A stretch of DNA of 64,000 bases from the IMG/VR virus record IMGVR_UViG_3300035507_000051, positions 1-64,000 of that record, one strand, 5' to 3'. Source of the stretch: a virus (taxonomy: Duplodnaviria > Caudoviricetes). Of this stretch, positions 1-64,000 are shown piece by piece. Made by a program: the position numbers and the translations under genes. How positions within the stretch are numbered: the stretch's first letter is position 1; every line of letters starts with the position of its first letter. The notes under the pieces are model-generated. The model had not been told where the DNA came from, did not search any database, and saw nothing but the letters and a program-made list of their open reading frames with translations.

Positions 1-3000
1 TATAGTGATAGGGAGTTTGCTAATGGGGGTAAAGTGCATAGGTTTGATTTAGGTGGTAATTCAGATCCTATCTATGGCCCATATCAATTAAATGAAGTAA
101 TTAAAGTAGGTAATAGCAATACTCCTAATAATGATATGATTAATGCTAGGTTGTCAGAGAGGGCAGTAACAGAAGCTCAACAATCTAGTTAGCCTAGTTT
201 ATTATAGAAAGCTTTAATTGGTACAGGCAGGTTCTTTAATGATGAAATCTTTTTAAATAAAGGTAATGTAAGAGCTAATAATGCTAATAGGGAATGGAGG
301 AATAATCCTGCAGTAATGCAATCATTTGCTGATGGTTAGAATATTGCTGCAACCCCAGTAGCTATGGCTATGGCCGCACCTGCTTGGGAAGTTCCTTATT
401 TAGGTGGTGCTTTAAATGCAATAGGAGCCTATGAAGGAATTAAAAATACTATTGGTCCAGAAGGTGTTGCTAAGACTTATAGAGCTATATAGGATGGTAG
501 ATATTGGGATGCTGCTAAGAGTGCAGGTGGTGATGTTATGAATTTAATGCTAGCTTTACCTGCATTTAATGGTTTAAGAAATGCAACTAAAGAATATGCT
601 TATGGTTTAGGTAGAGGATATAAACCTATTAGGGATTAGATATTAGGTTTGAATTTAAATAGAGCTGCCAGTAAGTTACCTAAAGCTTGGCAGTATTATA
701 CAGAACCCGCATTACTTAGTAGAGCTATTGAATATCCTACTTAGGATAATGGAGTCAATTTTAGCTTAGACTACAAACTTAAAGACCCTGAAACTAAGAA
801 GTTATACAGTAAATTAGTAGAATATAATCCAAGCTTATCTACAGAAGTGAATAGGCAAACAGAGCAATTAGATGCTGCTGCTGAAAACTTTTACTAGACT
901 TTTTTAAGACCTAGAATAGCTATGGGAGGAGAACCTGCACCAGCTAAACTATACAGAGATTCTTGGTTATATGGAAGTAATAAGAGAATAGAGTTTGCCA
1001 ACTTAGAAGATTTTTTCCCAGAGAGCCCATAGATCGGAGGAGTGCACTTTCGTAGTTCAGGAAGGAACTTAATTGATCGGTCTAGAGTAATTTCTAGAGG
1101 TAAAAACCTGAAGAATGTAGCTATTCATGAAGCTGCTTCTCATAGTACTGATGAATTATTGCCACCATCAGTAAAGAAGTTTTATAAGGGAATGCTTAAA
1201 GACTTAGATCCAGATGGTTCATTAATAACTGGAGATGCTAAATAGTGGTATGAGTTACGTGCCACTAAAAATGAGTTATTAAGACAATTAGCTGAATAGA
1301 ATACTTTTGTAAACAATTTGTCTGATATAGAGTTGGCAAAAACATTAGGAGAGTTCAATAATTACGGTAGGTAGTACAGGAATGCTTTGTTTAAATAGCA
1401 TAAGGCAATGCCTTTAAAAGTTGCAGATACATGGCAACCTACTATAGGTGTACCATAGTATAAACAAGGAGTATATGGTTCTGGTAATCCATTCTTAGAT
1501 AAACTAAGATATGCTATTTAGTATTTACCTGCAGCTACAGGAGTAGTAGGTACAGCAGCTGCAGCAGCAGCTACTGCACAAGAAGATAATACATAGATGG
1601 CTAATGGAGGATTAATAAGGAGATTTGATAGTGGTGGCCATAAAGCATCTAGATAGAACTACAAAGATATTTCAGGAATCTAGGGTGCTATAAGATTAGA
1701 TTTACCTGATGGTTCTACTATGGATTTTGCTAATGCTGCTGATGCTCAAGCATTCTTTGATTCTAATTACGGTAATCAAGGTAAATCAATGCAGGTAGTA
1801 GGAGGATAGGATTATAGTGGAGATACCATAGTTAATGGTGGTGTTATGCCTGAATTAACTGTACCTTATAATACTTAGGGTAATGTACCTACATAGGTAG
1901 AAAGTTCTACACCTGATCCTGTAATTGCTGGTATTTATGATGGTAAATATGCAGGTAGATCATTTACTCCTACTCCTTAGAATATTTAGCATTTCTTAAA
2001 TCTGTATTAGTCTGATAAACACATTAATACTGAGTATAGTTAGTAGAAATGGGCTAAAGAATTTGGTAGATTAGGTGCAGTAGGTGCTACTATAGGTTTA
2101 GGTGCTACTGCTCCAGTATGGGCTCCAGAGATGGGTTCTTGGTTACTAAATACAGGCAGAGCTGTATGGAATTCAGGAATGCCTAAATTAATATTAGGTT
2201 CTGAAATTGCTGGTAGAACTGTTGATGCTTTACAAAGAACAGTATCAGGTACTACTACTAGTGAACAAGTTAGTCAATGGTTACAAGAAAGAGGATGGAA
2301 TCCTACACTAGCTGATATGACTGGTTCTACTACTAATCCTGGGTATTGGATGAACTTTTTGAATGGCAAGTATACTCTACCTTTATTAACTAAGTATGGT
2401 TTAGCAGGAGCTGAGGACTTATTACTCAATAGGGCAGAATAGGCTGGTATAACTGCAGTTGGTTAGAGTGATATTAGTAAATTATATTAGGGATTAACTA
2501 ATGGGATTAGCGATGCAAAGAGAGGTGCTGTAAAACTAGGAAGAAATATACGTAGGAATATTCCAGGGCCTGTGAGGTATGTAGTAGATCCTAGATTTAG
2601 GAATAAGTGGAACAATTTTTACTAGGGGTATCGTACCTGGGATGGTAAGTATTAGTCAGAGTAGCTGAAGGAAGCTTTAAGAGTGAGGGATTAGTTGTAT
2701 TAGTACTTGGATGATCATGGTATGAGGTACGCTAGCCCTAAAGAGTATAATCAAGAAGCAGATAATTTATTTAAAAAATTTCAAGAGTAGTTACTAAAAA
2801 ACTACTTAAGATACCACAACACAGATAAAGTCATAATCCCAGCTCCAAATTTAACAAATCCTGCAGAAAAGTTAGTCACCTACACTGATGAGTTGGGAAA
2901 TACTGTTACCAGTAAATTGCCATACACTTTAGTTGGTGCTAAAGAAGGTGCTAATATATCCATAGGATGGAATTCCACACGCCCTTATACTTGGCAAAAT

Positions 3001-5046
3001 GCTTTAATAGCTAAATAGCTTAAGCGAAGTAAAGCTGCTGCGTTTTCTAAGAATATAAGTATGACTAAAGAAGGTTTTGGAGATCCAAATTTATTTTATT
3101 TCCTAAACTAGCCAGAGGAACTTAAAGCTGCAATTAGTCTTAGAAATAATAGATTAAGAGCAATAATGGGAGATGATGGAACTATTGGAGGAAGCAGTGT
3201 ATTAATGGAGAAAGGTATTATTCCAGGAGTTCCAGGAGATGATGATATAATAACTACATTAGCTAGGTATCCTCAATTACTTGCAAAATTAGAAGGAACA
3301 GAGTTAAGTTAGCTTCCTAAAGGTACTGGATTTAAAATTAGATCTTCAAAACTAAGAGCTCAAGGCGAGGATGGCAGAATTGGAGATATAGATATTATTA
3401 AAGAAGATTTAGACCACAAGGCCGTTGGAAACTTAGCACATGAGATTTACTAGACGCTATCACCTACAGAATACAAAAGATTGAGAGAACTAAATGCTGG
3501 AAAGCAAGAAATCACAGAATTTAGAAATAGGAGAACTTCAGAGGATTCTGATATGCCGTTGCCTATTACTGCAGAAGAATTATATTAGTTCTTTAGAAAA
3601 GCTCCTGAATTAAAGGGATTGAGTGACGTTATGGTAAGTCATAAAGATAAACACATACGTAGGGTATTTAGTGCTATCTAGAATACAGAAAATACAGAAC
3701 TTATAAGAAAAATAATAGATAATAAGAGCTCGTCATACTTTGGGGAACCTGTCAAATTGCCAGAATGGTTTGATTTATCTAATGTAGAAGCTAATAAAGC
3801 TCTGTTAAAAGAATATAATTTACCAGAAGAATTAGCTACTAATAAAGAAGCAATGGAAAATATATCAAGGTATTTATATTTCTCTTAGGGAAGTTCAACT
3901 AGAGGTGTGAAAGTTTCTTAGTTACTTGGCCCTGATGGCAATCCATTACCATCAGATGCATCTGACTATGAAATTCTTGAAGCTTTAGAAAGCGCACATA
4001 ATACAGTACTTTCACCATCAAATTCTTAGGTATCTGGCAATTTTGGTAATGGCACTTCTGGGGATAGAGGTGGTGGAACTTTCGGTAATTCTATTTCTAT
4101 TGGATTAACAAGAATTCCTGAATGGGTTAAAACACCTAAAGATTTATTTGATTTTGTGTTTACTCTAAATAAGAAAATGACTAAAGAGTAGGCAGATAAA
4201 CTAAATTAGTTAGGAGAAAAATATGGTCGGGATCCAACTGTAGGCCACGATAGCTTTGAATTCTTTGAAGAAGGCATGCCTTATAAGTATGCATTAAGTA
4301 ATTTAGCATCAAAGAAAGAGGTAAGTGAAGGGGTTGCAGAGATATTAGATGCACCTATGCTAAGAGGATATAGCTACGGAGAAGGAAAGGATTATATTGC
4401 AAGAGTAGAGCCCCCTATGCTTACTGGATATACACACTCTTCTCCCTATGGTATGAATTTTGAGCACGGGAATTTTAATCCAAATCAATAGAGGAAGACT
4501 CCCTTTGATCAAAATAATATTAAAAATTTGTTGACTATGCAGTGGGTTATTGGTTAGGAAAAAAATCCATATCTTTATAATATAGTTCAGCAGTTAAAAT
4601 CATACCAACAAAACTATTTAGACAAGAATTTAAATTTACCATTGCAAGACAGAGTTAATATATCAGTAGCCAAAAAATTTGAAAAAGCTAAAAAAGAGGC
4701 GGAGAAGCAGGGTAATATAAGTACTACCATCGCTAGTAATATTTGGGGCAGATCACAGATTATTCTTAATAAGTTCCTAAAAAGTAAAGCTGCTGTACAA
4801 GGCGCTCCTGCAAGTTTAGCAAAGGCATCAGCACTGCTTGGAGTTCTTGGAGTTCCTGGGTACTTTATGCACAAGGGAATAAAAGAAAATAATACAGACA
4901 CATTCTATAATAGAATGTGGTTAAGTAACCATGGTTATCCTAGGGATTATGATCCTGATAAGCTTTCGGTAAAAGAATTTAGCGATATGTATAAATATAC
5001 AGAAGAAATGAAAGAAAAGAGAAAATAGAAAAAGAAAAATAAATAA
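1..5046 (+). CDS. Giant modular (polyvalent-like) protein, 5'-truncated, >1680 aa with TAG=Gln; HExxxH peptidase-like motif and nucleotidyltransferase-like motif
   Basis: ORF-track pieces 1042, 2131, 4276, 4642 are all frame 1 and end at TAG; TAA at 5044-5046. IHEAASH at ~1123-1143; IGGSSVL..PGDDDI..GDIDII at 3184-3399. Confidence 0.8.
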
Positions 5047-5070
5047 ATCCTATAATATTATTTCAAAAAA

Positions 5071-5104
5071 TTTGCATAATTAAAAAATTATGCTTACCTT
5101 TGCA
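5071..5104 (+). promoter_or_regulatory. Bacteroidota-type -33/-7 promoter for the tRNA cluster
   Basis: TTTG-N20-TACCTTTGCA. Confidence 0.8.
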
Positions 5105-5194
5105 ATGAAAAATCTAATCATAATTGTTGAAATTTAAAAATTAATTAAAAGTAATTTACTCTCTTAGGTATGTGAATATATAAGGGGGTTTTAT

Positions 5195-5266
5195 AGGGAA
5201 ATAGCCTAAAGGTAGGGCACTAAGTTTGGGACTTAGGAAGTGAGAGTTCGAGTCTCTCTTTCCCTA
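5195..5266 (+). tRNA. tRNA-Pro(TGG)
   Basis: Acceptor agggaaa/tttccct; anticodon arm ctaag-tt TGG ga-cttag; TTCGA loop. Confidence 0.9.
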
Positions 5267-5337
5267 CTCATGAAGATTAAGCGGTGTATGGAGCTTTCTC
5301 TTTTTGGCAGTTAGAGGCTAAAGAAACTGCCCATTTC

Positions 5338-5411
5338 AGTCCTTTAGCTCAGTTGGTTAGAGCGCTACACTGATAATGTAGAGGTCGGCAGTTCAACTCT
5401 GCCAAGGACTA
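5338..5411 (+). tRNA. tRNA-Ile(GAT)
   Basis: agtcctt/aaggact; ctaca-ct GAT aa-tgtag. Confidence 0.95.
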
Positions 5412-5543
5412 CTAATAATAAAGAGGATAGTACTAGTGTAAGACTCAACGTAACTGGAAGAACTATATATACTATATGTAGTGAACGTCTTTTGGGAGTC
5501 GTAGAACCCATCCTAGCTGTCGGGACTGATGATGGCAGCTTTC

Positions 5544-5615
5544 ATTGGTGTAGTGTCAACGGTAGCACGGTAAATTCCAAATTTACAGGTGGGAGTTCAA
5601 TTCTCCCCACCCTTG
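5544..5615 (+). tRNA. tRNA-Trp(CCA), acceptor stem with two mismatches (possibly degenerate)
   Basis: gtaaa-tt CCA aa-tttac; T arm gggag/ctccc; acceptor attggtg/caccctt. Confidence 0.7.
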
Positions 5616-5673
5616 CAAATTCCTCTAGAGGGGCCTAGGAGTCCCTGAATATTCAAACACCTAGGTCTAGTTT

Positions 5674-5758
5674 GGGAGTACTTTAATGTGGTGAATTAGA
5701 GTGGTCTGTAAAACCACTGCCTTTGGCTATGTGAGTTCAATTCTCTCTACTCCCACCA
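5674..5758 (+). tRNA. tRNA-Tyr(GTA) with encoded CCA
   Basis: gggagta/tactccc; gtggt-ct GTA aa-accac; long variable arm. Confidence 0.9.
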
Positions 5759-5762
5759 TCAT

Positions 5763-5841
5763 GCCTCAGTACGCAAATTGGCAAAGCGGCCACACTTAGG
5801 ATGTGGTGACTTATTTGTGAGTTCGACTCTCACCTGGGGTA
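5763..5841 (+). tRNA. tRNA-Leu(TAG)
   Basis: gcctcag/ctggggt; ccaca-ct TAG ga-tgtgg. Confidence 0.9.
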
Positions 5842-5860
5842 CAATTAATTGTTAAGTATT

Positions 5861-6058
5861 ATGGCAAAGAAAATAGTAAATATGGAGAGAAAATGGCAAG
5901 CTGAAGAGGATGCTAGAACTCTTGCTAGATACCAAGAGATTATGTCAGATTCTAAAAGAAAATCAGCTGCCATTAAACAAGCTAAGACTGAATCTATTGC
6001 ACTAGAAAAAAGGGCTAATGCTATGAAGCTAGCTGCAGGTGGTAAACTTAAAAGATAA
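5861..6058 (+). CDS. Small basic helical hypothetical protein ending LAAGGKLKR
   Basis: ATG 5861, TAA stop, ORF track. Confidence 0.7.
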   Translation: MAKKIVNMERKWQAEEDARTLARYQEIMSDSKRKSAAIKQAKTESIALEKRANAMKLAAGGKLKR

Positions 6059-6075
6059 AAATAATTACTAAATTA

Positions 6076-6109
6076 TTTGGTAATTTAAAATAATTTACTT
6101 ACCTTTGCA
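6076..6109 (+). promoter_or_regulatory. -33/-7 promoter immediately upstream of the suppressor tRNA
   Basis: TTTG-N20-TACCTTTGCA. Confidence 0.8.
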
Positions 6110-6120
6110 TTGTAAAACAA

Positions 6121-6192
6121 TGCCCTATAGTGTAATGGTTAGCACGAGGGTCTCTAAAACCCTATGTCTCTGTTCAAATCAGAGTAGGGCGG
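6121..6192 (+). tRNA. Amber suppressor tRNA(CUA), predicted Gln identity
   Basis: Acceptor tgcccta/tagggcg with G73; agggt-ct CTA aa-accct; T arm ctctg/cagag. Confidence 0.92.
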
Positions 6193-6212
6193 CTAACTTA
6201 AATTTAATGAAT

Positions 6213-6398
6213 ATGGAGAAGTAGAATAAACAAGCTAAACGCAAATATTTGATTGAGAAAGAGCTTGAGAATGACATGTCTAATATCATGATGCTCTTAG
6301 AAGATGTTGATTATAGAATTTCAGAAGAGGGGTTGGAAAATGAGCAGTTTGTGCTAAATTTCTATGATCAACTAAATGCAATTAGTGTAAAAAAGTGA
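6213..6398 (+). CDS. Hypothetical acidic protein (61 aa, TAG at codon 4)
   Basis: Open from ATG to TGA when TAG=Gln. Confidence 0.55.
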
Positions 6399-6427
6399 AA
6401 TAACGCCAAATTGAGGGATGGTGGAAT

Positions 6428-6500
6428 GCTCCATTAGTTTAACTGGTTAAAATTCAAGCCTTGTAACCTTGAGTAGAAAGTTCGAGTCTTTCATGGAGCT
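6428..6500 (+). tRNA. tRNA-Thr(TGT)
   Basis: gctccat/atggagc; caagc-ct TGT aa-ccttg (C.C mismatch at 31-39). Confidence 0.85.
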
Positions 6501-6506
6501 CTAAAT

Positions 6507-6578
6507 GCAGAATTAGTATAATGGTTATTATGCCAGACTTCCAATCTGGATATGAGGGTTCGATTCCCTTATTCTGCT
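6507..6578 (+). tRNA. tRNA-Gly(TCC)
   Basis: gcagaat/attctgc; ccaga-ct TCC aa-tctgg. Confidence 0.92.
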
Positions 6579-6585
6579 CTAATTA

Positions 6586-6655
6586 TGCGGGGAGGATTGG
6601 TATCCCACTTAGGCTCATAACCTAGGCTAAGTAAGTTCGATTCTTACCCCCGTCA
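6586..6655 (+). tRNA. tRNA-Met(CAT), atypical short D arm
   Basis: ttagg-ct CAT aa-cctag; T arm gtaag/cttac; unpaired 1-72. Confidence 0.7.
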
Positions 6656-6672
6656 CTATTAAAGATAGAAGT

Positions 6673-6831
6673 ATGGAAGAATCTAAAATGACTGCAATAG
6701 CAGCTCCCAATATTAGACAAATTGTTAATAATGCAAATGAATTACATATCTCTAAAGAAGATATAGTAAGTCTTCTTAAAGAGAATGGTCAGTATATATT
6801 AATATATTATGAGCATGGAAGAGAAGACTGA
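6673..6831 (+). CDS. Hypothetical protein (52 aa)
   Basis: ATG..TGA, overlaps start of next gene. Confidence 0.55.
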   Translation: MEESKMTAIAAPNIRQIVNNANELHISKEDIVSLLKENGQYILIYYEHGRED

Positions 6832-7075
6832 AAGACCAGTAATGACTGAAGAAGAATTCAAAGATTACATTGGCTATGGAACTATTAAGTTCTTTGATGG
6901 TGTTGGTAGATTTAGATCAATAAAAAGGGCTATTAAGCATGGTAAGGCATCTCCTCTAGGAGAGGTTTATCCAGATAGACCTTTCAATAATAGGAAGCCT
7001 ACTAAAGGTAGAGCTATGAATGAGAAGAAAAAAGATGTCTATGCAAAACTCAAACAACTAGGACATATACAATGA
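6815..7075 (+). CDS. Hypothetical basic protein
   Basis: ORF track 6809-7075; second ATG taken as start. Confidence 0.7.
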   Translation: MEEKTERPVMTEEEFKDYIGYGTIKFFDGVGRFRSIKRAIKHGKASPLGEVYPDRPFNNRKPTKGRAMNEKKKDVYAKLKQLGHIQ

Positions 7076-7250
7076 AGAACCTGTTTTTTATTGTAAGCAC
7101 TGCCTATCACTAAAGATTAGAAATGAGACTAGGTTGCCTGACCTAGACTATTGTGATGAATGTGGTTCCACAGATATAGAAACTACAAATATACATAACT
7201 GGGAAGATATGTATAAACAAAGATATGGATTTAAATTTTTAAATAGATAA
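7041..7250 (+). CDS. Zn-ribbon protein (CKHC...CDEC)
   Basis: Open with one TAG; two CxxC pairs. Confidence 0.7.
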
Positions 7251-7256
7251 AAGACA

Positions 7257-7535
7257 ATGGAAGAGAAGAAGAAAATACAGATGGTTACTAAACCTACTTA
7301 TGAAGATTTGTTGCAACAGATTGAAGGTTTGAAAGGTATTAATCAGCAACTTTATAATCAGTTGAATAGTATTAATATGAGCAATCTATTTAAGAGATTG
7401 GACTATCTGTTTAAAGTTCTTGAGCATAAGGATGCTTTTAACTCTAAGTTTATTGATGATTGTGCAAAAGAAATTTGTGCAGTTATGACTCCTCCTGAAG
7501 AGGATGAAACTGAAGCTACTGAATCTAAAGAGTAA
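7257..7535 (+). CDS. Coiled-coil hypothetical protein
   Basis: ORF track. Confidence 0.75.
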   Translation: MEEKKKIQMVTKPTYEDLLQQIEGLKGINQQLYNQLNSINMSNLFKRLDYLFKVLEHKDAFNSKFIDDCAKEICAVMTPPEEDETEATESKE

Positions 7536-7540
7536 TTACT

Positions 7541-7924
7541 ATGAGGGGAAGTGTTGATAATGTAATTAGAATCCCCACAACTCTAGATAATCTCTTTAAG
7601 CACTGGCTAGATTTTCTTAAACCATTTCATAACTTAACTGAGAGGGAAATGGATGTAGCAGCTACTATTATTAAGCATAGACATTAGCTTAGTAAAGTAA
7701 TCTCTGATGAAGAAATTCTTGATAAGGTAGCTATGAGTGAAGATACTAAAAGAGCGGTGAGGGAGGAATGTGGTATTTCACTCCCTCACTTCCAAGTTAT
7801 CATGAGTAAGTTAAAGAAGAGCAAAATAATTCTAGATAACAAGGTTAATCCTAGATTTGTTCCTAAACTTAAAGAGGAAAATGGTAACTTTCAATTATTG
7901 CTATTATTTGAACTAAAGCAATGA
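7541..7924 (+). CDS. RepL-like winged-HTH protein
   Basis: Extended upstream through one TAG; LTEREMDV...KLKKSKII..KVNPRF resembles a wHTH; recalled crAss synteny. Confidence 0.55.
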
Positions 7925-8223
7925 CTACAGTTGAAGCTGCTATATTTAAAGCCTCTAAGAAACTCAACTTACCAGAAGAGCTTGTGGGTAAAGTATATAA
8001 AGCCTATTGGAAATCCATTAGGCAGTCTATTCAACCTCTTCCTTTAAAAGATGATTTAACTGAAGAGGAATTTACTAAATATAAAGTTAGTTTTAATATA
8101 CCTTCTTTAGGTAAACTTTACTCTAGCTTTAATAAAATACAGGGAGTAAAGAAAAGGTATCAATATTTACAAAAGATTAAAAACAATGCTCAAAATAAAG
8201 AAACTAAGACCGATGTTCACTAA
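7921..8223 (+). CDS. HU/IHF-like DNA-binding protein
   Basis: Two N-terminal helices followed by FNIPSLGKL, resembling the HU/IHF signature. Confidence 0.55.
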   Translation: MTTVEAAIFKASKKLNLPEELVGKVYKAYWKSIRQSIQPLPLKDDLTEEEFTKYKVSFNIPSLGKLYSSFNKIQGVKKRYQYLQKIKNNAQNKETKTDVH

Positions 8224-8605
8224 CATCGTGACTACAATGGATACTTATGAGGATGATGAAATGCTAGCTTCAGGACTCATTGATACTAAAAAGCAGAAGG
8301 GTGCACTTAAGGAATATCAGACAGTGATTGCTGTAGGTAATGCTGTTAGAGATATTTCTCCTGGTGAAGTTGTTTGTATCAATCCTATTAGGTATGCTCA
8401 ATACAAGCACAATAAGAACAGCTTAAAAGATCTTGCTGCTGATAATCCAGTTGTAGGTTATAATTTCAATGTAGTTGAGATTGATGGTAAAGACTGTTTG
8501 CTACTTCATGACCAAGATATTAGGTATGTAGTTGAGGAATATGAAGATGTGCCTGACCCAGTACCTTCAAAGATAATTCAACCAAGTAAAGATATTATTG
8601 TATAA
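8186..8605 (+). CDS. GroES/Cpn10-like co-chaperonin
   Basis: LRPMFTNIV..SGL..VIAVG..PGEVV..IDGKDCLLLHDQDI matches the GroES pattern. Confidence 0.75.
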   Translation: MLKIKKLRPMFTNIVTTMDTYEDDEMLASGLIDTKKQKGALKEYQTVIAVGNAVRDISPGEVVCINPIRYAQYKHNKNSLKDLAADNPVVGYNFNVVEIDGKDCLLLHDQDIRYVVEEYEDVPDPVPSKIIQPSKDIIV

Positions 8606-8609
8606 CACT

Positions 8610-8644
8610 AGACTGGGGAAGTATTTCTCCAGTCTTTATTTTTA
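8610..8644 (+). terminator. Intrinsic terminator
   Basis: agactggggaa/ttctccagtct followed by T-rich tract. Confidence 0.75.
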
Positions 8645-8650
8645 TATGCT

Positions 8651-9205
8651 ATGATTAAATTATTTAAATATGAAGGATATAAAGTAAATATATCTGAAGA
8701 AGCCTTAATGCTCAAGCCATTTAAAGCTATTTGGAATAGGGATAGAACAGTTAATAAGGATAAAGCTCTTATGGAACTAGCTTATATATATTTTATGGTA
8801 GATCCTAGGAGTGATTATCAGTATCTTACTGATGAGGAAGAAAGAGCCAAAGCTATTAAGGAGGGGGAAGGTTTGCCTAACAGTTGGAAGCCTGATAAGC
8901 AGGTGGAAGAGGCAATGAAGTTCTACTCTAGTTTTAGGCCTACAGCAGCTCTACTTCTAGAAGATACTAGATGTGCAGTAGATAAACTAAGAAAGCTACT
9001 TAGAGAAATAGACCTTAATGCCACTGATGATAAAGGTAAACCTCTTTATACATTGAATACTATTACTGCTACTATTAAGCAAGTTCCTTCATTAGCTAAA
9101 GACTTAGATGAAGCAGAGAAGGCACTTACTTCTGAATTAAAAGCTAACAGCAGAATGAGAGGCCAAGGTGCTAAAACTATATTTGAAGATGGTATAAATA
9201 TCTAA
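8651..9205 (+). CDS. Conserved crAss-like protein upstream of TerL (small terminase candidate)
   Basis: 184-aa helical ORF; position only. Confidence 0.5.
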   Translation: MIKLFKYEGYKVNISEEALMLKPFKAIWNRDRTVNKDKALMELAYIYFMVDPRSDYQYLTDEEERAKAIKEGEGLPNSWKPDKQVEEAMKFYSSFRPTAALLLEDTRCAVDKLRKLLREIDLNATDDKGKPLYTLNTITATIKQVPSLAKDLDEAEKALTSELKANSRMRGQGAKTIFEDGINI

Positions 9206-9207
9206 TT

Positions 9208-9528
9208 ATGACTGCAGAGAAAATTATAGAAACTTTTGATGGATGGATTAGCACTAATGTGCAACCATGTCATTTAATTTTACAAAAGATAATTACCACT
9301 AAACCGTTTAAAGCATTTAAAGAGTATAAATATGTAGTGTGGAATGTGGAAGGTAAGAAAAAATTGGATATTGCCAATATATCTACTGTAGCTAAATCTA
9401 CTAATGACAGTGAGGAGGAACAAAATCATAAAGAAATGGATAAAAGATTACTCCTCACTATGATAGAGTTAATTAAATCTCCAATTATAAAGAATATTCT
9501 TGAAGGTAATTATGATATAGACAAATAA
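9208..9528 (+). CDS. Hypothetical protein
   Basis: ORF track. Confidence 0.7.
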   Translation: MTAEKIIETFDGWISTNVQPCHLILQKIITTKPFKAFKEYKYVVWNVEGKKKLDIANISTVAKSTNDSEEEQNHKEMDKRLLLTMIELIKSPIIKNILEGNYDIDK

Positions 9529-11761
9529 GTATCAAACACCTGTAACAGAAGAACTTATAGAATCTTTACATCCAGAAATTAAAGAGTAGTTTCTGGATGT
9601 ACTTACTAATATACCTTATGTAAGAAAACTTATAGCTGTAGACAGACCTTATGCTAAAGATCTACCTAGAGATGATGATGGCAAAATTATAATAGACATT
9701 ACTAATCCACATATACTAGAAGATACTGATTACTTTAGACCTACAGCTATTCATTTCCAACAAACAGGTAGATTAACTGATCTTAGACCTAATGGTAATC
9801 CTAATTCAGAATTTGGCAAATGGATTAGAGAAGAAGTTAGGAGATGTTATGAAGGTTATGTAAGGGAATCTGATGGTGAGTGGATTACAGGTGATATGTA
9901 TTTCTTTCTTAACTATTGTCCTATATAGTTAATTAAGAAGGATGAAAAAGGTAAAACTATTAGAGCTATTGACTTTCCTAAATTCTGGGATGGTCATTAT
10001 TACAAATTTCACTACCTAAACCAATGCAGACTTAAAGGCAAACATGCAATGGAATTAGCATCTAGAGGTAAAGGTAAATCATATTCAGCTGCAGCCATGC
10101 TAGCTAAAAGGTTTATACTAGGTGAAGGTAAAGAAGTTAATAAGAAAGTACAATGTGTAGTAACTGCATCTGAAAAGAAGTATCTGCATGGGGCTAATTA
10201 GGTGTTGGATATGTTCTAGTACTATATAGACTTCTGTGTAAAATATACTCAATTCCCATCAAAAAGATTAACATCAGCTTTAGAAAATCTTCAATGGGTT
10301 ATGGGTTACATTGATGCAGATACTGGTGCTAGAATGGGTACTGAAAATAGTGTAATTGGCATCACTTCTAAAGATGATGAGTCTAAGCTTAGAGGTTCTA
10401 GAGGTGTGTTATATTTACTTGAGGAAGCAGGTTCTTTCCCTAAGTTGCTTAATCTATATTAGGTATTAAGGCCTTCTGTAGAAGATGGTGATAGTGTTTG
10501 GGGATTAATATTTGCTTATGGTACTGCAGGTGACTCTGATTCTGACTTTAGTTCTATGTAGGAGCTTATGTATAATCCAGATGGCTATAACATCCTAGGA
10601 GTAAATAATATCTATGATAAAGAAGGTCAAGGAAGAAAATAGTTTACTTATTTTTTCCCTGGATACTTGAATAGAGCTGAGTGCTATGATGAAGATGGTA
10701 ATAGTGATGTAACTAAAGCTATTATTCAAATACTTAAAGATAGATTCTAGGTAAAATATAATAGTACAAATATCAATGCTATTGTAAAGAGAATTGCTGA
10801 AATTCCTATTACTCCACAAGAAGCTATTCAAAGAGCTAAAGGTAATATATTCCCTATGGCGGAATTAACTTCTAGATTAAATGAAATTGATGGTAATCCT
10901 AACTTTTATGATGATGTTTATGTTGGAGATTTGGTATTTAATAAATCTAATAAAGTAGAATTTAAAGTAGGCTATGAAAAACCTATTAGAGACTTTCCTA
11001 CTAAAGATAACAAAGTAACAGGTGCTCTAGAGATATATGAGATGCCATAGGAAGTACAAGGTAAGATACCTCAAGGTAGATACATTGCATCATTAGATAA
11101 CTATGAAAATGATGAATCAAATACTATGTCTTTAGGTTCTTTATTTGTACTAGACTTATGGACTGATAGAATAGTAGCTGAATATACTGGTAGGCCTATG
11201 TTTGTTGATGACTTAAATGAATTAGCTAGAAAGATATGCTTATTCTACAATGCGCAACTTCTCTATGAAAATAATAAGAAGAATACATTTGCTTACTTTA
11301 GTAAAATGAATAGTTTATCTCTTCTTGCAGATACTCCTGAATACTTAAGAAATAAGTAGCTGGTTAAAACTACAGGATATGGCAATAGCTCTAAAGGTGT
11401 AAGTGCTACTACTCCAATTAAAGCATTTGGGTTTACTCTTATTAGAGATTGGCTATTAAAACCAGTAACTGTATCTAAAGAAGAAGATGGTCAGGAAGTT
11501 CAATACACAGTACCTAATTTACATTATCTTAAAAATAGAGCTCTAATTAAAGAACTTATGCTATTTAATCCTGATATAAATGTGGATAGAATAATGAGCT
11601 TAGTACAGCTCATGCTATTTAGGGAAGAAAAGATGATTTTATTTCAAGGTAATCCTAAAGCTAATTTGACAGTTCCTTCTAATTACCTAGGTAATGATGA
11701 GTTCTTTAGGGTAAATTATGATGATAAATTCAGTAAATTTAGTGACTTCAGTTTTGATTAA
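9512..11761 (+). CDS. terL: Terminase large subunit (749 aa, TAG=Gln)
   Basis: Walker A ASRGKGKS, Walker B YLLEEAG, C-terminal nuclease (LDNY..SLGS..YENN..DRIM); fragments share one frame. Confidence 0.92.
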
Positions 11762-11780
11762 TTAGTAAAGCATTTAATCA

Positions 11781-11814
11781 CTTGTCTATATAAAATAAAT
11801 TGCATATCTTTGCA
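11781..11814 (+). promoter_or_regulatory. -33/-7 promoter for the portal operon
   Basis: CTTG-N20-TATCTTTGCA. Confidence 0.8.
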
Positions 11815-11836
11815 CAGTTAAATTAGAATTGAAGGT

Positions 11837-14248
11837 ATGGAAACTAATGTAATAAGCTTACCACCATAGCAACTATCTTTTACTAAAAAGAATAAAGCTT
11901 GGCGTAAAAAGCATTTAGATTGGGCCAAAGGTAAAACCTTCTTAAATCATAGTTTGGTTAGGAAATCAGTAATGCACAAAAAGATTAACTATGACTTGCT
12001 TAATGGTAAGTTACACATGGATGATCTTTGTATGGTGATTAATCCTGAGAACATTAAAGGAGAGTTTATACCAGATAAAATATAGCACTACCCTATAATG
12101 AATTCTAAATTGAATGTACTTAGGGGTGAGGAGTCAAAAAGAGTATTTGACTTCAGAGTTGTTGTGACTAATCCTAATGCTATATCAGAAATAGAAGAAA
12201 ATAAGAAGAATGAAGTTTTTGCTAGAATGCAAGCTTTAATTCAAGATACTGCATAGTCAGAAGAATAGTTCAATGCTGAACTAGAAAAAATGAATGATTA
12301 CTTTACTTACGAATGGTAGGACATGAGAGAAGTAAGAGGCAATGCTATCCTTAATCATTATACTAAGGAACTTAATATGCCACTTATGTTTAATCAAGGA
12401 TTCATGGATGCTATGGCAGTAGGTGAAGAGATTTATTAGTGTGATATAGTTGGAGGAGAGCCTACTATTGAAAGAGTGAATCCTATGAAAATTAGGATAT
12501 TTAAATCTGGATATAGTAATAAGATTGAGGATGCTGACATTATATTACTTGAAGATTATTGGAGTCCTGGCAAAATTGTAGATACTTTCTATGATGTTTT
12601 GACTGAAAAAGACAGAAAGTATATAGAAGCTGCACCTAATAGAGTAGATCAACCAGCAGTAGATTCTATGGATAATATAGATGAAAGATTTGGCTATATT
12701 GAAGTAGATAAAGTTACTCCTAAAGCAGGAGAGGGATTCTATTTTGATGCTGGTGGATTATTCTCAGAAGGTGATATTAGTACTCTGCTGCCTTATGATA
12801 TGGCAGGTAATCTAAGAGTAATTAGGATGTATTGGAAATCTAGAAGAAAGATTAAAAAGGTTAAGTCCTATGACCCTTAGACAGGTGATGAAACCTTTAC
12901 TTTCTATCCTGAAACTTATGTTATTAATGAAGATTTAGGAGAGGAAGAAGAAGTCTACTATATCAATGAGGCATGGGAAGGCACTCTTATTGGAGAAAAT
13001 GTTTATGTAAATATGAGACCTAGACCAATATAGTACAATAGACTATCTAATCCTTCTAGGTGTCACTTTGGTATTATAGGTTCTATATACAATCTTAATG
13101 ACAGCAAACCCTTCTCTCTAGTAGATATGATGAAGCCATATAACTATTTATATGATGCAGTTCATGATAGGCTAAATAAACTACTGGCTAAGAATTGGGG
13201 TAAAATTCTAGAACTTGATTTAGCTAAAGTCCCTGCAGGTTGGGATATTCAAAAATGGCTATATTATGCTAAAACTAATAATATAGCTGTAGTAGATAGC
13301 TTTAAAGAAGGCAGCTCTGGGGCTTCTATGGGTAAATTAGCTGCAGGTCTTAATAATGCTAGTAGAGGTGTAATTGATGCTGAATTAGGTAATATTATTT
13401 AGCAAAATATTAACCTACTAGAGTTTATTAAGCTAGAGATGGCTGATGTTGCTGGTATATCTAAGCAAAGAGAAGGTCAGATTAGTAATAGAGAAACTGT
13501 AGGTGGTGTTGAAAGAGCTACTCTACAATCATCTCATATTACTGAGTGGTTATTCATTATACATGATGACGTTAAAAAGAGAGCACTTGAGTGTTTTCTT
13601 GAAACTGCTAAAATAGCAATGAAAGGTAGAAATAAGAAATTCCAATATATTTTATCTGACAATGCTATACAAATCATGGATATTGATGGAGATGCATTTG
13701 CTGAATGTGACTATGGTTTAGTAGTAGATAATAGTAATGCAGTTCAAGAACTTCAGTAGAAACTTGATATGCTTGCACAAGCTGCTTTATAGAACCAAGC
13801 TCTAAACTTCTCTACTATAATGAAATTATATAATAGTGCAAGTATTGCCGAGAAGGAAAGAATGGTTGAAAAAGCAGAACAAGATATGATGCAAAGACAG
13901 CAAGAAGCTCAACAGCAATAGATGCAGCAGCAACAAGAACAAATGCAAGCTGCAGCTTAGCAGAAGGAAGCTGAAATGCAATTACAAGATTAGCTAAATC
14001 AGAGAGATAATGAAACTAAGGTTATGGTAGCTACCATTAATGCTTAGTCTAGTGAAAATCAATCTATGGATCCAACTGCTGAAATCTAGAATGAAAGAGC
14101 TTTACAAGAAAAGATGAGGCAGTTTGATGAAAAACTCAGACTGGATAAAGATAAGTTTGAGTTTGATAAGAAAAAGCATAGTGAAGATAATGCACTAAAG
14201 AGAGAAATTAGTATAAGATAGGCTAGAAGTAAAAGTGGAAATAAATGA
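11837..14248 (+). CDS. Portal protein (803 aa, TAG=Gln)
   Basis: Follows terL; GISKQREGQISNRETVGGVERA motif; Gln-rich C-terminal coiled coil. Confidence 0.88.
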
Positions 14249-16005
14249 GAAAATTTCGTGCAATTGTACAAACAAAAATAGAACCATTAGACCATGAGGT
14301 AATTTGGGCTAAAGATGGTTTATGGTACTATTGGAATGATGATAGGTGGGAGGTTTTTAATAACCTCTCCAGCTATGTCATTGATTTAAAGAAAGTACCT
14401 TATGTTTATGGTGATGACATAAAGGATGCTAAAACTGGGATTGATACTGCTTTAAATGCTACTATAGGTAGAGTTATTGAAGTAGAAGGGCTTGCAGATA
14501 CTGATGGTATTGATGTTGCTTTTATGAATACAGTGTCTGATGCTAATAAAGACTTAACTGCTAAGCTATATAAACTACTTACAGAAGATGGTATAAATTT
14601 AATTTATGTAAAAAAAGCAGGACAGCCATCAGAAACTTCATCTTGTGTTATAATTCCTTATAAATACCCTGAAGGTAATGTTTGGGTATTAGTCGCTTAC
14701 TTAGGGTTTAAAATTTATAGAGGAGTGTGTGTAACTCCTATTGGTGATTTTAATACTTTAATTCCTTGGCAAGAATTTCTACCTACATTAAATGGTACTA
14801 CAGGAACCATAGATACAAAGTATTTACCATCCTATGTAGATGATGTTCTTGAATATAGTACATTAACAGAGTTTCCTGAAACAGGAGAATCAGGTAAAAT
14901 ATATGTAGCTTTAGACACTAACTACACATATAGGTGGTCAGGTTCTGAGTACATTTAGATGAGTTCTTCTTTAGACAAGAATATTATTGTTAAAGATGTA
15001 TCTAATGTAAATGAGATATTCACTTGGGCAGCTAAGTCAGAAATAGCAGGAAGTAAGGATATTAGTATAGTAAAGTTTAGATATCCTGCTAATGATGGAA
15101 CTACTTATGCTTCAGGACTAATGTTTTAGTTTAGAGGTGTTGGTGGTAAAGTATGTCAATACTTTATGTATGATTATGAAGTATGGATTAGAGGAGTAAC
15201 AGGTGCTGATGGTACTCCTGGAAAAGCTACTAATGCTTTTCCATTAGAAAGAACTATGATACAAAGAGCTTCTTTAAGTGGAACTACATTATCATTAAAT
15301 ACTTATGATAATTAGACTGTAAACACTGTAGATTTATCAGGACTTAAATCTTCTTTAGGAGTAACTGCTGCAGAAACTAGTATAAGTGATTTATCTTCTA
15401 TAGTATATTCAGGATACACCATATCTACATCTGCAAGTAAAACAATTATAGATAAATCTAATTCAGATAGTGTCACACTAACTACTACATCTAAATTAAA
15501 TGGAAATACCATAAGTCCAACACTATCTTATACTACAAATTATCAGTATTCAGTAGTAACAACAACTGGTAATAATACAGCTACTGTAGCTATTTAGCCA
15601 TCTACAGGAGTTTCTTATGTTTAGATAACTACTTCTGCCAATTATTAGGGAGTTACAAAAAGTACAAAAACCACTGTATATATTAGATCTAAATCTTATT
15701 ATGGTACAGCTCCCGGGTATATAGTAAGTGATGTTCTTAGTGGTTTTAAAACCATGTTGGTAACAAGTGCTAATGGAACATATACATTTACCTTAGAAGA
15801 GGATGGTTATATTTATTTTGTTATTCCTTCCGATGTAACTTTTAATTATAATGGAGTTAAGAGTGCAGGATTTGAAGTACCAATGACATAGCTGGATAAT
15901 ATGTCTATAAAAGTAAATGAGATAATGGGAATAACAGAGACATACTGTGTATATAGAACAACAAATAAACTAGTAGCAGGTAGCTACACATTAACAGTAA
16001 GTTGA
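14245..16005 (+). CDS. Fibre/structural protein (586 aa)
   Basis: LPSYVDDVLEY..FPETGESGKIYV..YRWSGS module common in phage fibres; Thr/Ser-rich C-terminal part. Confidence 0.65.
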
Positions 16006-16006
16006 T

Positions 16007-18010
16007 ATGGCTGATGAAATTAAAATATTAGGAAAATTACAATCTGTAACTACAGAAGGTATAATTGCAGATTCTCAGTAGGTTAAGTATAAAGATACTG
16101 ATGTATCAACTTAGCTTGATAGTTTAACAGACTCTATTACCAATATAAATGAAGCAGATACTTAGTTAGGCAAAGATATTTCTGCTGTGTCAGAATCTTT
16201 AGAGTCTTAGGTTACAACTTTAACTACTAATCTAAATTAGAGAGTTTAGTTGTTTAACTTCCTAAATTCTGATAGAAATTGGGTACTTAGACTATATACA
16301 GGAACCCTAGGTTCCACTAATTCTTTTATAACTAGAATATTAGCTTCTTATGATTCAGGAGATTCAGTATTTGGTAATGCTAATTATGCATCTACTGCAG
16401 GATTATACTTAAAGTATCTTGTAACTAAAACAGAGAATGGAAATGCTACAGCTCATTTAATGCATGGTATTTCTAAAGCTATTGCAGATACTGATTATGT
16501 GCATACAGATTAGAACTTTACTACTGAATTAAATTTAGATTTAACCAGTAAGTATGTATGGGAATATACAGCCAATTGTGGTTCTAATGGAATTACTGAT
16601 TTATGTACAGGAGTTACTCTTAAAGCTGGAGATGTTGTAGAGTTTGAACTTAAAGATTATCTTGGCAGCACTACAGGTTGGGGCCCTGAAATACAATTAT
16701 AGTTTAGTAAAGATGGCACTTAGACAGCTGATTCTTTCTTCTTATGGTCTTCATTCTCTATAGGTACTGTAAGAGCTTAGCTAACTGCAGATGCTGATAC
16801 TGTTTCTGTGGGTAATGGGGCTGATGCTACTGTTAAGTTTAGTGTTAGGAAACTCTCTAAGATGACTTTACTTTAGGAGTTCTATGATAAATTATAGTAT
16901 TTCCCTGTATATAAATAGAAGTCTATTAAAGGTACTACACTATTTGGTTTAACTACTAGTGCCAGTTCATCTGAAGTTATTGCTGCACTTACTTCATACA
17001 TAGTTATGGATGTAGATTGGTCTACAGGATAGATTAATCAGAGTACAGGTACTAATATAGGTGATGGTACTGCATTAACTAAAGATGATTTAATTGCTAT
17101 CTCTAAGAATGGTTACTTCTTATATGATGCAGATACTAAGACTAATATTAATGTAAATTATGATGGAGCCTACTTTAATTTTGTAGAGTTAAGTAGAACT
17201 GCCGCTAATGCACAAATTACATTAAAGAGTATTATTATCAAAATTACAGATGCAGGTGTTTACTCTGTAGCTAAAGCAGGTTCTTCTGTAGGTATATTTC
17301 CCTATGATACAGGTGTTGCAATGCTTAGTTAGGTAAATACAAATACTTAGAACATTGATGCTAATACCTCCAATATAACTACTCTGACTAAGAATGCTAC
17401 AGCTATGGCTACAAGTATTACAGATTTATAGAGCAGTGTAACTTCTTTAGATACTAGAGTAACTGCTTTGGAAGGTAATACTTCAGATGGCACAACAACA
17501 ACTTCATCTGTACCTTTAGCTCCTACTATATATAGTGCTTTACTTTGGGCTAGCTACGGTAAATAGAATTAGTTTGGTACTTTTAGTGACTATTTTTCTT
17601 AGGGTAGCACAGGTGCTGCAATGCTGTCAAGTGAAGAATCTATGAGCCTTATTTAGAATGGCTATTTAGCTAAGACTATGGATAATGGCTCTGAATTAAA
17701 CTTTAAGTATTTAGGAAGTGAAACTTATACTACTGCAAAAGCTTGTAAGAGTGAAGGAGAATCATACTTAAGGTTTATACTTAAAGTTTCAATCTCAAGT
17801 ACTACTGAAGGTCAATCTTCTTTAGGAACTTGTTATCTATTATCTACTGTAGTACCTGCATCATATGCATCTAAGTGGGGTAGAGTATCATTAGGTGGAG
17901 ATACGGGAGAAGAAGTTGAGAATGTATATCCTTATAGTAATGGTTTATATATCTATAGAGATAGTGATACAGCAACTCCTTCTTTGGTAATAGGAGAAAA
18001 TTTAGCTTAA
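16007..18010 (+). CDS. Tail fibre/spike-like protein (667 aa)
   Basis: Coiled-coil segments (LDTRVTALEG) alternating with beta-rich domains; many TAG. Confidence 0.6.
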
Positions 18011-18022
18011 TTTAACTAATAT

Positions 18023-18421
18023 ATGAGAACTTTATTAGCCTTTATATTGTTATTTATTTGCATATCTTGTTCTACAACTAAGTATGTTGAAGTTCCTGTT
18101 GAAGTAGAGAATATAAAAACAGAATATATTACTTAGTATAGTAGGGATAGTGTATTTGTACATGACAGTATTGATAGGTATATTGCTGGTGATACAGTAC
18201 TTGTTACTAAGTATAAATACACTTATAAGTATATGACAAACACAGATACTATAATTAAAAATGATTCTATCTAGGTACCAGTGTATGTCAAGACTACTGA
18301 AATTCAAGAAGTAAATAAAATTAAATGGTACTAGTCAGTGCTAATGTGGCTAGGTATCATATTTATTATAGTGTTAGCATTTAAATTTGGTAAATACTTA
18401 AAGTCAAAACAAATGATTTAA
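18023..18421 (+). CDS. Unimolecular spanin (u-spanin) candidate
   Basis: N-terminal lipoprotein signal (..ICISC), beta-rich DSV/DTV/DTI repeats, C-terminal TM helix; 3 TAG. Confidence 0.75.
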
Positions 18422-18428
18422 TTAAATC

Positions 18429-18827
18429 ATGCTAGAAGTAATTATAACTGGAGGAGTTGGGATAGTATCTACAATAGTAAGTGGTTGGGTTAGCTGGATC
18501 TTTGCTAGAAGGAAGTACAATAGTGAAGTTGATGGTACCTGCATAGACAATATGCAAAAAGCACTTACTTTCTATGGGACATTAAGTGAGGACAATAAAC
18601 AGAGGTTGGCTATGGTATTAGATGACAATACTTAGTTAAGAAAATCTGTGGATGATTTACTTGATGAAAATAAGTAGTTAAAAAGATAGCTTGATAATTT
18701 GAAGGATCAAGTACTTAAATTAACTACTTCAATATGTACAGACCTTAGTTGTCAAATTAGAAAACATGATTTTACTACATTAAATATAATTAGTGATGAA
18801 AAGAGTAATTCTGAATAGAATGTATGA
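18429..18827 (+). CDS. Holin-like protein (N-terminal TM plus coiled coil)
   Basis: GGVGIVSTIVSGWVSWIFARRK then heptad repeats; in the lysis block. Confidence 0.55.
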
Positions 18828-19029
18828 ATGTGCTTATCCTCTTAAGGATCATAGAGCACTATGGGTTAAAAGAAATCCTAAGACTGGTGATATTGTAACC
18901 ATCAAAAGGTGGGATGATTCAGAGAAAAAATGGGTAGTGTATTTAACTACTCCTAGGGTTGGTGGTCAAGTTTCTGTTGAAATAGATGAAGGCCCAGGAG
19001 AAGAACCAGAACCAGAAAGATTAGCTTAA
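18796..19029 (+). CDS. Hypothetical protein
   Basis: ORF track. Confidence 0.6.
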   Translation: MKRVILNRMYECAYPLKDHRALWVKRNPKTGDIVTIKRWDDSEKKWVVYLTTPRVGGQVSVEIDEGPGEEPEPERLA

Positions 19030-19062
19030 TATGGGAAAGTGTAAGAAATCAGGTAAGAAGAA

Positions 19063-19503
19063 ATGAAACCTACACAAAGAGATAAAACTCTGTATAGAAT
19101 TTGGTTATACACATTAAAAATGTTACCAGTATTACTACTAATGTTGAATTTAGCAAGTAGTATGTTAGGATATTATGGGCATGATACCTATTTAATATCA
19201 TCTATAGGAGGGCTATCTCTTGTAGGAATTATATTTCTTTATCTATCATCATACTTATTTAAATTTTGTAGGTATCATAGAGTATTTCTACATTCTGTAG
19301 GAGTACTCAACCTACTGAATTTATATGATTGGTATATAGGAATACCTATAGAGTAGAAGTCATTAATGATAGGTTATATTATAATATCATGTGTGTTTAT
19401 AATTATAGCATTTCATTCATATTTAAGGGAGAAGATTTATGCTACTAATGCCAATTATCAAAAATCATTTACTTAGAATAATAGAAGATATAGACGGAGG
19501 TAA
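19063..19503 (+). CDS. Multi-pass membrane protein (about 4 TM; holin/antiholin candidate)
   Basis: Hydrophobic helices; extends past TAG to TAA 19501-19503. Confidence 0.6.
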
Positions 19504-19723
19504 TTCTAATTTAACAGAGTAGGAAGCCTTAGATGTTGTTTAGACTATATCTAATTTATCTAGAAAAGATGAAGGACTAAGTAAATATTAGGCCTGTTAG
19601 CAATTACATGTAAGTAGAGCTACCTTTGATAATCTTGTAAAGGAAGGCAAGATACCTAAAGGTAAGCATATACAAGGATTTAAAGAATTAAGATGGTATA
19701 AGAAAGATTTAATAAAAGTATGA
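19439..19723 (+). CDS. AlpA/excisionase-like HTH protein
   Basis: LSKYQACQQLHVSRATFDNLVKEGKIPKG..LRWYKKDL; 4 TAG. Confidence 0.75.
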
Positions 19724-20166
19724 ATATACTGATTGATAGAAAGTATAAACTTGCAGATTATACTATAGGTAATCTTTATATTGATGGTGTATATTTCTGT
19801 GATACACTTGAAGATAAAGATAGAGGTCTAAAATAGACTGGTTCTCTTGATGAGATTAAAAGAACTAAAGTTTATGGAGAGACTGCTATACCTACAGGTA
19901 CTTATGATGTAGTATTAGATATTGTAAGTTAGAAATTTAAAGATAGAGCTTGGGCTAAATTTTGTGATGGTAAGCTACCGAGGCTGCTTAATGTGCCTGG
20001 ATTTGATGGAATTCTAATTCATGTAGGTAATACTAAATCAGATACTCTAGGTTGTATCTTAGTAGGACAAAATAAAGCTAAAGGCAAAGTTCTTAATAGC
20101 ACAGAAACTTTTAAGAAACTTTATGAAAAGTTGAAAGGAAATAAAATTAAACTTACAATTTAGTAA
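19720..20166 (+). CDS. Endolysin, DUF5675-type (L,D-peptidase-like)
   Basis: TIGNLYIDG..CDTLED..TAIPTGTY..ILIHVGN..DTLGCILVG. Confidence 0.8.
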
Positions 20167-20178
20167 TATCTTTTATTT

Positions 20179-20219
20179 AGCAATCCCTAGTTATCAATAC
20201 GATAGCTGGGGATTGTTTT
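20179..20219 (+). terminator. Intrinsic terminator
   Basis: agcaatccctagttatc/gatagctggggattgtt followed by T. Confidence 0.75.
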
Positions 20220-20233
20220 GTGTATTAGTAATG

Positions 20234-20267
20234 TTAGTATCTATAGAATAAGTATAATAACTTTGCA
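20234..20267 (+). promoter_or_regulatory. -33/-7 promoter
   Basis: TTAG-N20-TAACTTTGCA. Confidence 0.7.
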
Positions 20268-20309
20268 GCTGTAAGCTTACAAAGTATAAACTATTAATGA
20301 ATTAAAACT

Positions 20310-21065
20310 ATGGAAATTATTGAAAAAGAAGTAGCTGAAAAGAAAGAGTATGCTTCTAAAGGAGTAGCAGGCACTGGGCTTGGTTTAGGTATAGCTGGTA
20401 CTGCATTAGGTCTCTTAGCTTTAAGTGGTAGAGGTGGCATAGGTTTGTTTGGCAATTCTTCTATGCCTGAGAATGTAAATATTCTTAACTCTGGTGGTGG
20501 TAGTAATTCTACCCCTACTGCCTTCCAAGCTTGGGAATAGGGTTGTGAGAACTATTTAGCAGCTACTGCTAACTTCTATCAAGGGCAATTAGCTTAGCAA
20601 GAATAGAGATTCTCTGATAGACAGACTATTGATAGTCAGTTGTTTAGTGTATGGAAGTCTTAGGTGGATGCTGATTTTGGTCTTTATAAGAGTGTTAGAG
20701 ATGAATTTGATGTTGTTAATTAGAAACTAACTGATAGTACATTTGCTCTTTATAAAAATCAAAGAGATAACTTTGATACTTTAGCTGGCAGAATTTCTGC
20801 ACTTGAAACTAAGTAGGCAGTAGCTGATGCAGTAGAACCTTGGAGAGCTAAAGTTCTTGATATGCAGATTTGTGGAGTAAATGCAGCTGCTCAGAATGGT
20901 ATTGCCCTAGAAGCTGAGAGAAGATGCTGTGCAGATAGTAAGATTGTTAATTACACTAACGGTACTTTCTATCCTATTGAGGTTGCTAACATAACTGTGG
21001 GTTCTACAGCTACCGCTAGAACTACTTCAAACCCTTTATGCAGCTGCTGCAATTGTAATTCATAA
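20310..21065 (+). CDS. Hypothetical protein: Gly-zipper TM, coiled coil, Cys-rich tail (251 aa)
   Basis: GVAGTGLGLGIAGTALGLL; ends CSCCNCNS; track fragments in frame. Confidence 0.8.
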
Positions 21066-21070
21066 TTAAT

Positions 21071-21090
21071 GGGGATAGGTGACTATCCCC
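21071..21090 (+). terminator. GC-rich hairpin (terminator or RNA stabiliser)
   Basis: ggggatag/ctatcccc; no U-tract. Confidence 0.45.
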
Positions 21091-21105
21091 TAAATACTAA
21101 TTCTT

Positions 21106-21564
21106 ATGTATCCTATAAATCAAGTTATAGTAGGTAGTGATCCTATGATGTCTTCTATTGATAATTTAGATAATTAGATGTAGATGTATTAGCAAAGACT
21201 GGCTCAATTATAGGCAGCTAAATAGGTATAGGTTAAATTAATTTGGGATGATATAGATGCTGAGGTATCTCCTTTGTCTAATGAATAGAAAGAAAGATTA
21301 TTTCAAGATGAAGAATATAGAGATAGCTACACTGAACTCTAGAATATAGTACAAGCAGAACTACTAAATTTAGTCAAGAGTAAAATAGAAAGTACAGATA
21401 AAGGTAAAGAATTACTAAATAATTAGCTCAAGTTAATAAGAAAACTCAAGAGTAAAATCATTAGTGATACTAATAGAGAGATGGAATTATTTATGAGATT
21501 TAGAGAATATAGCAAAGCTAATCCTAATAGCACTTATGAAGAATTTTTAAAGAAGGAGATTTAA
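21106..21564 (+). CDS. Hypothetical helical protein, TAG-rich
   Basis: Open only when TAG=Gln. Confidence 0.7.
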
Positions 21565-21565
21565 T

Positions 21566-21946
21566 ATGGTTACTATATTAGAACTAGATACTAGATTAAA
21601 AAAGTACTTATTAGAGTAGATCAATACAATAGCTAAAGATAATCCTTTTGTAGGATTTGTAAAGCCTCTAATTACAAGAGCAGTTGATAAAAACTTTTCA
21701 AAAGTAAAGAATATGTTAAGTTTGATTGCAGATCAGGAAGGTAACATAGATGTAGAAAATATACTTACTGAGATGTTTGAGTCAGTTGTGTAGTCAAATA
21801 CTTTTACTATTAATACTGGATTTATAGGAGGTGTAATTGTGGGTGATGGTATTATTAAAATGCAAATACCAATGACTAATAAGAATATAGTGTTTAATAT
21901 GAGTGATTTGTAGCATTTAAAAGAAGTATTAACTGCTAAATCTTAA
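21566..21946 (+). CDS. Hypothetical protein
   Basis: Open when TAG=Gln. Confidence 0.7.
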
Positions 21947-21950
21947 AGCT

Positions 21951-22415
21951 ATGAATGATACTATGCTTATAGAGTATTTAAGAAAGAAAGGTTTAGGACA
22001 TCATGTAGATACTAAACTTAAGGAGATTATTATGGAGTAGTTCTTAATTAATCCAGATAATCTAGAAGTAGAATTGTTAAATGAGAAATATACTCACTTT
22101 GATGAAACTACAGCTAAAGAATTAGTAGCTTCAATGTATCACTGCTATGAAGGCAAGAAGTATGTAGGAGAGAAGTTTTGTATGAGTAAAGCTCAAGAAG
22201 TCTATACTAAATATAAAGCCTTTATTCCTACTAGTACTACTTTATCTGATATTTATGTTGCTATTAATGCTCAATATCATGATTATGCTCATTTATTTAA
22301 GAGCTGGGGTATTAGTGAAGTAGAGTGTAAAATAATTGAAGCTGCTATGGTGTTCTGGTTTAATGACCAAGATTATGATGGTGATTCTAAAATTTATGAA
22401 TATTTCAAGAAATAA
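21951..22415 (+). CDS. Hypothetical protein
   Basis: Extends track ORF 22074 upstream through one TAG. Confidence 0.7.
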
Positions 22416-22440
22416 GGGGAATTTATTCCCCTTTATTTAT
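22411..22440 (+). terminator. Intrinsic terminator
   Basis: aaggggaat/attcccctt followed by T-rich tract. Confidence 0.7.
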
Positions 22441-22492
22441 ACCAATATTTTAATTAATTTTATTATACTAGTATAAGCAAAATATTTAATAA

Positions 22493-22526
22493 CTTGTGGA
22501 GATTTTGAAATTTGAGTAACTTTGCA
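22493..22526 (+). promoter_or_regulatory. -33/-7 promoter for the capsid operon
   Basis: CTTG-N20-TAACTTTGCA. Confidence 0.8.
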
Positions 22527-22562
22527 GTGTTATAATGAATACTAATTAAAGGAGAAGAAAAT

Positions 22563-23699
22563 ATGGAAGGTTTATCATTAGACAACATCCTGACAGATTC
22601 TGAAGTAGAGGATCTGTTTGGTGAAGAAAATATACAGGAAGAAACTCCTGAAGAAAAGAAAACAGAAGAAGAAAATAAAGACAAAGAAGAAACTACTGAG
22701 ATTGATGCAGAAACTTTATTTGATAATGCAGAATCGGAGAGCGTAGGTAGTGGAAAGGTCAACAAGGATGGAGAGAATACCAACCCTGAACAAGGCAGTA
22801 CTTCTCCCAACTTCTACTCTTCCATTGCCAAAGCCTTGACAGAGGAAGGTATCTTTCCAGACCTTGATGATGATACTCTTTCTAAAGTAGTAACTCCAGA
22901 AGACTTTAAAGATCTTGTAGAACAGCAGATTCAAGCAGGGCTTGATGAAAGATATAAAAGGATTGATGAGGCTCTTAATGGAGGTATGGAACCTACTGAA
23001 GTCAGAAAGTATGAAACTCTTATTGATTACTTGAATAGTATTGGAGATGCTCAACTTAATGATGAGTCAGAGGAGGGGGAAAAACTTAGAAAGAATATTA
23101 TTTATCAAGATTATATTAACCGAGGATACTCTAAGGAAAGAGCTACTAGAGAAGTACAGAAATCAATAACTGGAGGTACAGATATTGATGATGCAAAAGA
23201 AGCTCTTACAGCAAACTTAGAGTTCTATCAAGCTCAATATAATGGGCTATTGCAGCAAGCTCAACAACAAATTGCTGCTGAACAACAGGAAAGAAAACAG
23301 AAGGCAGAAGCTCTTAAAAACTCCATTCTTACAGATAAGAAAGTTTTTGGTGAAGTCGAGGTTGATAAAAACACCAGACAAAGAATTCTAGATAATATCA
23401 TGAAACCTGTTTATAAGGATCCTGATACTGGTGAAGTCTTTACTGCTATACAGAAATATGAAAGAGAAAATAGCAATGATTTTCTCAAGTATGTTGGCTT
23501 TCTTTTTACTATGACTGATGGATTTAAAAACTTAGATGCTCTAGTAAAAGGAAAGGTTAGTAAGGAAGTAAAGAAAGGTATGAGAGAACTTGAGAATGTC
23601 CTTAATGGAAATTCAAGAGTTACTGGGGGAAACCTTAGATTTGCCAATGGAGCTAATGATCCTGAATCATTCTTTGCAGATTACTCTATTGACATTTAA
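22563..23699 (+). CDS. Acidic protein upstream of MCP (scaffold candidate), TAG-free
   Basis: Acidic N-terminus, coiled coil, position directly before MCP. Confidence 0.7.
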   Translation: MEGLSLDNILTDSEVEDLFGEENIQEETPEEKKTEEENKDKEETTEIDAETLFDNAESESVGSGKVNKDGENTNPEQGSTSPNFYSSIAKALTEEGIFPDLDDDTLSKVVTPEDFKDLVEQQIQAGLDERYKRIDEALNGGMEPTEVRKYETLIDYLNSIGDAQLNDESEEGEKLRKNIIYQDYINRGYSKERATREVQKSITGGTDIDDAKEALTANLEFYQAQYNGLLQQAQQQIAAEQQERKQKAEALKNSILTDKKVFGEVEVDKNTRQRILDNIMKPVYKDPDTGEVFTAIQKYERENSNDFLKYVGFLFTMTDGFKNLDALVKGKVSKEVKKGMRELENVLNGNSRVTGGNLRFANGANDPESFFADYSIDI

Positions 23700-23727
23700 A
23701 ATATATAACGTGTAAATTTAAAAATTT

Positions 23728-26064
23728 ATGGCTGGAACATTAGGTAAATTTCAGACTAGAGGTTTTACTAGCTGGAAGGGCTTGACAAAAGAGAACCATT
23801 TAGGTGCTATTTTTGGCCTTGCTCCTCAGAAAGCCTCTAATCTTATGGTGCAGCTGCTTGCAGCTCATTATGGTAAGACTCTAGATACTTTCCTAAGCCA
23901 ATTCCCAACTAAGGAATTTGATGATGATAGTGAATACTACTGGGAAGTAATTGGATCTTCCAGAAGAAATATTCCCCTAGTTGAAGCTAGAGATGAGAAT
24001 ATGACTCCAGTTACTAAGGGCAGTGGTATGATTGGTGCAGGTACTGCTCCTTTCTATCTAGTATTTCCTGAAGACTGGTTTGCTGATGGTGAGTATATTG
24101 TAGGTAACTTAAACGAACTTTATCAATTTAGAGTTCTTGGTGATGCTACTATGGAAGGAACCAATGCAGTGTATAAAGTAGAACTTGCTGGTGGTAATAC
24201 AACTGGCTGTCCTGCTGAAAGACTGCTTGCTGGAGAAAGATTCTCTGTAGAAGCTGCCTTTGTAGAAAAAGAACTTTCTAGAAAAGTTGGTGATATTAGA
24301 TATAGCTCTCCTGTTTCCATGAGGAATGAGTGGTCTACCATCAGAATTCAACACAAGGTTGTTGGTAATATGCTTAACAAGAAAATTGCTTGTGGTATTC
24401 CTGTAATTGACAAGATGGGTCATAAGTCTGTAGTAAATAGATGGATGCACCATGTTGACTGGGAAGTAGAACAGCAATTCTCTGAGTATAAGAATAACGC
24501 TCTTGCCTTTGGTAGAAGTAACAGAGATGCCAACGGAGAATACAGAAATATTGGTAAGTCTGGTTCTGTTATTAAAACTGGTGCTGGTCTATTTGAACAG
24601 ATGGAAGTAGCTAACACCATGTATTACAATAGCTTTAGCTTGAAGCTGATTGAGGATGCCCTTTATGAACTTTCTGCTGCTAAGCTTGGATTTGCTGATA
24701 GGTACTTTGTAATCAAGACTGGTGAAAGAGGTGCTATTCAATTCCATAAGGCTGTTCTAAATACAGTAAGTGGTTGGACTCAGTTCACTCTAAATGGTGA
24801 TGCTTTGGGTATCATTGAAAAGACACAATCTAATTTACACTCTAATGCTCTTTCTGCTGGCTTCCAGTTTGTAGAGTTTAAGGCTCCTAATGGAGTTAGG
24901 GTTAAGATTGATGTAGATCCGTACTACGATGATCCTGTAAGAAATAAGATTTCGCATCCTAATGGTGGCCCTGCATTCTCTTATAGATATGATATTATGG
25001 ACATTGGTACTATGGACCAACCTAATATCTTTAAGTGTGCTATTAAGGGTCAACCTGAACTTAGAGGTTATGAGTGGGGATTAGCGGCGTAAGCCTTTAC
25101 ACATTTCTCAGTTCCCATTTCTCTCACCTAGAAACAGAAGAAGAGATAAAAAACAAGGTTAATTGCTGGAAGTTCCTTAGAGCTTTCACTGCTTTTAAAA
25201 CTTCAAACATTTAAATATGGAAGTAAAAGAATTATGGAAACCTTTATTAGAATATAAAGGTATAGAAGTTAGCTCAATTGGCAGAATTAAAAAAGCTGCT
25301 AATAAGAGAAGAAAAGAAAGAATATTGACAGAGTTTCCTAAAGATAGGGATGGATATTGCAGATGTACTGTACAAAAGTTAAATGGTGAATATACTTCAC
25401 AACCTGTTCATAGATTAGTAGCTAAAGCATTTATAGATAACCCAGAGAATAAAGCTCATGTTAATCATATAGATGGAAATAGAACTAACAATAAAGTAAG
25501 TAATCTAGAATGGGTAACACCTAGAGAAAATGTATTACATTCATTTAAATATGGTGCTCGTAAAGTTTGCAAAGATGTTCCTAGAAATACTATTTTAACT
25601 GATTATCAAGTTTAGTAGATAAGTACTTTAAGAGCTTTATATACAGTTAATCAAATAGCAAAACTTTTCAATATTAAGTATTAGACATTAAAAAACATAA
25701 TTCATAAAAAGAAACAATGTGAAAGATTGGATAACCAGCAGCCAAGCAATTATAAATCAATATATAATTGAAGGTTCAACGACTATCCTATATGGAGTAA
25801 GTTTCAAGTGAAACTGAAATGCCTTGCTCAACTAATAGTTGATGAAGATATAGTCTGAACTCTAGTGAAAGCTAGAGATGATATATGGATACGATATATC
25901 AGTAACATAAAAATGTGAGAAACCCCTTCACTGGACAAGTGAATAACATGAACATGTCCTATGATGAAGATTCTGCAGTAATCCATAAGATGGCTACATT
26001 TGGTGTATGTGTTCTTGATCCTACTAGAACCATGTCACTAATTCCTGCTATTCTGCAGGGTTGA
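23728..26064 (+). CDS. Major capsid protein, spliced: exon 1 23728-25081, exon 2 25916-26064 (500 aa)
   Basis: crAss-type MCP sequence; splicing gives ..[21 protein letters not shown]. Confidence 0.88.
25082..25915 (+). mobile_element. Group I self-splicing intron
   Basis: P AATTGCTGGAA, Q AACCAGCAGCC, R GTTCAACGACTA, S AAGATATAGTCT; exon ends in T, intron ends in G; IGS gttcccatt pairs the 5' exon and tttctca pairs the 3' exon tgagaaa (P10). Confidence 0.92.
25217..25771 (+). CDS. Intron-encoded NUMOD4-HNH homing endonuclease (184 aa)
   Basis: ELWKP..VSSIGR; [27 protein letters not shown]; reads through 3 TAG to TGA. Confidence 0.9.
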
Positions 26065-26068
26065 TATA

Positions 26069-26104
26069 TAAGGGAGATGGGGAAATCTCCATCTCCCTAC
26101 TTTA
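26069..26104 (+). terminator. Intrinsic terminator after MCP
   Basis: agggagatggg/tccatctccct followed by T. Confidence 0.8.
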
Positions 26105-26130
26105 TATTTAAATATTAATTTGGAGAAATC

Positions 26131-27117
26131 ATGGCAAAGAAAAAGGAAGAGATTGAATTTGATTTACAAGATGAAGTACTAACAGAAGTACCTATTAATC
26201 CTGTAGTAACTGAATCTAAATCTAACATTAAAAAAGACAATTCACTGAAGGAAGTTGTAAACTGCCTAAGAAATGAAAGAGTTATTGTAAGGCATATTAA
26301 CAGAGCTACTAATCTAGTACAAAATCCTAAACATGTACTTTATGGTGGCATGGCTGAAAACTCTATTAGAACTTATGTAGTTCCTAGACTATCTTCAGGT
26401 ATTTTTGTAAATGTTCTAACTGACAATGAAAAAGCTTATCTTGAGCAAATAATGCAGTTAGAATATAATGCTTTAAGCATTTATAAGAAAGTTGATAATT
26501 TCTGGGATGATAGTACAGAAGGAGGTATTTCTAGAGTAAGACTTACTAAACAAGATACTATTCTAGACCTATCTAATCCAGAAGATTATATTAGATATAA
26601 GATACTTTTAGCTAACAAAGATTTTATAGCACCCTCCCCTCAAGCATTGCAGGATTATCCTAAAGCTAGTTATGAATATGTATTAATTGCTGAAGGTGAA
26701 GATGTGAAAGCTGCTCAGAAGAATATGAGCACTACAATGATGTGCTATAAAGAGTTTGGTAAGATTGAGAATGATATTAATACATTGAGAGTGATTGTAG
26801 AAACTTTAGATGGTAGACCTACAGCTCCTAATGCTAAACTTGAGTTCTTGCAAACTAAAGTTAACGACCTTATTCAAGGTGATAGTAAGATGTTCTTGAA
26901 GGTTATTACTGATGAATATCTACCTACTAAAGTTCTAATTAAGCAAGCTATTGAGTCTGGCGTTATTTCTAAGCGAGGTAATTATTTGTATCTAAGAAGT
27001 GATAATACTCCTCTCTGTGAGGGTAATGAAGAACCTACTCTCAACTTTGCAGCTAAGTATCTGAATAATCCTAAACACTAGGATGTATTATTCTCAATTC
27101 AAGCTAAATTAAAATAA
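26131..27117 (+). CDS. Conserved crAss-like protein downstream of MCP
   Basis: Track ORF extended through one TAG to TAA. Confidence 0.75.
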
Positions 27118-27152
27118 TAAATTGCTCTAAGTAGAGCTAAAAATAAACCACA

Positions 27153-27959
27153 ATGACTGATACAGAAAAACTTAACTTAGAATTCAGCAATGAGTTTGAT
27201 GTGCTCTACAACAATATAACTTCAAACTAGGCTCCAGGTCTTGATGAATATGAAAAATCAGTCTTCCTAACTAGGGCGTAGGATGAAATAGTTAAAGCCT
27301 ATTTTAATCCTAAACTTAACAAGTCTATGGAAGGTTTTGATGGTAATGAGAAGAGGTAGATAGACTTTTCTATGATTATTAAAAGTGAACAATAGCAGAG
27401 GTAGACTTCTACATCTAATGCAGGCGTTCAAGTAACATTTAATCCATTCTAGGATGGTATATTTGATCAAAGAAAAGAAACTGGCTCTGTAACTCTTCCT
27501 GAGGATATACTCATGTTTATTAATGAGTATGTTGTTGTAAATAGGAATGACAACTCAGTTAGACTGAATGTACTTCCAATTACCTATACAGAATATTCTA
27601 GGATAATGAGTAAACCATATAAGAGACCTCTTAAATTCTAGTGCTGGAGACTACTTGATAACACTAACGGATCTAGAAGAGCAGAACTTATAGTAGGCCC
27701 TAATGATAGAATAGACCAATATGTTTATAGGTATATCAAAAGACCTTGTGCTATTAGGCTAACTGACTTTGATGATGAAGTTACTTTAGATGGTGATAGC
27801 ACTGCATAGGCTTGTGAACTAGATCCTATACTATATCCAGAGATAATTCAAAGAGCTGCAGAATTAGCTAAAGCTGCTTATGTTGGAGATTTAAATACTC
27901 AAATAGCTTTAGGTACTAATTCTTAGACTAATGTTGGTATGCTTACATCTAGTAAATAA
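27153..27959 (+). CDS. Tail ring protein (paralog A)
   Basis: EFSNEFDVL..DEYEKSVFLTRA(Q)DE; paralog of next gene; recalled crAss synteny. Confidence 0.7.
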
Positions 27960-28654
27960 TGACAACTGAAGAATTTAGCAATGAATTTGATACTCTTATC
28001 AATAGCTATGCTACTTCAGAGTCATTTGGTAATAGCTAGAATCCTTTGAATTTTGATGAATATGAGAAGTCAGTATTTCTTACTAAAGCTCAAGAAGAAC
28101 TGGTAATTCATTACTATACAGGAAAAGCTACTGGAGATTCATTTGAAGATACTGAATAGATGAGAAGATACCTTAGTGAACTAGTTAAAACTGATGAACT
28201 TGTGACTAAGATAGATGCTAAAGGTATTTCAGATAATTCAGTATTCTTCAAGTTACCTAACGATGTTTGGTTTATAACATATGAATCTGTAACTTTAGAG
28301 GATGAGTCTAAATGCTTAAATGGTAAAAATATCCAAGTAGTTCCTGTTACTTAGGATGAGTATCATAAAATAAAAGATAATCCATTTAGGTAGGCTAATT
28401 CTAGGAGAGCACTTAGATTAGACAATGAAAATAATTTAGTAGAAATTATATCTCCTTATAATATTGCAAAATATATTGTAAGATATGTAGCTAAACCTAC
28501 TCCTATTATTTTAGTTGATCTGCCTGATGAATTATCTATTAATAATGAAAATAAAATAACTGAGTGTAAATTAAATCCTGTGACTCATAGGACTATATTA
28601 GAGGTTGCTGTTAAGTTAGCAATTAGTAGTAGGAGTTCTAGTACAGGTAAATAA
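27959..28654 (+). CDS. Tail ring protein (paralog B)
   Basis: EFSNEFDTL..DEYEKSVFLTKAQEE. Confidence 0.7.
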
Positions 28655-28679
28655 TGTTTAATTAAACTTTTATAAAATT

Positions 28680-29684
28680 ATGGCTGTATTTAGCACAAAT
28701 CAAGTAAGACATCTTTATGTACAAAACTCCCTTGGCACTGCTGGTGCTGATGGTCACATGCAGGACACTACTACAGGTGCTGCTATGTTCTATGTAGATC
28801 CTAAGAAGGAAACCTTTTTCCTTGAATATATAGGTGAAGGTGGTAGACTAAGGAGTGACATCATTGATGTTAAGAGTGTAAGACAAATTAAATATACTGC
28901 TGCTGATAGGCTTAAATCTAATCTTTATAAAACTTCTGTAAAGCTGGATTCTGCTGTTAATGGTGGTGAAGTAATTCCTGGTCAGGACTATATTCTAAGA
29001 ATTGTATTCCGTCAGTTTGCTGGTATGTCAGATGAGGATACTTATATTAAGTACGGTGCTGTACATGGTGTTGCTAGTATGACTCCTAGTGATTTCTATA
29101 AGAAGCTTGCTATCTCTCTTGCTAAGAACTTTAGTAGAGAACTTACTCAGCTTTTGAGATTTAAGGTAGGTGATGTTGAAGTTACTGGTACTACTAAGAT
29201 GACAGATCTTGCTGCTGTTACTGCTACTGAAGTAACTATTGAGGAAGTAGAGCAAGATTGGATTAGAGGTACTAAAGCTCAAGTTCCCGTATATTTTGAG
29301 GTAATTCCTACTACTGTAACCTATGATGGTGAAGAAGTTATCTGGGGTGTAATGGATGAAACTACTGGTAGCACTGCTAAAGAAGTATATGCATCTATTG
29401 CTGATGGTAAGAAGATTGCTGACCTTGAGTACTTCTGTCATGGTGAAAGAGGAGACATCTACAGAGGTGTAGGTTGGCCTGATGTAATTCCTACTAAGTA
29501 TATGGTAGATGAAACTAAAGAATATGATGTTCTTGACATTGCCTATTACTTTGAAGGTGCAGGTGAAAATCCTCAGAAATCTGAGAAGGTTCTGACTGTT
29601 GTAGGTGCTGGTGGTGTTATTACTAAGCTGCTTGCTCTACTAGATGGTGTAGACCTCTCTAATAAGACAATTAAAGTAGAATAA
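28680..29684 (+). CDS. Auxiliary capsid/decoration protein, TAG-free
   Basis: 334 aa, own terminator, recalled crAss synteny. Confidence 0.6.
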   Translation: MAVFSTNQVRHLYVQNSLGTAGADGHMQDTTTGAAMFYVDPKKETFFLEYIGEGGRLRSDIIDVKSVRQIKYTAADRLKSNLYKTSVKLDSAVNGGEVIPGQDYILRIVFRQFAGMSDEDTYIKYGAVHGVASMTPSDFYKKLAISLAKNFSRELTQLLRFKVGDVEVTGTTKMTDLAAVTATEVTIEEVEQDWIRGTKAQVPVYFEVIPTTVTYDGEEVIWGVMDETTGSTAKEVYASIADGKKIADLEYFCHGERGDIYRGVGWPDVIPTKYMVDETKEYDVLDIAYYFEGAGENPQKSEKVLTVVGAGGVITKLLALLDGVDLSNKTIKVE

Positions 29685-29686
29685 TC

Positions 29687-29719
29687 AAAGGGAGGCTTAG
29701 ACCTCCCTTTAAATTTTTT
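29687..29719 (+). terminator. Intrinsic terminator
   Basis: aaagggagg/cctcccttt followed by T tract. Confidence 0.8.
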
Positions 29720-29725
29720 ATAACT

Positions 29726-30262
29726 ATGATTAAATATAATGAACTAAGATTAGAAGGCAACACTCTTCATTATAACATAGCTGTTGAAGATTAGTCTTAT
29801 TATGAAGATAAGATTTATCTAGAAGGATTTTATGTAGATACTCCTGATACTTATCCTGCTGCAGATGAACAATCTCATTATGATAAAGTTGAATGTTCAG
29901 AGCAAACAGAAATGGATGGAGAATTAGTACTACCTTCAGGTAAAGATATTTACATAATTACACCTATAGTAGTTGGTACTGAGGATCTGGGGCCAGATAC
30001 TCCTTGTGGTAAAGATGTAATAGAAACTGCAATAGTGTATGATGAAAATATTATACTAGATAAAGGGCTAAATTATCTAAGTACATTAGCAGATAGTTGC
30101 ATTATACCTAAAGGATTTATAGACTTTATATTAAAGAAAGCTGCACTAGACCTATCTATCAAAGCTTGTAATTATTAGCAAGCTACAAAACTATGGTAGA
30201 AGTTAACTAAGTATAGCATTAATAAAACATCTACTAATGGTTGCGGCTGCCACTCTAATTAA
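29726..30262 (+). CDS. Tail hub-like protein A (ends GCGCHSN)
   Basis: Open when TAG=Gln; synteny. Confidence 0.55.
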
Positions 30263-30494
30263 ATAGTCCTATGAAGCTCTAAGTAGGTACTTTACTAGAT
30301 TATCTTAGGTAGGCTATCTTCCATACTCTACAGTAGATACTCTATTAGTTCTTCTATATATCACACATATTAGAAATAAATATGAGCTAGATAATAAGTA
30401 GCTAGGAGTAATAGACAAAGCTTTAAATTGTTTATAGCAATCATGCTTATTACCTCTATCTAATTGTAAGAGAAGTTGTAATTAGTTAAAATAA
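30237..30494 (+). CDS. Tail hub-like protein B (Cys-rich C-terminus)
   Basis: Open when TAG=Gln; synteny. Confidence 0.5.
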
Positions 30495-30507
30495 AATCAA
30501 TAAGACT

Positions 30508-30541
30508 CTTGTGTAAATCAGCAAATTTGCTTATCTTTGCA
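30508..30541 (+). promoter_or_regulatory. -33/-7 promoter inside an inverted repeat
   Basis: CTTG-N20-TATCTTTGCA. Confidence 0.75.
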
Positions 30542-30565
30542 CAAGAGTTTTAATTTTACATAGCT

Positions 30566-31288
30566 ATGACATACAAGGAAATTATATATAGTGTACTAGA
30601 TCTACTTAAAGTAGCTTCAGATGATGCATATTTTACTGAAGAGCATGTGTTATTTTTGGCTTCTAAAATAAGATCTGCTATACTTAAACAAACATATGCT
30701 AGTATTAAGAAGGAAATTCCTGAATCTAACTATCAAACTATATGCTTAGATTTAATAGAGGTTCCTGCTATTAGTGGTGAACCCTGTGAAGGAGGTACTT
30801 ACTTAAGAAGCAAGCAAAAAATACCTACTACTCTTACTGTAGGTAATACTAAAATATATCCTGTTGATTACTATCAAGGGGAGATTACATTTATTTCTAG
30901 AGAAAGAATGAGGTATGTTGGTCATAATAAGTGGCTACAGAATATAATTTATGCTTCTCTAGGGCCTGATGGGTACTTGTACTTTAAATCCAGTAATCCT
31001 CAATATCTATATTTAGAGCAAGTTAGAATGAATGCAGTCTTTGAAGATGTTGAGGAAGCTGCTAAACTACAATGTGATAGTGATGCCACTTGTGATATAC
31101 TAGATAGTGATTTTCCTTTAGAACAAGGTTTAGTGTCTACACTTATAGAAACTACAGTAAAGTTCCTTAGTGGTTCTATATATAAACCTACAGACTCTGC
31201 TAATGATGCTTCTGATAATCTTGCAGAACTTGCTACATACTTAAGGAATAATCTTAAGTCAGATTTACAAAAACAAATTGAAGGCTGA
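30566..31288 (+). CDS. Tail ring/tubular protein
   Basis: 240 aa; MTYKEIIY-type N-terminus; synteny. Confidence 0.65.
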   Translation: MTYKEIIYSVLDLLKVASDDAYFTEEHVLFLASKIRSAILKQTYASIKKEIPESNYQTICLDLIEVPAISGEPCEGGTYLRSKQKIPTTLTVGNTKIYPVDYYQGEITFISRERMRYVGHNKWLQNIIYASLGPDGYLYFKSSNPQYLYLEQVRMNAVFEDVEEAAKLQCDSDATCDILDSDFPLEQGLVSTLIETTVKFLSGSIYKPTDSANDASDNLAELATYLRNNLKSDLQKQIEG

Positions 31289-31818
31289 TGGATGAATTTA
31301 GGAAACAAGTACTTAAAGTAAATGGACCAAGAAAACACAAGACTAATAAATCATTTGGAGTTTATGACTCCTATAAGTGGATTAGAAAGCACAAATGGTT
31401 AAATATAGGTAAACCAATAACTGAGCATACATTCTATAGTATTATAAGACAAGTAAACAATGAACTAGCTGAATTTTTATCTAGAGGATATGACATTAAT
31501 CTGCCTGAAAAAATGGGTAGATTAGAGCTTAGGAAATATGATGCTAGAATTACATTGCAAGGTACTAAAGTAATAACTAATTTACCTATAGATTGGGATA
31601 GTACTCTTAAATTATGGGCGGAAGATAATGATGCTTATGTAAATAGGGTGCTTATTAAAATGAAGGAAAGAGAAATATTTAGAGTATACTATAATAAATG
31701 CAAGGCTAACTATAATAACAAATCCTTCATGGTCTTTGATATAAATAGAGAGTTAAAAAAAGAATTAAAGAAAAACATAAAAGAGGGAAGGATTGATTCC
31801 TTTAAATTCAATGACTGA
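31288..31818 (+). CDS. IHF/HU-like protein
   Basis: LSRGYDINLPEKMGRLEL..FDINRELKK; crAss tail-block position. Confidence 0.6.
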   Translation: MDEFRKQVLKVNGPRKHKTNKSFGVYDSYKWIRKHKWLNIGKPITEHTFYSIIRQVNNELAEFLSRGYDINLPEKMGRLELRKYDARITLQGTKVITNLPIDWDSTLKLWAEDNDAYVNRVLIKMKEREIFRVYYNKCKANYNNKSFMVFDINRELKKELKKNIKEGRIDSFKFND

Positions 31819-32509
31819 TTATATTTCTATTAAACAGATACTTGATAATTGCTTGCACCATCCAATGCTTCAAGACTTAACTCTAGAAAGAGCAGTAGCC
31901 TATGCAGTTGACTTCCTTAGAATTGTGTAGGCTCCTGCTATATTTCTAGAAAAAACTGCAAAACTAGAAGTTAATGGATATAGAGCAATACTTCCTTGTG
32001 ATTTTCATAGGATAATTCAAGTAAGAACTAAACATAAAAATTGTGATTAGGAAGTAATGTCTGCATTTAGAGCATCAACAGATAGTTTCCATCTTAGTGA
32101 AGATAAAAGTAATTCTCCTGAATTAACTTATAAAATTCAAGGCAGAGTAATATTTACTTCAATTAAAGAAGGTACTATTGAGATAGCCTATTAGGCTATT
32201 GCAGTGGATGAGGATGGTTATCCTTTAATTCCTGACAATAGTTCTTTTACTAGAGCATTAGAACTGTACATTAAAAAGCAGTGTTTTACCATACAATTTG
32301 ACCAAGGTAAAATTAATGCTCAAGTATATAATAATGTATGTTAGGAGTATGCTTTTGCTGTAGGTCAAGCTCAAACAGATATGATAAGACCTACTATTGA
32401 TGAAATGGAGGCTATTACAAATATGTTAAATACTTTAGTTCCCAGAGTATCTGATCATAACAGAGGGTTTAGATACAATGGAACTAAAGAATATATAAAG
32501 CAATAGTAA
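31811..32509 (+). CDS. Tail ring/tubular protein (P22 gp4-like candidate)
   Basis: Open when TAG=Gln; DEDGYPLIPD motif; precedes muzzle gene. Confidence 0.65.
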
Positions 32510-32510
32510 T

Positions 32511-35500
32511 ATGTAGAAATTTATTAAGTTTAAATTGTTAGGGATGGATACTGACTCTGATCAATCCCTTATAGATGGAACTACTTCTATATATAACTAC
32601 AATGTAAGATTCACTACTATAGAAGATAATTAGACATCTGCAGTTATTACTAATGAAAGGGGCACTAAGTAGATTGGAGATATTGCAATAACAGGAACTC
32701 CAATAGGCTATGCTGTAGCCGATTAGTATCTAGTTATCTTTTATGTGTACAATACTACTAGTTACATTAGCATATACACTAATACTAATGATGTAATTTC
32801 TCACTATTATACTTATCAAGGTAATTTAAATTTCAGTGAATTAAACCCTATTGAATGTTAGGTTGCTTGGGAAAGGGAAGCTTTAATAAAAATTTTTTGG
32901 ATTGATGGTAGAAATCCATTAAGATTTTTAACTATACCTACAGATTTTACTTCTAATATACAGGAAGTCCAAGCTAACTACTTTGATGTAGTAAAAGATA
33001 TAGACTTTGAGTCTGATTTACAGAATTCAATAAGTGTAACTAGAGAATCTTTAGGAGGTACTTTTCCTGCAGGAGTTATACAATATGCTTTTACTTACTA
33101 TACTAAATATGGGTCTGAAAGTAATATCTTTAAAATGACTCCTTTATATTACTTAAGTAATGATAGAGGAGGTACGCCGCAAGATAGGTCGGTGTCTTGT
33201 GCCTTCAGTATTACTATTGATAAGGTAGATACTAAAGGTAATTGGGATTTTCTTAGAATATATTCTATACTTAGAACTTCTTTAAATGGAGAAGCTGTAT
33301 GTAAAAGAGTTGTTGATATCAGTATAAAAGATTTTTCAGAGTCTATTACCTACATAGATAATGGAGAATACGGTGAGACAATAGATTCTACTAGGCTGCT
33401 ATACTTAGGAGGGGAAAAGATCATACCTAAAACTATTGCACAGAAAGATAATACATTATTTCTAGGGAATTATAGCATAGTAAGAGCGGAAATACCCAAT
33501 AGCATAAAAGATATTCTTAGAAAGGCAGTTAATTCTGATAACTTTTTTAAATTAACTTACGCTAAAGAAGAAAACTCTGATGTGACTTATGCCAGAAAAG
33601 TAATATCTACTATATAGAATTCTGAAGGTAAATTGCAGACTTATTAGTATACACCACAATTGTATGAAAATTAGGATTAGATAACTACATTCAAATGTGG
33701 AGAGACTTATAGAATAGGAGTACAATTGCAAGATACTACAGGCAGATGGTCTGAACCCATATTCTTATTTGATGCTACTAATGGAGTATTTCCAGAAACC
33801 ACCAACGCTAGTATAATAACAGACACTAGTTCTACATCTAAAGCACCTGCATTGGATACTGAAAATTCAGTTAGTACTGACACTACAAATACTATAGCTG
33901 CAAAATGGGATAATGTAAAAGTTGAAGAAACTAATTAGCTCATTGGTGTTGGAGATACTTTAACTTAGGAAGATACTTCTACTCAAAGCAGCACTACTGA
34001 AACTTCTAAAACTACTACTTCATCTAAAGCATCTAAAGCTTTATATTAGGGAATACTACCTTTTGGACACTTAAGATTAAATTTAAATAATATAAAGGCT
34101 TCTGAAGATTCTGATACTAGCTTGCTATCTTATTTTAAAAATTTAGGTTATATTAGAATAAGGCCAGTAATTGTATTACCTAATGAGGGCCAAAGAGAAG
34201 TTCTTTTTCAAGGAGTGGCTAATCCAACTATTAGGAAAGGAGAATCTTAGAGTAATTTTGATTACAGAATTCCTTCATGGTTTTTTAGACCTATAAAATC
34301 AGATAATGCTCCTAATAGTACAGACTACTACTTGGGCTCATCACAATATTTAGGTGTATTTCCTGAATATAGAAATGGAGAAGTTATTACTTACTATGAC
34401 TACACTAGAGGTAATAATAACACTCTGGCGGAATTTCAATATAAAACATCAGACTTATTCTACATTGATTGGGGAGTAATAACTGTTGATTCTCCCGATA
34501 TTAGATTTAACGAGCAAATATCTTTAGTAGATATGGATGACGTTAAAGCTAGAATAGTAGGTTATGTAGATATTCAAGGGAATGCAGCTAGTTATAATAT
34601 AGAGATAGAGGGTACTACAGAGCCTGCAGAAAAGTATAAAGCAAATGCGCTAATGTCTGCAGTTCCTCTTGGTAATAAAACTACTGTAACTAGCTCTTAT
34701 TTATCTGGAAGTATTACATCAGGCAACAGAGGAGCTATACTACTTAATGCTCCATTGTGGTTAGATGGTATATCAGATAGGGGAGAATAGGGCTATGATT
34801 AGTATATAGCACAATGGTATGTATTTCCTTGGCATAGGAGTGGATCTTTAAATAATTGCTCATCTACTAATATGAACAATATTGAAGGAGCAGCTAAACC
34901 CTCTGTATTAAAAAAGAAAATTATAGCAAATGCTAGATTTGGATATAACACCTCATATGATATAGCTAAAAAAGATTTAAGTATTACAGATACTAAAATA
35001 TTTTTACAAACTAGTGATGCTTAGTTAACTAGATTTACTGATGGTAGTTTATACAGAAATAATATAGACATAATACTACCTGCATCAGGACTAACTGCAT
35101 TTAAAGCTTTTGGATTAATGCAATCTACTACTACAACTGATGGAGATAAGATTATGACAGTTACTCCATATTATGGAAAGTAGATAGGGGATTCCCCTTC
35201 ATTCAACAAAGATACAGATCCAGTAGAAGCTAATACTGCTAATTTGTTAGGCTGCTTTTTTAACTTTTCTACTACTACAACTAATGCTAAATTTTTATAT
35301 TATGATCTTTTGCATGATAGTGTAGGTAATGGGAATTCCTACCATGTTAGTTCAGATCCAATACCTATGTAGTTTAAAACAGGCAGTAATTGTATACTAA
35401 AGCTAAATTCTAGTTTAGATTATAATCAACTAAAAAATTCTGACAATAGTAAATTTATTTATGAGATTTCAAATGGCAGGTGGCTACCTATAGTAGAAGT

Positions 35501-37007
35501 TTATAGAGAGGTGTCTAATAAATTTGGAGGAACTTCAGATGATGCTATTTAGCAGAATGCGTGGTTAGTAGCTGGTAATCCAGTACTATTAACTGATGAT
35601 AGTCTAAATATATTTTGGGATAGAGGAGATACTTATTTTTAGAGATATGACTGCTTGAAGACGATGCCTTATAGTGATAGTTCAGTTAATAACATTATTG
35701 AGATACTATCATTTTTTTGTGAAACTAGAATTAACATTGATGGTAGATATGATACTAATAGAGGATTACAAGACAATACTAATGTTAGTTCTACAAATTT
35801 TAATCTACTAAATGATATTTATTCTTAGAAAGACAATTACTTTGAGTATTATATAGCAGACTATGATTTAACTCAAATTAATTCTTATCCTAATTAGATT
35901 ATATGGTCTAATACAAAAGTAGCTGGAGATACAGTAGATGCTTGGACTAATATAACTTTACTAAATAGTTTAGATTTAGATGGAAGTAAAGGTACTGTCA
36001 ATGCTATAAAGAATTTTAATGGATAGCTTTATACTTTCTAGGATTCAGGCATCGCAATGCTTGGATACAATCAAAATGCTATGGTTAACTCCCAAGATGG
36101 TGTTCCAATTGAAATAGCTAACTCTGGGAAGGTCACAGGTTCAATATACATTAGTAGTAATCAGGGCTGTATTAATAAATGGACTATTACTGACATAGGT
36201 GAGGGATTGACCTTTGTAGATTCTCTAAATAGGACTTTCAATTTGTTTAATGGTAAAGCTATATAGGATCTTGGAGAAAAAGCAAATTTTAGAGCCTGGA
36301 TTAAAGCTAATTGTGGAAGTTTAGATTCTTGGAATCCTGTATGGAAAAATATTAATCCCAATACTTTAACTGTATTGCATGATAAACAGGCTGGAGAACT
36401 ATTACTAGTAAATAAAGACAATGCAGTTGCATATAGTTTAGGTCTTCTTAAATTTACTTCATTTTATAGCTATGAGGCTTGCCCTTGGTTTATCAATAGT
36501 AGAGAAACGCCCATACTTTTACAGCATTTAGATAGCAGATACTGGGGTATGTGGAAACCTAGAGCCGGAGAATATAACAAGTTCTTCAATTCTATTAAAC
36601 CTTATACTATTGAATTTATTATGAATGATGCCTCTTTATTTGATGTGTATAAAATGTTTTCTACTTTAGAAATCAGAGATACTGTATTAGCTTCTCAAGA
36701 GGATACTTATGAAACAAGTCCTAATAAAATTAGCATACAAGATGATTTTTCCTTTGATACTATTCAAACTTATAATAGTTACTAGGATTCTGGTAAGTAG
36801 AAGTTATCTTTCTTAAGAAACAAGCCTTCAAATTTAAAAGCTAAATTTAGAACTTGGAGAATTCAAATACCTAGAAATAAAAATAAAGGAGTTGGTAGAA
36901 CCAGTGATAGAATGAAAGATCACTATTTAACAGTAAAACTATCTCATGATAATCAAACTACAAAAGGAGTAAAAATTCATGATATAGTAGCATCATACTA
37001 TACTTAA
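32511..37007 (+). CDS. Muzzle/tail stabilisation protein (1498 aa)
   Basis: Five track fragments in one frame; WIDGRNPLR and KFRTWRIQIPR motifs; ATG-TAG start. Confidence 0.75.
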
Positions 37008-37011
37008 TTAT

Positions 37012-37049
37012 TAAAGGTAAGCAATATATTTGCTTACCTTTTATTTTTT
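37012..37049 (+). terminator. Intrinsic terminator
   Basis: aaaggtaagcaa/ttgcttaccttt followed by T tract. Confidence 0.8.
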
Positions 37050-37059
37050 GACTTAAAGT

Positions 37060-37093
37060 GTTGATAGTTTCGCTGATTTTTACTATCTTTGTG
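37060..37093 (+). promoter_or_regulatory. -33/-7 promoter for the cargo operon
   Basis: GTTG-N20-TATCTTTGTG. Confidence 0.7.
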
Positions 37094-37118
37094 CTTAAAT
37101 AATTAATACAGTATTAAT

Positions 37119-39416
37119 ATGAGAAAAAATGGAATAACAATTGTTAATCCTTGGAATAAAGATGCAATAAACTAGCATTATTATGGAATTACTCCAGATA
37201 ATGTAAATCAATATGATTTGGGTGGTGCTTTGCAATTGGCTTAGACTGGCACTTAGCAACTAGCAGATGGAGTCAAGGAATTAAATAATATAGGAGATAA
37301 ATCCAAATAGTTAAATAATTAGATACAAAGTTCTAATATATCAGCAACTCAAGCTTCTAGCACTGCAGATTTATTAGCAGAATACAATGCCTATAACCCT
37401 TTAGCTAAAGTTACTTGGAAAGACTTTACAAATAAAGGAGGTATTGGAAGCACATTAACAGACATGGTAGGTAATGGAGTTTAGGGAGCTATGAGTGGAA
37501 GCTCTATGGGACCAATTGGAGCAATTGGAGGTGCAGGAATAGGTTTAGCTACTGGATTATTTACTAATCTAGCAGCTAAAGCTAAAGCTAAAAGAGAAGC
37601 AAAGGCTGCTAATATAAAAATAGCAGCAGCTAATATTAACAATTAGAGTATATTAGACAATAAAGCTATAGGTTTAGACAACAGAATGCTCAGACAGGAT
37701 TTAAATAATTTTACTGGCTGGGAAGCAGCTTATGGTGGGCCTTTAAATAGAGAATTTGGATTTGGGGGAAATATGCTTACTAATGGGTCTGTTTTTTCTA
37801 CAGGATTGACTTTTATAGATACAGGAGGTACTCATGAACAAAATACTAATGGTGGAGTACCTGCGGGAGTTAATCCACAAGATGGAATCCCTAATTAGGT
37901 TGAAGAAGGTGAGGTTATTTATGATGATTATGTATTTAGTAATAGGCTAAGAGTAGCTAAAGAATTAATGGAAAAATATAAACTAAATCCAGAAAATGGG
38001 AAAAATCCAACTTATGCATAGGCTATAAGAAAATTATCTAAAGAAATTAGTGAAAGGCCTAATGACCCTATAAGTAAGAATGGATTAGAGGCTATAATTA
38101 AAGAATTTGCCTAGTATCAAGAAGAAAAAAGAGCTAAGTAGTAGCAAAAGAAACAACAGTAGCAACAACAACAATATTAGGATCAAGTATTGCTACAACA
38201 AATGCAATAGGCTTAGATGCAATAGGCATAGGAATAGTAGCAATCCCAATTTGTAAATGGTGGATTAGTTAGAAGATTTGATGATGCTGGCTCTTTAGTA
38301 GATCCTACTGAAGGCATCATATATACTCCTGATGAAGGCAATTTACCTGAATTAACCGTGGTTTATACAAGACCCAACACACCTGCTCCAGTGCAAATTT
38401 CTGATAGAGGTCCAATAAATCCGGATACTCCATCTTAGCCTATAGATACTTTTCTAAATTATATTGAGCCATAGACTCCAATTACACCTCTAGTACCTGC
38501 TTCTCCAACTATAGATCCAAAAGCAAATGCTTTAGAAGTAATAGCAGAAAGAAAAAGTAATCTAGCAGCAGGAAAATAGTATTTTGTTTCAAAGAGAAAT
38601 CCCTATAAGGTTCTTACATCTCCTGTAGAATTAGCAACAAAAACTACTACACCAGAAAAGAAGGGAAAAACTTATTAGGATTTTCTTAGATTTGCTCCTG
38701 TAGTTAGTCAAGCGATTTAGGGATTAACAGATGCTTTTGGTTTTACCAATAGGCCTACTTTTAATTTAGGAAAAAGAATACTAGCTGCTAATAATGCAAT
38801 AAGAGATGTAGGTACAGAAGCTGTAGGCACTAAACTGGGATATAGGCCTGTAGATTAGTGGGCTGCTATTAATAATTTAAACGCGCAAGCTGCTGCACAA
38901 AGGGCTCTTATAAGAAACTCGAATAATAGAGTTGGGGCTGCAGGATCCTTATTAGCTGCTGCATACAATTAGAATAAAACTTTAGGAGAACTATATGCTA
39001 ATATGGAGAATGCTAATTGGAGTAGATTAGCTAGTGTAGCTTAGCATAATACAGGAATAGATCAGTCTAATAGACAGGCATTTGATCAAGCTGCTCAATT
39101 CAATGCAAATTAGGGAGTAAGAAGGGCTGCTAATATGATTACTGCTGCTTAGGCGGATGATGCTGAAGAAACTGCAGCTTATCAAGCAATAGCTAATAAT
39201 AGAACTAATTTAGCTAATACTTTAGGAGCTATAGGTAAAGAAAGACTTGAAAGAGGTATGCTAAAAGCTCTAATTAAATCTGGATATGCAGGAACTCCTA
39301 ACCAGGCTTTAATAGCTGCATTAGCTAGATATGGTATTAATGTAGGATAGCTTACTACTGGAGCTAAAAATGGTGGTAAACTTAATAGAAAAAAGAAAAA
39401 AGGATTGACTTATTGA
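37119..39416 (+). CDS. Cargo/ejection protein (765 aa)
   Basis: Gly-zipper hydrophobic segment; GGTHEQN..GGV..VEEGEV..YVFSNRL motif; poly-Q linker. Confidence 0.7.
38139..38249 (+). repeat. Poly-Gln tract of mixed CAA/CAG/TAG codons
   Basis: 10 TAG among 37 codons, interleaved with CAA/CAG. Confidence 0.85.
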
Positions 39417-39417
39417 T

Positions 39418-41271
39418 ATGGCAAGGATTATACAAAATAATGCACAGTTTAATCCATTCAGTTTTGATGAAATGCTTAAACCAGTAGCTTTATATGGAGA
39501 AGCATACAGAAGTCAAGAAGATGCTTTAGCTGAACTAGAAAATAAATCAGCTGTATGGGATGGATTATTAGATAAAATTAAAGATGCTAAAACTTACAAA
39601 AAAGTAAAGAAATATATAGATGGTATAAAAGCAGCATCAAGTGATTTATCTACAAATGGTTTATCTGTAGGTACTAGAAAAGCCCTACTAAATTTAAAAT
39701 CTTAGTATGGTTAGGAGATTGCTCCTATTGATGTCCTATATAAGAAAAGAGCTGAAATTGAATCTGACCAAAGAAAGATGGAAGCTGCAAATCCAACTAT
39801 AAGATTCAGAAGAAAAGCTGCAGAAACTAGTTTAGACGATATGTACAATAATCCTACATTAGATTTTGGTGCTAATTTTTCTGGACAAATGCTGCAGGAT
39901 GATGTGTATAAAGCAGTAGCTTCTATCAAAACTGCAATGCTTAGAGGAGATAAATTGCAGAGTATTGGATTACCTTTTTAGTATCAATAGAGGTTAGATA
40001 AAGGAGCTACTCCAGATGAAGTATTTACTGCAATGTTCCAATAGGCCTAGCAAGGAGATCCTAGCACAGTGAAATTTCTACGTTCTATAGTGTAGAATGA
40101 GGTAGCTTCTTCTGGAGTACTAGACTGGAATGATCCTAGTGCAGTTAATTATGCATATACTTGGGCTAATAAAGGTCTTATGGGTGCTATAGGTGAATCT
40201 GAAATGAAATACTTTACTGATCAATACAGTATGCAAGAAGCTTTAGCACAGAATGAGTGGAATAAAAAATAGCAAGAAGCTAATGCTGAAGCACAAAGAC
40301 TGAATGGTAATATACCTCTTAATTTTGATGATTTAGTTTCACCATTAGAGGGAGAAAGAGTGCCTGTAGAAATACGAGATTATGAAAATCTACAAAAATT
40401 AGGATATGGTTATGATCCATCTAAGAATAAAAAAGCTGGCTATGTAAGAATAGATGTGGGACCAGCATCAAGAAACAGAGATGCTGCTGGTGGTGACTAC
40501 AGAAATCAAAGTATAGATGTTAACTTTTTCTCTAAGGATGGTTTACTTCTATCTAAAAAAAGCGTAATGAGTTAGACTAAAAATACTTAGTATAAGGAGG
40601 CTATTGCTAGAAAATATGATGAGTTTAAGAAGTGGACTGAAAAACACATTACTCCAGTTAATGGCCATTATCCTATGTCTGCTTATAAAAAGTATTACGA
40701 TGGTCTATATGCTAATAAAGTAGAAGGAAGTAAAATGCTTTCTATGGTACAATTAAGATTAGATAAAGATACAATAACAAATATAATTCTGAGTAATGCT
40801 CAAAAGACTGTAAATGGAGGCATTACAGGAATAATGGAAGTAAAAGATTGGAATTCTGATGGATCTATGGAAACAAAAGGTCGCGTTAAATTAAAAACTT
40901 TGCAAAATGAACTTTCAAAAGAAGATGTTCAACCTTTGCTATATGTCCCAGGAACTGCAGCTACTAGAGGAGTAATTGTAAAGCTAGGTAAAAAGACATA
41001 TTTAATTCCACAAAATGTACTAGGAAGTATTGGAGCTGAAGCTTTTAATATTGATGTTCCCATGCTACAAACTGCATATCAAACTAAGCAAGATTTAATT
41101 AGTAGGTATGGCGAAGATGCTTATTATAAATCTCCTGAAGGACAAAAGCTAGAAGCCACCATTGATTAGGCGGGAGCTGCTTATGTAAGATCTATTACAA
41201 ATGCACTAGCTTTTGAATATAAATTAAATCCTTATCAATTAAATACAACAACTGAAAATTCTTTATAGTAA
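39418..41271 (+). CDS. Cargo/ejection protein (617 aa)
   Basis: Fragments in frame 1; FNPFSFDEMLKP N-terminus. Confidence 0.65.
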
Positions 41272-44200
41272 TGGCAACTAAAAAAGATATAACTCAGACT
41301 GGACCTAAAGCCCTTAGAGGTATCAGGAATCCAGACCTATATAATCAACAAAGTTTAGGATTGTCCCAAGAACAACTAGACAATCTTCAAAATTTAAATT
41401 ATAGAGCTACTAATAGAAATTTTGAAGTTACACATGGCCATGTTGGATATACAGGTCTTAATAAACCTACTTTCTATGCTCCAGGGATTAACAAGGATGT
41501 AGATTATGGAAGCTCGTCTTATGATAAAGATATTTTAATTAATCCAACTTAGTAGGATGTGCAAGATTATAGGTTTTCAGAACAATCTGGATTAACTCAA
41601 GCTCTTAATGGTGTCTTAAAAGGAACTTTACTTGCAGGTACTACTTTTGTAAATGGTACTGTAGGGTTAGGTATAGGATTAATGCAAGGAATTGCTAATA
41701 CTATAGATGGTGATAAAACTACGTCTTTTTGGCAAGGTTTGTGGAATAATCCTATAAATGCTCTTATGACTGAAGTAAATAATAAAGCAGAAGAGGTACT
41801 TCCTAATTATAGAAGCACAGCATAGAGTGAAGGTCCTTGGTGGGCATGGGATAATTTAACTTCAGCAAATTTCATATTTGATTCATTTGTTAAAAATATG
41901 GGATTTACTATAGGTGCAGTGTATAGTGGAGGTATCTATACTAAAGCTATTGACGCTGTAGCTAAATTGATAGGTACTGGTAGGATGGGTGCAGCTACTG
42001 CAGAAACTATAGCAGCTGGAGAAAAAGCTATGGAATCTGCTAGAGCAACTAAAGCTGCTAAAGCCACACTAGGTGCTTTATTAAGTGCCCATGCAGAAGC
42101 TACTACAGAAGCATACAACACCTACACAGATGGTCTAAAATTAGAGGATTAGAAAATTCAAAATAGATTTAATGAAGATTATAGAAAAATTGTTCATGAA
42201 TTTGAATAGGCTGGTGGTAAATTTGATTAGAATGGGTATCCAGATCCTAATTCAAATCCTGAAGCTTTTCAAAGAATGCAACAGCAAACTTCATTGGTCA
42301 ATACTAGAGTACAACTAGCTAGAGAAGAAGCTGATTCTAGAATGAGATAGGCTGCCACTATGGATGGTATTTTAAATATCCCTATTCTATGGGTAGATAA
42401 TTTATTCATGATGGGTAAATATTATGCTGGAGGATGGAAAGCTGCTAGAAATGCTAATAAGACTGTAACTAGAGCAACTAAAGAAGCTATGAAAGATGCT
42501 AAAGCTGCAGCTGCTGCTGGTGATATGTCTAAATTAGAAAAACTAAATGAAATTGTAGCTAAAGCAGAAAAAACAGCATATAAAGGACTAACTGCAGAAG
42601 AGAGAGCTCTAGTAGAAGAAGTTCATCCTAGAATGTTAGGTAAAGTGGGAGGAGCTACTAAAAAAGCTCTTACTCCATTTGTTAGAGAAGGTAATGAAGA
42701 AATGTCTTAGGGTGCTGCTTCTCAGGCTAGTATTTACCGCTATGGATTAACAGATGATTAGATTGACAGAATATTTGATGGTAGATAGGATCCTGATGCA
42801 TAGTTAGAAGTAAAGGGGTTGCTAGAGTCATTGGTTTATGGTATTGGTGAATTTTATGGAGATCCATAGAATTGGCAAGAGGGTTTCATAGGAGGTTTAA
42901 CTGGTCTATTAGGTGTACCTACTTTTGGTAAAAGAGCTAATTCTACAGACCAAACTTACTTAGGTAGAAGTAAATGGATTGGTCTAACTGGAGGTGCTGT
43001 ATCTGAAGTTAAAAATTATTTAAAAGAAAGATCAGAACAAGATGCTGATGCTGTTAGAGCTACAGAGGTTCTTAGAAAAGGAAATCTAACTGAAGATCTT
43101 AAGCATTTAGTAGCTCAAACTAAATTTACTAAAGATTAGGAATTTGCTGTTATCCATGATGATGAAAAGGAGTATAAGGATGCTAGAACTGCTGCTATTT
43201 TTGAATAGATAGCCTATTTAAGAAAAGTAGGAAGAATGGATCTTTTAGAATCTCTCATGAATCAAATGGAAGGATTTACTGAAGAAGATGCTTAGACTAT
43301 TTTAGATTTAGCTACTAAAGAAGTTTCTGTAACTGCACCTAATATTCAAGAAAAAGTAAACTAGAAAAAACAGTTAGAATAGGAATTAGAGTAGCTTTTA
43401 CAATAGAAAGCTGAAGTAGATAGCTATGGAGCCACTTAGAGAGAATAGCTCCTAATTAATGCGTAGGATGCAGCTAATGAAGATTTAGGAAGTCCTGAAG
43501 ATAATCGTATGGCTTTTGAAATGCTTAGGTAGTTTAATCAGGCAATTAAACAAAAGCAGGACTAGATTGATATTTTAGATTCTGAAATAAGAGAAGCTAA
43601 GGCCACTACAATATCTCCATATGTGCATTGGGAAGATGGATCAATGTTTTCTAATGAAGAAATTTTACAAGACTTAAATAAAAGAGTTAAAAATGTAAAG
43701 AAGATTATTGATACTATAAATTTAGCTCAAGACTAGATTGATGAAGCTACTTCAGAAGTATTAACAGATGAACAACTAAATACTCTTACTTGGTATCATG
43801 TAATGATGAATGATTGGGTTGAAAGATCTGAAGGTATTACTACATAGTGGTAGTCATTAATTTAGAAAATAGTTGATGATCCCCAATTAAAAGCTATACT
43901 TGATGCTGCAGAAGCTGTAGAAGATATACTTAAAGAATCTGGATTAGATTTCAATAGTAATGAGATAAAGTTAGGAGGCAGATTTGATGCTAGTTTAACT
44001 TAGGCTAAACAATATAAAAAACTACTGGACAATTTAATACAGGCTTTAAATACTGGAGGTATGACAGTAGCTTATCTTTTGACTAGTGAAGATAAGGTTA
44101 AAGGTACTGATTTAAAAGCAGGTGAATTAATTATGAAGCAATTATAGGCTGTATTAAATACAAATGAATCTATAACTGCAGATGTAAAAGAGAATTTTAA

Positions 44201-47200
44201 TAAAGCCCTACTCGACTTACAAGCAATGGGTAAAAGCCATAGAAGGTATAATGAATTGCTTGATGAGTATCTTAAAAATCCAGAAAAAATTGATGAAGCT
44301 CATGCTGCCAGTACTAAAAAAGCTGAAGAGCAAGCAACTAATAAGAAAAGAGCGGGCATACTACAAAATATAAATTGGGAACAGCCTATTGGTAAAATAG
44401 CTAAATAGCTAGCAGAAAATGCAAATTCTATTCAAGATGCTGGAGGGTTTGACGAGCTTATTAAGGAACTATCTCCTGAAGAGTAGGCTATTGCTGAACA
44501 AGTACAAAAAGCTTTAATGACTTTAGATGCTGTAAATGACCTTATAGATAAATCTTAGCTTACCTAGGAACACGCCAATATTCTAAGAAAACTATTGGAT
44601 AGGTCAATAGAGGATCTTGAAGATCCAGAAAATTTGCTAGTAGATTTGCTAGAGCGCTTGAATGATGGTGGAGTCGATGATATAATAGATGACACAGTTC
44701 CTGAAGATGCTGGCATGGATGAAGCTCAGATGATAAAAGATGCTGCAATTTTGGCTATAAATGACTTCTTAGAAGATAACCTAGATGAAATAGTATCTGC
44801 TGTAGATGAGGCAGAAAAAGCTGAATAGAGAAGACAAGAAGAAGAAGAAAAAAGAATGCAAGAAGAAGCAGAAGCATTAGAGAATAAAGAAAAGAGTGAA
44901 AATGAGGATTTGGAGGAACCTGAAGAAAAAGATCCTGCAGATATAGATGATACTATACCTGAAGATGAATCTGAAGATGAGCTTTCTGATCCAATTGAAG
45001 ACACTACCTAGGAAATTAAAATTAGAAATAGGTAGGACACTGGACCACAACAAGGCTAGAATTGGGCTAAAGATAGTAGAAGAAGACAAATAAGTTAGTA
45101 CTATTTACATGGAGAAGATAAGCAAGAGCTTCCTGATTATTATGAATAGCATCCAGAATACATACCTAAAGGAGTAGATAAAGAAGCTTTTTTAAAGTAT
45201 GTAAAGGCCGTTCATAAATACCTTACTAATAAAGGGGCATATACTTATATTAGTGGAGTAAATTCAGAATATGCACTTAAAGTAGGAGATGATATTGAAT
45301 TTATTACAGATAAAGAGTTAAATGCAGAGGCTGGAGTTACTGTAATTCTAATGTAGGTTACTAATAAAGACGAGTAGAAGCAAATTATTGGCTCTTTAGC
45401 TACTTCTTTAGATTTTCAAACTCAAGACAGGGAAAATGGTAAGACGTTAGCAGAAAAATTTCCAGGAGATAAAGCTTTATATGATGCTCTCGTTAGAGAA
45501 TTACTAGATAAAGAAAGTGGAACTGCATCTACTATAACTACTAAAGTAGAAGCACTAAAAGGCGGGTATCCTTCTTTTAGTAAAAATAATAATTCTGTAG
45601 CTTCTGTATTTGGAGATAACCCAATACCAATAGCAATAGTAAAAAAGACCTCTGTAGCTAAATCATCAAATGTTCATGATGATGCTTGGCAATTAGTAGG
45701 CAGTAAACCAGGGCAAGTTTATGTTTATATAGAATCTAATAATGGCATACAAGTTCCTTTATTATGTACCAGCACTGCTTTGAGAGATTTAAGTGAGGAT
45801 GATTGGTACATATAGCAAACCTTAAATGCAGTATTAGCTCTTAAAGATACTGCGCAGTTAGGTAGATTAAAAATGAACTTATTAAAATGGTTGCCATTTT
45901 TAAAAAATTTACACATCAATATAATTCCAAAAGAAAATAATGTTAAATAGATATTATTTTCTTGGGGCAGTAATGCTGAAGGTAAAAACACTAATTAGTA
46001 TAGTATCACTTTAGAAGATGATGGTTCAATTCCTGAATATAAAGCTTTATACTTTATTAAATTTTTAGCTAGAACTAAAATTGAAACTTCTAAAAAAGAT
46101 AGAGGTGGAAATCCTGTTCAAATGTATCCAACTACTAGTGTAGATAGGCTCCGTCTTGATGATGCTGAATATGTAAAAAATATTTCTAGATATATTAAAG
46201 TAAATATTACTGAAAACACTCCCCATACTATTAATGACTGGTTTACATATGAAGCTACATCATATTAGACAGATAATCAGGCTCATAATAATCCAAATCC
46301 AGTAGTTCCTACAAATGGAGCTAGAAGAGCTAATCATAAAGTAGATACTCCAGATGGAGAAGTAGAAGTATCTCCTGCAGGTACTGTAAATGATAGTGAA
46401 GGTAAACCTTTAGATGAAGACAAAGAAGCTGCTGCTAGAGAATTCATTAATGACGATTCTACTGAAGTACCAGAAGATTTAGATAATGATGATGATAATG
46501 ATGCAGAATTAAGTCCTATAGCTACTAAAAGAAGAACTAAAGGTAGTCTCAACTTAGTAAATATCTTTAGAAGAAGTAGAACTAATAGAACTGGTAAACA
46601 TCTACTAACAACTGATACCTAGGATAATGTAACTGATGAAGAAACTTTAGCTAGTGATGAAGAAAAACTTAGAAAGATGTTTCCTAAATTGGCTGAATAG
46701 GGAAGGATAGTATTAGTGGATGGGCTTATTTCTATAATTGATAATGCAGGAAATCCTAAATAGGCTTATGGTTTATTTAGAAATGGAGTTTTATATATAA
46801 GTAAACAAAGCCCTGCAGGAACTGCCTATCATGAGGCTTTTCACTATGTAATAGATACTTTGTTAAAACAAACAGAAAAAGCTATTTTGTTTAAAGAAGC
46901 TACTGAATTGTTTGGCAATCTAGAAGAACTAGAGTTAGAGGAAAAATTAGCAGAGTCATTCAGAGAATTTATGAATGGTATGCAAGATCCTTCTATTAAA
47001 GGTAGATTAAAATCAATTTGGTAGAATTTAAAACATATAGTTAAATCAATTACTGGTAGAGAATCTTATATGGATAATCTATTTTGGCAAATGTATAGAA
47101 ATAAAATAGGTAAAAGGCAAGAAACTCAAGATAATCAAAATACTTATAAAGAAGAATTACTAAAATATAAGCAAGAAAAGCTTAAATATGATAATTTAGA

Positions 47201-47300
47201 TTAGGAAACTCAATAGTATATTCAAAAAAGGGGTTTCTCAAAAGTCAATTTTGATGACTTAAGTATAGAACAAAAGGAAAACGTACTTTAGTGTATGTGA
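41271..47300 (+). CDS. Giant ejected-type protein (2009 aa) with hydrophobic segments and C-terminal zincin peptidase
   Basis: Fragments in one frame; HEAFH at 46830-46844 plus EEKLAE. Confidence 0.75.
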
Positions 47301-47306
47301 GTAGAC

Positions 47307-47349
47307 AAAAAAAAATAAAGGGTAGTACAGTTAATGTACTACCCTTTTG
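47307..47349. terminator. Bidirectional terminator between convergent genes
   Basis: A-tract, aaagggtagtaca/tgtactacccttt, T-tract. Confidence 0.85.
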
Positions 47350-47353
47350 TTGT

Positions 47354-50300
47354 TTACTTACTTAAACTTTCATAATATGTTTCCATTTTTTCAGGATGTG
47401 CTACCTTTATAAAGTTACTTCTCCATGAAGGAACTTCCAATAATGCTTTATATGCAGTACTATGCCCCTTGTATGGCCCACTCTTGATTTCATCCATCCA
47501 TCTAAATGGATTAAGAACTCTTGTTAAATTTACCGTATCTTCAATTACTGAAGTATTTGCTATTGGGCTTTTTAAAATATTAATCATTTCTGTAGGCATT
47601 TGAGTACCTATAGTCAGAGCTCCTAATTCAGTTCTTTCTCTAAGCATAAGAGCTCTTAGCATTCTTTCTGCCCAACTTCTATCTTTCTTTTTAGATTTAT
47701 CCATACATACACATAAAATACTAATAGTTAAAAACTATGTTATTTCAGCCAAAGCTCTTTTTATATTAGCTTTTTCATAATCTTCTAGTTGATTCCAATT
47801 CCAAAGCAATCTTTTTTGACCATCCTCAGTTTCTTGTCTTAAACCTAATAAAAATTTAAATGTAGTTCTGTAGTATCCTTCAAAGTCAGTATCAGCTTCC
47901 ATACTATGCATTTTAGCTCCAAATCTGTATCTAAATTGACTAGGTATCCAATCTCTATACTACATTATAAATCTACCCCACAAATGACGTCTAGCAGCAA
48001 TAGAGTCTTCATCATTATATATACCAAATAGATGCTGATTAACATATCTAATTTTAGCTTCAAATTTAGTTAAATCTTCTTCAGTGAATTCACTACCATC
48101 TTCTTTAGTTATTCCTTCTTTAAGCACTAATTTATTGCCTAAATCAGGATCATTCTCTTTTATAGGTTTAACTTCTAAAGCATCCCATAGAGATATTGCA
48201 TTTCCATTAACATCCTTTAGTTTATATCTTAAAGACATAGCTATAGCTGTTCTGTTATATAACCAGAAGTCTCCAGCATCTTGCCCTAAAAACTGAATTC
48301 TGGGGCCAAATAATCTTCCTAGGATAGTTTTATTAATGAAATCCTTATTCTTAATATGCTTTCTAAAATCCTATTTAACATTAAATTTCTGATCAAACAA
48401 AGCTAATTTACTGTGCATAGTCCTAGAACCTATGTCTCCTACATAAGAAGTTAGAGCAGCAAAGAAATGTTTATCAGCGGATGCTAATTCTCTAGCATTA
48501 AACCATTGTCCTGCAGCTGCTTCTATATTCTACATACCTATACCAGTTAAAGCATTTGCTGCATTTGCTAGTGCATTAAAACCAAGCTATACAGCACTAC
48601 CTACTTTTAGCAATAAACCAGCAGCTTTATTTATATCTACTGAAGTATTTTCTGTTACTTTTATTTCCCCGTTATCTACTAAATATTTTTCATATACTTT
48701 AGATTCAAAAAAGTCGTTGAGTAAATTTCCAAAATTACTTTCTTTAGGATCTATAAGACCTTCAGTAGTGTTTGTTCTATCTCCAGCATTGTTACGCCCC
48801 ACTAATTTTCTATTACCTTTAGTTTTAGCAATTTTTCTTTTATTCATTACCCAATGTCTTCCAATCTCTAATGGAGTACAAATATCAGACATAGCTGAGT
48901 AGTTATAAGCCATATCAGCATAAGCTATAAGACTTCCTATTACATCATGTGTTAACTGTGAAGTATCTTTACTTTTTACATAATATATAGGTAGCTAAAA
49001 CACTTCTTCTGTATCTTGCATACCTACTAATCCATGGTATTGATTGGTATCATCAAAACTTCTAATAAAAGAGGCTTTAGCACCATCTATAATACCCTTA
49101 ATATTTCCCTATTTTATAAGATCTTTAGCTCTTTCTATTGCTGATTTTCTTATTCTAATAGTATTAGTAAGTGTGGTGGTACCTTCAGGTAATAGTAAGT
49201 CTAATTGCTCTTTTAGCTCCATCCATTTATCATAGAACTCTTGCTATATGGTAGTTAAACTAGAATATCTTGAAGGGTATACTTCATGGTTAGGAATCTA
49301 AGTTCTTTTTCCATTAATAACTATGTATTCTGTATTATCCTTTATCCACTTACTTAAAGCTTGAATTTTAGCTTTATATTCCTTACTACCAATCTAAGGA
49401 TGAGCTCCATACTAATTCTTTAATTCTTGCTCTTTCTATTTATATGCTTTATCATATGCACTTCTATCATAGGAGTAATCTTTCTTATCTATAATAAGTT
49501 TGTTAATGTATCTTTCATTTCCTTCTTCAAACATAAAATCATAGTTTTTAATGCCTCTCTTTTCATATTCTAAACCTAGAGCAATAATCTACTATGACAT
49601 ATCTATAGTTTTTAACCTCTGCTGAGTTTTAGCTGCTTTAACAACCTTATCAAAAGACTGCAGTAGTGTGTCTGGATTATCAGCTACACTAGTAAAAAAT
49701 TTTTGCATAAAATTCACATCTTTTCCTGCAGTAGCTATCATTTCTTTAGCAGATATAACTTTTAATCCCCCCTTACCATCTTGAATTTTTACAGTATCTC
49801 CTACAAATTTTGTTAAAAATGTAGTAAAAGAATCTAGTGCTTTTTTATAAAATGCGGAATTTAATTCTTGATAAATTGTATTAGTAGTAGACAAAGCATT
49901 TAGAATAAATTCTTTTGAATTACCTAGGCCATTAGTTGGGTCATGAGCTAATTTTGAGTATGACACATTAGGTCCAATTTCTTCTAGGTCTATTAAATCT
50001 TCTAAAAATGGATTAGCTCCTCTAAATTCTACTCCATCTTTTATTAACTAGTTACCTTCTTTACCATTGTACTTCTCATGCTTAATATTACTTACAGTAT
50101 ATACAGCAGTTCCAGTATTAGTACCTTTAGGTGCAGGATAATTTACCTTTATAGGAATAATTTTAAGACTTTTAATTTCTATACCATACTTATCTTCTAA
50201 AAATTTTTTATACAAAGATACCTATCTTGCATATTTATCTTGCTTCTCATCATCAATTTCTCCTCTATGAGTTTTCATATCATAGATGTACCAATTGCCA

Positions 50301-52321
50301 TCTTCATCATATCCTAATAAGTCTAGAGTGCCTGCTACTCTTACTGTATGAACATGCCCTTTGCCATCAGTAGTATCTACAGTACCTTCAATAGTTACAT
50401 CTCTAGCAATAAGAGTAATTCCATCTCCCTCTATGTCATTTTTTAATTTATTAAGCTAGTATACAAATGCATTTAGGTGTTTTCTATCTACATTAGGATA
50501 TACTACATCAAGCTCTTCTCCTTCAACTTTCCAAGTATCGCTATCAGAATCATAAGTAATTCTTCCTTGCATAAAATCTCTTACTAATTCATCTATTCCT
50601 GTACCTATATTAGTTGATGGTGTTACATAAGGATTTTTGGGATCAAAATTTTTACCTTCAAAATAGGCCTAAATTACTTGAGTAGTTCTCATATATTTAG
50701 CACCAGTTTTGATGTTTATATAATAAGTACCATCGTCAGATAATTTAATTTCTTCCGAGTGCTAAACTATTATATCTGCAATCTATTTTGCAGTTAGGTT
50801 TTTAGTATCTACTGTAGTTGTGGATTCTAAAGTTCTATAATCTTTTAGTACATCTTCAGAATCTTCTATTCTCATAAATTTTTGGCTTAGAATTACATCG
50901 TCTGACATAAATTCTTCACCTAAAACATCATATAATTCATTAATTGTAACTCCCCAATTTTTTAAAGCCAAAAGAGCATTCTTAAGAGTAGAAAATTTAT
51001 CAGATAGTTCAAGTTCATCTAAGTGCTCTAAAGAGGTAAATAACTATTTGACATCAGCTTGAGCTACATCTAGTAAATCAGAAATTGCTAACATAGTTTC
51101 TTCTTTTGATAAAGCCACATTAATGTCACTTGTTAGCTAAATTGCCCTCTTTTTTATGTCATATCTCTCTTTTCCATCTTTAGTGTTTTCCCCAAGAGCA
51201 GACTACTTATGCATTCTAGCAGCAGCATCTCTCACTACTTTAGCTTGGTCTTTAGCTTTTCCTACTAGTGCAAAAAATCTAGCTTCTCTTTTTGCTCTTT
51301 CTATATCTTCTTTTTTAATCTCTTGCTTTTCTGTAATAATATCTTTAGCCAGCACAGATAAGCCTCTTTTAATACTATCTATATTGTCCTAGTAATATGC
51401 TGGATTTAATCCCTTAAATAAATTTTTAATATAATTTTTAGCTCTAGTAAATATGGGAACTTTAGTATTCTAAGTGTTCATCTAGTTTCTTATCTCAGAA
51501 TTAAGTTCATTCTAAAGCATATGGCCTACAGCTTCTTCAGCAATTAGGGCAGTATCTCCCTAATAAACTTCATAGTAATCATCATACTTATCTCCAAGAA
51601 TTTCTCTAGCAGCCTATTCATTTTTTAGATAATTATATGCTCTTTGTACTACGGGCCTTTCTATATATATTCTAGTTAGCAAATGTGCAAATTCTTCAGA
51701 AAATGCTTCTACACCTTCCATATTATCAGCCAATCTTATTAAGCTAGTAAATTCATTAGCTACAGATTTAGCATGATTAAAATTAGTTTCACCTACAATT
51801 CCAGCAGCAGTTTCTATAGAAGATAAATGAGTTACAGTAACTCCAACTTTACCTAGTATCTTAGATATAGTCTCATTTAACTGATGAATGGCTTTCTAAC
51901 TATTTGCAATTTCTTGATTAGCTTCAGTGTTAGGAACTAATCTTATTGTTAAATTTTTATCCTCGGTATAATCTACTATAGCTATATAGTCATTTTCTTT
52001 TTTCTCATTCATTTCCATTGCCTCATTTACAAGAATTCCTACATTCTCAATGGTATTCGGCAATTGTTTCATAGTTTTATTAGCCTACTCAAGTATAGTA
52101 GATTCTCCTATAGCTTTTCTTACAATAGGCAACTTCATTAAACTATTATAAGTAGGGACTCCCTCACTATCTAAAGTGAGGGAATCCTTATAATCGTTTA
52201 TGAAAGCATCTGTTACTATTTTATTAAAGATTCTAGATGCAGTAGCATAACCAAAGTTCTTTTTTAACTATTGAAATGTACTTGCACCTCTCTTTGGAAT
52301 AAATACACAAGATTTTCCCAT
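47354..52321 (-). CDS. Giant RNAP-adjacent protein (1655 aa) with degenerate zincin motif (EEFAH) and PD-(D/E)XK nuclease domain
   Basis: Five track fragments in frame; AGTLDLLGYDEDGNWYIYDMKT..(Q)VSLY. Confidence 0.75.
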
Positions 52322-52338
52322 AATTTTTAGTTTTTATT

Positions 52339-55300
52339 TTATCTTTTTGGTGGACATAATTTAGTATCTTTATCTTCAGTATCTGGATATTCATCAAGAT
52401 CTTCTTTTTTCTCATTAGGAGTATCATCTTCATCTATATCTAGATCTTCAGAATCAGGAGTTTCATCAAAATCTTCTTCTATATTTAATGAATTCTATGC
52501 TTCTATAGCTTCTAAAGCTTCAGCATCTTCTTCTAGTGAATCAGGATCTTCATCTTGAGGATCTTTTAATAGGTCAGGATCACCTAAGTCTGGTTCTGAA
52601 TCTTCAGGAATATTTTCAATTTCTCTCTCATCTTCTAGATCTTTAGGTGCAGTTTCATCAATATCTCCATCTTCTTGAGGTACTCCTCTTTCAAGATCAT
52701 CACCTTCAGTTTCTGTGGGATCTTCAAGATCTCCTTCATCTTCTGGAGACTCTTTTTTAGATTTGTCTGAATCTTTATCTTTTTTAACTTCCTTAATGTC
52801 ACCAAAAGTTCCTCTTTTAGCTAATTCAGTCCAGTCAATTTCATTATAATTTTTATTCATATTGTAATACGGAATATTAGTAGTATTATAATTACATTTC
52901 TCATAAATACCCTTATCACTTACTTTTATCCAAAGAGAATTATTTGCTCTTACAAAAGTAGGTAAAACATCAAGCCCTTCAACACTTCCTTGAACTGCTT
53001 CTTTGCCATCTGTAGTCAAATTTAGTTTACCATCTGCTATTACATATAATTTTTGTTTACTATTCAAAAATGTAGTATACTGTGGATGATTAAGTAAGAA
53101 TTGACACACAAAATTATAAATATTAAAATCACCATTTTGTAATTTGGCATTACCTTCCTTTAATGAGTCTACAAATCCAGGCAACTGATTAAAGAAAGCT
53201 GTAGTAAAGAAAGTGCCAAAGTTATTGTGACTAAATGCAAGTCCACTGTTGTAATAGCTGTACATAAAAAGATCTCTAATTAAATCTACAATTTCAGGAT
53301 CTGGAGATTGCAATAAACTCTCAATATCTTTAACATAGTGCATTCTGTCTTTATTGCTAATTTTACCAACATTTTGCATGAATATACCAATGTTTTCACT
53401 TTGAGTAATCTTTCTAAGTAAGGTATATTTATCTTTTAATTCAGGGTGTGCTTTCATAAAAGAGTAATATTTCATAGGAAAATCATGAATGTAGTAATTT
53501 CTTTTATAAATCATACTATCTTCAGTATTTTCACCAGAATCTCCAAATTCAGAATAATAGGACAATAAAGCTTGAGTTAATTCATTGCATATTGTTCTAA
53601 GAACCAAAGTGTCTCCTTTACCAGTATATCTATAATGAGTTTGATTTCTAAGTACTTTAATTACATTATGACTAGAATCATTTGTAGTTAGTGCATTTAA
53701 ATTAGGAAAAAATCTAGCACTTAAAGTAAGTGCACTTTTAATACCTAAAGTATAGGCAGCTTGTAGTCTGGGTATAGGAGCTTTCAGTATTCTATATCTA
53801 AGAGCCTCCTTACTCATTAAAGTAGCATCCAAAGTTATATCTACAATCTTATCAAGACCTTGTACAGGACTATCTTCTTCTTTAGCATCTGCCATAAAGT
53901 CCTGTGCTCCAAAATACTGTCGAATAACCTCTGGCAAACTAACTTCCAATGCTCCGTTAGTAGAATCAGATCTAGAAACTTTAGATACACTATTCAAAGA
54001 TTTAGAAAGTGCTATAATATTTTGAAAAAATACAGCATATTGTGCAGCAAATTGCTGATTATGAGATTTTTTCATTTCCTCTTCAAAAGCTTCTTTATCA
54101 GTTCTCATTAAAGAAACTAGTTCTGCTAATTTGTTAGTGCTAATATTATAACTAGATGCAGCGTATACATTGCCATTATTTAATTTTAAATCTTCAAGTA
54201 CAAGTTTACTATATTCATAAAAATCTTCACTAGTATTTATTAAACCAATAGTTTGAGGATCTAATCCCATTCTAGCAAGTAAACCTATTCTAGTTGCAGT
54301 TTTTATATTAGCACCTATATCACCTAAACAAGGATCTTTACCATTATCTGGAGATGCTGCTTGGAATTCAGCAAGAATTCTACCAATTCTTTCTCCTGAT
54401 ATTATAGAGTTTTGAAGATCCAAATTTTTAAGTACTATTCCATCAATTTGTACTTGAAATGCAGGATGTATTCCTATATTAGCAAATTGCAATTTATAGT
54501 GATTAGATGAATTTACTGCAAACATACCAATGAGTGCATTTCCATCCATAAGATTTCTTTGCAAATCAATAGCATCAATTACATCTAGAGGATCTACAGG
54601 ACTGGCATATTTATCATAGAATTCTTCTAGGAATTTAGTATTATCACCTTTCTCATCTGCTCCTATGGAATTTAATGTTGTAAACAAACCATATTTATCA
54701 ATATCATCTGCATATTGTTTTTTAAATTCTTTTAAAGCTTTAGGGTTATGCATAATTCTTTGCTGTCTTGAAGCTTGTCTAACTCTATCAAAATTACCGG
54801 GTTGCATCATTAGTTTAGAACCAGGTCTGCTTGTTAATGTATTCCAAATAACATCAATAAGCATGTTATTTCTAGTTGAAATTCTTTCATTTCTTTTTAA
54901 TGCTTCCTGTTTAGATATTTCATCAGTAGTTAAATCATTACCTTCATCATCTACAATCTTAGGTTTAAGAGTATCATACTTAGGAATATCATATTTTATG
55001 GATTTACTAGCGCCTCTAACTGCTAAGAATTCACTAAAGTCTGGATTAAACTTTTCTAGTTTCCTAATATCTTCATCTGTATATCCTTGCTTTCTGTTTC
55101 TATAAAGTATTCTCCAAAGGATATTGATTTCAGATTTAGTGAGACTAGTCTCTGCTTCTTCCTCTGATAATGCAGCTTCTTGTTCTTTCATGTAAGTTTT
55201 AAAGTCTTTACCAATCCATCTTTCAAATTCACTAAACAGCGCAGGTTTATAAGTAAATCTTTTAAATTCTCTTACCATTAAGAATAGTTTATCAATGTCA

Positions 55301-58300
55301 AAGTCAGTACCTGACATTGTAATAATATCAGAAGGTAGCATAATAGAGGTACCAGCAACTACAGGCATAAATCCTACAATTCTAATAGGCATTATGGAGT
55401 ATTTATCCTCAGTAGGAATTCTATATCCAATTACCTGAAGTAGCTTTTCAGCTTCTTTCTCACCAAAAGCAGCTTCCATTTTCTTAAAATTAATAGTTTG
55501 ATATCCTTCTGGTGTAGTTTCTAAGAAATCTGCATACATTTCTTTACAATATGCTGGAAGATAAGCTTCAATGTACTTTACACCATCAGACATATCTTTA
55601 CCATTATTATAAACAACATGCAGATTATCAGATAATCCAAAATTAGATACAAGCACTGAATTTCCTCCTTTTATTTTCTGCCTTTGTATTGCATTTTTGA
55701 ATGTAGAAAATATAAGAGCTTCAATTTTATTGCTTAAGTTAGGGCTATTAAATGGAAGCATAAATCCAGTACCTTCTTTATTGATTTGTAAAGCTTGTCT
55801 TACATCTTCTCCATATTGTGGATTTCCTTCCATCTTGGTAAATAGCATTTTTTGTAATGAATGAATATCTTGGAATTCATTACTTACTGCACTATAAGCA
55901 TCGATAAGATTATCAACTATAAGAGTATTATAAAACTGAACAGCTTCTTCTCTATTTAAAGTGGTAGGCTTACCATTTAATTCTAAAGTCATTGTAAAGT
56001 TTTCAGGAAGGTCAGCCATAATAATATTCTTAAGCTGAGATCCAAAAATAGCTTCTGCATCAATAAGATGATCATCAGAAGGCTGCACAATCATGTAAGA
56101 ACTTAATGGAAATTCTTTAAACATGATACTATTTTCACCCCCTTTAGCTGCATATTGCTGCTCTAAGGATGCAACTACTTCTTCTTTAGTCTTGTAAGCA
56201 TATTCATTTTTCTTTTCATTAAAATATTCTTGAGATATTTTTCCATTTTCTAATGCTTGAACTAATTTTCCTATATATTCTTTGTAAGTCTTAATATTTG
56301 TATCTCCTAAAATTTCTACTTTTCCTTCTTTTAAAGCCTTTTCAAATCTACTCTTGTTATAGTTTAAATCAAAAGGTGAATTGAATCCTACTTTAACTAC
56401 ACTATGAAAGTGTACTGCATCAACTCCATGATCTTCCATAAACTGCTGTAGGCCGAGCAACTTAGGGGATTTATTTAATGCAGTATTTAACATAGAAAAT
56501 AGTGCAGATAGCATGTATTCTGAGTTTTTGTGCTGTGTAGTTACTTTTTCCATTCTACCATTAGTAGATACAGCTTCAAAACCATAGAAAAATGGTTTAA
56601 TTGGATTCCACAATGCAAGAAAATCAGCAGCGGTTATAGTTCCTCTTTTGATATTTCTATAAGCATCTTCCATGCTATCAGTCCACTTACCACCTCTAGC
56701 TATAAAGATTTTTCTAAAAGAATCTAAAGATCTAAAAGACTGACCATCAGTACTACAGATTTTTTTGTAAGCTTCCAAAGTACCTCTAATCATACTTTTA
56801 TCAAACTCAGTTATATCATCAGAATCCATAAGAAGATTCTTTAAAGATTCAAAAGAATTAGATATGACATCTTCATCTTCTAAATACATAACCTTTTCTA
56901 TAAGATCTCCAATGATATTTCCTTGTTCATCTGTTTCTTTAGCAAACAATCTTTCTCCGCAAGCATATGCTTGCTTATTTCTCTTAATATAATCTTGATA
57001 ACTTTTGTAATAAGCTAAGTCACCTCCAATTAATTGTTGAATACTAGCTTGTGCAAGTGCATTATTGTAATAGTACTCAGTTAAATATTCATCAACTTTT
57101 TGAAGTTTATATTCAGTCTCTTTCTCATTGACTTCCTCATTATTTTCTTCATCTTGCTCTTCAGTTAGATTTTCTTCAGTTGAGAATAGCTCTTCATTCT
57201 TAGCAGCTTGTTGTGCCATTCTGCCATAGATTTCTAATTTATCTTCAGAAGATAATTTTTCTAGCATTCTAGCAGTTTGCTCTTCTAAATGGTCTTGTAG
57301 TATTTTCTTGAGCTCTTTGTCTCTTCTTTCTTTAAATTCAGTAGGAGACTCATTGCCTTGCATCTTACAAGCTTCTAAAACTATTTCTGCTTTAGTTTTA
57401 CCATCTACAGTTTCAGAATTTAACCAAGGAAAATATGTAAATGTGGCTCCTTTACTTCTTTTGTCATTGTAGTTTTCAATTTCTACTTGATTTTCTTTTT
57501 TATTCTTGACATCATTAATTCTATCAACTTCTTGAAGTAGATTCTTTACCAGTCTATTAAGAATTTCTCCTTTGTAATTATTTCCAGTAAATCTTCTACC
57601 TTTTAGCATTACTATAGCATCAACATCAGAGAAAGAAGGGCATGCATAATATCCATAATGATTACCATAAGTGTCATCATTAGCAGCCATATACGCATGG
57701 AATCTGCCAACCAATTGCATCTTAGCATCTACATTTTGTACACTATTTTTATCCTCACTTCCCATAAAGCTCAGCATATTTACATAAGCAAAGCTTTTTC
57801 TAAATGCATAGTCATTAGTTGAGTCATCCCAATCTTCTAGCCATGAATTTGCCCATCCTATAGGTTCTCCTTTTGCATTTCTTTCTCTAAAGAAGTCAAA
57901 ATTACCATAGTTTTTTGCAATCCATTCATTAGCATATTCTAAGTTATCAGTATTTTTTACAATATCTACTAAATCTGAAATAAAATCAGGAGCAGTATAA
58001 GTAGCTCTAGTAACTCCATTATGTCTAAAAGTCATAGTTACATATCCTTCAGAGGCTAAAGTAAGAGCTCCAGCCATAGCTAAATAAGCTCCCTGGAAAT
58101 CAGCAAGAAGGTTACTGCCTTTACCGTATGTTACATTTCCTGTTTGATTTACAATGATACTAATGCAGTTTAATATAGTGACTAATTTTTTTATTTGATC
58201 ATTAGATATAAGTGTAGCAATATCATCAAGCCCTTTTACTTCTTCTAGGGATTCTTCATCTATATTAGCAAAATCACCAAACAATGAATCTAAATTCATA

Positions 58301-60780
58301 CTGTTAGTATCTACACCTACATCATTAAGTAACCTTTCTAGACTTAATCTACCGAACTTTTTATCAAAGTGGTCATCTAAGCCCATAAGTAGATCCATTA
58401 CTTTTTTAATTTCTGCTACAGTAGCTGTGCCATTAAGGTAAGAATTTAATCTATTTATACACCACCCAAAAGGTTGTCTATTATAAAGTTTAAAATGAAT
58501 TCTTTTTCTTCTTTGTGCTGCAGTTTCATTTGCAGGTATTAAAGTCTTATCATCTTCAGCATACGCGGCATTAAACCATTGGTCTAGTTTTGCTAAATGT
58601 CTTAAATCAGCCTGGCCTGTAGCATCATATATAGAATCAATTCCTAATACTAATTTACCTTCATAGTTTGCTTTAACATTAGCTAGCAAATCTGCACTAG
58701 AGGTACCTCTATTTAAATATTTTAGTAAACCTCTTTCACTAATCATAGCACTTGGTACTTGAGCTCTTCTCATAGTAGAATAAAACTCACTTCTAGTATT
58801 TGGATCCCAAGCTTGAGGATTCTCTGGATTATAAACTAGAATATCCCTAAGATCGTATAACCAAGGATATTTTTCTATAGTTTTATCCAAAGTTTCAACA
58901 AACTGGTCTTCATTTTTCATAGAAGAAAATTCATCAAGCAGAATTCTATATGCAGTTAAAGCATCCATTCTAACTTTACCTCCAAGATCATCAAACACAT
59001 AATGCATAGGATTTTTATAATCTCTTTTAAAAAGAGAACCTAAAAGAGTTTTTATGTTAATAGATAAAGTTTTTGCTGGATCTAGTAGTTTATACTTAAC
59101 CATATACCCTTCCCTATTAGCATTAGGCTGATCCTCTCCATTATTTTCTGTATTTTCGTCTTCAGAGGCAATAACAGGCACTGTATCAAAGCTTAATTTA
59201 AGATTTTCGTTAAATTGAATCTCCCAAGCAGCCTCTTGACACAAAGCTACATATACATCAGGTTGCATCATTTGACTATAAGCTTCTACTAAGTGCTGTG
59301 CTCTAACTTTAGCTGCCTCTTTACCTCTTTTTGTCCACTTTATGATTTCACCATCTGCTTCATCAGTAAAAACTTGTACATATACTTTTTTTACTCCATC
59401 AGTATAGTCATTTCTACATTGTATTTCTTGAATAAAATCAGCACCTTCTTCAGTCTCTGGACTCATTAAAGTTTTTACTAATCTATTCATACCTTCTTGA
59501 GTTTTGCAATCTTCAACAGTATCAATAAATCTTTTTTGAATTCTATTAAAAATAGCTTCTCCTAAAGGTTTTCCTTCATACTTAAATGCACCTAAAGCGT
59601 AAACCCTTTGTGCTGCTTTATCTCCTCTGGTTAATCCCCTATAATGAGCTTCTTCTACTGCATTTCTATCTTTTAAATTAGTATAATACTCTCTAAGATC
59701 CTCTAGCTCATAATCAAGTTCTCTAGAGAAAGCTGAACTAATGTAGTGCTCTCTAGCTAATCTTTGCTCAATGTCAGGAAATACTTTAGAAAGTAGAGAG
59801 AAATCTTCAGTGTCTATAACTATTGGATTTAAATTAGGCCTTTTTGCATTTAAACTATCCAGTAGTTCTTTCTGCTTAGCTTCAGCCTTTTTTATAGCTG
59901 CTTCTTTTCTGGCTATAGTTTTAACGTTTTTAGCTCTTTTATTTAACTTTTGGATTTTAATATCTACTCCTCCATCTTTATTTGGGGAATACTGAGCTTG
60001 TATGCCCAATTGTTTATCTAGCATATCTAACAAGGCATCTGCAAATCTTTGTGGAAGATGCACATTTGGATCTGTAATAATTTCAGGAAATTGAATTTTA
60101 GTATATTTATTATTAAGCAAAAGCTGTTGTATTCTTGCAATAGCTCTTTTATTTGCTTCTATAAATATTTCTAAATCTTCATCAGTATCTTCAAAATTAT
60201 CAACCTCCTGCTTAAAAGTACCATTTACATTCTGATGATTTTTACTTAATACAAGACCAATTACATTCTTATTTAGATTTTTATTGCTATCAGCTATAAG
60301 AAATAGTCCATATCTTTTATCATTAGTAGATAATGTAGTACCATCTTTTACCTTAATAGTATCGCCAAGCTTTTCACCTGTAACTGCATTATCCGCTTGT
60401 AAACTGTAACCAGTTACAAATATAGTGTTAGGTGAAGTTCTTGGAGATCCTTTACTAGCTGTTCCTATACTAAATGTAGCATCTCCTAATTTGGTATTTT
60501 CTAAAGCTGCTTTAACTTCTGCCTTTGCTACTCTTGCTTTTGATATAGCTGAATTAATTAGATGTAAATCACCTTGTCTTGCTTTTTTCATAATGGCTTC
60601 TTGTGTTAGGTTGGTATCTGTCATTATACTAGTTATAACTGCCAATACTTCTTCAGAAGTAAGTCCTTTAGTTTCTGTTCTAGCCTATACAGCACCTAGA
60701 ACTTTTCTCCTAAAGGCTAACTATTCGTTAATTTCCTTTGTAGTATTTTTATTTACTACTGCACATTTTTTACTATTCAT
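52339..60780 (-). CDS. Virion-packaged multisubunit-type RNA polymerase (2813 aa)
   Basis: Catalytic GTDFDIDK (DFDID at 55291-55305), YRIPTE motif; ATG 60780 in frame through 2 TAG; TAA at 52339-52341. Confidence 0.92.
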
Positions 60781-60813
60781 ATAAAATAATTTATACGTTT
60801 ATAATTTATTTAC

Positions 60814-60847
60814 TGCAAAGTTAAGAATTTTTATTAATATAAACAAG
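60814..60847 (-). promoter_or_regulatory. -33/-7 promoter of the RNAP operon
   Basis: CTTG-N20-TAACTTTGCA on the minus strand. Confidence 0.8.
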
Positions 60848-60908
60848 CTTATAACAGTAAAAATTTATAAAGCAAATTAAAACTGTGAGTATTGTATTAG
60901 CAAATGAA

Positions 60909-60957
60909 TAAAAAAAAATATACCAACAAGAAGATAATATTTCTCCTTGTTGGTATT
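60909..60957 (-). terminator. Intrinsic terminator of the ThyX block
   Basis: ataccaacaag/cttgttggtat with an A-run (U-tract on minus strand). Confidence 0.8.
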
Positions 60958-60966
60958 AATTATATT

Positions 60967-61401
60967 TTAACCATTATGACATAATATTTTTACTATACCT
61001 AAATGATTAAGACTTTTATCTACATATTTAGAACTATCTAACATTCCTTTAAGAAAATAGCAAAAATCCTGACAATACTCATAATCTTTGATGTCTTCTC
61101 TATGGCCTTCTATTTGACTTATTAAATCTACAATAGATTCACTATCTCTTAGTGAAGCTTTTGCTATTTCTAGACTACTAATATATTTAGTAACTCTAGT
61201 AATTTCATCATTAAGATAACCAATAATATTAGATAGATCTGCTTGAGTCAATTCATAATAATCTTTCTCAGTTTGGTAGAGAGGTATTCCTGAAATTTCC
61301 TCGTTAAAGGTAGAGTATATTTCAGTGCTTCTAGAAAAGGCATTTAAATATACTTTATCACCTTTATTAGTCTCTGCATAAAAATGTATATAGCTACTCA
61401 T
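60967..61401 (-). CDS. Hypothetical protein
   Basis: ORF track. Confidence 0.75.
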   Translation of the reverse strand: MSSYIHFYAETNKGDKVYLNAFSRSTEIYSTFNEEISGIPLYQTEKDYYELTQADLSNIIGYLNDEITRVTKYISSLEIAKASLRDSESIVDLISQIEGHREDIKDYEYCQDFCYFLKGMLDSSKYVDKSLNHLGIVKILCHNG

Positions 61402-61402
61402 A

Positions 61403-61777
61403 TCAATTATGCCCTGCTTCTAATACAGGTAAGCCAGTTTCAGTAGGAATATAAATTATCTTATCAGCTTGATTAAGATTCTGCTGTCTTACCCACAAAT
61501 ACTGAATATAAGTTGGAGTTATAGCTCCATTCTCAATACTAATAGCTTCTGCTGCACCTTTAGCTCTTTCTACTTCTGCTTGTGCATTAAGTTTTTCAGC
61601 TTCAAGATTAGCTTTAGCTTCTTCAATTTTAATTTTCCTATTCTGTTCAGCCTTAGCAAATTCAGCTTTACCTGCCATCTCTTGTGACCAGACATTATAA
61701 ATAGGAACACCAATACAGCCAATCGCAATAGCTGCCAATACACATACAATAGTAATAATAATGTCTTTTGTTTTCAT
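61403..61777 (-). CDS. Membrane-anchored SPFH/band-7-like coiled-coil protein
   Basis: N-terminal TM, AEA-rich coil, IIYIPT tail. Confidence 0.6.
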   Translation of the reverse strand: MKTKDIIITIVCVLAAIAIGCIGVPIYNVWSQEMAGKAEFAKAEQNRKIKIEEAKANLEAEKLNAQAEVERAKGAAEAISIENGAITPTYIQYLWVRQQNLNQADKIIYIPTETGLPVLEAGHN

Positions 61778-62757
61778 ATTAATTTATTTTCTTTAAATTG
61801 TTCTTTTAATTTATCAGCTAGCATCATTATATCAGGATGAGCATTTGGAGAACATCTTAAATTAAAGAAGGCTTTCCAATCACTCACAAATCCTGTATAT
61901 ACAACTTCAGTAGCTGTACATAAAGTAAGAGCCTCTCTAGCTTCTTCAGGTTTACAGCCTTCTGCTAGCATCTTCATATATTGAAATTCACTATAGCACC
62001 AAGTTTTAATTAAAGATTCTTCAGCAGATGAAAAACCTTCAGTTTGCTTAATATCATATTTATTAACTAACTCCCAATCATAACTATTACCTTCTATCAT
62101 ATGATTACACTTAGAAGGTATAGTACATTGAATTTCATTATTGAATTTATCCTTACTATAATTACAATACCTTGTACTCTGTTCACTAGGACTAAAATAC
62201 TGAGAATCCTCTTCGGATGTTTTACAAAGGTCTCTATGTCTATTCCACTCTCTTGATACTGAAATAGGACATTTAACTCTTACAGTAACTCTTTTTTGAT
62301 GATACTCTGTAGGATCACAAAGATATTGTAAATCCCCTAACCTGTTATTTTCTAATAGTACTCTGTAGTTTGTAGTTATATAATAACAAGTTTTACCCTG
62401 ATTATTGGATTTATAATTAGGAGCTAAGCCTACACCATAACCTGACTCTACCTTATATACTACTGAAAAAGGGTTTTTATTATAGAAGTCTGCTATAGTT
62501 TCATACTCCTCTAAGTTCTGTATAGGAGTAATAAGAAGTAAATATACAGTACCATGCTCTGCTACAGACTGATGTTTATAAACATTAACTATTTTATCTA
62601 CAAAGTCTTTAGCTGTTAAAGAGTTACCATTTTCATCATATTTAATGAGACATTCAGACTTATAGCAAGTTCTTGCTGCAAGTTCTATTTGCTCATAAAT
62701 ACCTTGTATACCTTCCTTTTGAGGTATGATTTCTACTGATGATTTAATTAACTTCAT
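61774..62757 (-). CDS. thyX: Flavin-dependent thymidylate synthase
   Basis: HQSVAEH, RHR..SEQSTRY, PEEARE, FFNLRCSPNAHPDI. Confidence 0.9.
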   Translation of the reverse strand: MKLIKSSVEIIPQKEGIQGIYEQIELAARTCYKSECLIKYDENGNSLTAKDFVDKIVNVYKHQSVAEHGTVYLLLITPIQNLEEYETIADFYNKNPFSVVYKVESGYGVGLAPNYKSNNQGKTCYYITTNYRVLLENNRLGDLQYLCDPTEYHQKRVTVRVKCPISVSREWNRHRDLCKTSEEDSQYFSPSEQSTRYCNYSKDKFNNEIQCTIPSKCNHMIEGNSYDWELVNKYDIKQTEGFSSAEESLIKTWCYSEFQYMKMLAEGCKPEEAREALTLCTATEVVYTGFVSDWKAFFNLRCSPNAHPDIMMLADKLKEQFKENKLI

Positions 62758-62932
62758 CTCTAATTTTCTTTAATAAAGTACGTATTTTAGAGTATAGTAG
62801 CATTAGCTCTTTATGTTCTTGCTTAGTATATTCCATCTTACGTTTGCTTGTTATATCTATATATTTAGATACTTTATTAGTAAGATAGATTAATTTCGCT
62901 CTATGAACATTGTACTTAAGCTTACTTTTCAT
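62744..62932 (-). CDS. Hypothetical basic protein
   Basis: ORF track. Confidence 0.55.
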   Translation of the reverse strand: MKSKLKYNVHRAKLIYLTNKVSKYIDITSKRKMEYTKQEHKELMLLYSKIRTLLKKIRDEVN

Positions 62933-62943
62933 AGTAGTAAAAA

Positions 62944-63123
62944 TTACAGCTTAAATATTTTATCAACCATTTCTTCATTACACCATAGTTGTAATACATT
63001 TATACTACTATAAATACATAGACCTAATCCTGCCTTGAAATTATCTACGCATACCATGTAAGAACCTACAGCTATAACTGCTATATGGATTAGGGTTAAA
63101 ATTATTATAAGTTTCCAGCTCAT
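62944..63123 (-). CDS. Small membrane protein (59 aa)
   Basis: MSWKLIIILTLIHIAVIAVG..; ATG overlaps the thioredoxin TGA. Confidence 0.55.
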   Translation of the reverse strand: MSWKLIIILTLIHIAVIAVGSYMVCVDNFKAGLGLCIYSSINVLQLWCNEEMVDKIFKL

Positions 63124-63362
63124 TTTGTTAATTCTTTTAGTCTATCTAATGGAGTAATGCCAGGCAATTTAGTAGCTACATTGTTATCATCTAATATAAC
63201 TAGAGTAGGAATAGATCTAATTTTATATTCATCAAGTAAATCAGCATTAGCATCATCATTAATATCTACATTTACTATATCTACTCCTTCTAGTTCTTCT
63301 AGAATTCTGCCTTGCTGTTTACAAGGACCGCAAGTCTGTGAATAAAATTTAAGTATTTTCAT
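63120..63362 (-). CDS. Thioredoxin
   Basis: CGPC active site, SIPTL cis-Pro motif. Confidence 0.9.
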   Translation of the reverse strand: MKILKFYSQTCGPCKQQGRILEELEGVDIVNVDINDDANADLLDEYKIRSIPTLVILDDNNVATKLPGITPLDRLKELTK

Positions 63363-63363
63363 C

Positions 63364-63552
63364 TTAAGTTAAATGGAATTGAATATTTATACTTGGAGTA
63401 ACCATCCAAATACAGTAATCTGAATCTAATTTACATTCTTTTTTAATGAAATCTTCTACATTGTCTAAAAGGTGTGGAATACTATAAATATGAACATCTC
63501 CTGTATTCATATCTCCTACTAATAGTGCATATTTATCTGTGCTAGTATTCAT
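63364..63552 (-). CDS. Hypothetical protein
   Basis: ORF track. Confidence 0.6.
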   Translation of the reverse strand: MNTSTDKYALLVGDMNTGDVHIYSIPHLLDNVEDFIKKECKLDSDYCIWMVTPSINIQFHLT

Positions 63553-63731
63553 ATTTTTAAATTATTTTCTTTAATTAATCTTCTTGCAATTACACACTCA
63601 AGATGAAAAGGAATACTTATATGTTTTCCTTGTTCATTATAATAGATAGAATGGCTACTTTTTGTTCTAGCATACTTGTAGCCATTCTTTTCTACTATTT
63701 TAATGAACTCTCTATGAGTGTATTGTTTCAT
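63549..63731 (-). CDS. HicA-like mRNA interferase
   Basis: REFIKIVEKNGY..RTKSSHSIY..ISIPFH. Confidence 0.75.
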   Translation of the reverse strand: MKQYTHREFIKIVEKNGYKYARTKSSHSIYYNEQGKHISIPFHLECVIARRLIKENNLKI

Positions 63732-63895
63732 TTATTTATAGCATCATTACCATAATGTGTTTTATTAGTAGTAATCCGTTTAGTAGTTCCACAATTAGGA
63801 CAAACAATATTAGTAATTCTATACCCACCTTCTTCTGTAGTAGTGGCTTGGTATTTAACTACTCTTCTACAGTAATCACAAAATCTTAATGTCAT
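63728..63895 (-). CDS. Zn-ribbon protein (CDYC..CPNC)
   Basis: 55 aa; ATGA overlaps at both ends. Confidence 0.65.
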   Translation of the reverse strand: MTLRFCDYCRRVVKYQATTTEEGGYRITNIVCPNCGTTKRITTNKTHYGNDAINK

Positions 63896-64000
63896 TTTTG
63901 AAGCATTTTAATCTTATCTTTAATATAGAATATTGCTTTTCTAAGATCTTCAATCTGCTTATCAGTGTCAGATATTCCATCTTCAGTTTTATGTCCTGCT
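63892..64000 (-). CDS. DUF3310-like protein, C-terminal part
   Basis: AGHK..IEDLRKAIFYI. Confidence 0.6.
   Translation of the reverse strand, partial: AGHKTEDGISDTDKQIEDLRKAIFYIKDKIKMLQK

Follow-up and report, generated by a model that had tools for sequence, protein, structure and literature searches.

CrAss-like phages are the most abundant human gut viruses and inject megadaltons of protein. In phage T4, a short peptide called the capsid-targeting sequence steers unrelated internal proteins into the head for injection; this tag is N-terminal, and the prohead protease gp21 cuts it off at L/I-x-E. Gly-Gly directs virion maturation by the adenovirus protease and by pS273R of ASFV, and C39 peptidases cut double-glycine leaders.

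The closest described cargo protein is gp45 of crAss001, which is cargo protein 1 (Bayfield et al. 2023, PMC10172136; PDB 7QOG, 7QOI, 7QOJ, 7QOL and 8CKB; PF25725). It was detected in the virion by mass spectrometry and cryo-EM (PMC10172136); the phage studied here is uncultured. [quoted passage not shown] GG motifs are not described in the crAss001 paper (PMC10172136), and the main text of PMC5512222 contains none of the terms "glycine", "GG motif" and "linker". A literature search combining crassvirus with Gly-Gly or double-glycine returned nothing relevant, and we found no published description of the motif reported below.

We analyzed a stretch of 64,000 nt (the window) from the genome of a crAss-like gut phage (IMGVR_UViG_3300035507_000051). 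All in-frame stops within bases 1-1700 are TAG (17/17), reading through TAG triples the open-frame length, and a tRNA with anticodon CTA is present; the genes are therefore visible only with TAG recoding. With TAG read as Gln, the pattern xNGGxxxRFDxxG occurs three times in the window, twice in a 1,863-aa protein and once in cargo protein 1 (C1). The 14-residue peptide, F/M-A-N-G-G-x-V-x-R-F-D-x-G-G, thus recurs in two unrelated proteins. A sequence-only reading had proposed such a motif in unrelated cargo-type proteins whose genes are 37 kb apart, and had put it at module borders or termini. The three copies lie where it placed them (Table 1), and so do the variants YDLGG, AAYGGPLNREFGFGG, AKNGGKLNRKKKKGLTY (39363-39413) and LAAGGKLKR (about 6020-6055); the distance, the lack of relationship and the placement were also borne out. 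The term "cargo-type" is demonstrated for C1, while for the 1,863-aa protein we infer both cargo status and packaging into the virion.

Table 1. Positions of the features in the window
Feature	Position	Strand	Remark
3' part of the 1,863-aa protein gene	1..5046	+	P0001, the part within the window
Copy 1, FANGGKVHRFDLGG	16..57	+	Profile 46-48 bits
Copy 2, MANGGLIRRFDSGG	1597..1638	+	Profile 46.2 bits
MPELTV, second recurrent short motif	1846..1863	+	About 75 aa after copy 2
65-aa ORF ending LAAGGKLKR	5861..6058	+	Between tRNA genes; putative gene
Amber-suppressor tRNA, anticodon CTA	6121..6193	+	Supports TAG as an amino acid codon
C1 gene, 765 aa	37119..39416	+	Pfam crAss_CARG1 (PF25725)
YDLGG unit, N-terminal segment of C1	37212..37226	+	AlphaFold pLDDT <50, residues 1-48
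AAYGGPLNREFGFGG, two GG units, just before and at the start of the portal-binding domain	37725..37769	+	Aligns to gp45
Copy 3, FVNGGLVRRFDDAG, after the portal-binding domain	38250..38291	+	Profile 42.3 bits; C1 residues 378-391
LPELTV	38343..38360	+	18 aa after copy 3
C-terminal tail of C1, AKNGGKLNRKKKKGLTY, and stop codon	39363..39416	+	Tail conserved
gp47-like cargo protein gene, 2,009 aa	41271..47300	+	C-terminal domain zincin-like; HEAFH at 46830-46844

The three copies form a mutual clique with at least 9/14 identities, whereas shuffled proteomes yield only 2-6 unrelated pairs. A profile built from 12 copies, each from different phages, gave exactly three matches in the complete 98-kb genome, at 42-48 bits. 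At the DNA level, the copies differ at synonymous positions and their flanks are unrelated, so recent duplication or gene conversion was rejected as their origin. For the 65-aa ORF, which lies in a tRNA array, tblastn against the cultured and deposited phage genome collection found no homologue, and the LAAGGKL variant at its end is thus a putative one.

With its start at genome position 97638, the gene of the 1,863-aa protein runs across the circular junction, as shown by a 127-bp terminal overlap and a continuous open frame. Copy 1 (residues 186-199) lies between an N-terminal part, consisting of a leader and an HFPD..HPTYPD domain, and the middle module. Copy 2 (residues 713-726) follows an Ala/Thr-rich linker at the onset of homology to P0004, the sole homologue of the body of the protein, with 36% identity over the C-terminal body. 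P0004 fuses its N-terminal leader straight to the motif, and the joint between leader and shared body falls exactly at the position of copy 2, in line with the proposed module-boundary placement. Only the N-terminal 190 aa match gp063 of IAS virus, and the modularity of the protein is seen only through these two comparisons. The first 50 kb of IAS virus contain simple x-x-GG units only and no RFD-type copy.

No part of the 1,863-aa protein matched a Pfam or PHROG family at E up to 1, and no effector domain was recognized in it, which makes the proposed split of a polyprotein into individual effectors hypothetical here. Compared with polyvalent proteins, it showed no catalogued polyvalent domain that could be detected. 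Its HEAASH was discarded as a zincin candidate, since the spacing is wrong for HExxH and Pfam found none. A tblastn search of its window part against 50,697 phage genomes gave no match. Among 30 relatives found through terminase, no motif copy occurs within 10 kb of the terminase gene, implying lineage specificity of the large gene. Searches of IMG/VR by protein and by alignment confirmed no close relative of C1 or of the 1,863-aa protein.

C1 belongs to the crAss_CARG1 family: its residues 214-349 match the portal-binding domain PF25725 with 159.7 bits (cut-off 27). It also matches gp45 in PDB 7QOG chain M (E 1.6e-58), and the fold match has a TM of 0.69 normalized to the target. The gene order is crAss_MUZ (32511-37007), C1, crAss_CARGO2 (39418-41271) and the gp47-like gene, matching the crassvirus order of muzzle, C1, C2 and large RNAP-associated protein. 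Like gp45 of crAss001, C1 has the portal-binding domain, the place after the muzzle gene, the basic tail GG-K-x-x-K-K-K-K-G-L-T-Y and GG units that flank ordered segments. Unlike C1, gp45 has only a degenerate copy after the domain, MFAYGGDTNPYG, which lacks the RFD half.

Copy 3 occupies a position that is conserved throughout the family, as a motif after the portal-binding domain is present in 107/109 C1 homologues. Across 70 diverse homologues it reads [FY] (58) A (52) x G (69) G (69) x [LMVI] [RN] [KR] [YFW] (63) x x x G (52), with G381 and G382 of copy 3 kept in 69/70. Upstream of it, G216 and G217 are kept in 67-68 of the 70, and in the alignment with gp45, AAYGGPLNREFGFGG corresponds both to SAYGGPL (residue 207 onward) and to AFGG (425-428). 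The AKNGGKL variant proved to be the C-terminal tail of C1, conserved in most homologues as x-G-G-K-L/I-x-R/K-K-K-x-G-L-T-Y. All four GG motifs of C1 fall in AlphaFold segments with pLDDT <50 (residues 1-48, 201-226, 380-434 and 747-754). Copy 3 opens the third of these, directly after a helix (317-379), and a folded docking of copy 3 in cis onto the portal-binding domain was rejected because of the low pLDDT.

C1 lacks about 210 aa that gp45 has between two motifs, including the tail-barrel helix (214-245). In the C1 family, 32 indel edges were observed near motifs against 15.2 expected, about 2-fold, and the number of motifs rises with protein length (Spearman 0.36).

The 14-mer consists of two tandem "aromatic/Met-x-x-Gly-Gly" units, here FANGG and FDLGG, nine residues apart. 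The basic unit begins with an aromatic residue or Met; two unrestricted residues later comes Gly-Gly, followed by one unrestricted and one hydrophobic residue. The strict 14-mer is found in at least eight unrelated phage protein families, including polyvalent proteins with RadC and ART-PolyVal domains, where it directly follows these domains. This likeness to polyvalent proteins extends to the gp47-like homologues, which have ART-PolyVal inserts; their precomputed Pfam matches are ART-PolyVal (PF18760), PF08719 and HATPase, so variable inserted effector domains are present. Positions left unspecified in the pattern are shared as well, with Ala at -1 of NGG in 7/8 independent phage families and V/L/I at +2 in 8/8, and conservation spans about 15 residues in all, reaching to both sides of GG. 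As a DNA pattern in IMG/VR, the motif gave 46 loci against 23 for a reversed-peptide control, only about 2-fold; the IMG/VR case therefore rests on the shared unspecified positions more than on the raw count.

At other loci, the motif has a portal gene next to it (L027), follows a "DNA ejection protein" gene (L036) or lies among virion structural genes (L044 and L017). All-against-all BLAST of the fetched motif-bearing loci found no partner protein shared across groups, and the motif is near-identical in those phages. The motif profile had no match in the PDB, and two motif-bearing ORFs (L036 and L009) had no tblastn match in phage genomes. P0127 matches only uncharacterized proteins of marine and freshwater phages. 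Judged from sequence, many unrelated phages have a short Gly-Gly motif at the joints between modules of their injected proteins.

We tentatively favor the reading that the motif, lying at module seams, serves as a short linear element for docking or tethering, and a packaging or sorting role for it is plausible. The motif would lie in flexible linkers of proteins that are carried in the particle and injected, disordered alone and ordered once bound to something within the particle, for example the portal, tail barrel or an adjacent cargo protein; that a partner is bound, and which one, we infer. Binding would load the cargo module and hold it in position. The C1 motif follows the portal-bound domain, and the accessory 1,863-aa protein, with its two copies, would use the same handle to enter the particle. 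If each module brings its own handle, motifs would become seams for the gain, loss and swap of modules.

High conservation together with predicted disorder points to a short linear binding motif; this linker is conserved as strongly as a catalytic core. Copies at the extreme C-terminus, in the C1 tail and in the polyvalent proteins L027, P0127 and P0132, fit a handle rather than a separator. We also counted for docking the gp45 motifs that flank bound segments (one of them ordered itself), the conserved residues on either side of GG, the virion and ejection gene contexts at other loci and the seam behavior seen in the P0004 leader joint, the gap of about 210 aa relative to gp45 and the indel edges. 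Counted against it is the near-identity across phages without BLAST-detectable shared proteins in the fetched loci, which is odd for a handle co-evolving with a phage-specific receptor and better fits a universal partner or a fixed-specificity enzyme. The gp47-like cargo proteins, including those with ART-PolyVal inserts, are almost without the motif, so it is not a general need for cargo loading. Unlike the T4 capsid-targeting sequence, the motif is internal or C-terminal, often repeated and of unrelated sequence, and the genome has no S77-type protease.

Another reading is that the motif is a protease site, at or near whose Gly-Gly a zincin-like gp47 domain or a host peptidase cuts, in the head or after injection, to free the modules, perhaps in addition to targeting as in T4. 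We consider this possible but rather doubtful. Hydrophobic-x-G-G is the site at which the adenovirus protease, ASFV pS273R and coronavirus PLpro cleave precursors of virion proteins or polyproteins, and conservation at the sequence level in unrelated phages would suit an enzyme of fixed specificity. The expectation that the phage has a zincin of its own is supported by one candidate, the C-terminal domain of the gp47-like protein. Its HExxH, within GTAYHEAFHYV, is invariant in 62/62 gp47-like homologues, as are the downstream E111, E112 and E116. The AlphaFold model of the domain has a pLDDT of 77, and its best fold matches are zincins, PPEP-2 (Z 6.0, a modest value) and anthrax lethal factor (Z 5.7); the protein has no PF18818 match and its zincin-like domain no Pfam family match. 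This conserved domain travels with the cargo, polyvalent proteins bearing the 14-mer also carry HELTH or HELQH, and processing by zincin-like domains has been proposed for polyvalent-type proteins (PMC5512222), at whose joints the motif lies.

The proposed double-glycine-type site found no support. The complete genome has no match to C39 (PF03412), clan CE (PF02902 or PF00770, searched for C48 and C5) or T4 gp21-type or HK97-type prohead proteases (PF03420 or PF04586, for S77 and S78), nor to MPTase-PolyVal or eCIS_core. No copy ends an N-terminal leader of 15-30 residues: those in the 1,863-aa protein are internal, copy 3 is at 378-391 of 765, and further ones are C-terminal. What the motif shares with Gly-Gly maturation sites and double-glycine leaders is a hydrophobic residue shortly before Gly-Gly, within packaged or exported proteins. 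It differs in placing this residue at P5 instead of P4, where it has Ala, and in that conservation continues well past GG.

For crAss001 gp45, the cryo-EM model of the mature virion contains the AFGG copy before the domain (425-428), intact as AFGG-W and in one unbroken chain with the portal-bound domain. The portal-bound ordered piece starts at this AFGG and ends six residues before MFAYGG, and the ordered tail-barrel helix starts three residues after SAYGGPLE; motifs thus flank bound segments, and one is itself ordered in the assembly. At the AYGG-P-L copy, Pro follows GG in 39/57 sequences, and cutting at C-terminal copies would free merely about 10 residues. Gels of crAss001 virions show bands of 150, 270 and >300 kDa, and gp47, gp49 and gp50 (154-277 kDa) were reported as high-molecular-weight virion proteins, so these three appear near full length. 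The structure paper (PMC10172136) never mentions cleavage or proteolysis. Taken together, the evidence leans against cutting directly after GG, and the motif resembles a docking handle more closely than a cleavage site.

The motif may instead be a passive hinge, a flexible Gly-Gly break between bulky residues that lets modules unfold and thread singly through the portal and tail channel and that survives mainly because recombinants within linkers are viable, with no specific partner. The predicted disorder, which a plain linker would also show as low pLDDT, is in keeping with this, as are the indel edges, the module swaps at motifs and the relation of motif number to length in the C1 family; partial unfolding during extrusion was proposed by the crAss001 authors (PMC10172136). 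Yet a mere hinge would not call for the residues kept across unrelated phages (Ala at -1, hydrophobic at +2, basic at +4/+5, aromatic at +6 and a second Gly pair), nor for conservation in 69/70 homologues, and copies that differ in DNA do not act as recombination microhomology. We regard this reading as unlikely.

Besides the GG motif, PELTV occurs three times in the phage, each time near a motif copy, and P0004 has YLPEVEVVG. The C1 family as a whole does not conserve PELTV, and whether it precedes or follows the GG motif varies. The surrounding (V/L)(L/M)PELTV presumably resembles Bacteroidota TonB boxes, and the GG motif, acting together with it, could bind a conserved host component at entry, such as a periplasmic energy-transducing protein. 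A shared host partner would suit near-identical motifs in phages with no other detectable shared proteins, but besides the variable behavior of PELTV, the GC content of motif-bearing phages (0.3-0.6) implies very different hosts, and we hold this to be very improbable. Chance or low-complexity resemblance without function has practically nothing left to it: short glycine-rich strings are common and the reversed-peptide control still found its loci, but the clique, the profile scores with no further genome match, the presence in nearly all C1 homologues, the conservation among 70 of them and the unspecified positions common to at least eight families refute it.

Under the docking reading, a conserved motif that can be read from sequence at every C1 joint and in accessory cargo-like proteins offers a concrete handle on how cargo is chosen, arranged and released. 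It predicts which uncharacterized proteins ride in the particle and shows where modules can be swapped. Being a short peptide, it is open to mutation or reporter fusion in crAss001 or cultured relatives. That polyvalent proteins of unrelated marine phages have it too suggests that the rule extends beyond a single family. A bolder and improbable version is that the aromatic-x-x-Gly-Gly unit and its doubled ANGGxVxRFDxGG form are a portable address label in many unrelated tailed phages, sufficient to dock any module to a conserved site inside the procapsid or on the portal and to load it for injection. If this were true, the sequence by itself would reveal cargo repertoires, and particles of gut phages could be loaded with foreign proteins.

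The motif is best read as a short linear motif that lies in the disordered linkers of proteins carried by the particle and marks the seams between their modules. The source phage is crAss-like; its portal protein is 70% identical to the IAS virus portal and 67% identical to the crAss001 portal, both from Steigviridae. The whole assembly is circular (98,183 bp, 127-bp terminal overlap), the window being its first 64 kb. Since bases 1-1700 have 17 in-frame stops, each of them TAG, TAG readthrough triples the long open frames, and a tRNA with the anticodon CTA is present, TAG is an amino acid codon in this genome. We assumed translation as glutamine, the usual meaning of TAG in such phages. Two listed ORFs, 5240-5686 and 6105-6398, overlap with tRNA genes and are unlikely to be real. 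In the gp49-like protein, residues 630-714 weakly match a PD-(D/E)XK nuclease (Pfam PF12705, E 3.1e-5). The adjacent paralogous genes at 27153-27959 and 27959-28654, identical at 12 of 14 positions in LDEYEKSVFLTRAQ and FDEYEKSVFLTKAQ, may correspond to the two paralogous tail-barrel ring proteins of crAss001.

Positions of the motif copies and of the genes and features around them
Feature	Position	Strand
14-mer copy 1	16-57	
14-mer copy 2	1597-1638	
PELTV, first site	1846-1863	
tRNA array, nine genes	5195-6656	
Amber-suppressor tRNA of the array (anticodon CTA)	6121-6193	
Terminase	9512-11761	+
Portal	11837-14248	+
Muzzle	32511-37007	+
C1 (cargo protein 1, 765 aa)	37119-39416	+
14-mer copy 3	38250-38291	
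PELTV, second site	38343-38360	
Cargo protein 2	39418-41271	+
gp47-like protein, 2,009 aa	41271-47300	+
gp47-like C-terminal domain	46608-47297	
HEAFH of this domain	46830-46844	
gp49-like protein, 1,655 aa	47354-52321	-

Under the TAG-readthrough code, the three 14-mers picked out by the sequence-only reading are correctly placed, copies 1 and 2 in one gene and copy 3 in C1, the counterpart of crAss001 gp45. Every pair of them shares at least 9 of 14 residues, making a clique, whereas shuffled proteomes yielded only a few unrelated pairs. A profile of 12 copies from different phages scored all three at 42-48 bits and found no other match in the genome. The recurrence of the 14-mer is not due to chance. 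Further, the DNA of the copies is unlike at synonymous sites and their flanks are unrelated, indicating that selection acts on the peptide. The basic unit is an aromatic residue or Met, two residues and Gly-Gly, so that FANGG and FDLGG are two units, nine residues apart; the variants noticed earlier (YDLGG, AAYGG..FGFGG and AKNGGKL) proved to be single or double units of this kind.

For the C1 family, the comparison covered 120 homologues from a large protein collection. A GG unit, usually behind a Gln-rich helix, lies 107-200 residues past the domain anchor in 107 of the 109 homologues with a recognisable anchor. Aligning 70 diverse members gave the columns F/Y (58), A (52), x, G (69), G (69), x, L/M/V/I, R/N, K/R, Y/F/W (63), x, x, x and G (52). 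From this presence and column conservation, copy 3 is a family-conserved element, and its conservation equals that of the portal-binding domain core. The strict RFD form is found in about 10 of the 120. Both glycines of the domain-start unit, G216 and G217, are kept in 67-68 of the 70 aligned sequences, and the C-terminal tail is likewise conserved. Indel edges near motifs numbered 32 against 15.2 expected, with a p-value inflated by the relatedness of the sequences.

An AlphaFold2 model of C1, run on the 70-member alignment, combines long helices with a confidently predicted portal-binding domain, whose match is the solved gp45 chain 7QOG_M. Each of the four GG motifs lies where pLDDT is <50 (segments 1-48, 201-226, 380-434 and 747-754), copy 3 immediately behind helix 317-379. 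In crAss001 gp45, the modelled portal-bound segment 425-552 opens with AFGG, the tail-barrel-bound helix 214-245 starts three residues past SAYGGPLE, and MFAYGG lies six residues past residue 552. Therefore, the motifs lie at the edges of the chain segments held by the particle, and at least one of them is ordered and uncut in mature crAss001 virions. At 37725-37769, C1 carries the equivalents of the gp45 residue-207 and residue-425 motifs fused together; unlike gp45, it thus lacks the roughly 210 residues between them, including the tail-barrel-binding helix (gp45 214-245).

The gene with copies 1 and 2, which encodes a 1,863-aa protein, starts at genome position 97638, spans the circular junction and runs to base 5046 of the window. 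We infer that this protein is carried in the particle. In its one homologue, P0004, the same 35-residue N-terminal leader runs directly into RSGGLVNRYDSGS and then the shared body, which makes copy 2 a true module joint and bears out the module-boundary position proposed from the sequence. The leader and the next domain recur in IAS virus gp063, a gene of the tail/cargo block whose lysozyme-like part follows YAKGG. The leader (MWKDLSMSEKARYIKLGVQGGIKD...YNNY; genome 97638-97742), common to P0004 and gp063, may form a small addressing or docking domain of its own; in gp063 an x-x-GG unit follows it immediately. The part of the 1,863-aa protein best conserved in P0004 (GGSS..PGDDDIITT, 3187-3258; GDIDIIKE, 3382-3405) has no Pfam match and looks like a polymerase-beta-type nucleotidyltransferase signature, with Gly-Ser plus an acidic triad. 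The pentapeptide PELTV, within (V/L)(L/M)PELTV, is found at three sites, all of them close to an RFD copy, the third at genome ~98112-98135, outside the window; its P0004 counterpart is YLPEVEVVG. It is not kept across the C1 family, and we take it to resemble a TonB box.

Searched with a degenerate DNA pattern encoding the 14-mer, IMG/VR gave 46 matching loci, while a reversed-peptide control gave 23, a small raw excess. The forward matches include at least eight independent families in long ORFs, and at positions left free in the pattern Ala precedes NGG in 7/8 families and V/L/I stands two residues past GG in 8/8. One copy lies immediately behind a RadC JAB domain, one behind an ART-PolyVal domain, and the 14-mer also occurs in a protein with a Hint domain; other genes adjoin a portal gene, follow a 'DNA ejection protein' or lie among virion structural genes. 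BLAST found no other protein common to the motif-bearing loci. Against 1.84 billion representative proteins, the motif profile gave ten matches (E up to 0.001), of which nine are phage-type proteins of modular build. Among these are a C1-like protein that has the motif three times and three polyvalent proteins that combine HExxH with numerous x-GG-x-V units. In an IMG/VR contig of an unrelated phage (L006), the protein at 3786-5759 bears a triple array of GG units (LAHGG-VVA-LANGG-AVQR-FDDGG), together with a long stretch rich in Pro, Thr, Ala and Gln and, at the C-terminus, an autoprocessing domain of the Hint type (PT-HINT).

The sequence-only reading had suggested a double-glycine-type protease site, perhaps cut by the phage's own zincins. 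A candidate zincin-like domain does accompany the cargo, at the gp47-like C-terminus: GTAYHEAFHYV is present in 62/62 homologues, with invariant Glu residues 32-37 positions downstream. This domain matches no Pfam family, and its AlphaFold model (pLDDT 77) is closest to PPEP-2, a Pro-Pro endopeptidase (Z 6.0), and anthrax lethal factor (Z 5.7), both modest scores. Inserts of ART-PolyVal, PF08719 or HATPase occur in gp47-like homologues. A further point for cutting is the location of the motif at the module joints of polyvalent proteins. However, the evidence leans against cutting at GG, and we consider it less likely than docking. The crAss001 model shows AFGG unbroken, most C1-family sequences have Pro after GG at one copy, some copies are at extreme C-termini, and conservation runs on for about ten residues beyond GG. 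For crAss001, gp47, gp49 and gp50 are reported to be virion proteins of high molecular weight, with gel bands at 150, 270 and >300 kDa, among others, near their predicted sizes. The complete genome has no C39, C48, C5, S77, S78, MPTase-PolyVal or eCIS_core match, and a double-glycine-type site is not supported. Moreover, gp47-like proteins, including those with effector inserts, are almost motif-free, so the motif is no general separator of cargo modules. That it is a passive hinge seems slightly less probable than processing.

The motif is not described in the crAss001 structure paper or the polyvalent-protein paper, and a literature search on crassvirus Gly-Gly or double-glycine motifs returned nothing relevant. 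This analysis newly adds the doubled RFD form, its place behind the portal-binding domain throughout the family, its occurrence in unrelated phage lineages and its mapping onto solved gp45 segments, together with model-based fold evidence for the putative gp47-like zincin. A near-identical motif in otherwise unrelated phages fits a phage-specific receptor poorly, and this is the main unexplained point. Because of the very high conservation, the predicted disorder and the ordering in the assembled particle, we tentatively favour a docking or tethering role, in which the motif would serve as a handle within the particle.

What the first reader, a model, noticed from the sequence alone, without database searches (positions are those of the whole stretch)
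41271..60780. Terminal cysteines suggest a head-to-tail linked chain of the three giant ejected-type proteins
Seen: the 2009-aa protein has no Cys at its N-terminal end but ends ..VL(Q)CM*. The RNAP starts MNSKKC and ends ..KLCPPKR*. The 1655-aa protein starts MGKSC and ends ..YESLSK with no Cys. This is the pattern expected for a linear A-RNAP-C concatemer joined end to end by disulfide or metal bridges. The C-terminal Cys of A directly follows a TAG, and the RNAP C-terminal Cys lies beyond its last TAG, so both linkers need suppression. Inference: a protein 'train' threaded in order through the narrow tail, then released in the reducing cytoplasm. A thioredoxin gene lies nearby, but any link to it is speculative.
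Basis: partly seen in the sequence, partly recalled or inferred. Interest (0 to 1): 0.85.

Follow-up and report, generated by a model that had tools for sequence, protein, structure and literature searches.

The report
Terminal cysteines chain crAss cargo proteins
Three giant proteins that this crAss-like gut phage packs into its particle (one is its RNA polymerase) carry a cysteine at exactly those ends where one protein meets the next; the rule holds across the whole phage order and vanishes or moves when the genes are fused or cut elsewhere, which points to an undescribed end-to-end tether, probably a disulfide, whose chemistry is still untested.

Summary
Read with TAG=Gln, protein A (2009 aa) has a Cys 2 residues from its C-terminus. 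The RNA polymerase (2813 aa) has Cys6 and a Cys 5 from its end. Protein C (1655 aa) has Cys5. The N-terminus of A and the C-terminus of C have none.

I surveyed 221 related loci from four Crassvirales families and from environmental contigs. These four termini carry a Cys in essentially every lineage. The two outer ends never do.
- Where A and RNAP are fused, or RNAP and C, or all three, the Cys pair at that junction is absent.
- Where the gene boundary lies elsewhere (four lineages), the pair sits at the new boundary.
- In phi14:2 the four terminal Cys are the only Cys in 5398 residues.

Best reading: two inter-protein bridges, most likely disulfides, join A-RNAP-C head to tail into one thread in the virion. 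No bond has been shown chemically.

The thioredoxin gene exists but has no counterpart in five related phages. The clustering of RNAP TAG codons at the gene ends was not seen in the two recoded relatives with a separate RNAP gene that I checked.

I found no paper describing this. Follow-up agents of this scan had already reported the same rule on at least eight other crAss-like genomes.

The parts
41271..47300 (+). Protein A (2009 aa with TAG=Q), homologue of crAss001 gp47 and phi14:2 gp67. First link of the proposed chain. Has a zincin HExxH motif at residue 1854 (46830-46844).
47133..47297 (+). A 'tail': the last ~55 residues. In the close relative L006 this stretch is predicted as a confident small helical domain, with the Cys at the end of the last helix.
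   Evidence: pLDDT 90-98 over the last 50 residues of the L006 homologue; in alignment A3 the Cys is the only invariant column among 43 tails
47292..47294 (+). Cys2008 codon (TGT) of A, 2 residues from the C-terminus and directly after TAG codon 2007
   Evidence: relatives that use the standard code have Q or H at the TAG position
52339..60780 (-). Virion RNA polymerase (2813 aa), homologue of crAss001 gp50 and phi14:2 gp66. DFDID catalytic motif at residue 1826 (55291-55305). Middle link of the chain.
60763..60765 (-). Cys6 codon of RNAP (the 'head' Cys)
   Evidence: in A4, M1 and this Cys are the only invariant columns among 47 heads; the tip is predicted disordered in L006
52342..52761 (-). 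Acidic, poorly conserved C-terminal tail of RNAP (last 140 aa, 44% Asp+Glu), ending in the conserved Cys
52354..52356 (-). Cys2809 codon of RNAP (the 'tail' Cys), 5 residues from the end
   Evidence: the only invariant column in A6
47354..52321 (-). Protein C (1655 aa), homologue of crAss001 gp49 and phi14:2 gp65, with a PD-(D/E)XK nuclease-like segment. Last link of the chain.
52307..52309 (-). Cys5 codon of C (the 'head' Cys)
   Evidence: invariant in A1; present in 44/46 clusters, and the two misses are start-codon calls
60685..60723 (-). TAG codons 20 and 32 of RNAP, inside the conserved head region
52495..52497 (-). TAG codon 2762 of RNAP, upstream of the tail Cys
6121..6193 (+). Suppressor tRNA with anticodon CTA, which lets TAG be read through
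37119..41271 (+). Cargo protein 1 (37119-39416) and cargo protein 2 (39418-41271), just upstream of A. Both have no Cys, so they are context and not part of the chain.

Best explanation
Proteins A, RNAP and C are the RNA-polymerase cargo block of a crAss-like phage (nearest classified relatives: Steigviridae). I propose that in the virion they are joined head to tail by two thiol bridges, most likely disulfides. One bridge links the C-terminal Cys of A to the N-terminal Cys of RNAP. The other links the C-terminal Cys of RNAP to the N-terminal Cys of C. The result would be one linear pseudo-polyprotein of about 6500 residues.

Each junction pairs a 'tail' module (a Cys 0-9 residues from a C-terminus) with a 'head' module (Met, 1-6 residues, then Cys).

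Shown here: the Cys rule and its behaviour when genes are fused or the boundary is shifted.

Inferred:
- the bond is a disulfide that forms after assembly or lysis;
- placing the Cys so close to the chain ends keeps the junction thin enough to pass the tail channel as an unfolded thread;
- the host's reducing cytoplasm then frees the three proteins;
- in fused lineages a peptide bond does the same job.
For: 1. Conservation by sequence cluster. 'First 8' and 'last 12' are the terminal windows scored.
- A, last 12 residues: 33/34.
- RNAP, first 8: 35/40. RNAP, last 12: 44/45.
- C, first 8: 44/46.
- Nearly all misses are genes interrupted by an intron or homing endonuclease, or a wrongly chosen upstream ATG.
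- Outer ends: A N-terminus 0/16; C C-terminus 0/46.
- Background in the same loci is 4.0% and 12.6%.

2. Fusions.
- A-RNAP fusions (Suoliviridae and environmental contigs): no N-terminal Cys in 0/8, C-terminal Cys in 9/9. In 5 of 8 cluster representatives, each over 4000 aa, that is the only Cys.
- RNAP-C fusions (p-crAssphage, cr127_1, L196): N-terminal Cys in 3/3, C-terminal Cys in 0/3.
- Triple fusion L106 (6300 aa, 97% identical to cr50_1): the stretch holding both junction Cys is replaced and both are gone.

3. Boundary shift. In L184, L199, L200 and L203 the zincin domain of A is fused to RNAP, and the Cys pair sits at the new boundary. In L184, L200 and L203 these are the only Cys in the ORFs seen.

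4. In phi14:2 the four terminal Cys are the only Cys in 5398 residues. In crAss001 the terminal Cys is the only Cys of gp47 and of gp49.

5. Cys is 5-30 times depleted in these proteins compared with neighbouring genes.

6. In alignments with a mean column identity of 13%, the Cys is the only invariant column besides Met1.

7. Both TGT and TGC are used at all four sites. The Cys of A is kept although A is convergent here. Selection therefore acts on the amino acid.

8. Head motifs are shared between RNAP and C, and tail motifs between A and some RNAPs.

9. From the literature: gp47, gp49 and gp50 are virion cargo by mass spectrometry, and crAss001 virions do contain inter-subunit disulfides in the tail (PMC10172136).
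Against: - No chemical evidence for any bond. Everything rests on sequence comparison.
- Losing a Cys on fusion is also expected if its role only needs a free chain end. What argues for pairing is the parity rule: always tail plus head, never at the outer ends.
- Assembly takes place in a reducing cytoplasm and the gut is anoxic. When and how oxidation would occur is unknown.
- In this window RNAP has 14 further Cys, so mispairing is not excluded by composition as it is in phi14:2.
- The p-crAssphage fusion keeps one Cys (residue 2220) within roughly 30-130 residues of a poorly mapped junction.
- The copy numbers of the three proteins in virions are not known. A chain predicts 1:1:1.
- The fusion lineages may represent only three or four independent events.
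Confidence: 0.65

Rival explanations
1. The same end-to-end tether exists, but it is made by a bridging metal ion (for example Zn, Fe or Cu(I)) held between the two Cys, not by a disulfide.
For: The Cys rule does not tell metal from disulfide. A metal bridge would not need an oxidant in an anoxic gut. A carries a zincin HExxH motif about 150 residues upstream of its tail.
Against: There is only one Cys per terminus, and no conserved His, Asp or second Cys next to it in the tail or head alignments. Two thiolates alone make a weak site for most metals. Disulfides have been seen directly in crAss001 tails (PMC10172136).
Confidence: 0.12
2. The terminal Cys do not bond to each other. Each anchors its protein to another virion part (portal, capsid interior, cargo 1 or 2), or carries a modification that serves as a packaging signal.
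For: Heads share one motif and tails another, which would also suit a common receptor or enzyme. The pairing has not been observed directly.
Against: The number of Cys-bearing ends is always twice the number of proteins minus two. They always occur as one tail plus one head at an internal boundary, and never at the outer ends (0/16, 0/46, 0/8, 0/3). Cargo 1 and cargo 2 have no Cys at all here or in several relatives. The triple fusion carries none yet keeps a single intact 6300-codon frame.
Confidence: 0.1
3. The Cys take part in a protein-ligation or trans-splicing reaction that turns the three proteins into a true polyprotein.
For: Thiol chemistry at chain ends is used by inteins and in native chemical ligation. 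Natural fusions show that a peptide bond at these junctions is tolerated.
Against: Only 0-9 residues follow the tail Cys and 1-6 precede the head Cys. That is far too few for split-intein halves. There is no intein or HINT match in Pfam. Published mass spectrometry lists gp47, gp49 and gp50 as separate proteins.
Confidence: 0.03
4. Chance, composition, or a signal at the nucleotide level (start-codon context, translational coupling) produces the Cys codons.
For: RNAP and C are tightly spaced (17 nt), so end codons lie close to start signals.
Against: The probability is about 7e-7 in the window and 1.5e-9 in phi14:2. Both synonymous codons occur. The tail Cys of A is kept whether RNAP follows it or A is convergent. 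The exact position varies while the residue does not.
Confidence: 0.01

Closest known systems
RNA-polymerase cargo block of cultured crassviruses: crAss001 gp47/gp50/gp49 (Bayfield et al. 2023, PMC10172136) and Cellulophaga phage phi14:2 gp67/gp66/gp65 (Drobysheva et al., bioRxiv 10.1101/2020.03.07.982082)
   Same: Homologous proteins in the same neighbourhood (muzzle, cargo 1, cargo 2, A, RNAP, C). They are shown by mass spectrometry to be in the virion. The RNAP has the DFDxD motif. They carry the same four terminal Cys.
   Different: Neither paper mentions these cysteines or any link between the three proteins: the terms cysteine and disulfide are absent from the bioRxiv text, and disulfides are reported only for tail and portal-vertex proteins in the Nature paper. 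In this window A is inverted, TAG is recoded, and RNAP carries a 140-residue acidic tail before its Cys.
Fused 'polyprotein' forms of the same block (p-crAssphage gp44, annotated as RNAP fused to an RNAP subunit; Suoliviridae giants of 4300-4900 aa)
   Same: Same domains in the same order, A-RNAP-C. Here they serve as the natural control.
   Different: The junction is a peptide bond and the Cys pair at that junction is missing. The window has three separate genes with both pairs present.
Coliphage N4 / Schitoviridae virion RNA polymerase (about 3500 aa, ejected with two other proteins; PMC13434306)
   Same: A giant virion-packaged RNA polymerase that must pass a short tail to start early transcription. 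One long thread holds injection, polymerase and packaging functions (from the abstract, and general knowledge).
   Different: It is a single polypeptide with a T7-like single-subunit polymerase fold and is unrelated in sequence. No terminal-Cys tether is known for it.
Interchain disulfide of clostridial neurotoxins and other AB toxins (review PMC6899712)
   Same: An analogy of mechanism only. A disulfide holds a cargo chain to its partner during passage through a narrow channel, and the cytosol then reduces it to release the cargo (abstract, and general knowledge).
   Different: Unrelated proteins. There is one bridge, not placed at the chain ends, and no ordered multi-protein chain. Nothing here suggests toxin activity.
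Docking domains of modular polyketide and non-ribosomal peptide synthases (from general knowledge)
   Same: Short C-terminal 'tail' and N-terminal 'head' modules fix the order of separate giant subunits, and they are dispensable where the subunits are fused.
   Different: Those contacts are non-covalent and the modules are unrelated. The A tail model has no Foldseek match in the PDB with E-value at or below 0.001.

Membership tests
Crassvirales RNA-polymerase cargo block (gp47/gp50/gp49 type) | Giant RNAP homologous to crAss001 gp50 and phi14:2 gp66, with the DFDxD metal-binding motif | tested here: met
   tblastn hits to 98 phage records, best IAS virus at 35% identity over 83% of the query; DFDID at residue 1826
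Crassvirales RNA-polymerase cargo block (gp47/gp50/gp49 type) | Flanking homologues of gp47 (A) and gp49 (C) | tested here: met
   (C is 46% and 32% identical to the IAS virus and crAss001 proteins)
Crassvirales RNA-polymerase cargo block (gp47/gp50/gp49 type) | Lies next to the muzzle, cargo 1 and cargo 2 genes | tested here: met
   Pfam crAss_MUZ (E 1e-213), crAss_CARG1 (5e-47) and crAss_CARGO2 (2e-60) at 32511-41271
Crassvirales RNA-polymerase cargo block (gp47/gp50/gp49 type) | The proteins are physically present in virions | not testable with these tools
   Shown by mass spectrometry for crAss001 and phi14:2 only
Terminal-Cys chain rule (as defined in this report) | A Cys within the last 12 residues of the upstream protein and within the first 8 of the downstream protein at every internal boundary, and none at the two outer ends | tested here: met
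   Window. Order-wide:
Terminal-Cys chain rule (as defined in this report) | A covalent or metal bridge between the paired Cys in virions | not testable with these tools
   Needs non-reducing gels or disulfide-mapping mass spectrometry
Split inteins / protein trans-splicing | Intein halves (HINT fold blocks) flanking the junction Cys | tested here: not met
   Only 0-9 residues after the tail Cys and 1-6 before the head Cys; no intein family in Pfam
Bacterial lipoprotein signal (lipobox) | A hydrophobic signal peptide of about 15-25 residues before the Cys | tested here: not met
   The Cys is at position 3-8, directly after Met and polar or basic residues
Phage thioredoxin as a dedicated partner of the chain | A thioredoxin gene co-occurs with the Cys rule | tested here: not met
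   Present in the window, but PF00085 gives no match in the crAss001, phi14:2, p-crAssphage, DAC15 or cr50_1 records. All five obey the rule.

The most novel reading that the evidence does not exclude
Crassvirales package their RNA polymerase and its two giant partners as one covalent, redox-reversible 'protein train'. Terminal disulfides stand in for peptide bonds, fix the order A-RNAP-C, let 5000-6500 residues (more in some relatives) leave through the tail as a single thread, and are cut by the host's reducing cytoplasm. This would be a way of delivering several proteins that has not been described for any virus.
Probability: 0.5. Interest if true: 0.9.

Novelty: new variant of a known kind. 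Interest (0 to 1): 0.8.

Why it matters
[quoted passage not shown] Bayfield et al. could only say that the cargo must partly unfold.

An ordered, covalently tethered thread would explain several things:
- how three separate giant proteins are packaged in fixed proportion;
- how they leave the capsid in a fixed order;
- why the same block occurs as one, two or three genes in different families;
- why these proteins are almost free of cysteine.

It can be tested at once in two cultured systems, phi14:2 and crAss001, with non-reducing gels, a re-search of existing unreduced mass-spectrometry data, and Cys-to-Ser mutants.

It also has practical uses for annotating Crassvirales genomes. A tail-plus-head Cys pair marks a true gene boundary and the true start codon. 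Breaks without Cys mark introns, homing-endonuclease insertions or sequencing errors.

Tried and rejected
- Foldseek search of the A-tail model against the PDB: no match with E-value at or below 0.001.
- BLASTP of the window's RNAP head against its C head: no similarity. The shared head motif is visible only across lineages.
- All-against-all BLAST for clustering timed out. It was replaced by 4-mer clustering.
- Exact mapping of the RNAP-C junction in p-crAssphage failed because similarity there is too low. Cys2220 lies near the estimated junction and its meaning is open.
- Recent transfer of the RNAP core as the reason for its lack of TAG: not supported. RNAP is as diverged from its relatives (32-37%) as A is (28-34%).
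- Clustering of recoded stops at the RNAP ends as a general rule: not seen in L052 or L187.
- Thioredoxin as a conserved partner: not supported.
- A fourth chain member (cargo 1, cargo 2, or an ORF upstream of A): none in this window or in my loci. Cargo 1 and 2 have no Cys, and the N-terminus of A never has one.
- PHROGs gave no family for A or RNAP. Pfam gave none for RNAP and only sub-threshold matches for A.
Full report
WHAT IS THERE

Read with TAG=Gln, the region holds three giant genes.
- A: 41271-47300 (+), 2009 aa.
- RNAP: 60780-52339 (-), 2813 aa.
- C: 52321-47354 (-), 1655 aa.
A suppressor tRNA with anticodon CTA lies at 6121-6193.

A is convergent with RNAP and C. Upstream of A, on the + strand, lie the muzzle gene, cargo 1 and cargo 2 (Pfam crAss_MUZ, crAss_CARG1, crAss_CARGO2).

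The RNAP has the DFDID motif at residue 1826. Its best matches are IAS virus (35% identity) and crAss001 gp50 (26%). A and C correspond to crAss001 gp47 and gp49, and to phi14:2 gp67 and gp65. This is therefore the RNA-polymerase cargo block of a crAss-like phage. Its closest classified relatives are Steigviridae.

THE OBSERVATION

- A has 2 Cys, and one is the second-to-last residue, directly after a TAG codon.
- RNAP has Cys6 and Cys2809 (5 residues from the end). Its only three TAG codons are at 20, 32 and 2762.
- C has Cys5 and no Cys near its C-terminus.
- The N-terminus of A has no Cys.
- Given each protein's own Cys count, the four placements together have a chance of about 7e-7.
- The thioredoxin gene is real: 63120-63362 (-), PF00085 E 3e-11.

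CONSERVATION

In annotated reference phages the pattern is sharper than in the window.
- phi14:2: gp67 has one Cys, its last residue. gp66 has two, at positions 3 and 2179 of 2180. gp65 has one, at position 3. These four are the only Cys in 5398 residues.
- crAss001: the terminal Cys is the only Cys of gp47 (2341 aa) and of gp49 (1349 aa). gp50 has three Cys, at 5, 1334 and 2404 of 2412.
- DAC15, IAS virus and cr116_1 follow the same rule.

I then fetched 221 loci from IMG/VR and GenBank. For each locus I called ORFs under the best-fitting code, classified them by BLAST against A, RNAP and C references, and clustered them at roughly 70% identity.

Terminal Cys by cluster ('first 8' and 'last 12' are the terminal windows scored):
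- A, last 12 residues: 33/34. A, first 8: 0/16.
- RNAP, first 8: 35/40. RNAP, last 12: 44/45.
- C, first 8: 44/46. C, last 12: 0/46.

Nearly all misses are explained.
- Some RNAP genes are interrupted at two recurrent sites, one of them inside the DFD|xD motif by a LAGLIDADG endonuclease gene in cr116_1.
- In some ORFs my first ATG lay upstream of the real start.
- One locus end cut a gene.
- In L198 the C-type Cys sits at position 20.
- The split A of L010 and the adjacent split RNAP of L212 are probably defects, as the unsplit L213 suggests for L212.

Among 775 other ORFs of the same loci, 4.0% have a Cys in the first 8 residues and 12.6% in the last 12. Their overall Cys content is 1.45%, against 0.05-0.3% in the cargo proteins.

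In alignments of 43 A tails and 47 RNAP heads, with a mean column identity of 13%, the Cys is the only invariant column apart from Met1. Both TGT and TGC occur at all four sites.

NATURAL EXPERIMENTS

1. A-RNAP fusions followed by a separate C. These occur in Suoliviridae (cr4_1, cr109_1, cr114_1, cr50_1, cr118_1) and in several environmental contigs.
- The fusion has no N-terminal Cys (0/8) and always a C-terminal Cys (9/9). C starts with Cys at position 3-5.
- In 5 of 8 cluster representatives, each over 4000 aa, the C-terminal Cys is the only Cys. No Cys therefore remains at the old junction.

2. A followed by an RNAP-C fusion. This occurs in p-crAssphage gp45/gp44, cr127_1 and L196.
- A keeps its tail Cys and the fusion starts with Cys3 or Cys4.
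- The fusion has no C-terminal Cys.
- cr127_1 has no Cys after residue 2015, while the junction maps to about 2480-2700.
- p-crAssphage keeps one Cys (2220) near a poorly mapped junction.

3. A triple fusion of 6300 aa (L106), 97% identical to cr50_1 elsewhere. The last 8 residues of the A-RNAP protein and the first 109 of C are replaced by another segment, and both junction Cys are gone. The contig is 195 kb and may be a chimeric assembly, so this case carries less weight.

4. Boundary shift. In L184, L199, L200 and L203 the zincin (HExxH) C-terminal domain of A is fused to the N-terminus of RNAP.
- Where the upstream ORF is present (L199, L200, L203), a separate protein ends in a tail Cys. 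In L199 and L200 it matches A.
- The Cys pair sits at this new boundary.
- In L184, L200 and L203 the terminal Cys are the only Cys in the ORFs seen.

Across all these cases the number of Cys-bearing ends equals twice the number of proteins minus two. They always occur as a tail plus a head at an internal boundary of the A-RNAP-C series. This order is also the gene order wherever the genes are colinear.

ANATOMY OF THE JUNCTIONS

Tails:
- The Cys is 0-9 residues from the end.
- In Steigviridae-like A proteins a conserved acidic helix precedes it.
- AlphaFold2 on the L006 homologue puts the last ~50 residues in a confident small helical domain (pLDDT 90-98), with the Cys at the end of the last helix.
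- The RNAP tail in this sublineage is a 140-residue stretch with 44% Asp+Glu. It is poorly conserved and ends in the invariant Cys.

Heads:
- They consist of Met, 1-6 residues, then Cys, and then a short hydrophobic/polar pattern shared by RNAP and C across lineages.
- The first six residues of the RNAP head are predicted disordered, ahead of a helical bundle.

MECHANISM

The best-supported reading is two inter-protein thiol bridges that make one linear thread. I favour disulfides for three reasons.
- Each end contributes a single Cys with no conserved second ligand.
- crAss001 virions contain inter-subunit disulfides (PMC10172136).
- The strong depletion of other Cys fits avoidance of mispairing.

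The following steps are inferred, not shown:
- oxidation happens after assembly or release;
- the near-terminal position keeps the junction thin enough for an unfolded chain to pass the tail;
- reduction in the host cytoplasm frees the three proteins.

A has 53 TAG codons, so the need for suppression is not specific to its tail.

RNAP is unusual. Only 3% of its Gln-type codons are TAG, against 31-48% in its neighbours, and all three lie within 52 codons of an end (about 4e-5 if placed at random).
- In L052 and L187, the two recoded relatives with a separate RNAP that I checked, recoded stops are also sparse in RNAP but are not clustered at the ends.
- RNAP is not less diverged from relatives than A is.
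- I leave this point unexplained.

Thioredoxin is absent, by PF00085, from five phage records that obey the rule.

LITERATURE AND EARLIER SCAN NOTES

- Neither the crAss001 structural atlas nor the phi14:2 RNAP preprint mentions these cysteines.
- Searches that combined Crassvirales or ejection proteins with disulfide terms found no other relevant paper.
- The scan's own index shows that follow-up agents reported the same rule on at least eight other crAss-like genomes.
- I re-derived the rule independently here. One of those notes (e1-5749012) prompted the boundary-shift test.

VERDICT

The bond itself is untested. I rate this a new variant of a known kind of system, namely phage cargo or ejection proteins that also exist as polyproteins. 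Interest is 0.8.

Noticed in passing
window 52339-60780 (-): The RNAP gene has only 3 TAG codons (3% of its Gln-type codons), while A, C, cargo 1, cargo 2 and the muzzle gene have 31-48%. All three lie within 52 codons of an end. Sparse recoded stops in RNAP also occur in L052 (TGA) and L187 (TAG), but there they are not clustered at the ends.
   Followed up: partly
L009, L012, L014, L029, L040, L056, L015 (break after IGYR); L075 (cr116_1), L104, L107, L118 (break in or just before the DFDxD motif): RNAP genes of many relatives are interrupted at two recurrent sites by insertions of roughly 0.5-1.3 kb. In cr116_1 the insertion encodes a LAGLIDADG-type endonuclease. The artificial ends carry no Cys, as expected for introns.
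   Followed up: partly
L106:10001-28903 (+): A single 6300-codon ORF fuses A, RNAP and C in a phage 97% identical to cr50_1. The replaced junction segment carries an HExxH motif. The contig (195 kb) holds two related genomes and may be a chimeric assembly.
   Followed up: partly
window 47301-47353: The 53-nt gap between the convergent stops of A and C holds a perfect 9-bp G+C-containing inverted repeat flanked by A and T runs. It looks like a bidirectional terminator.
   Followed up: no
window C residues ~511-791 (about 49949-50791, -) and crAss001-type A residues ~1715-1868: The PD-(D/E)XK nuclease-like segment of C gives cross-hits to A-class references. Conversely, an internal segment of crAss001-type A proteins hits C-class references. 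This suggests a domain shared between the two proteins.
   Followed up: no
L131:106-1434, L136:91-1431 (p-crAssphage-like): An ORF two genes upstream of A, probably the cargo 1 homologue, has a single Cys 2 residues from its C-terminus. Cargo 2 and the N-terminus of A have none, so it does not extend the chain. It could perhaps form a homodimer.
   Followed up: no
L001 (IAS virus NC_049978) 13663-22645: The reference IAS virus RNAP is annotated as two overlapping ORFs ('molybdenum carrier' plus RNAP), with ambiguous bases at the break. Close IMG/VR relatives (L004, L008) have one ORF of 2946-2979 aa, so the split is probably a sequencing artefact.
   Followed up: partly
window 5195-6656: An array of nine tRNA genes, including the CTA-anticodon suppressor, lies just downstream of a TAG-rich 1681-codon ORF.
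   Followed up: no
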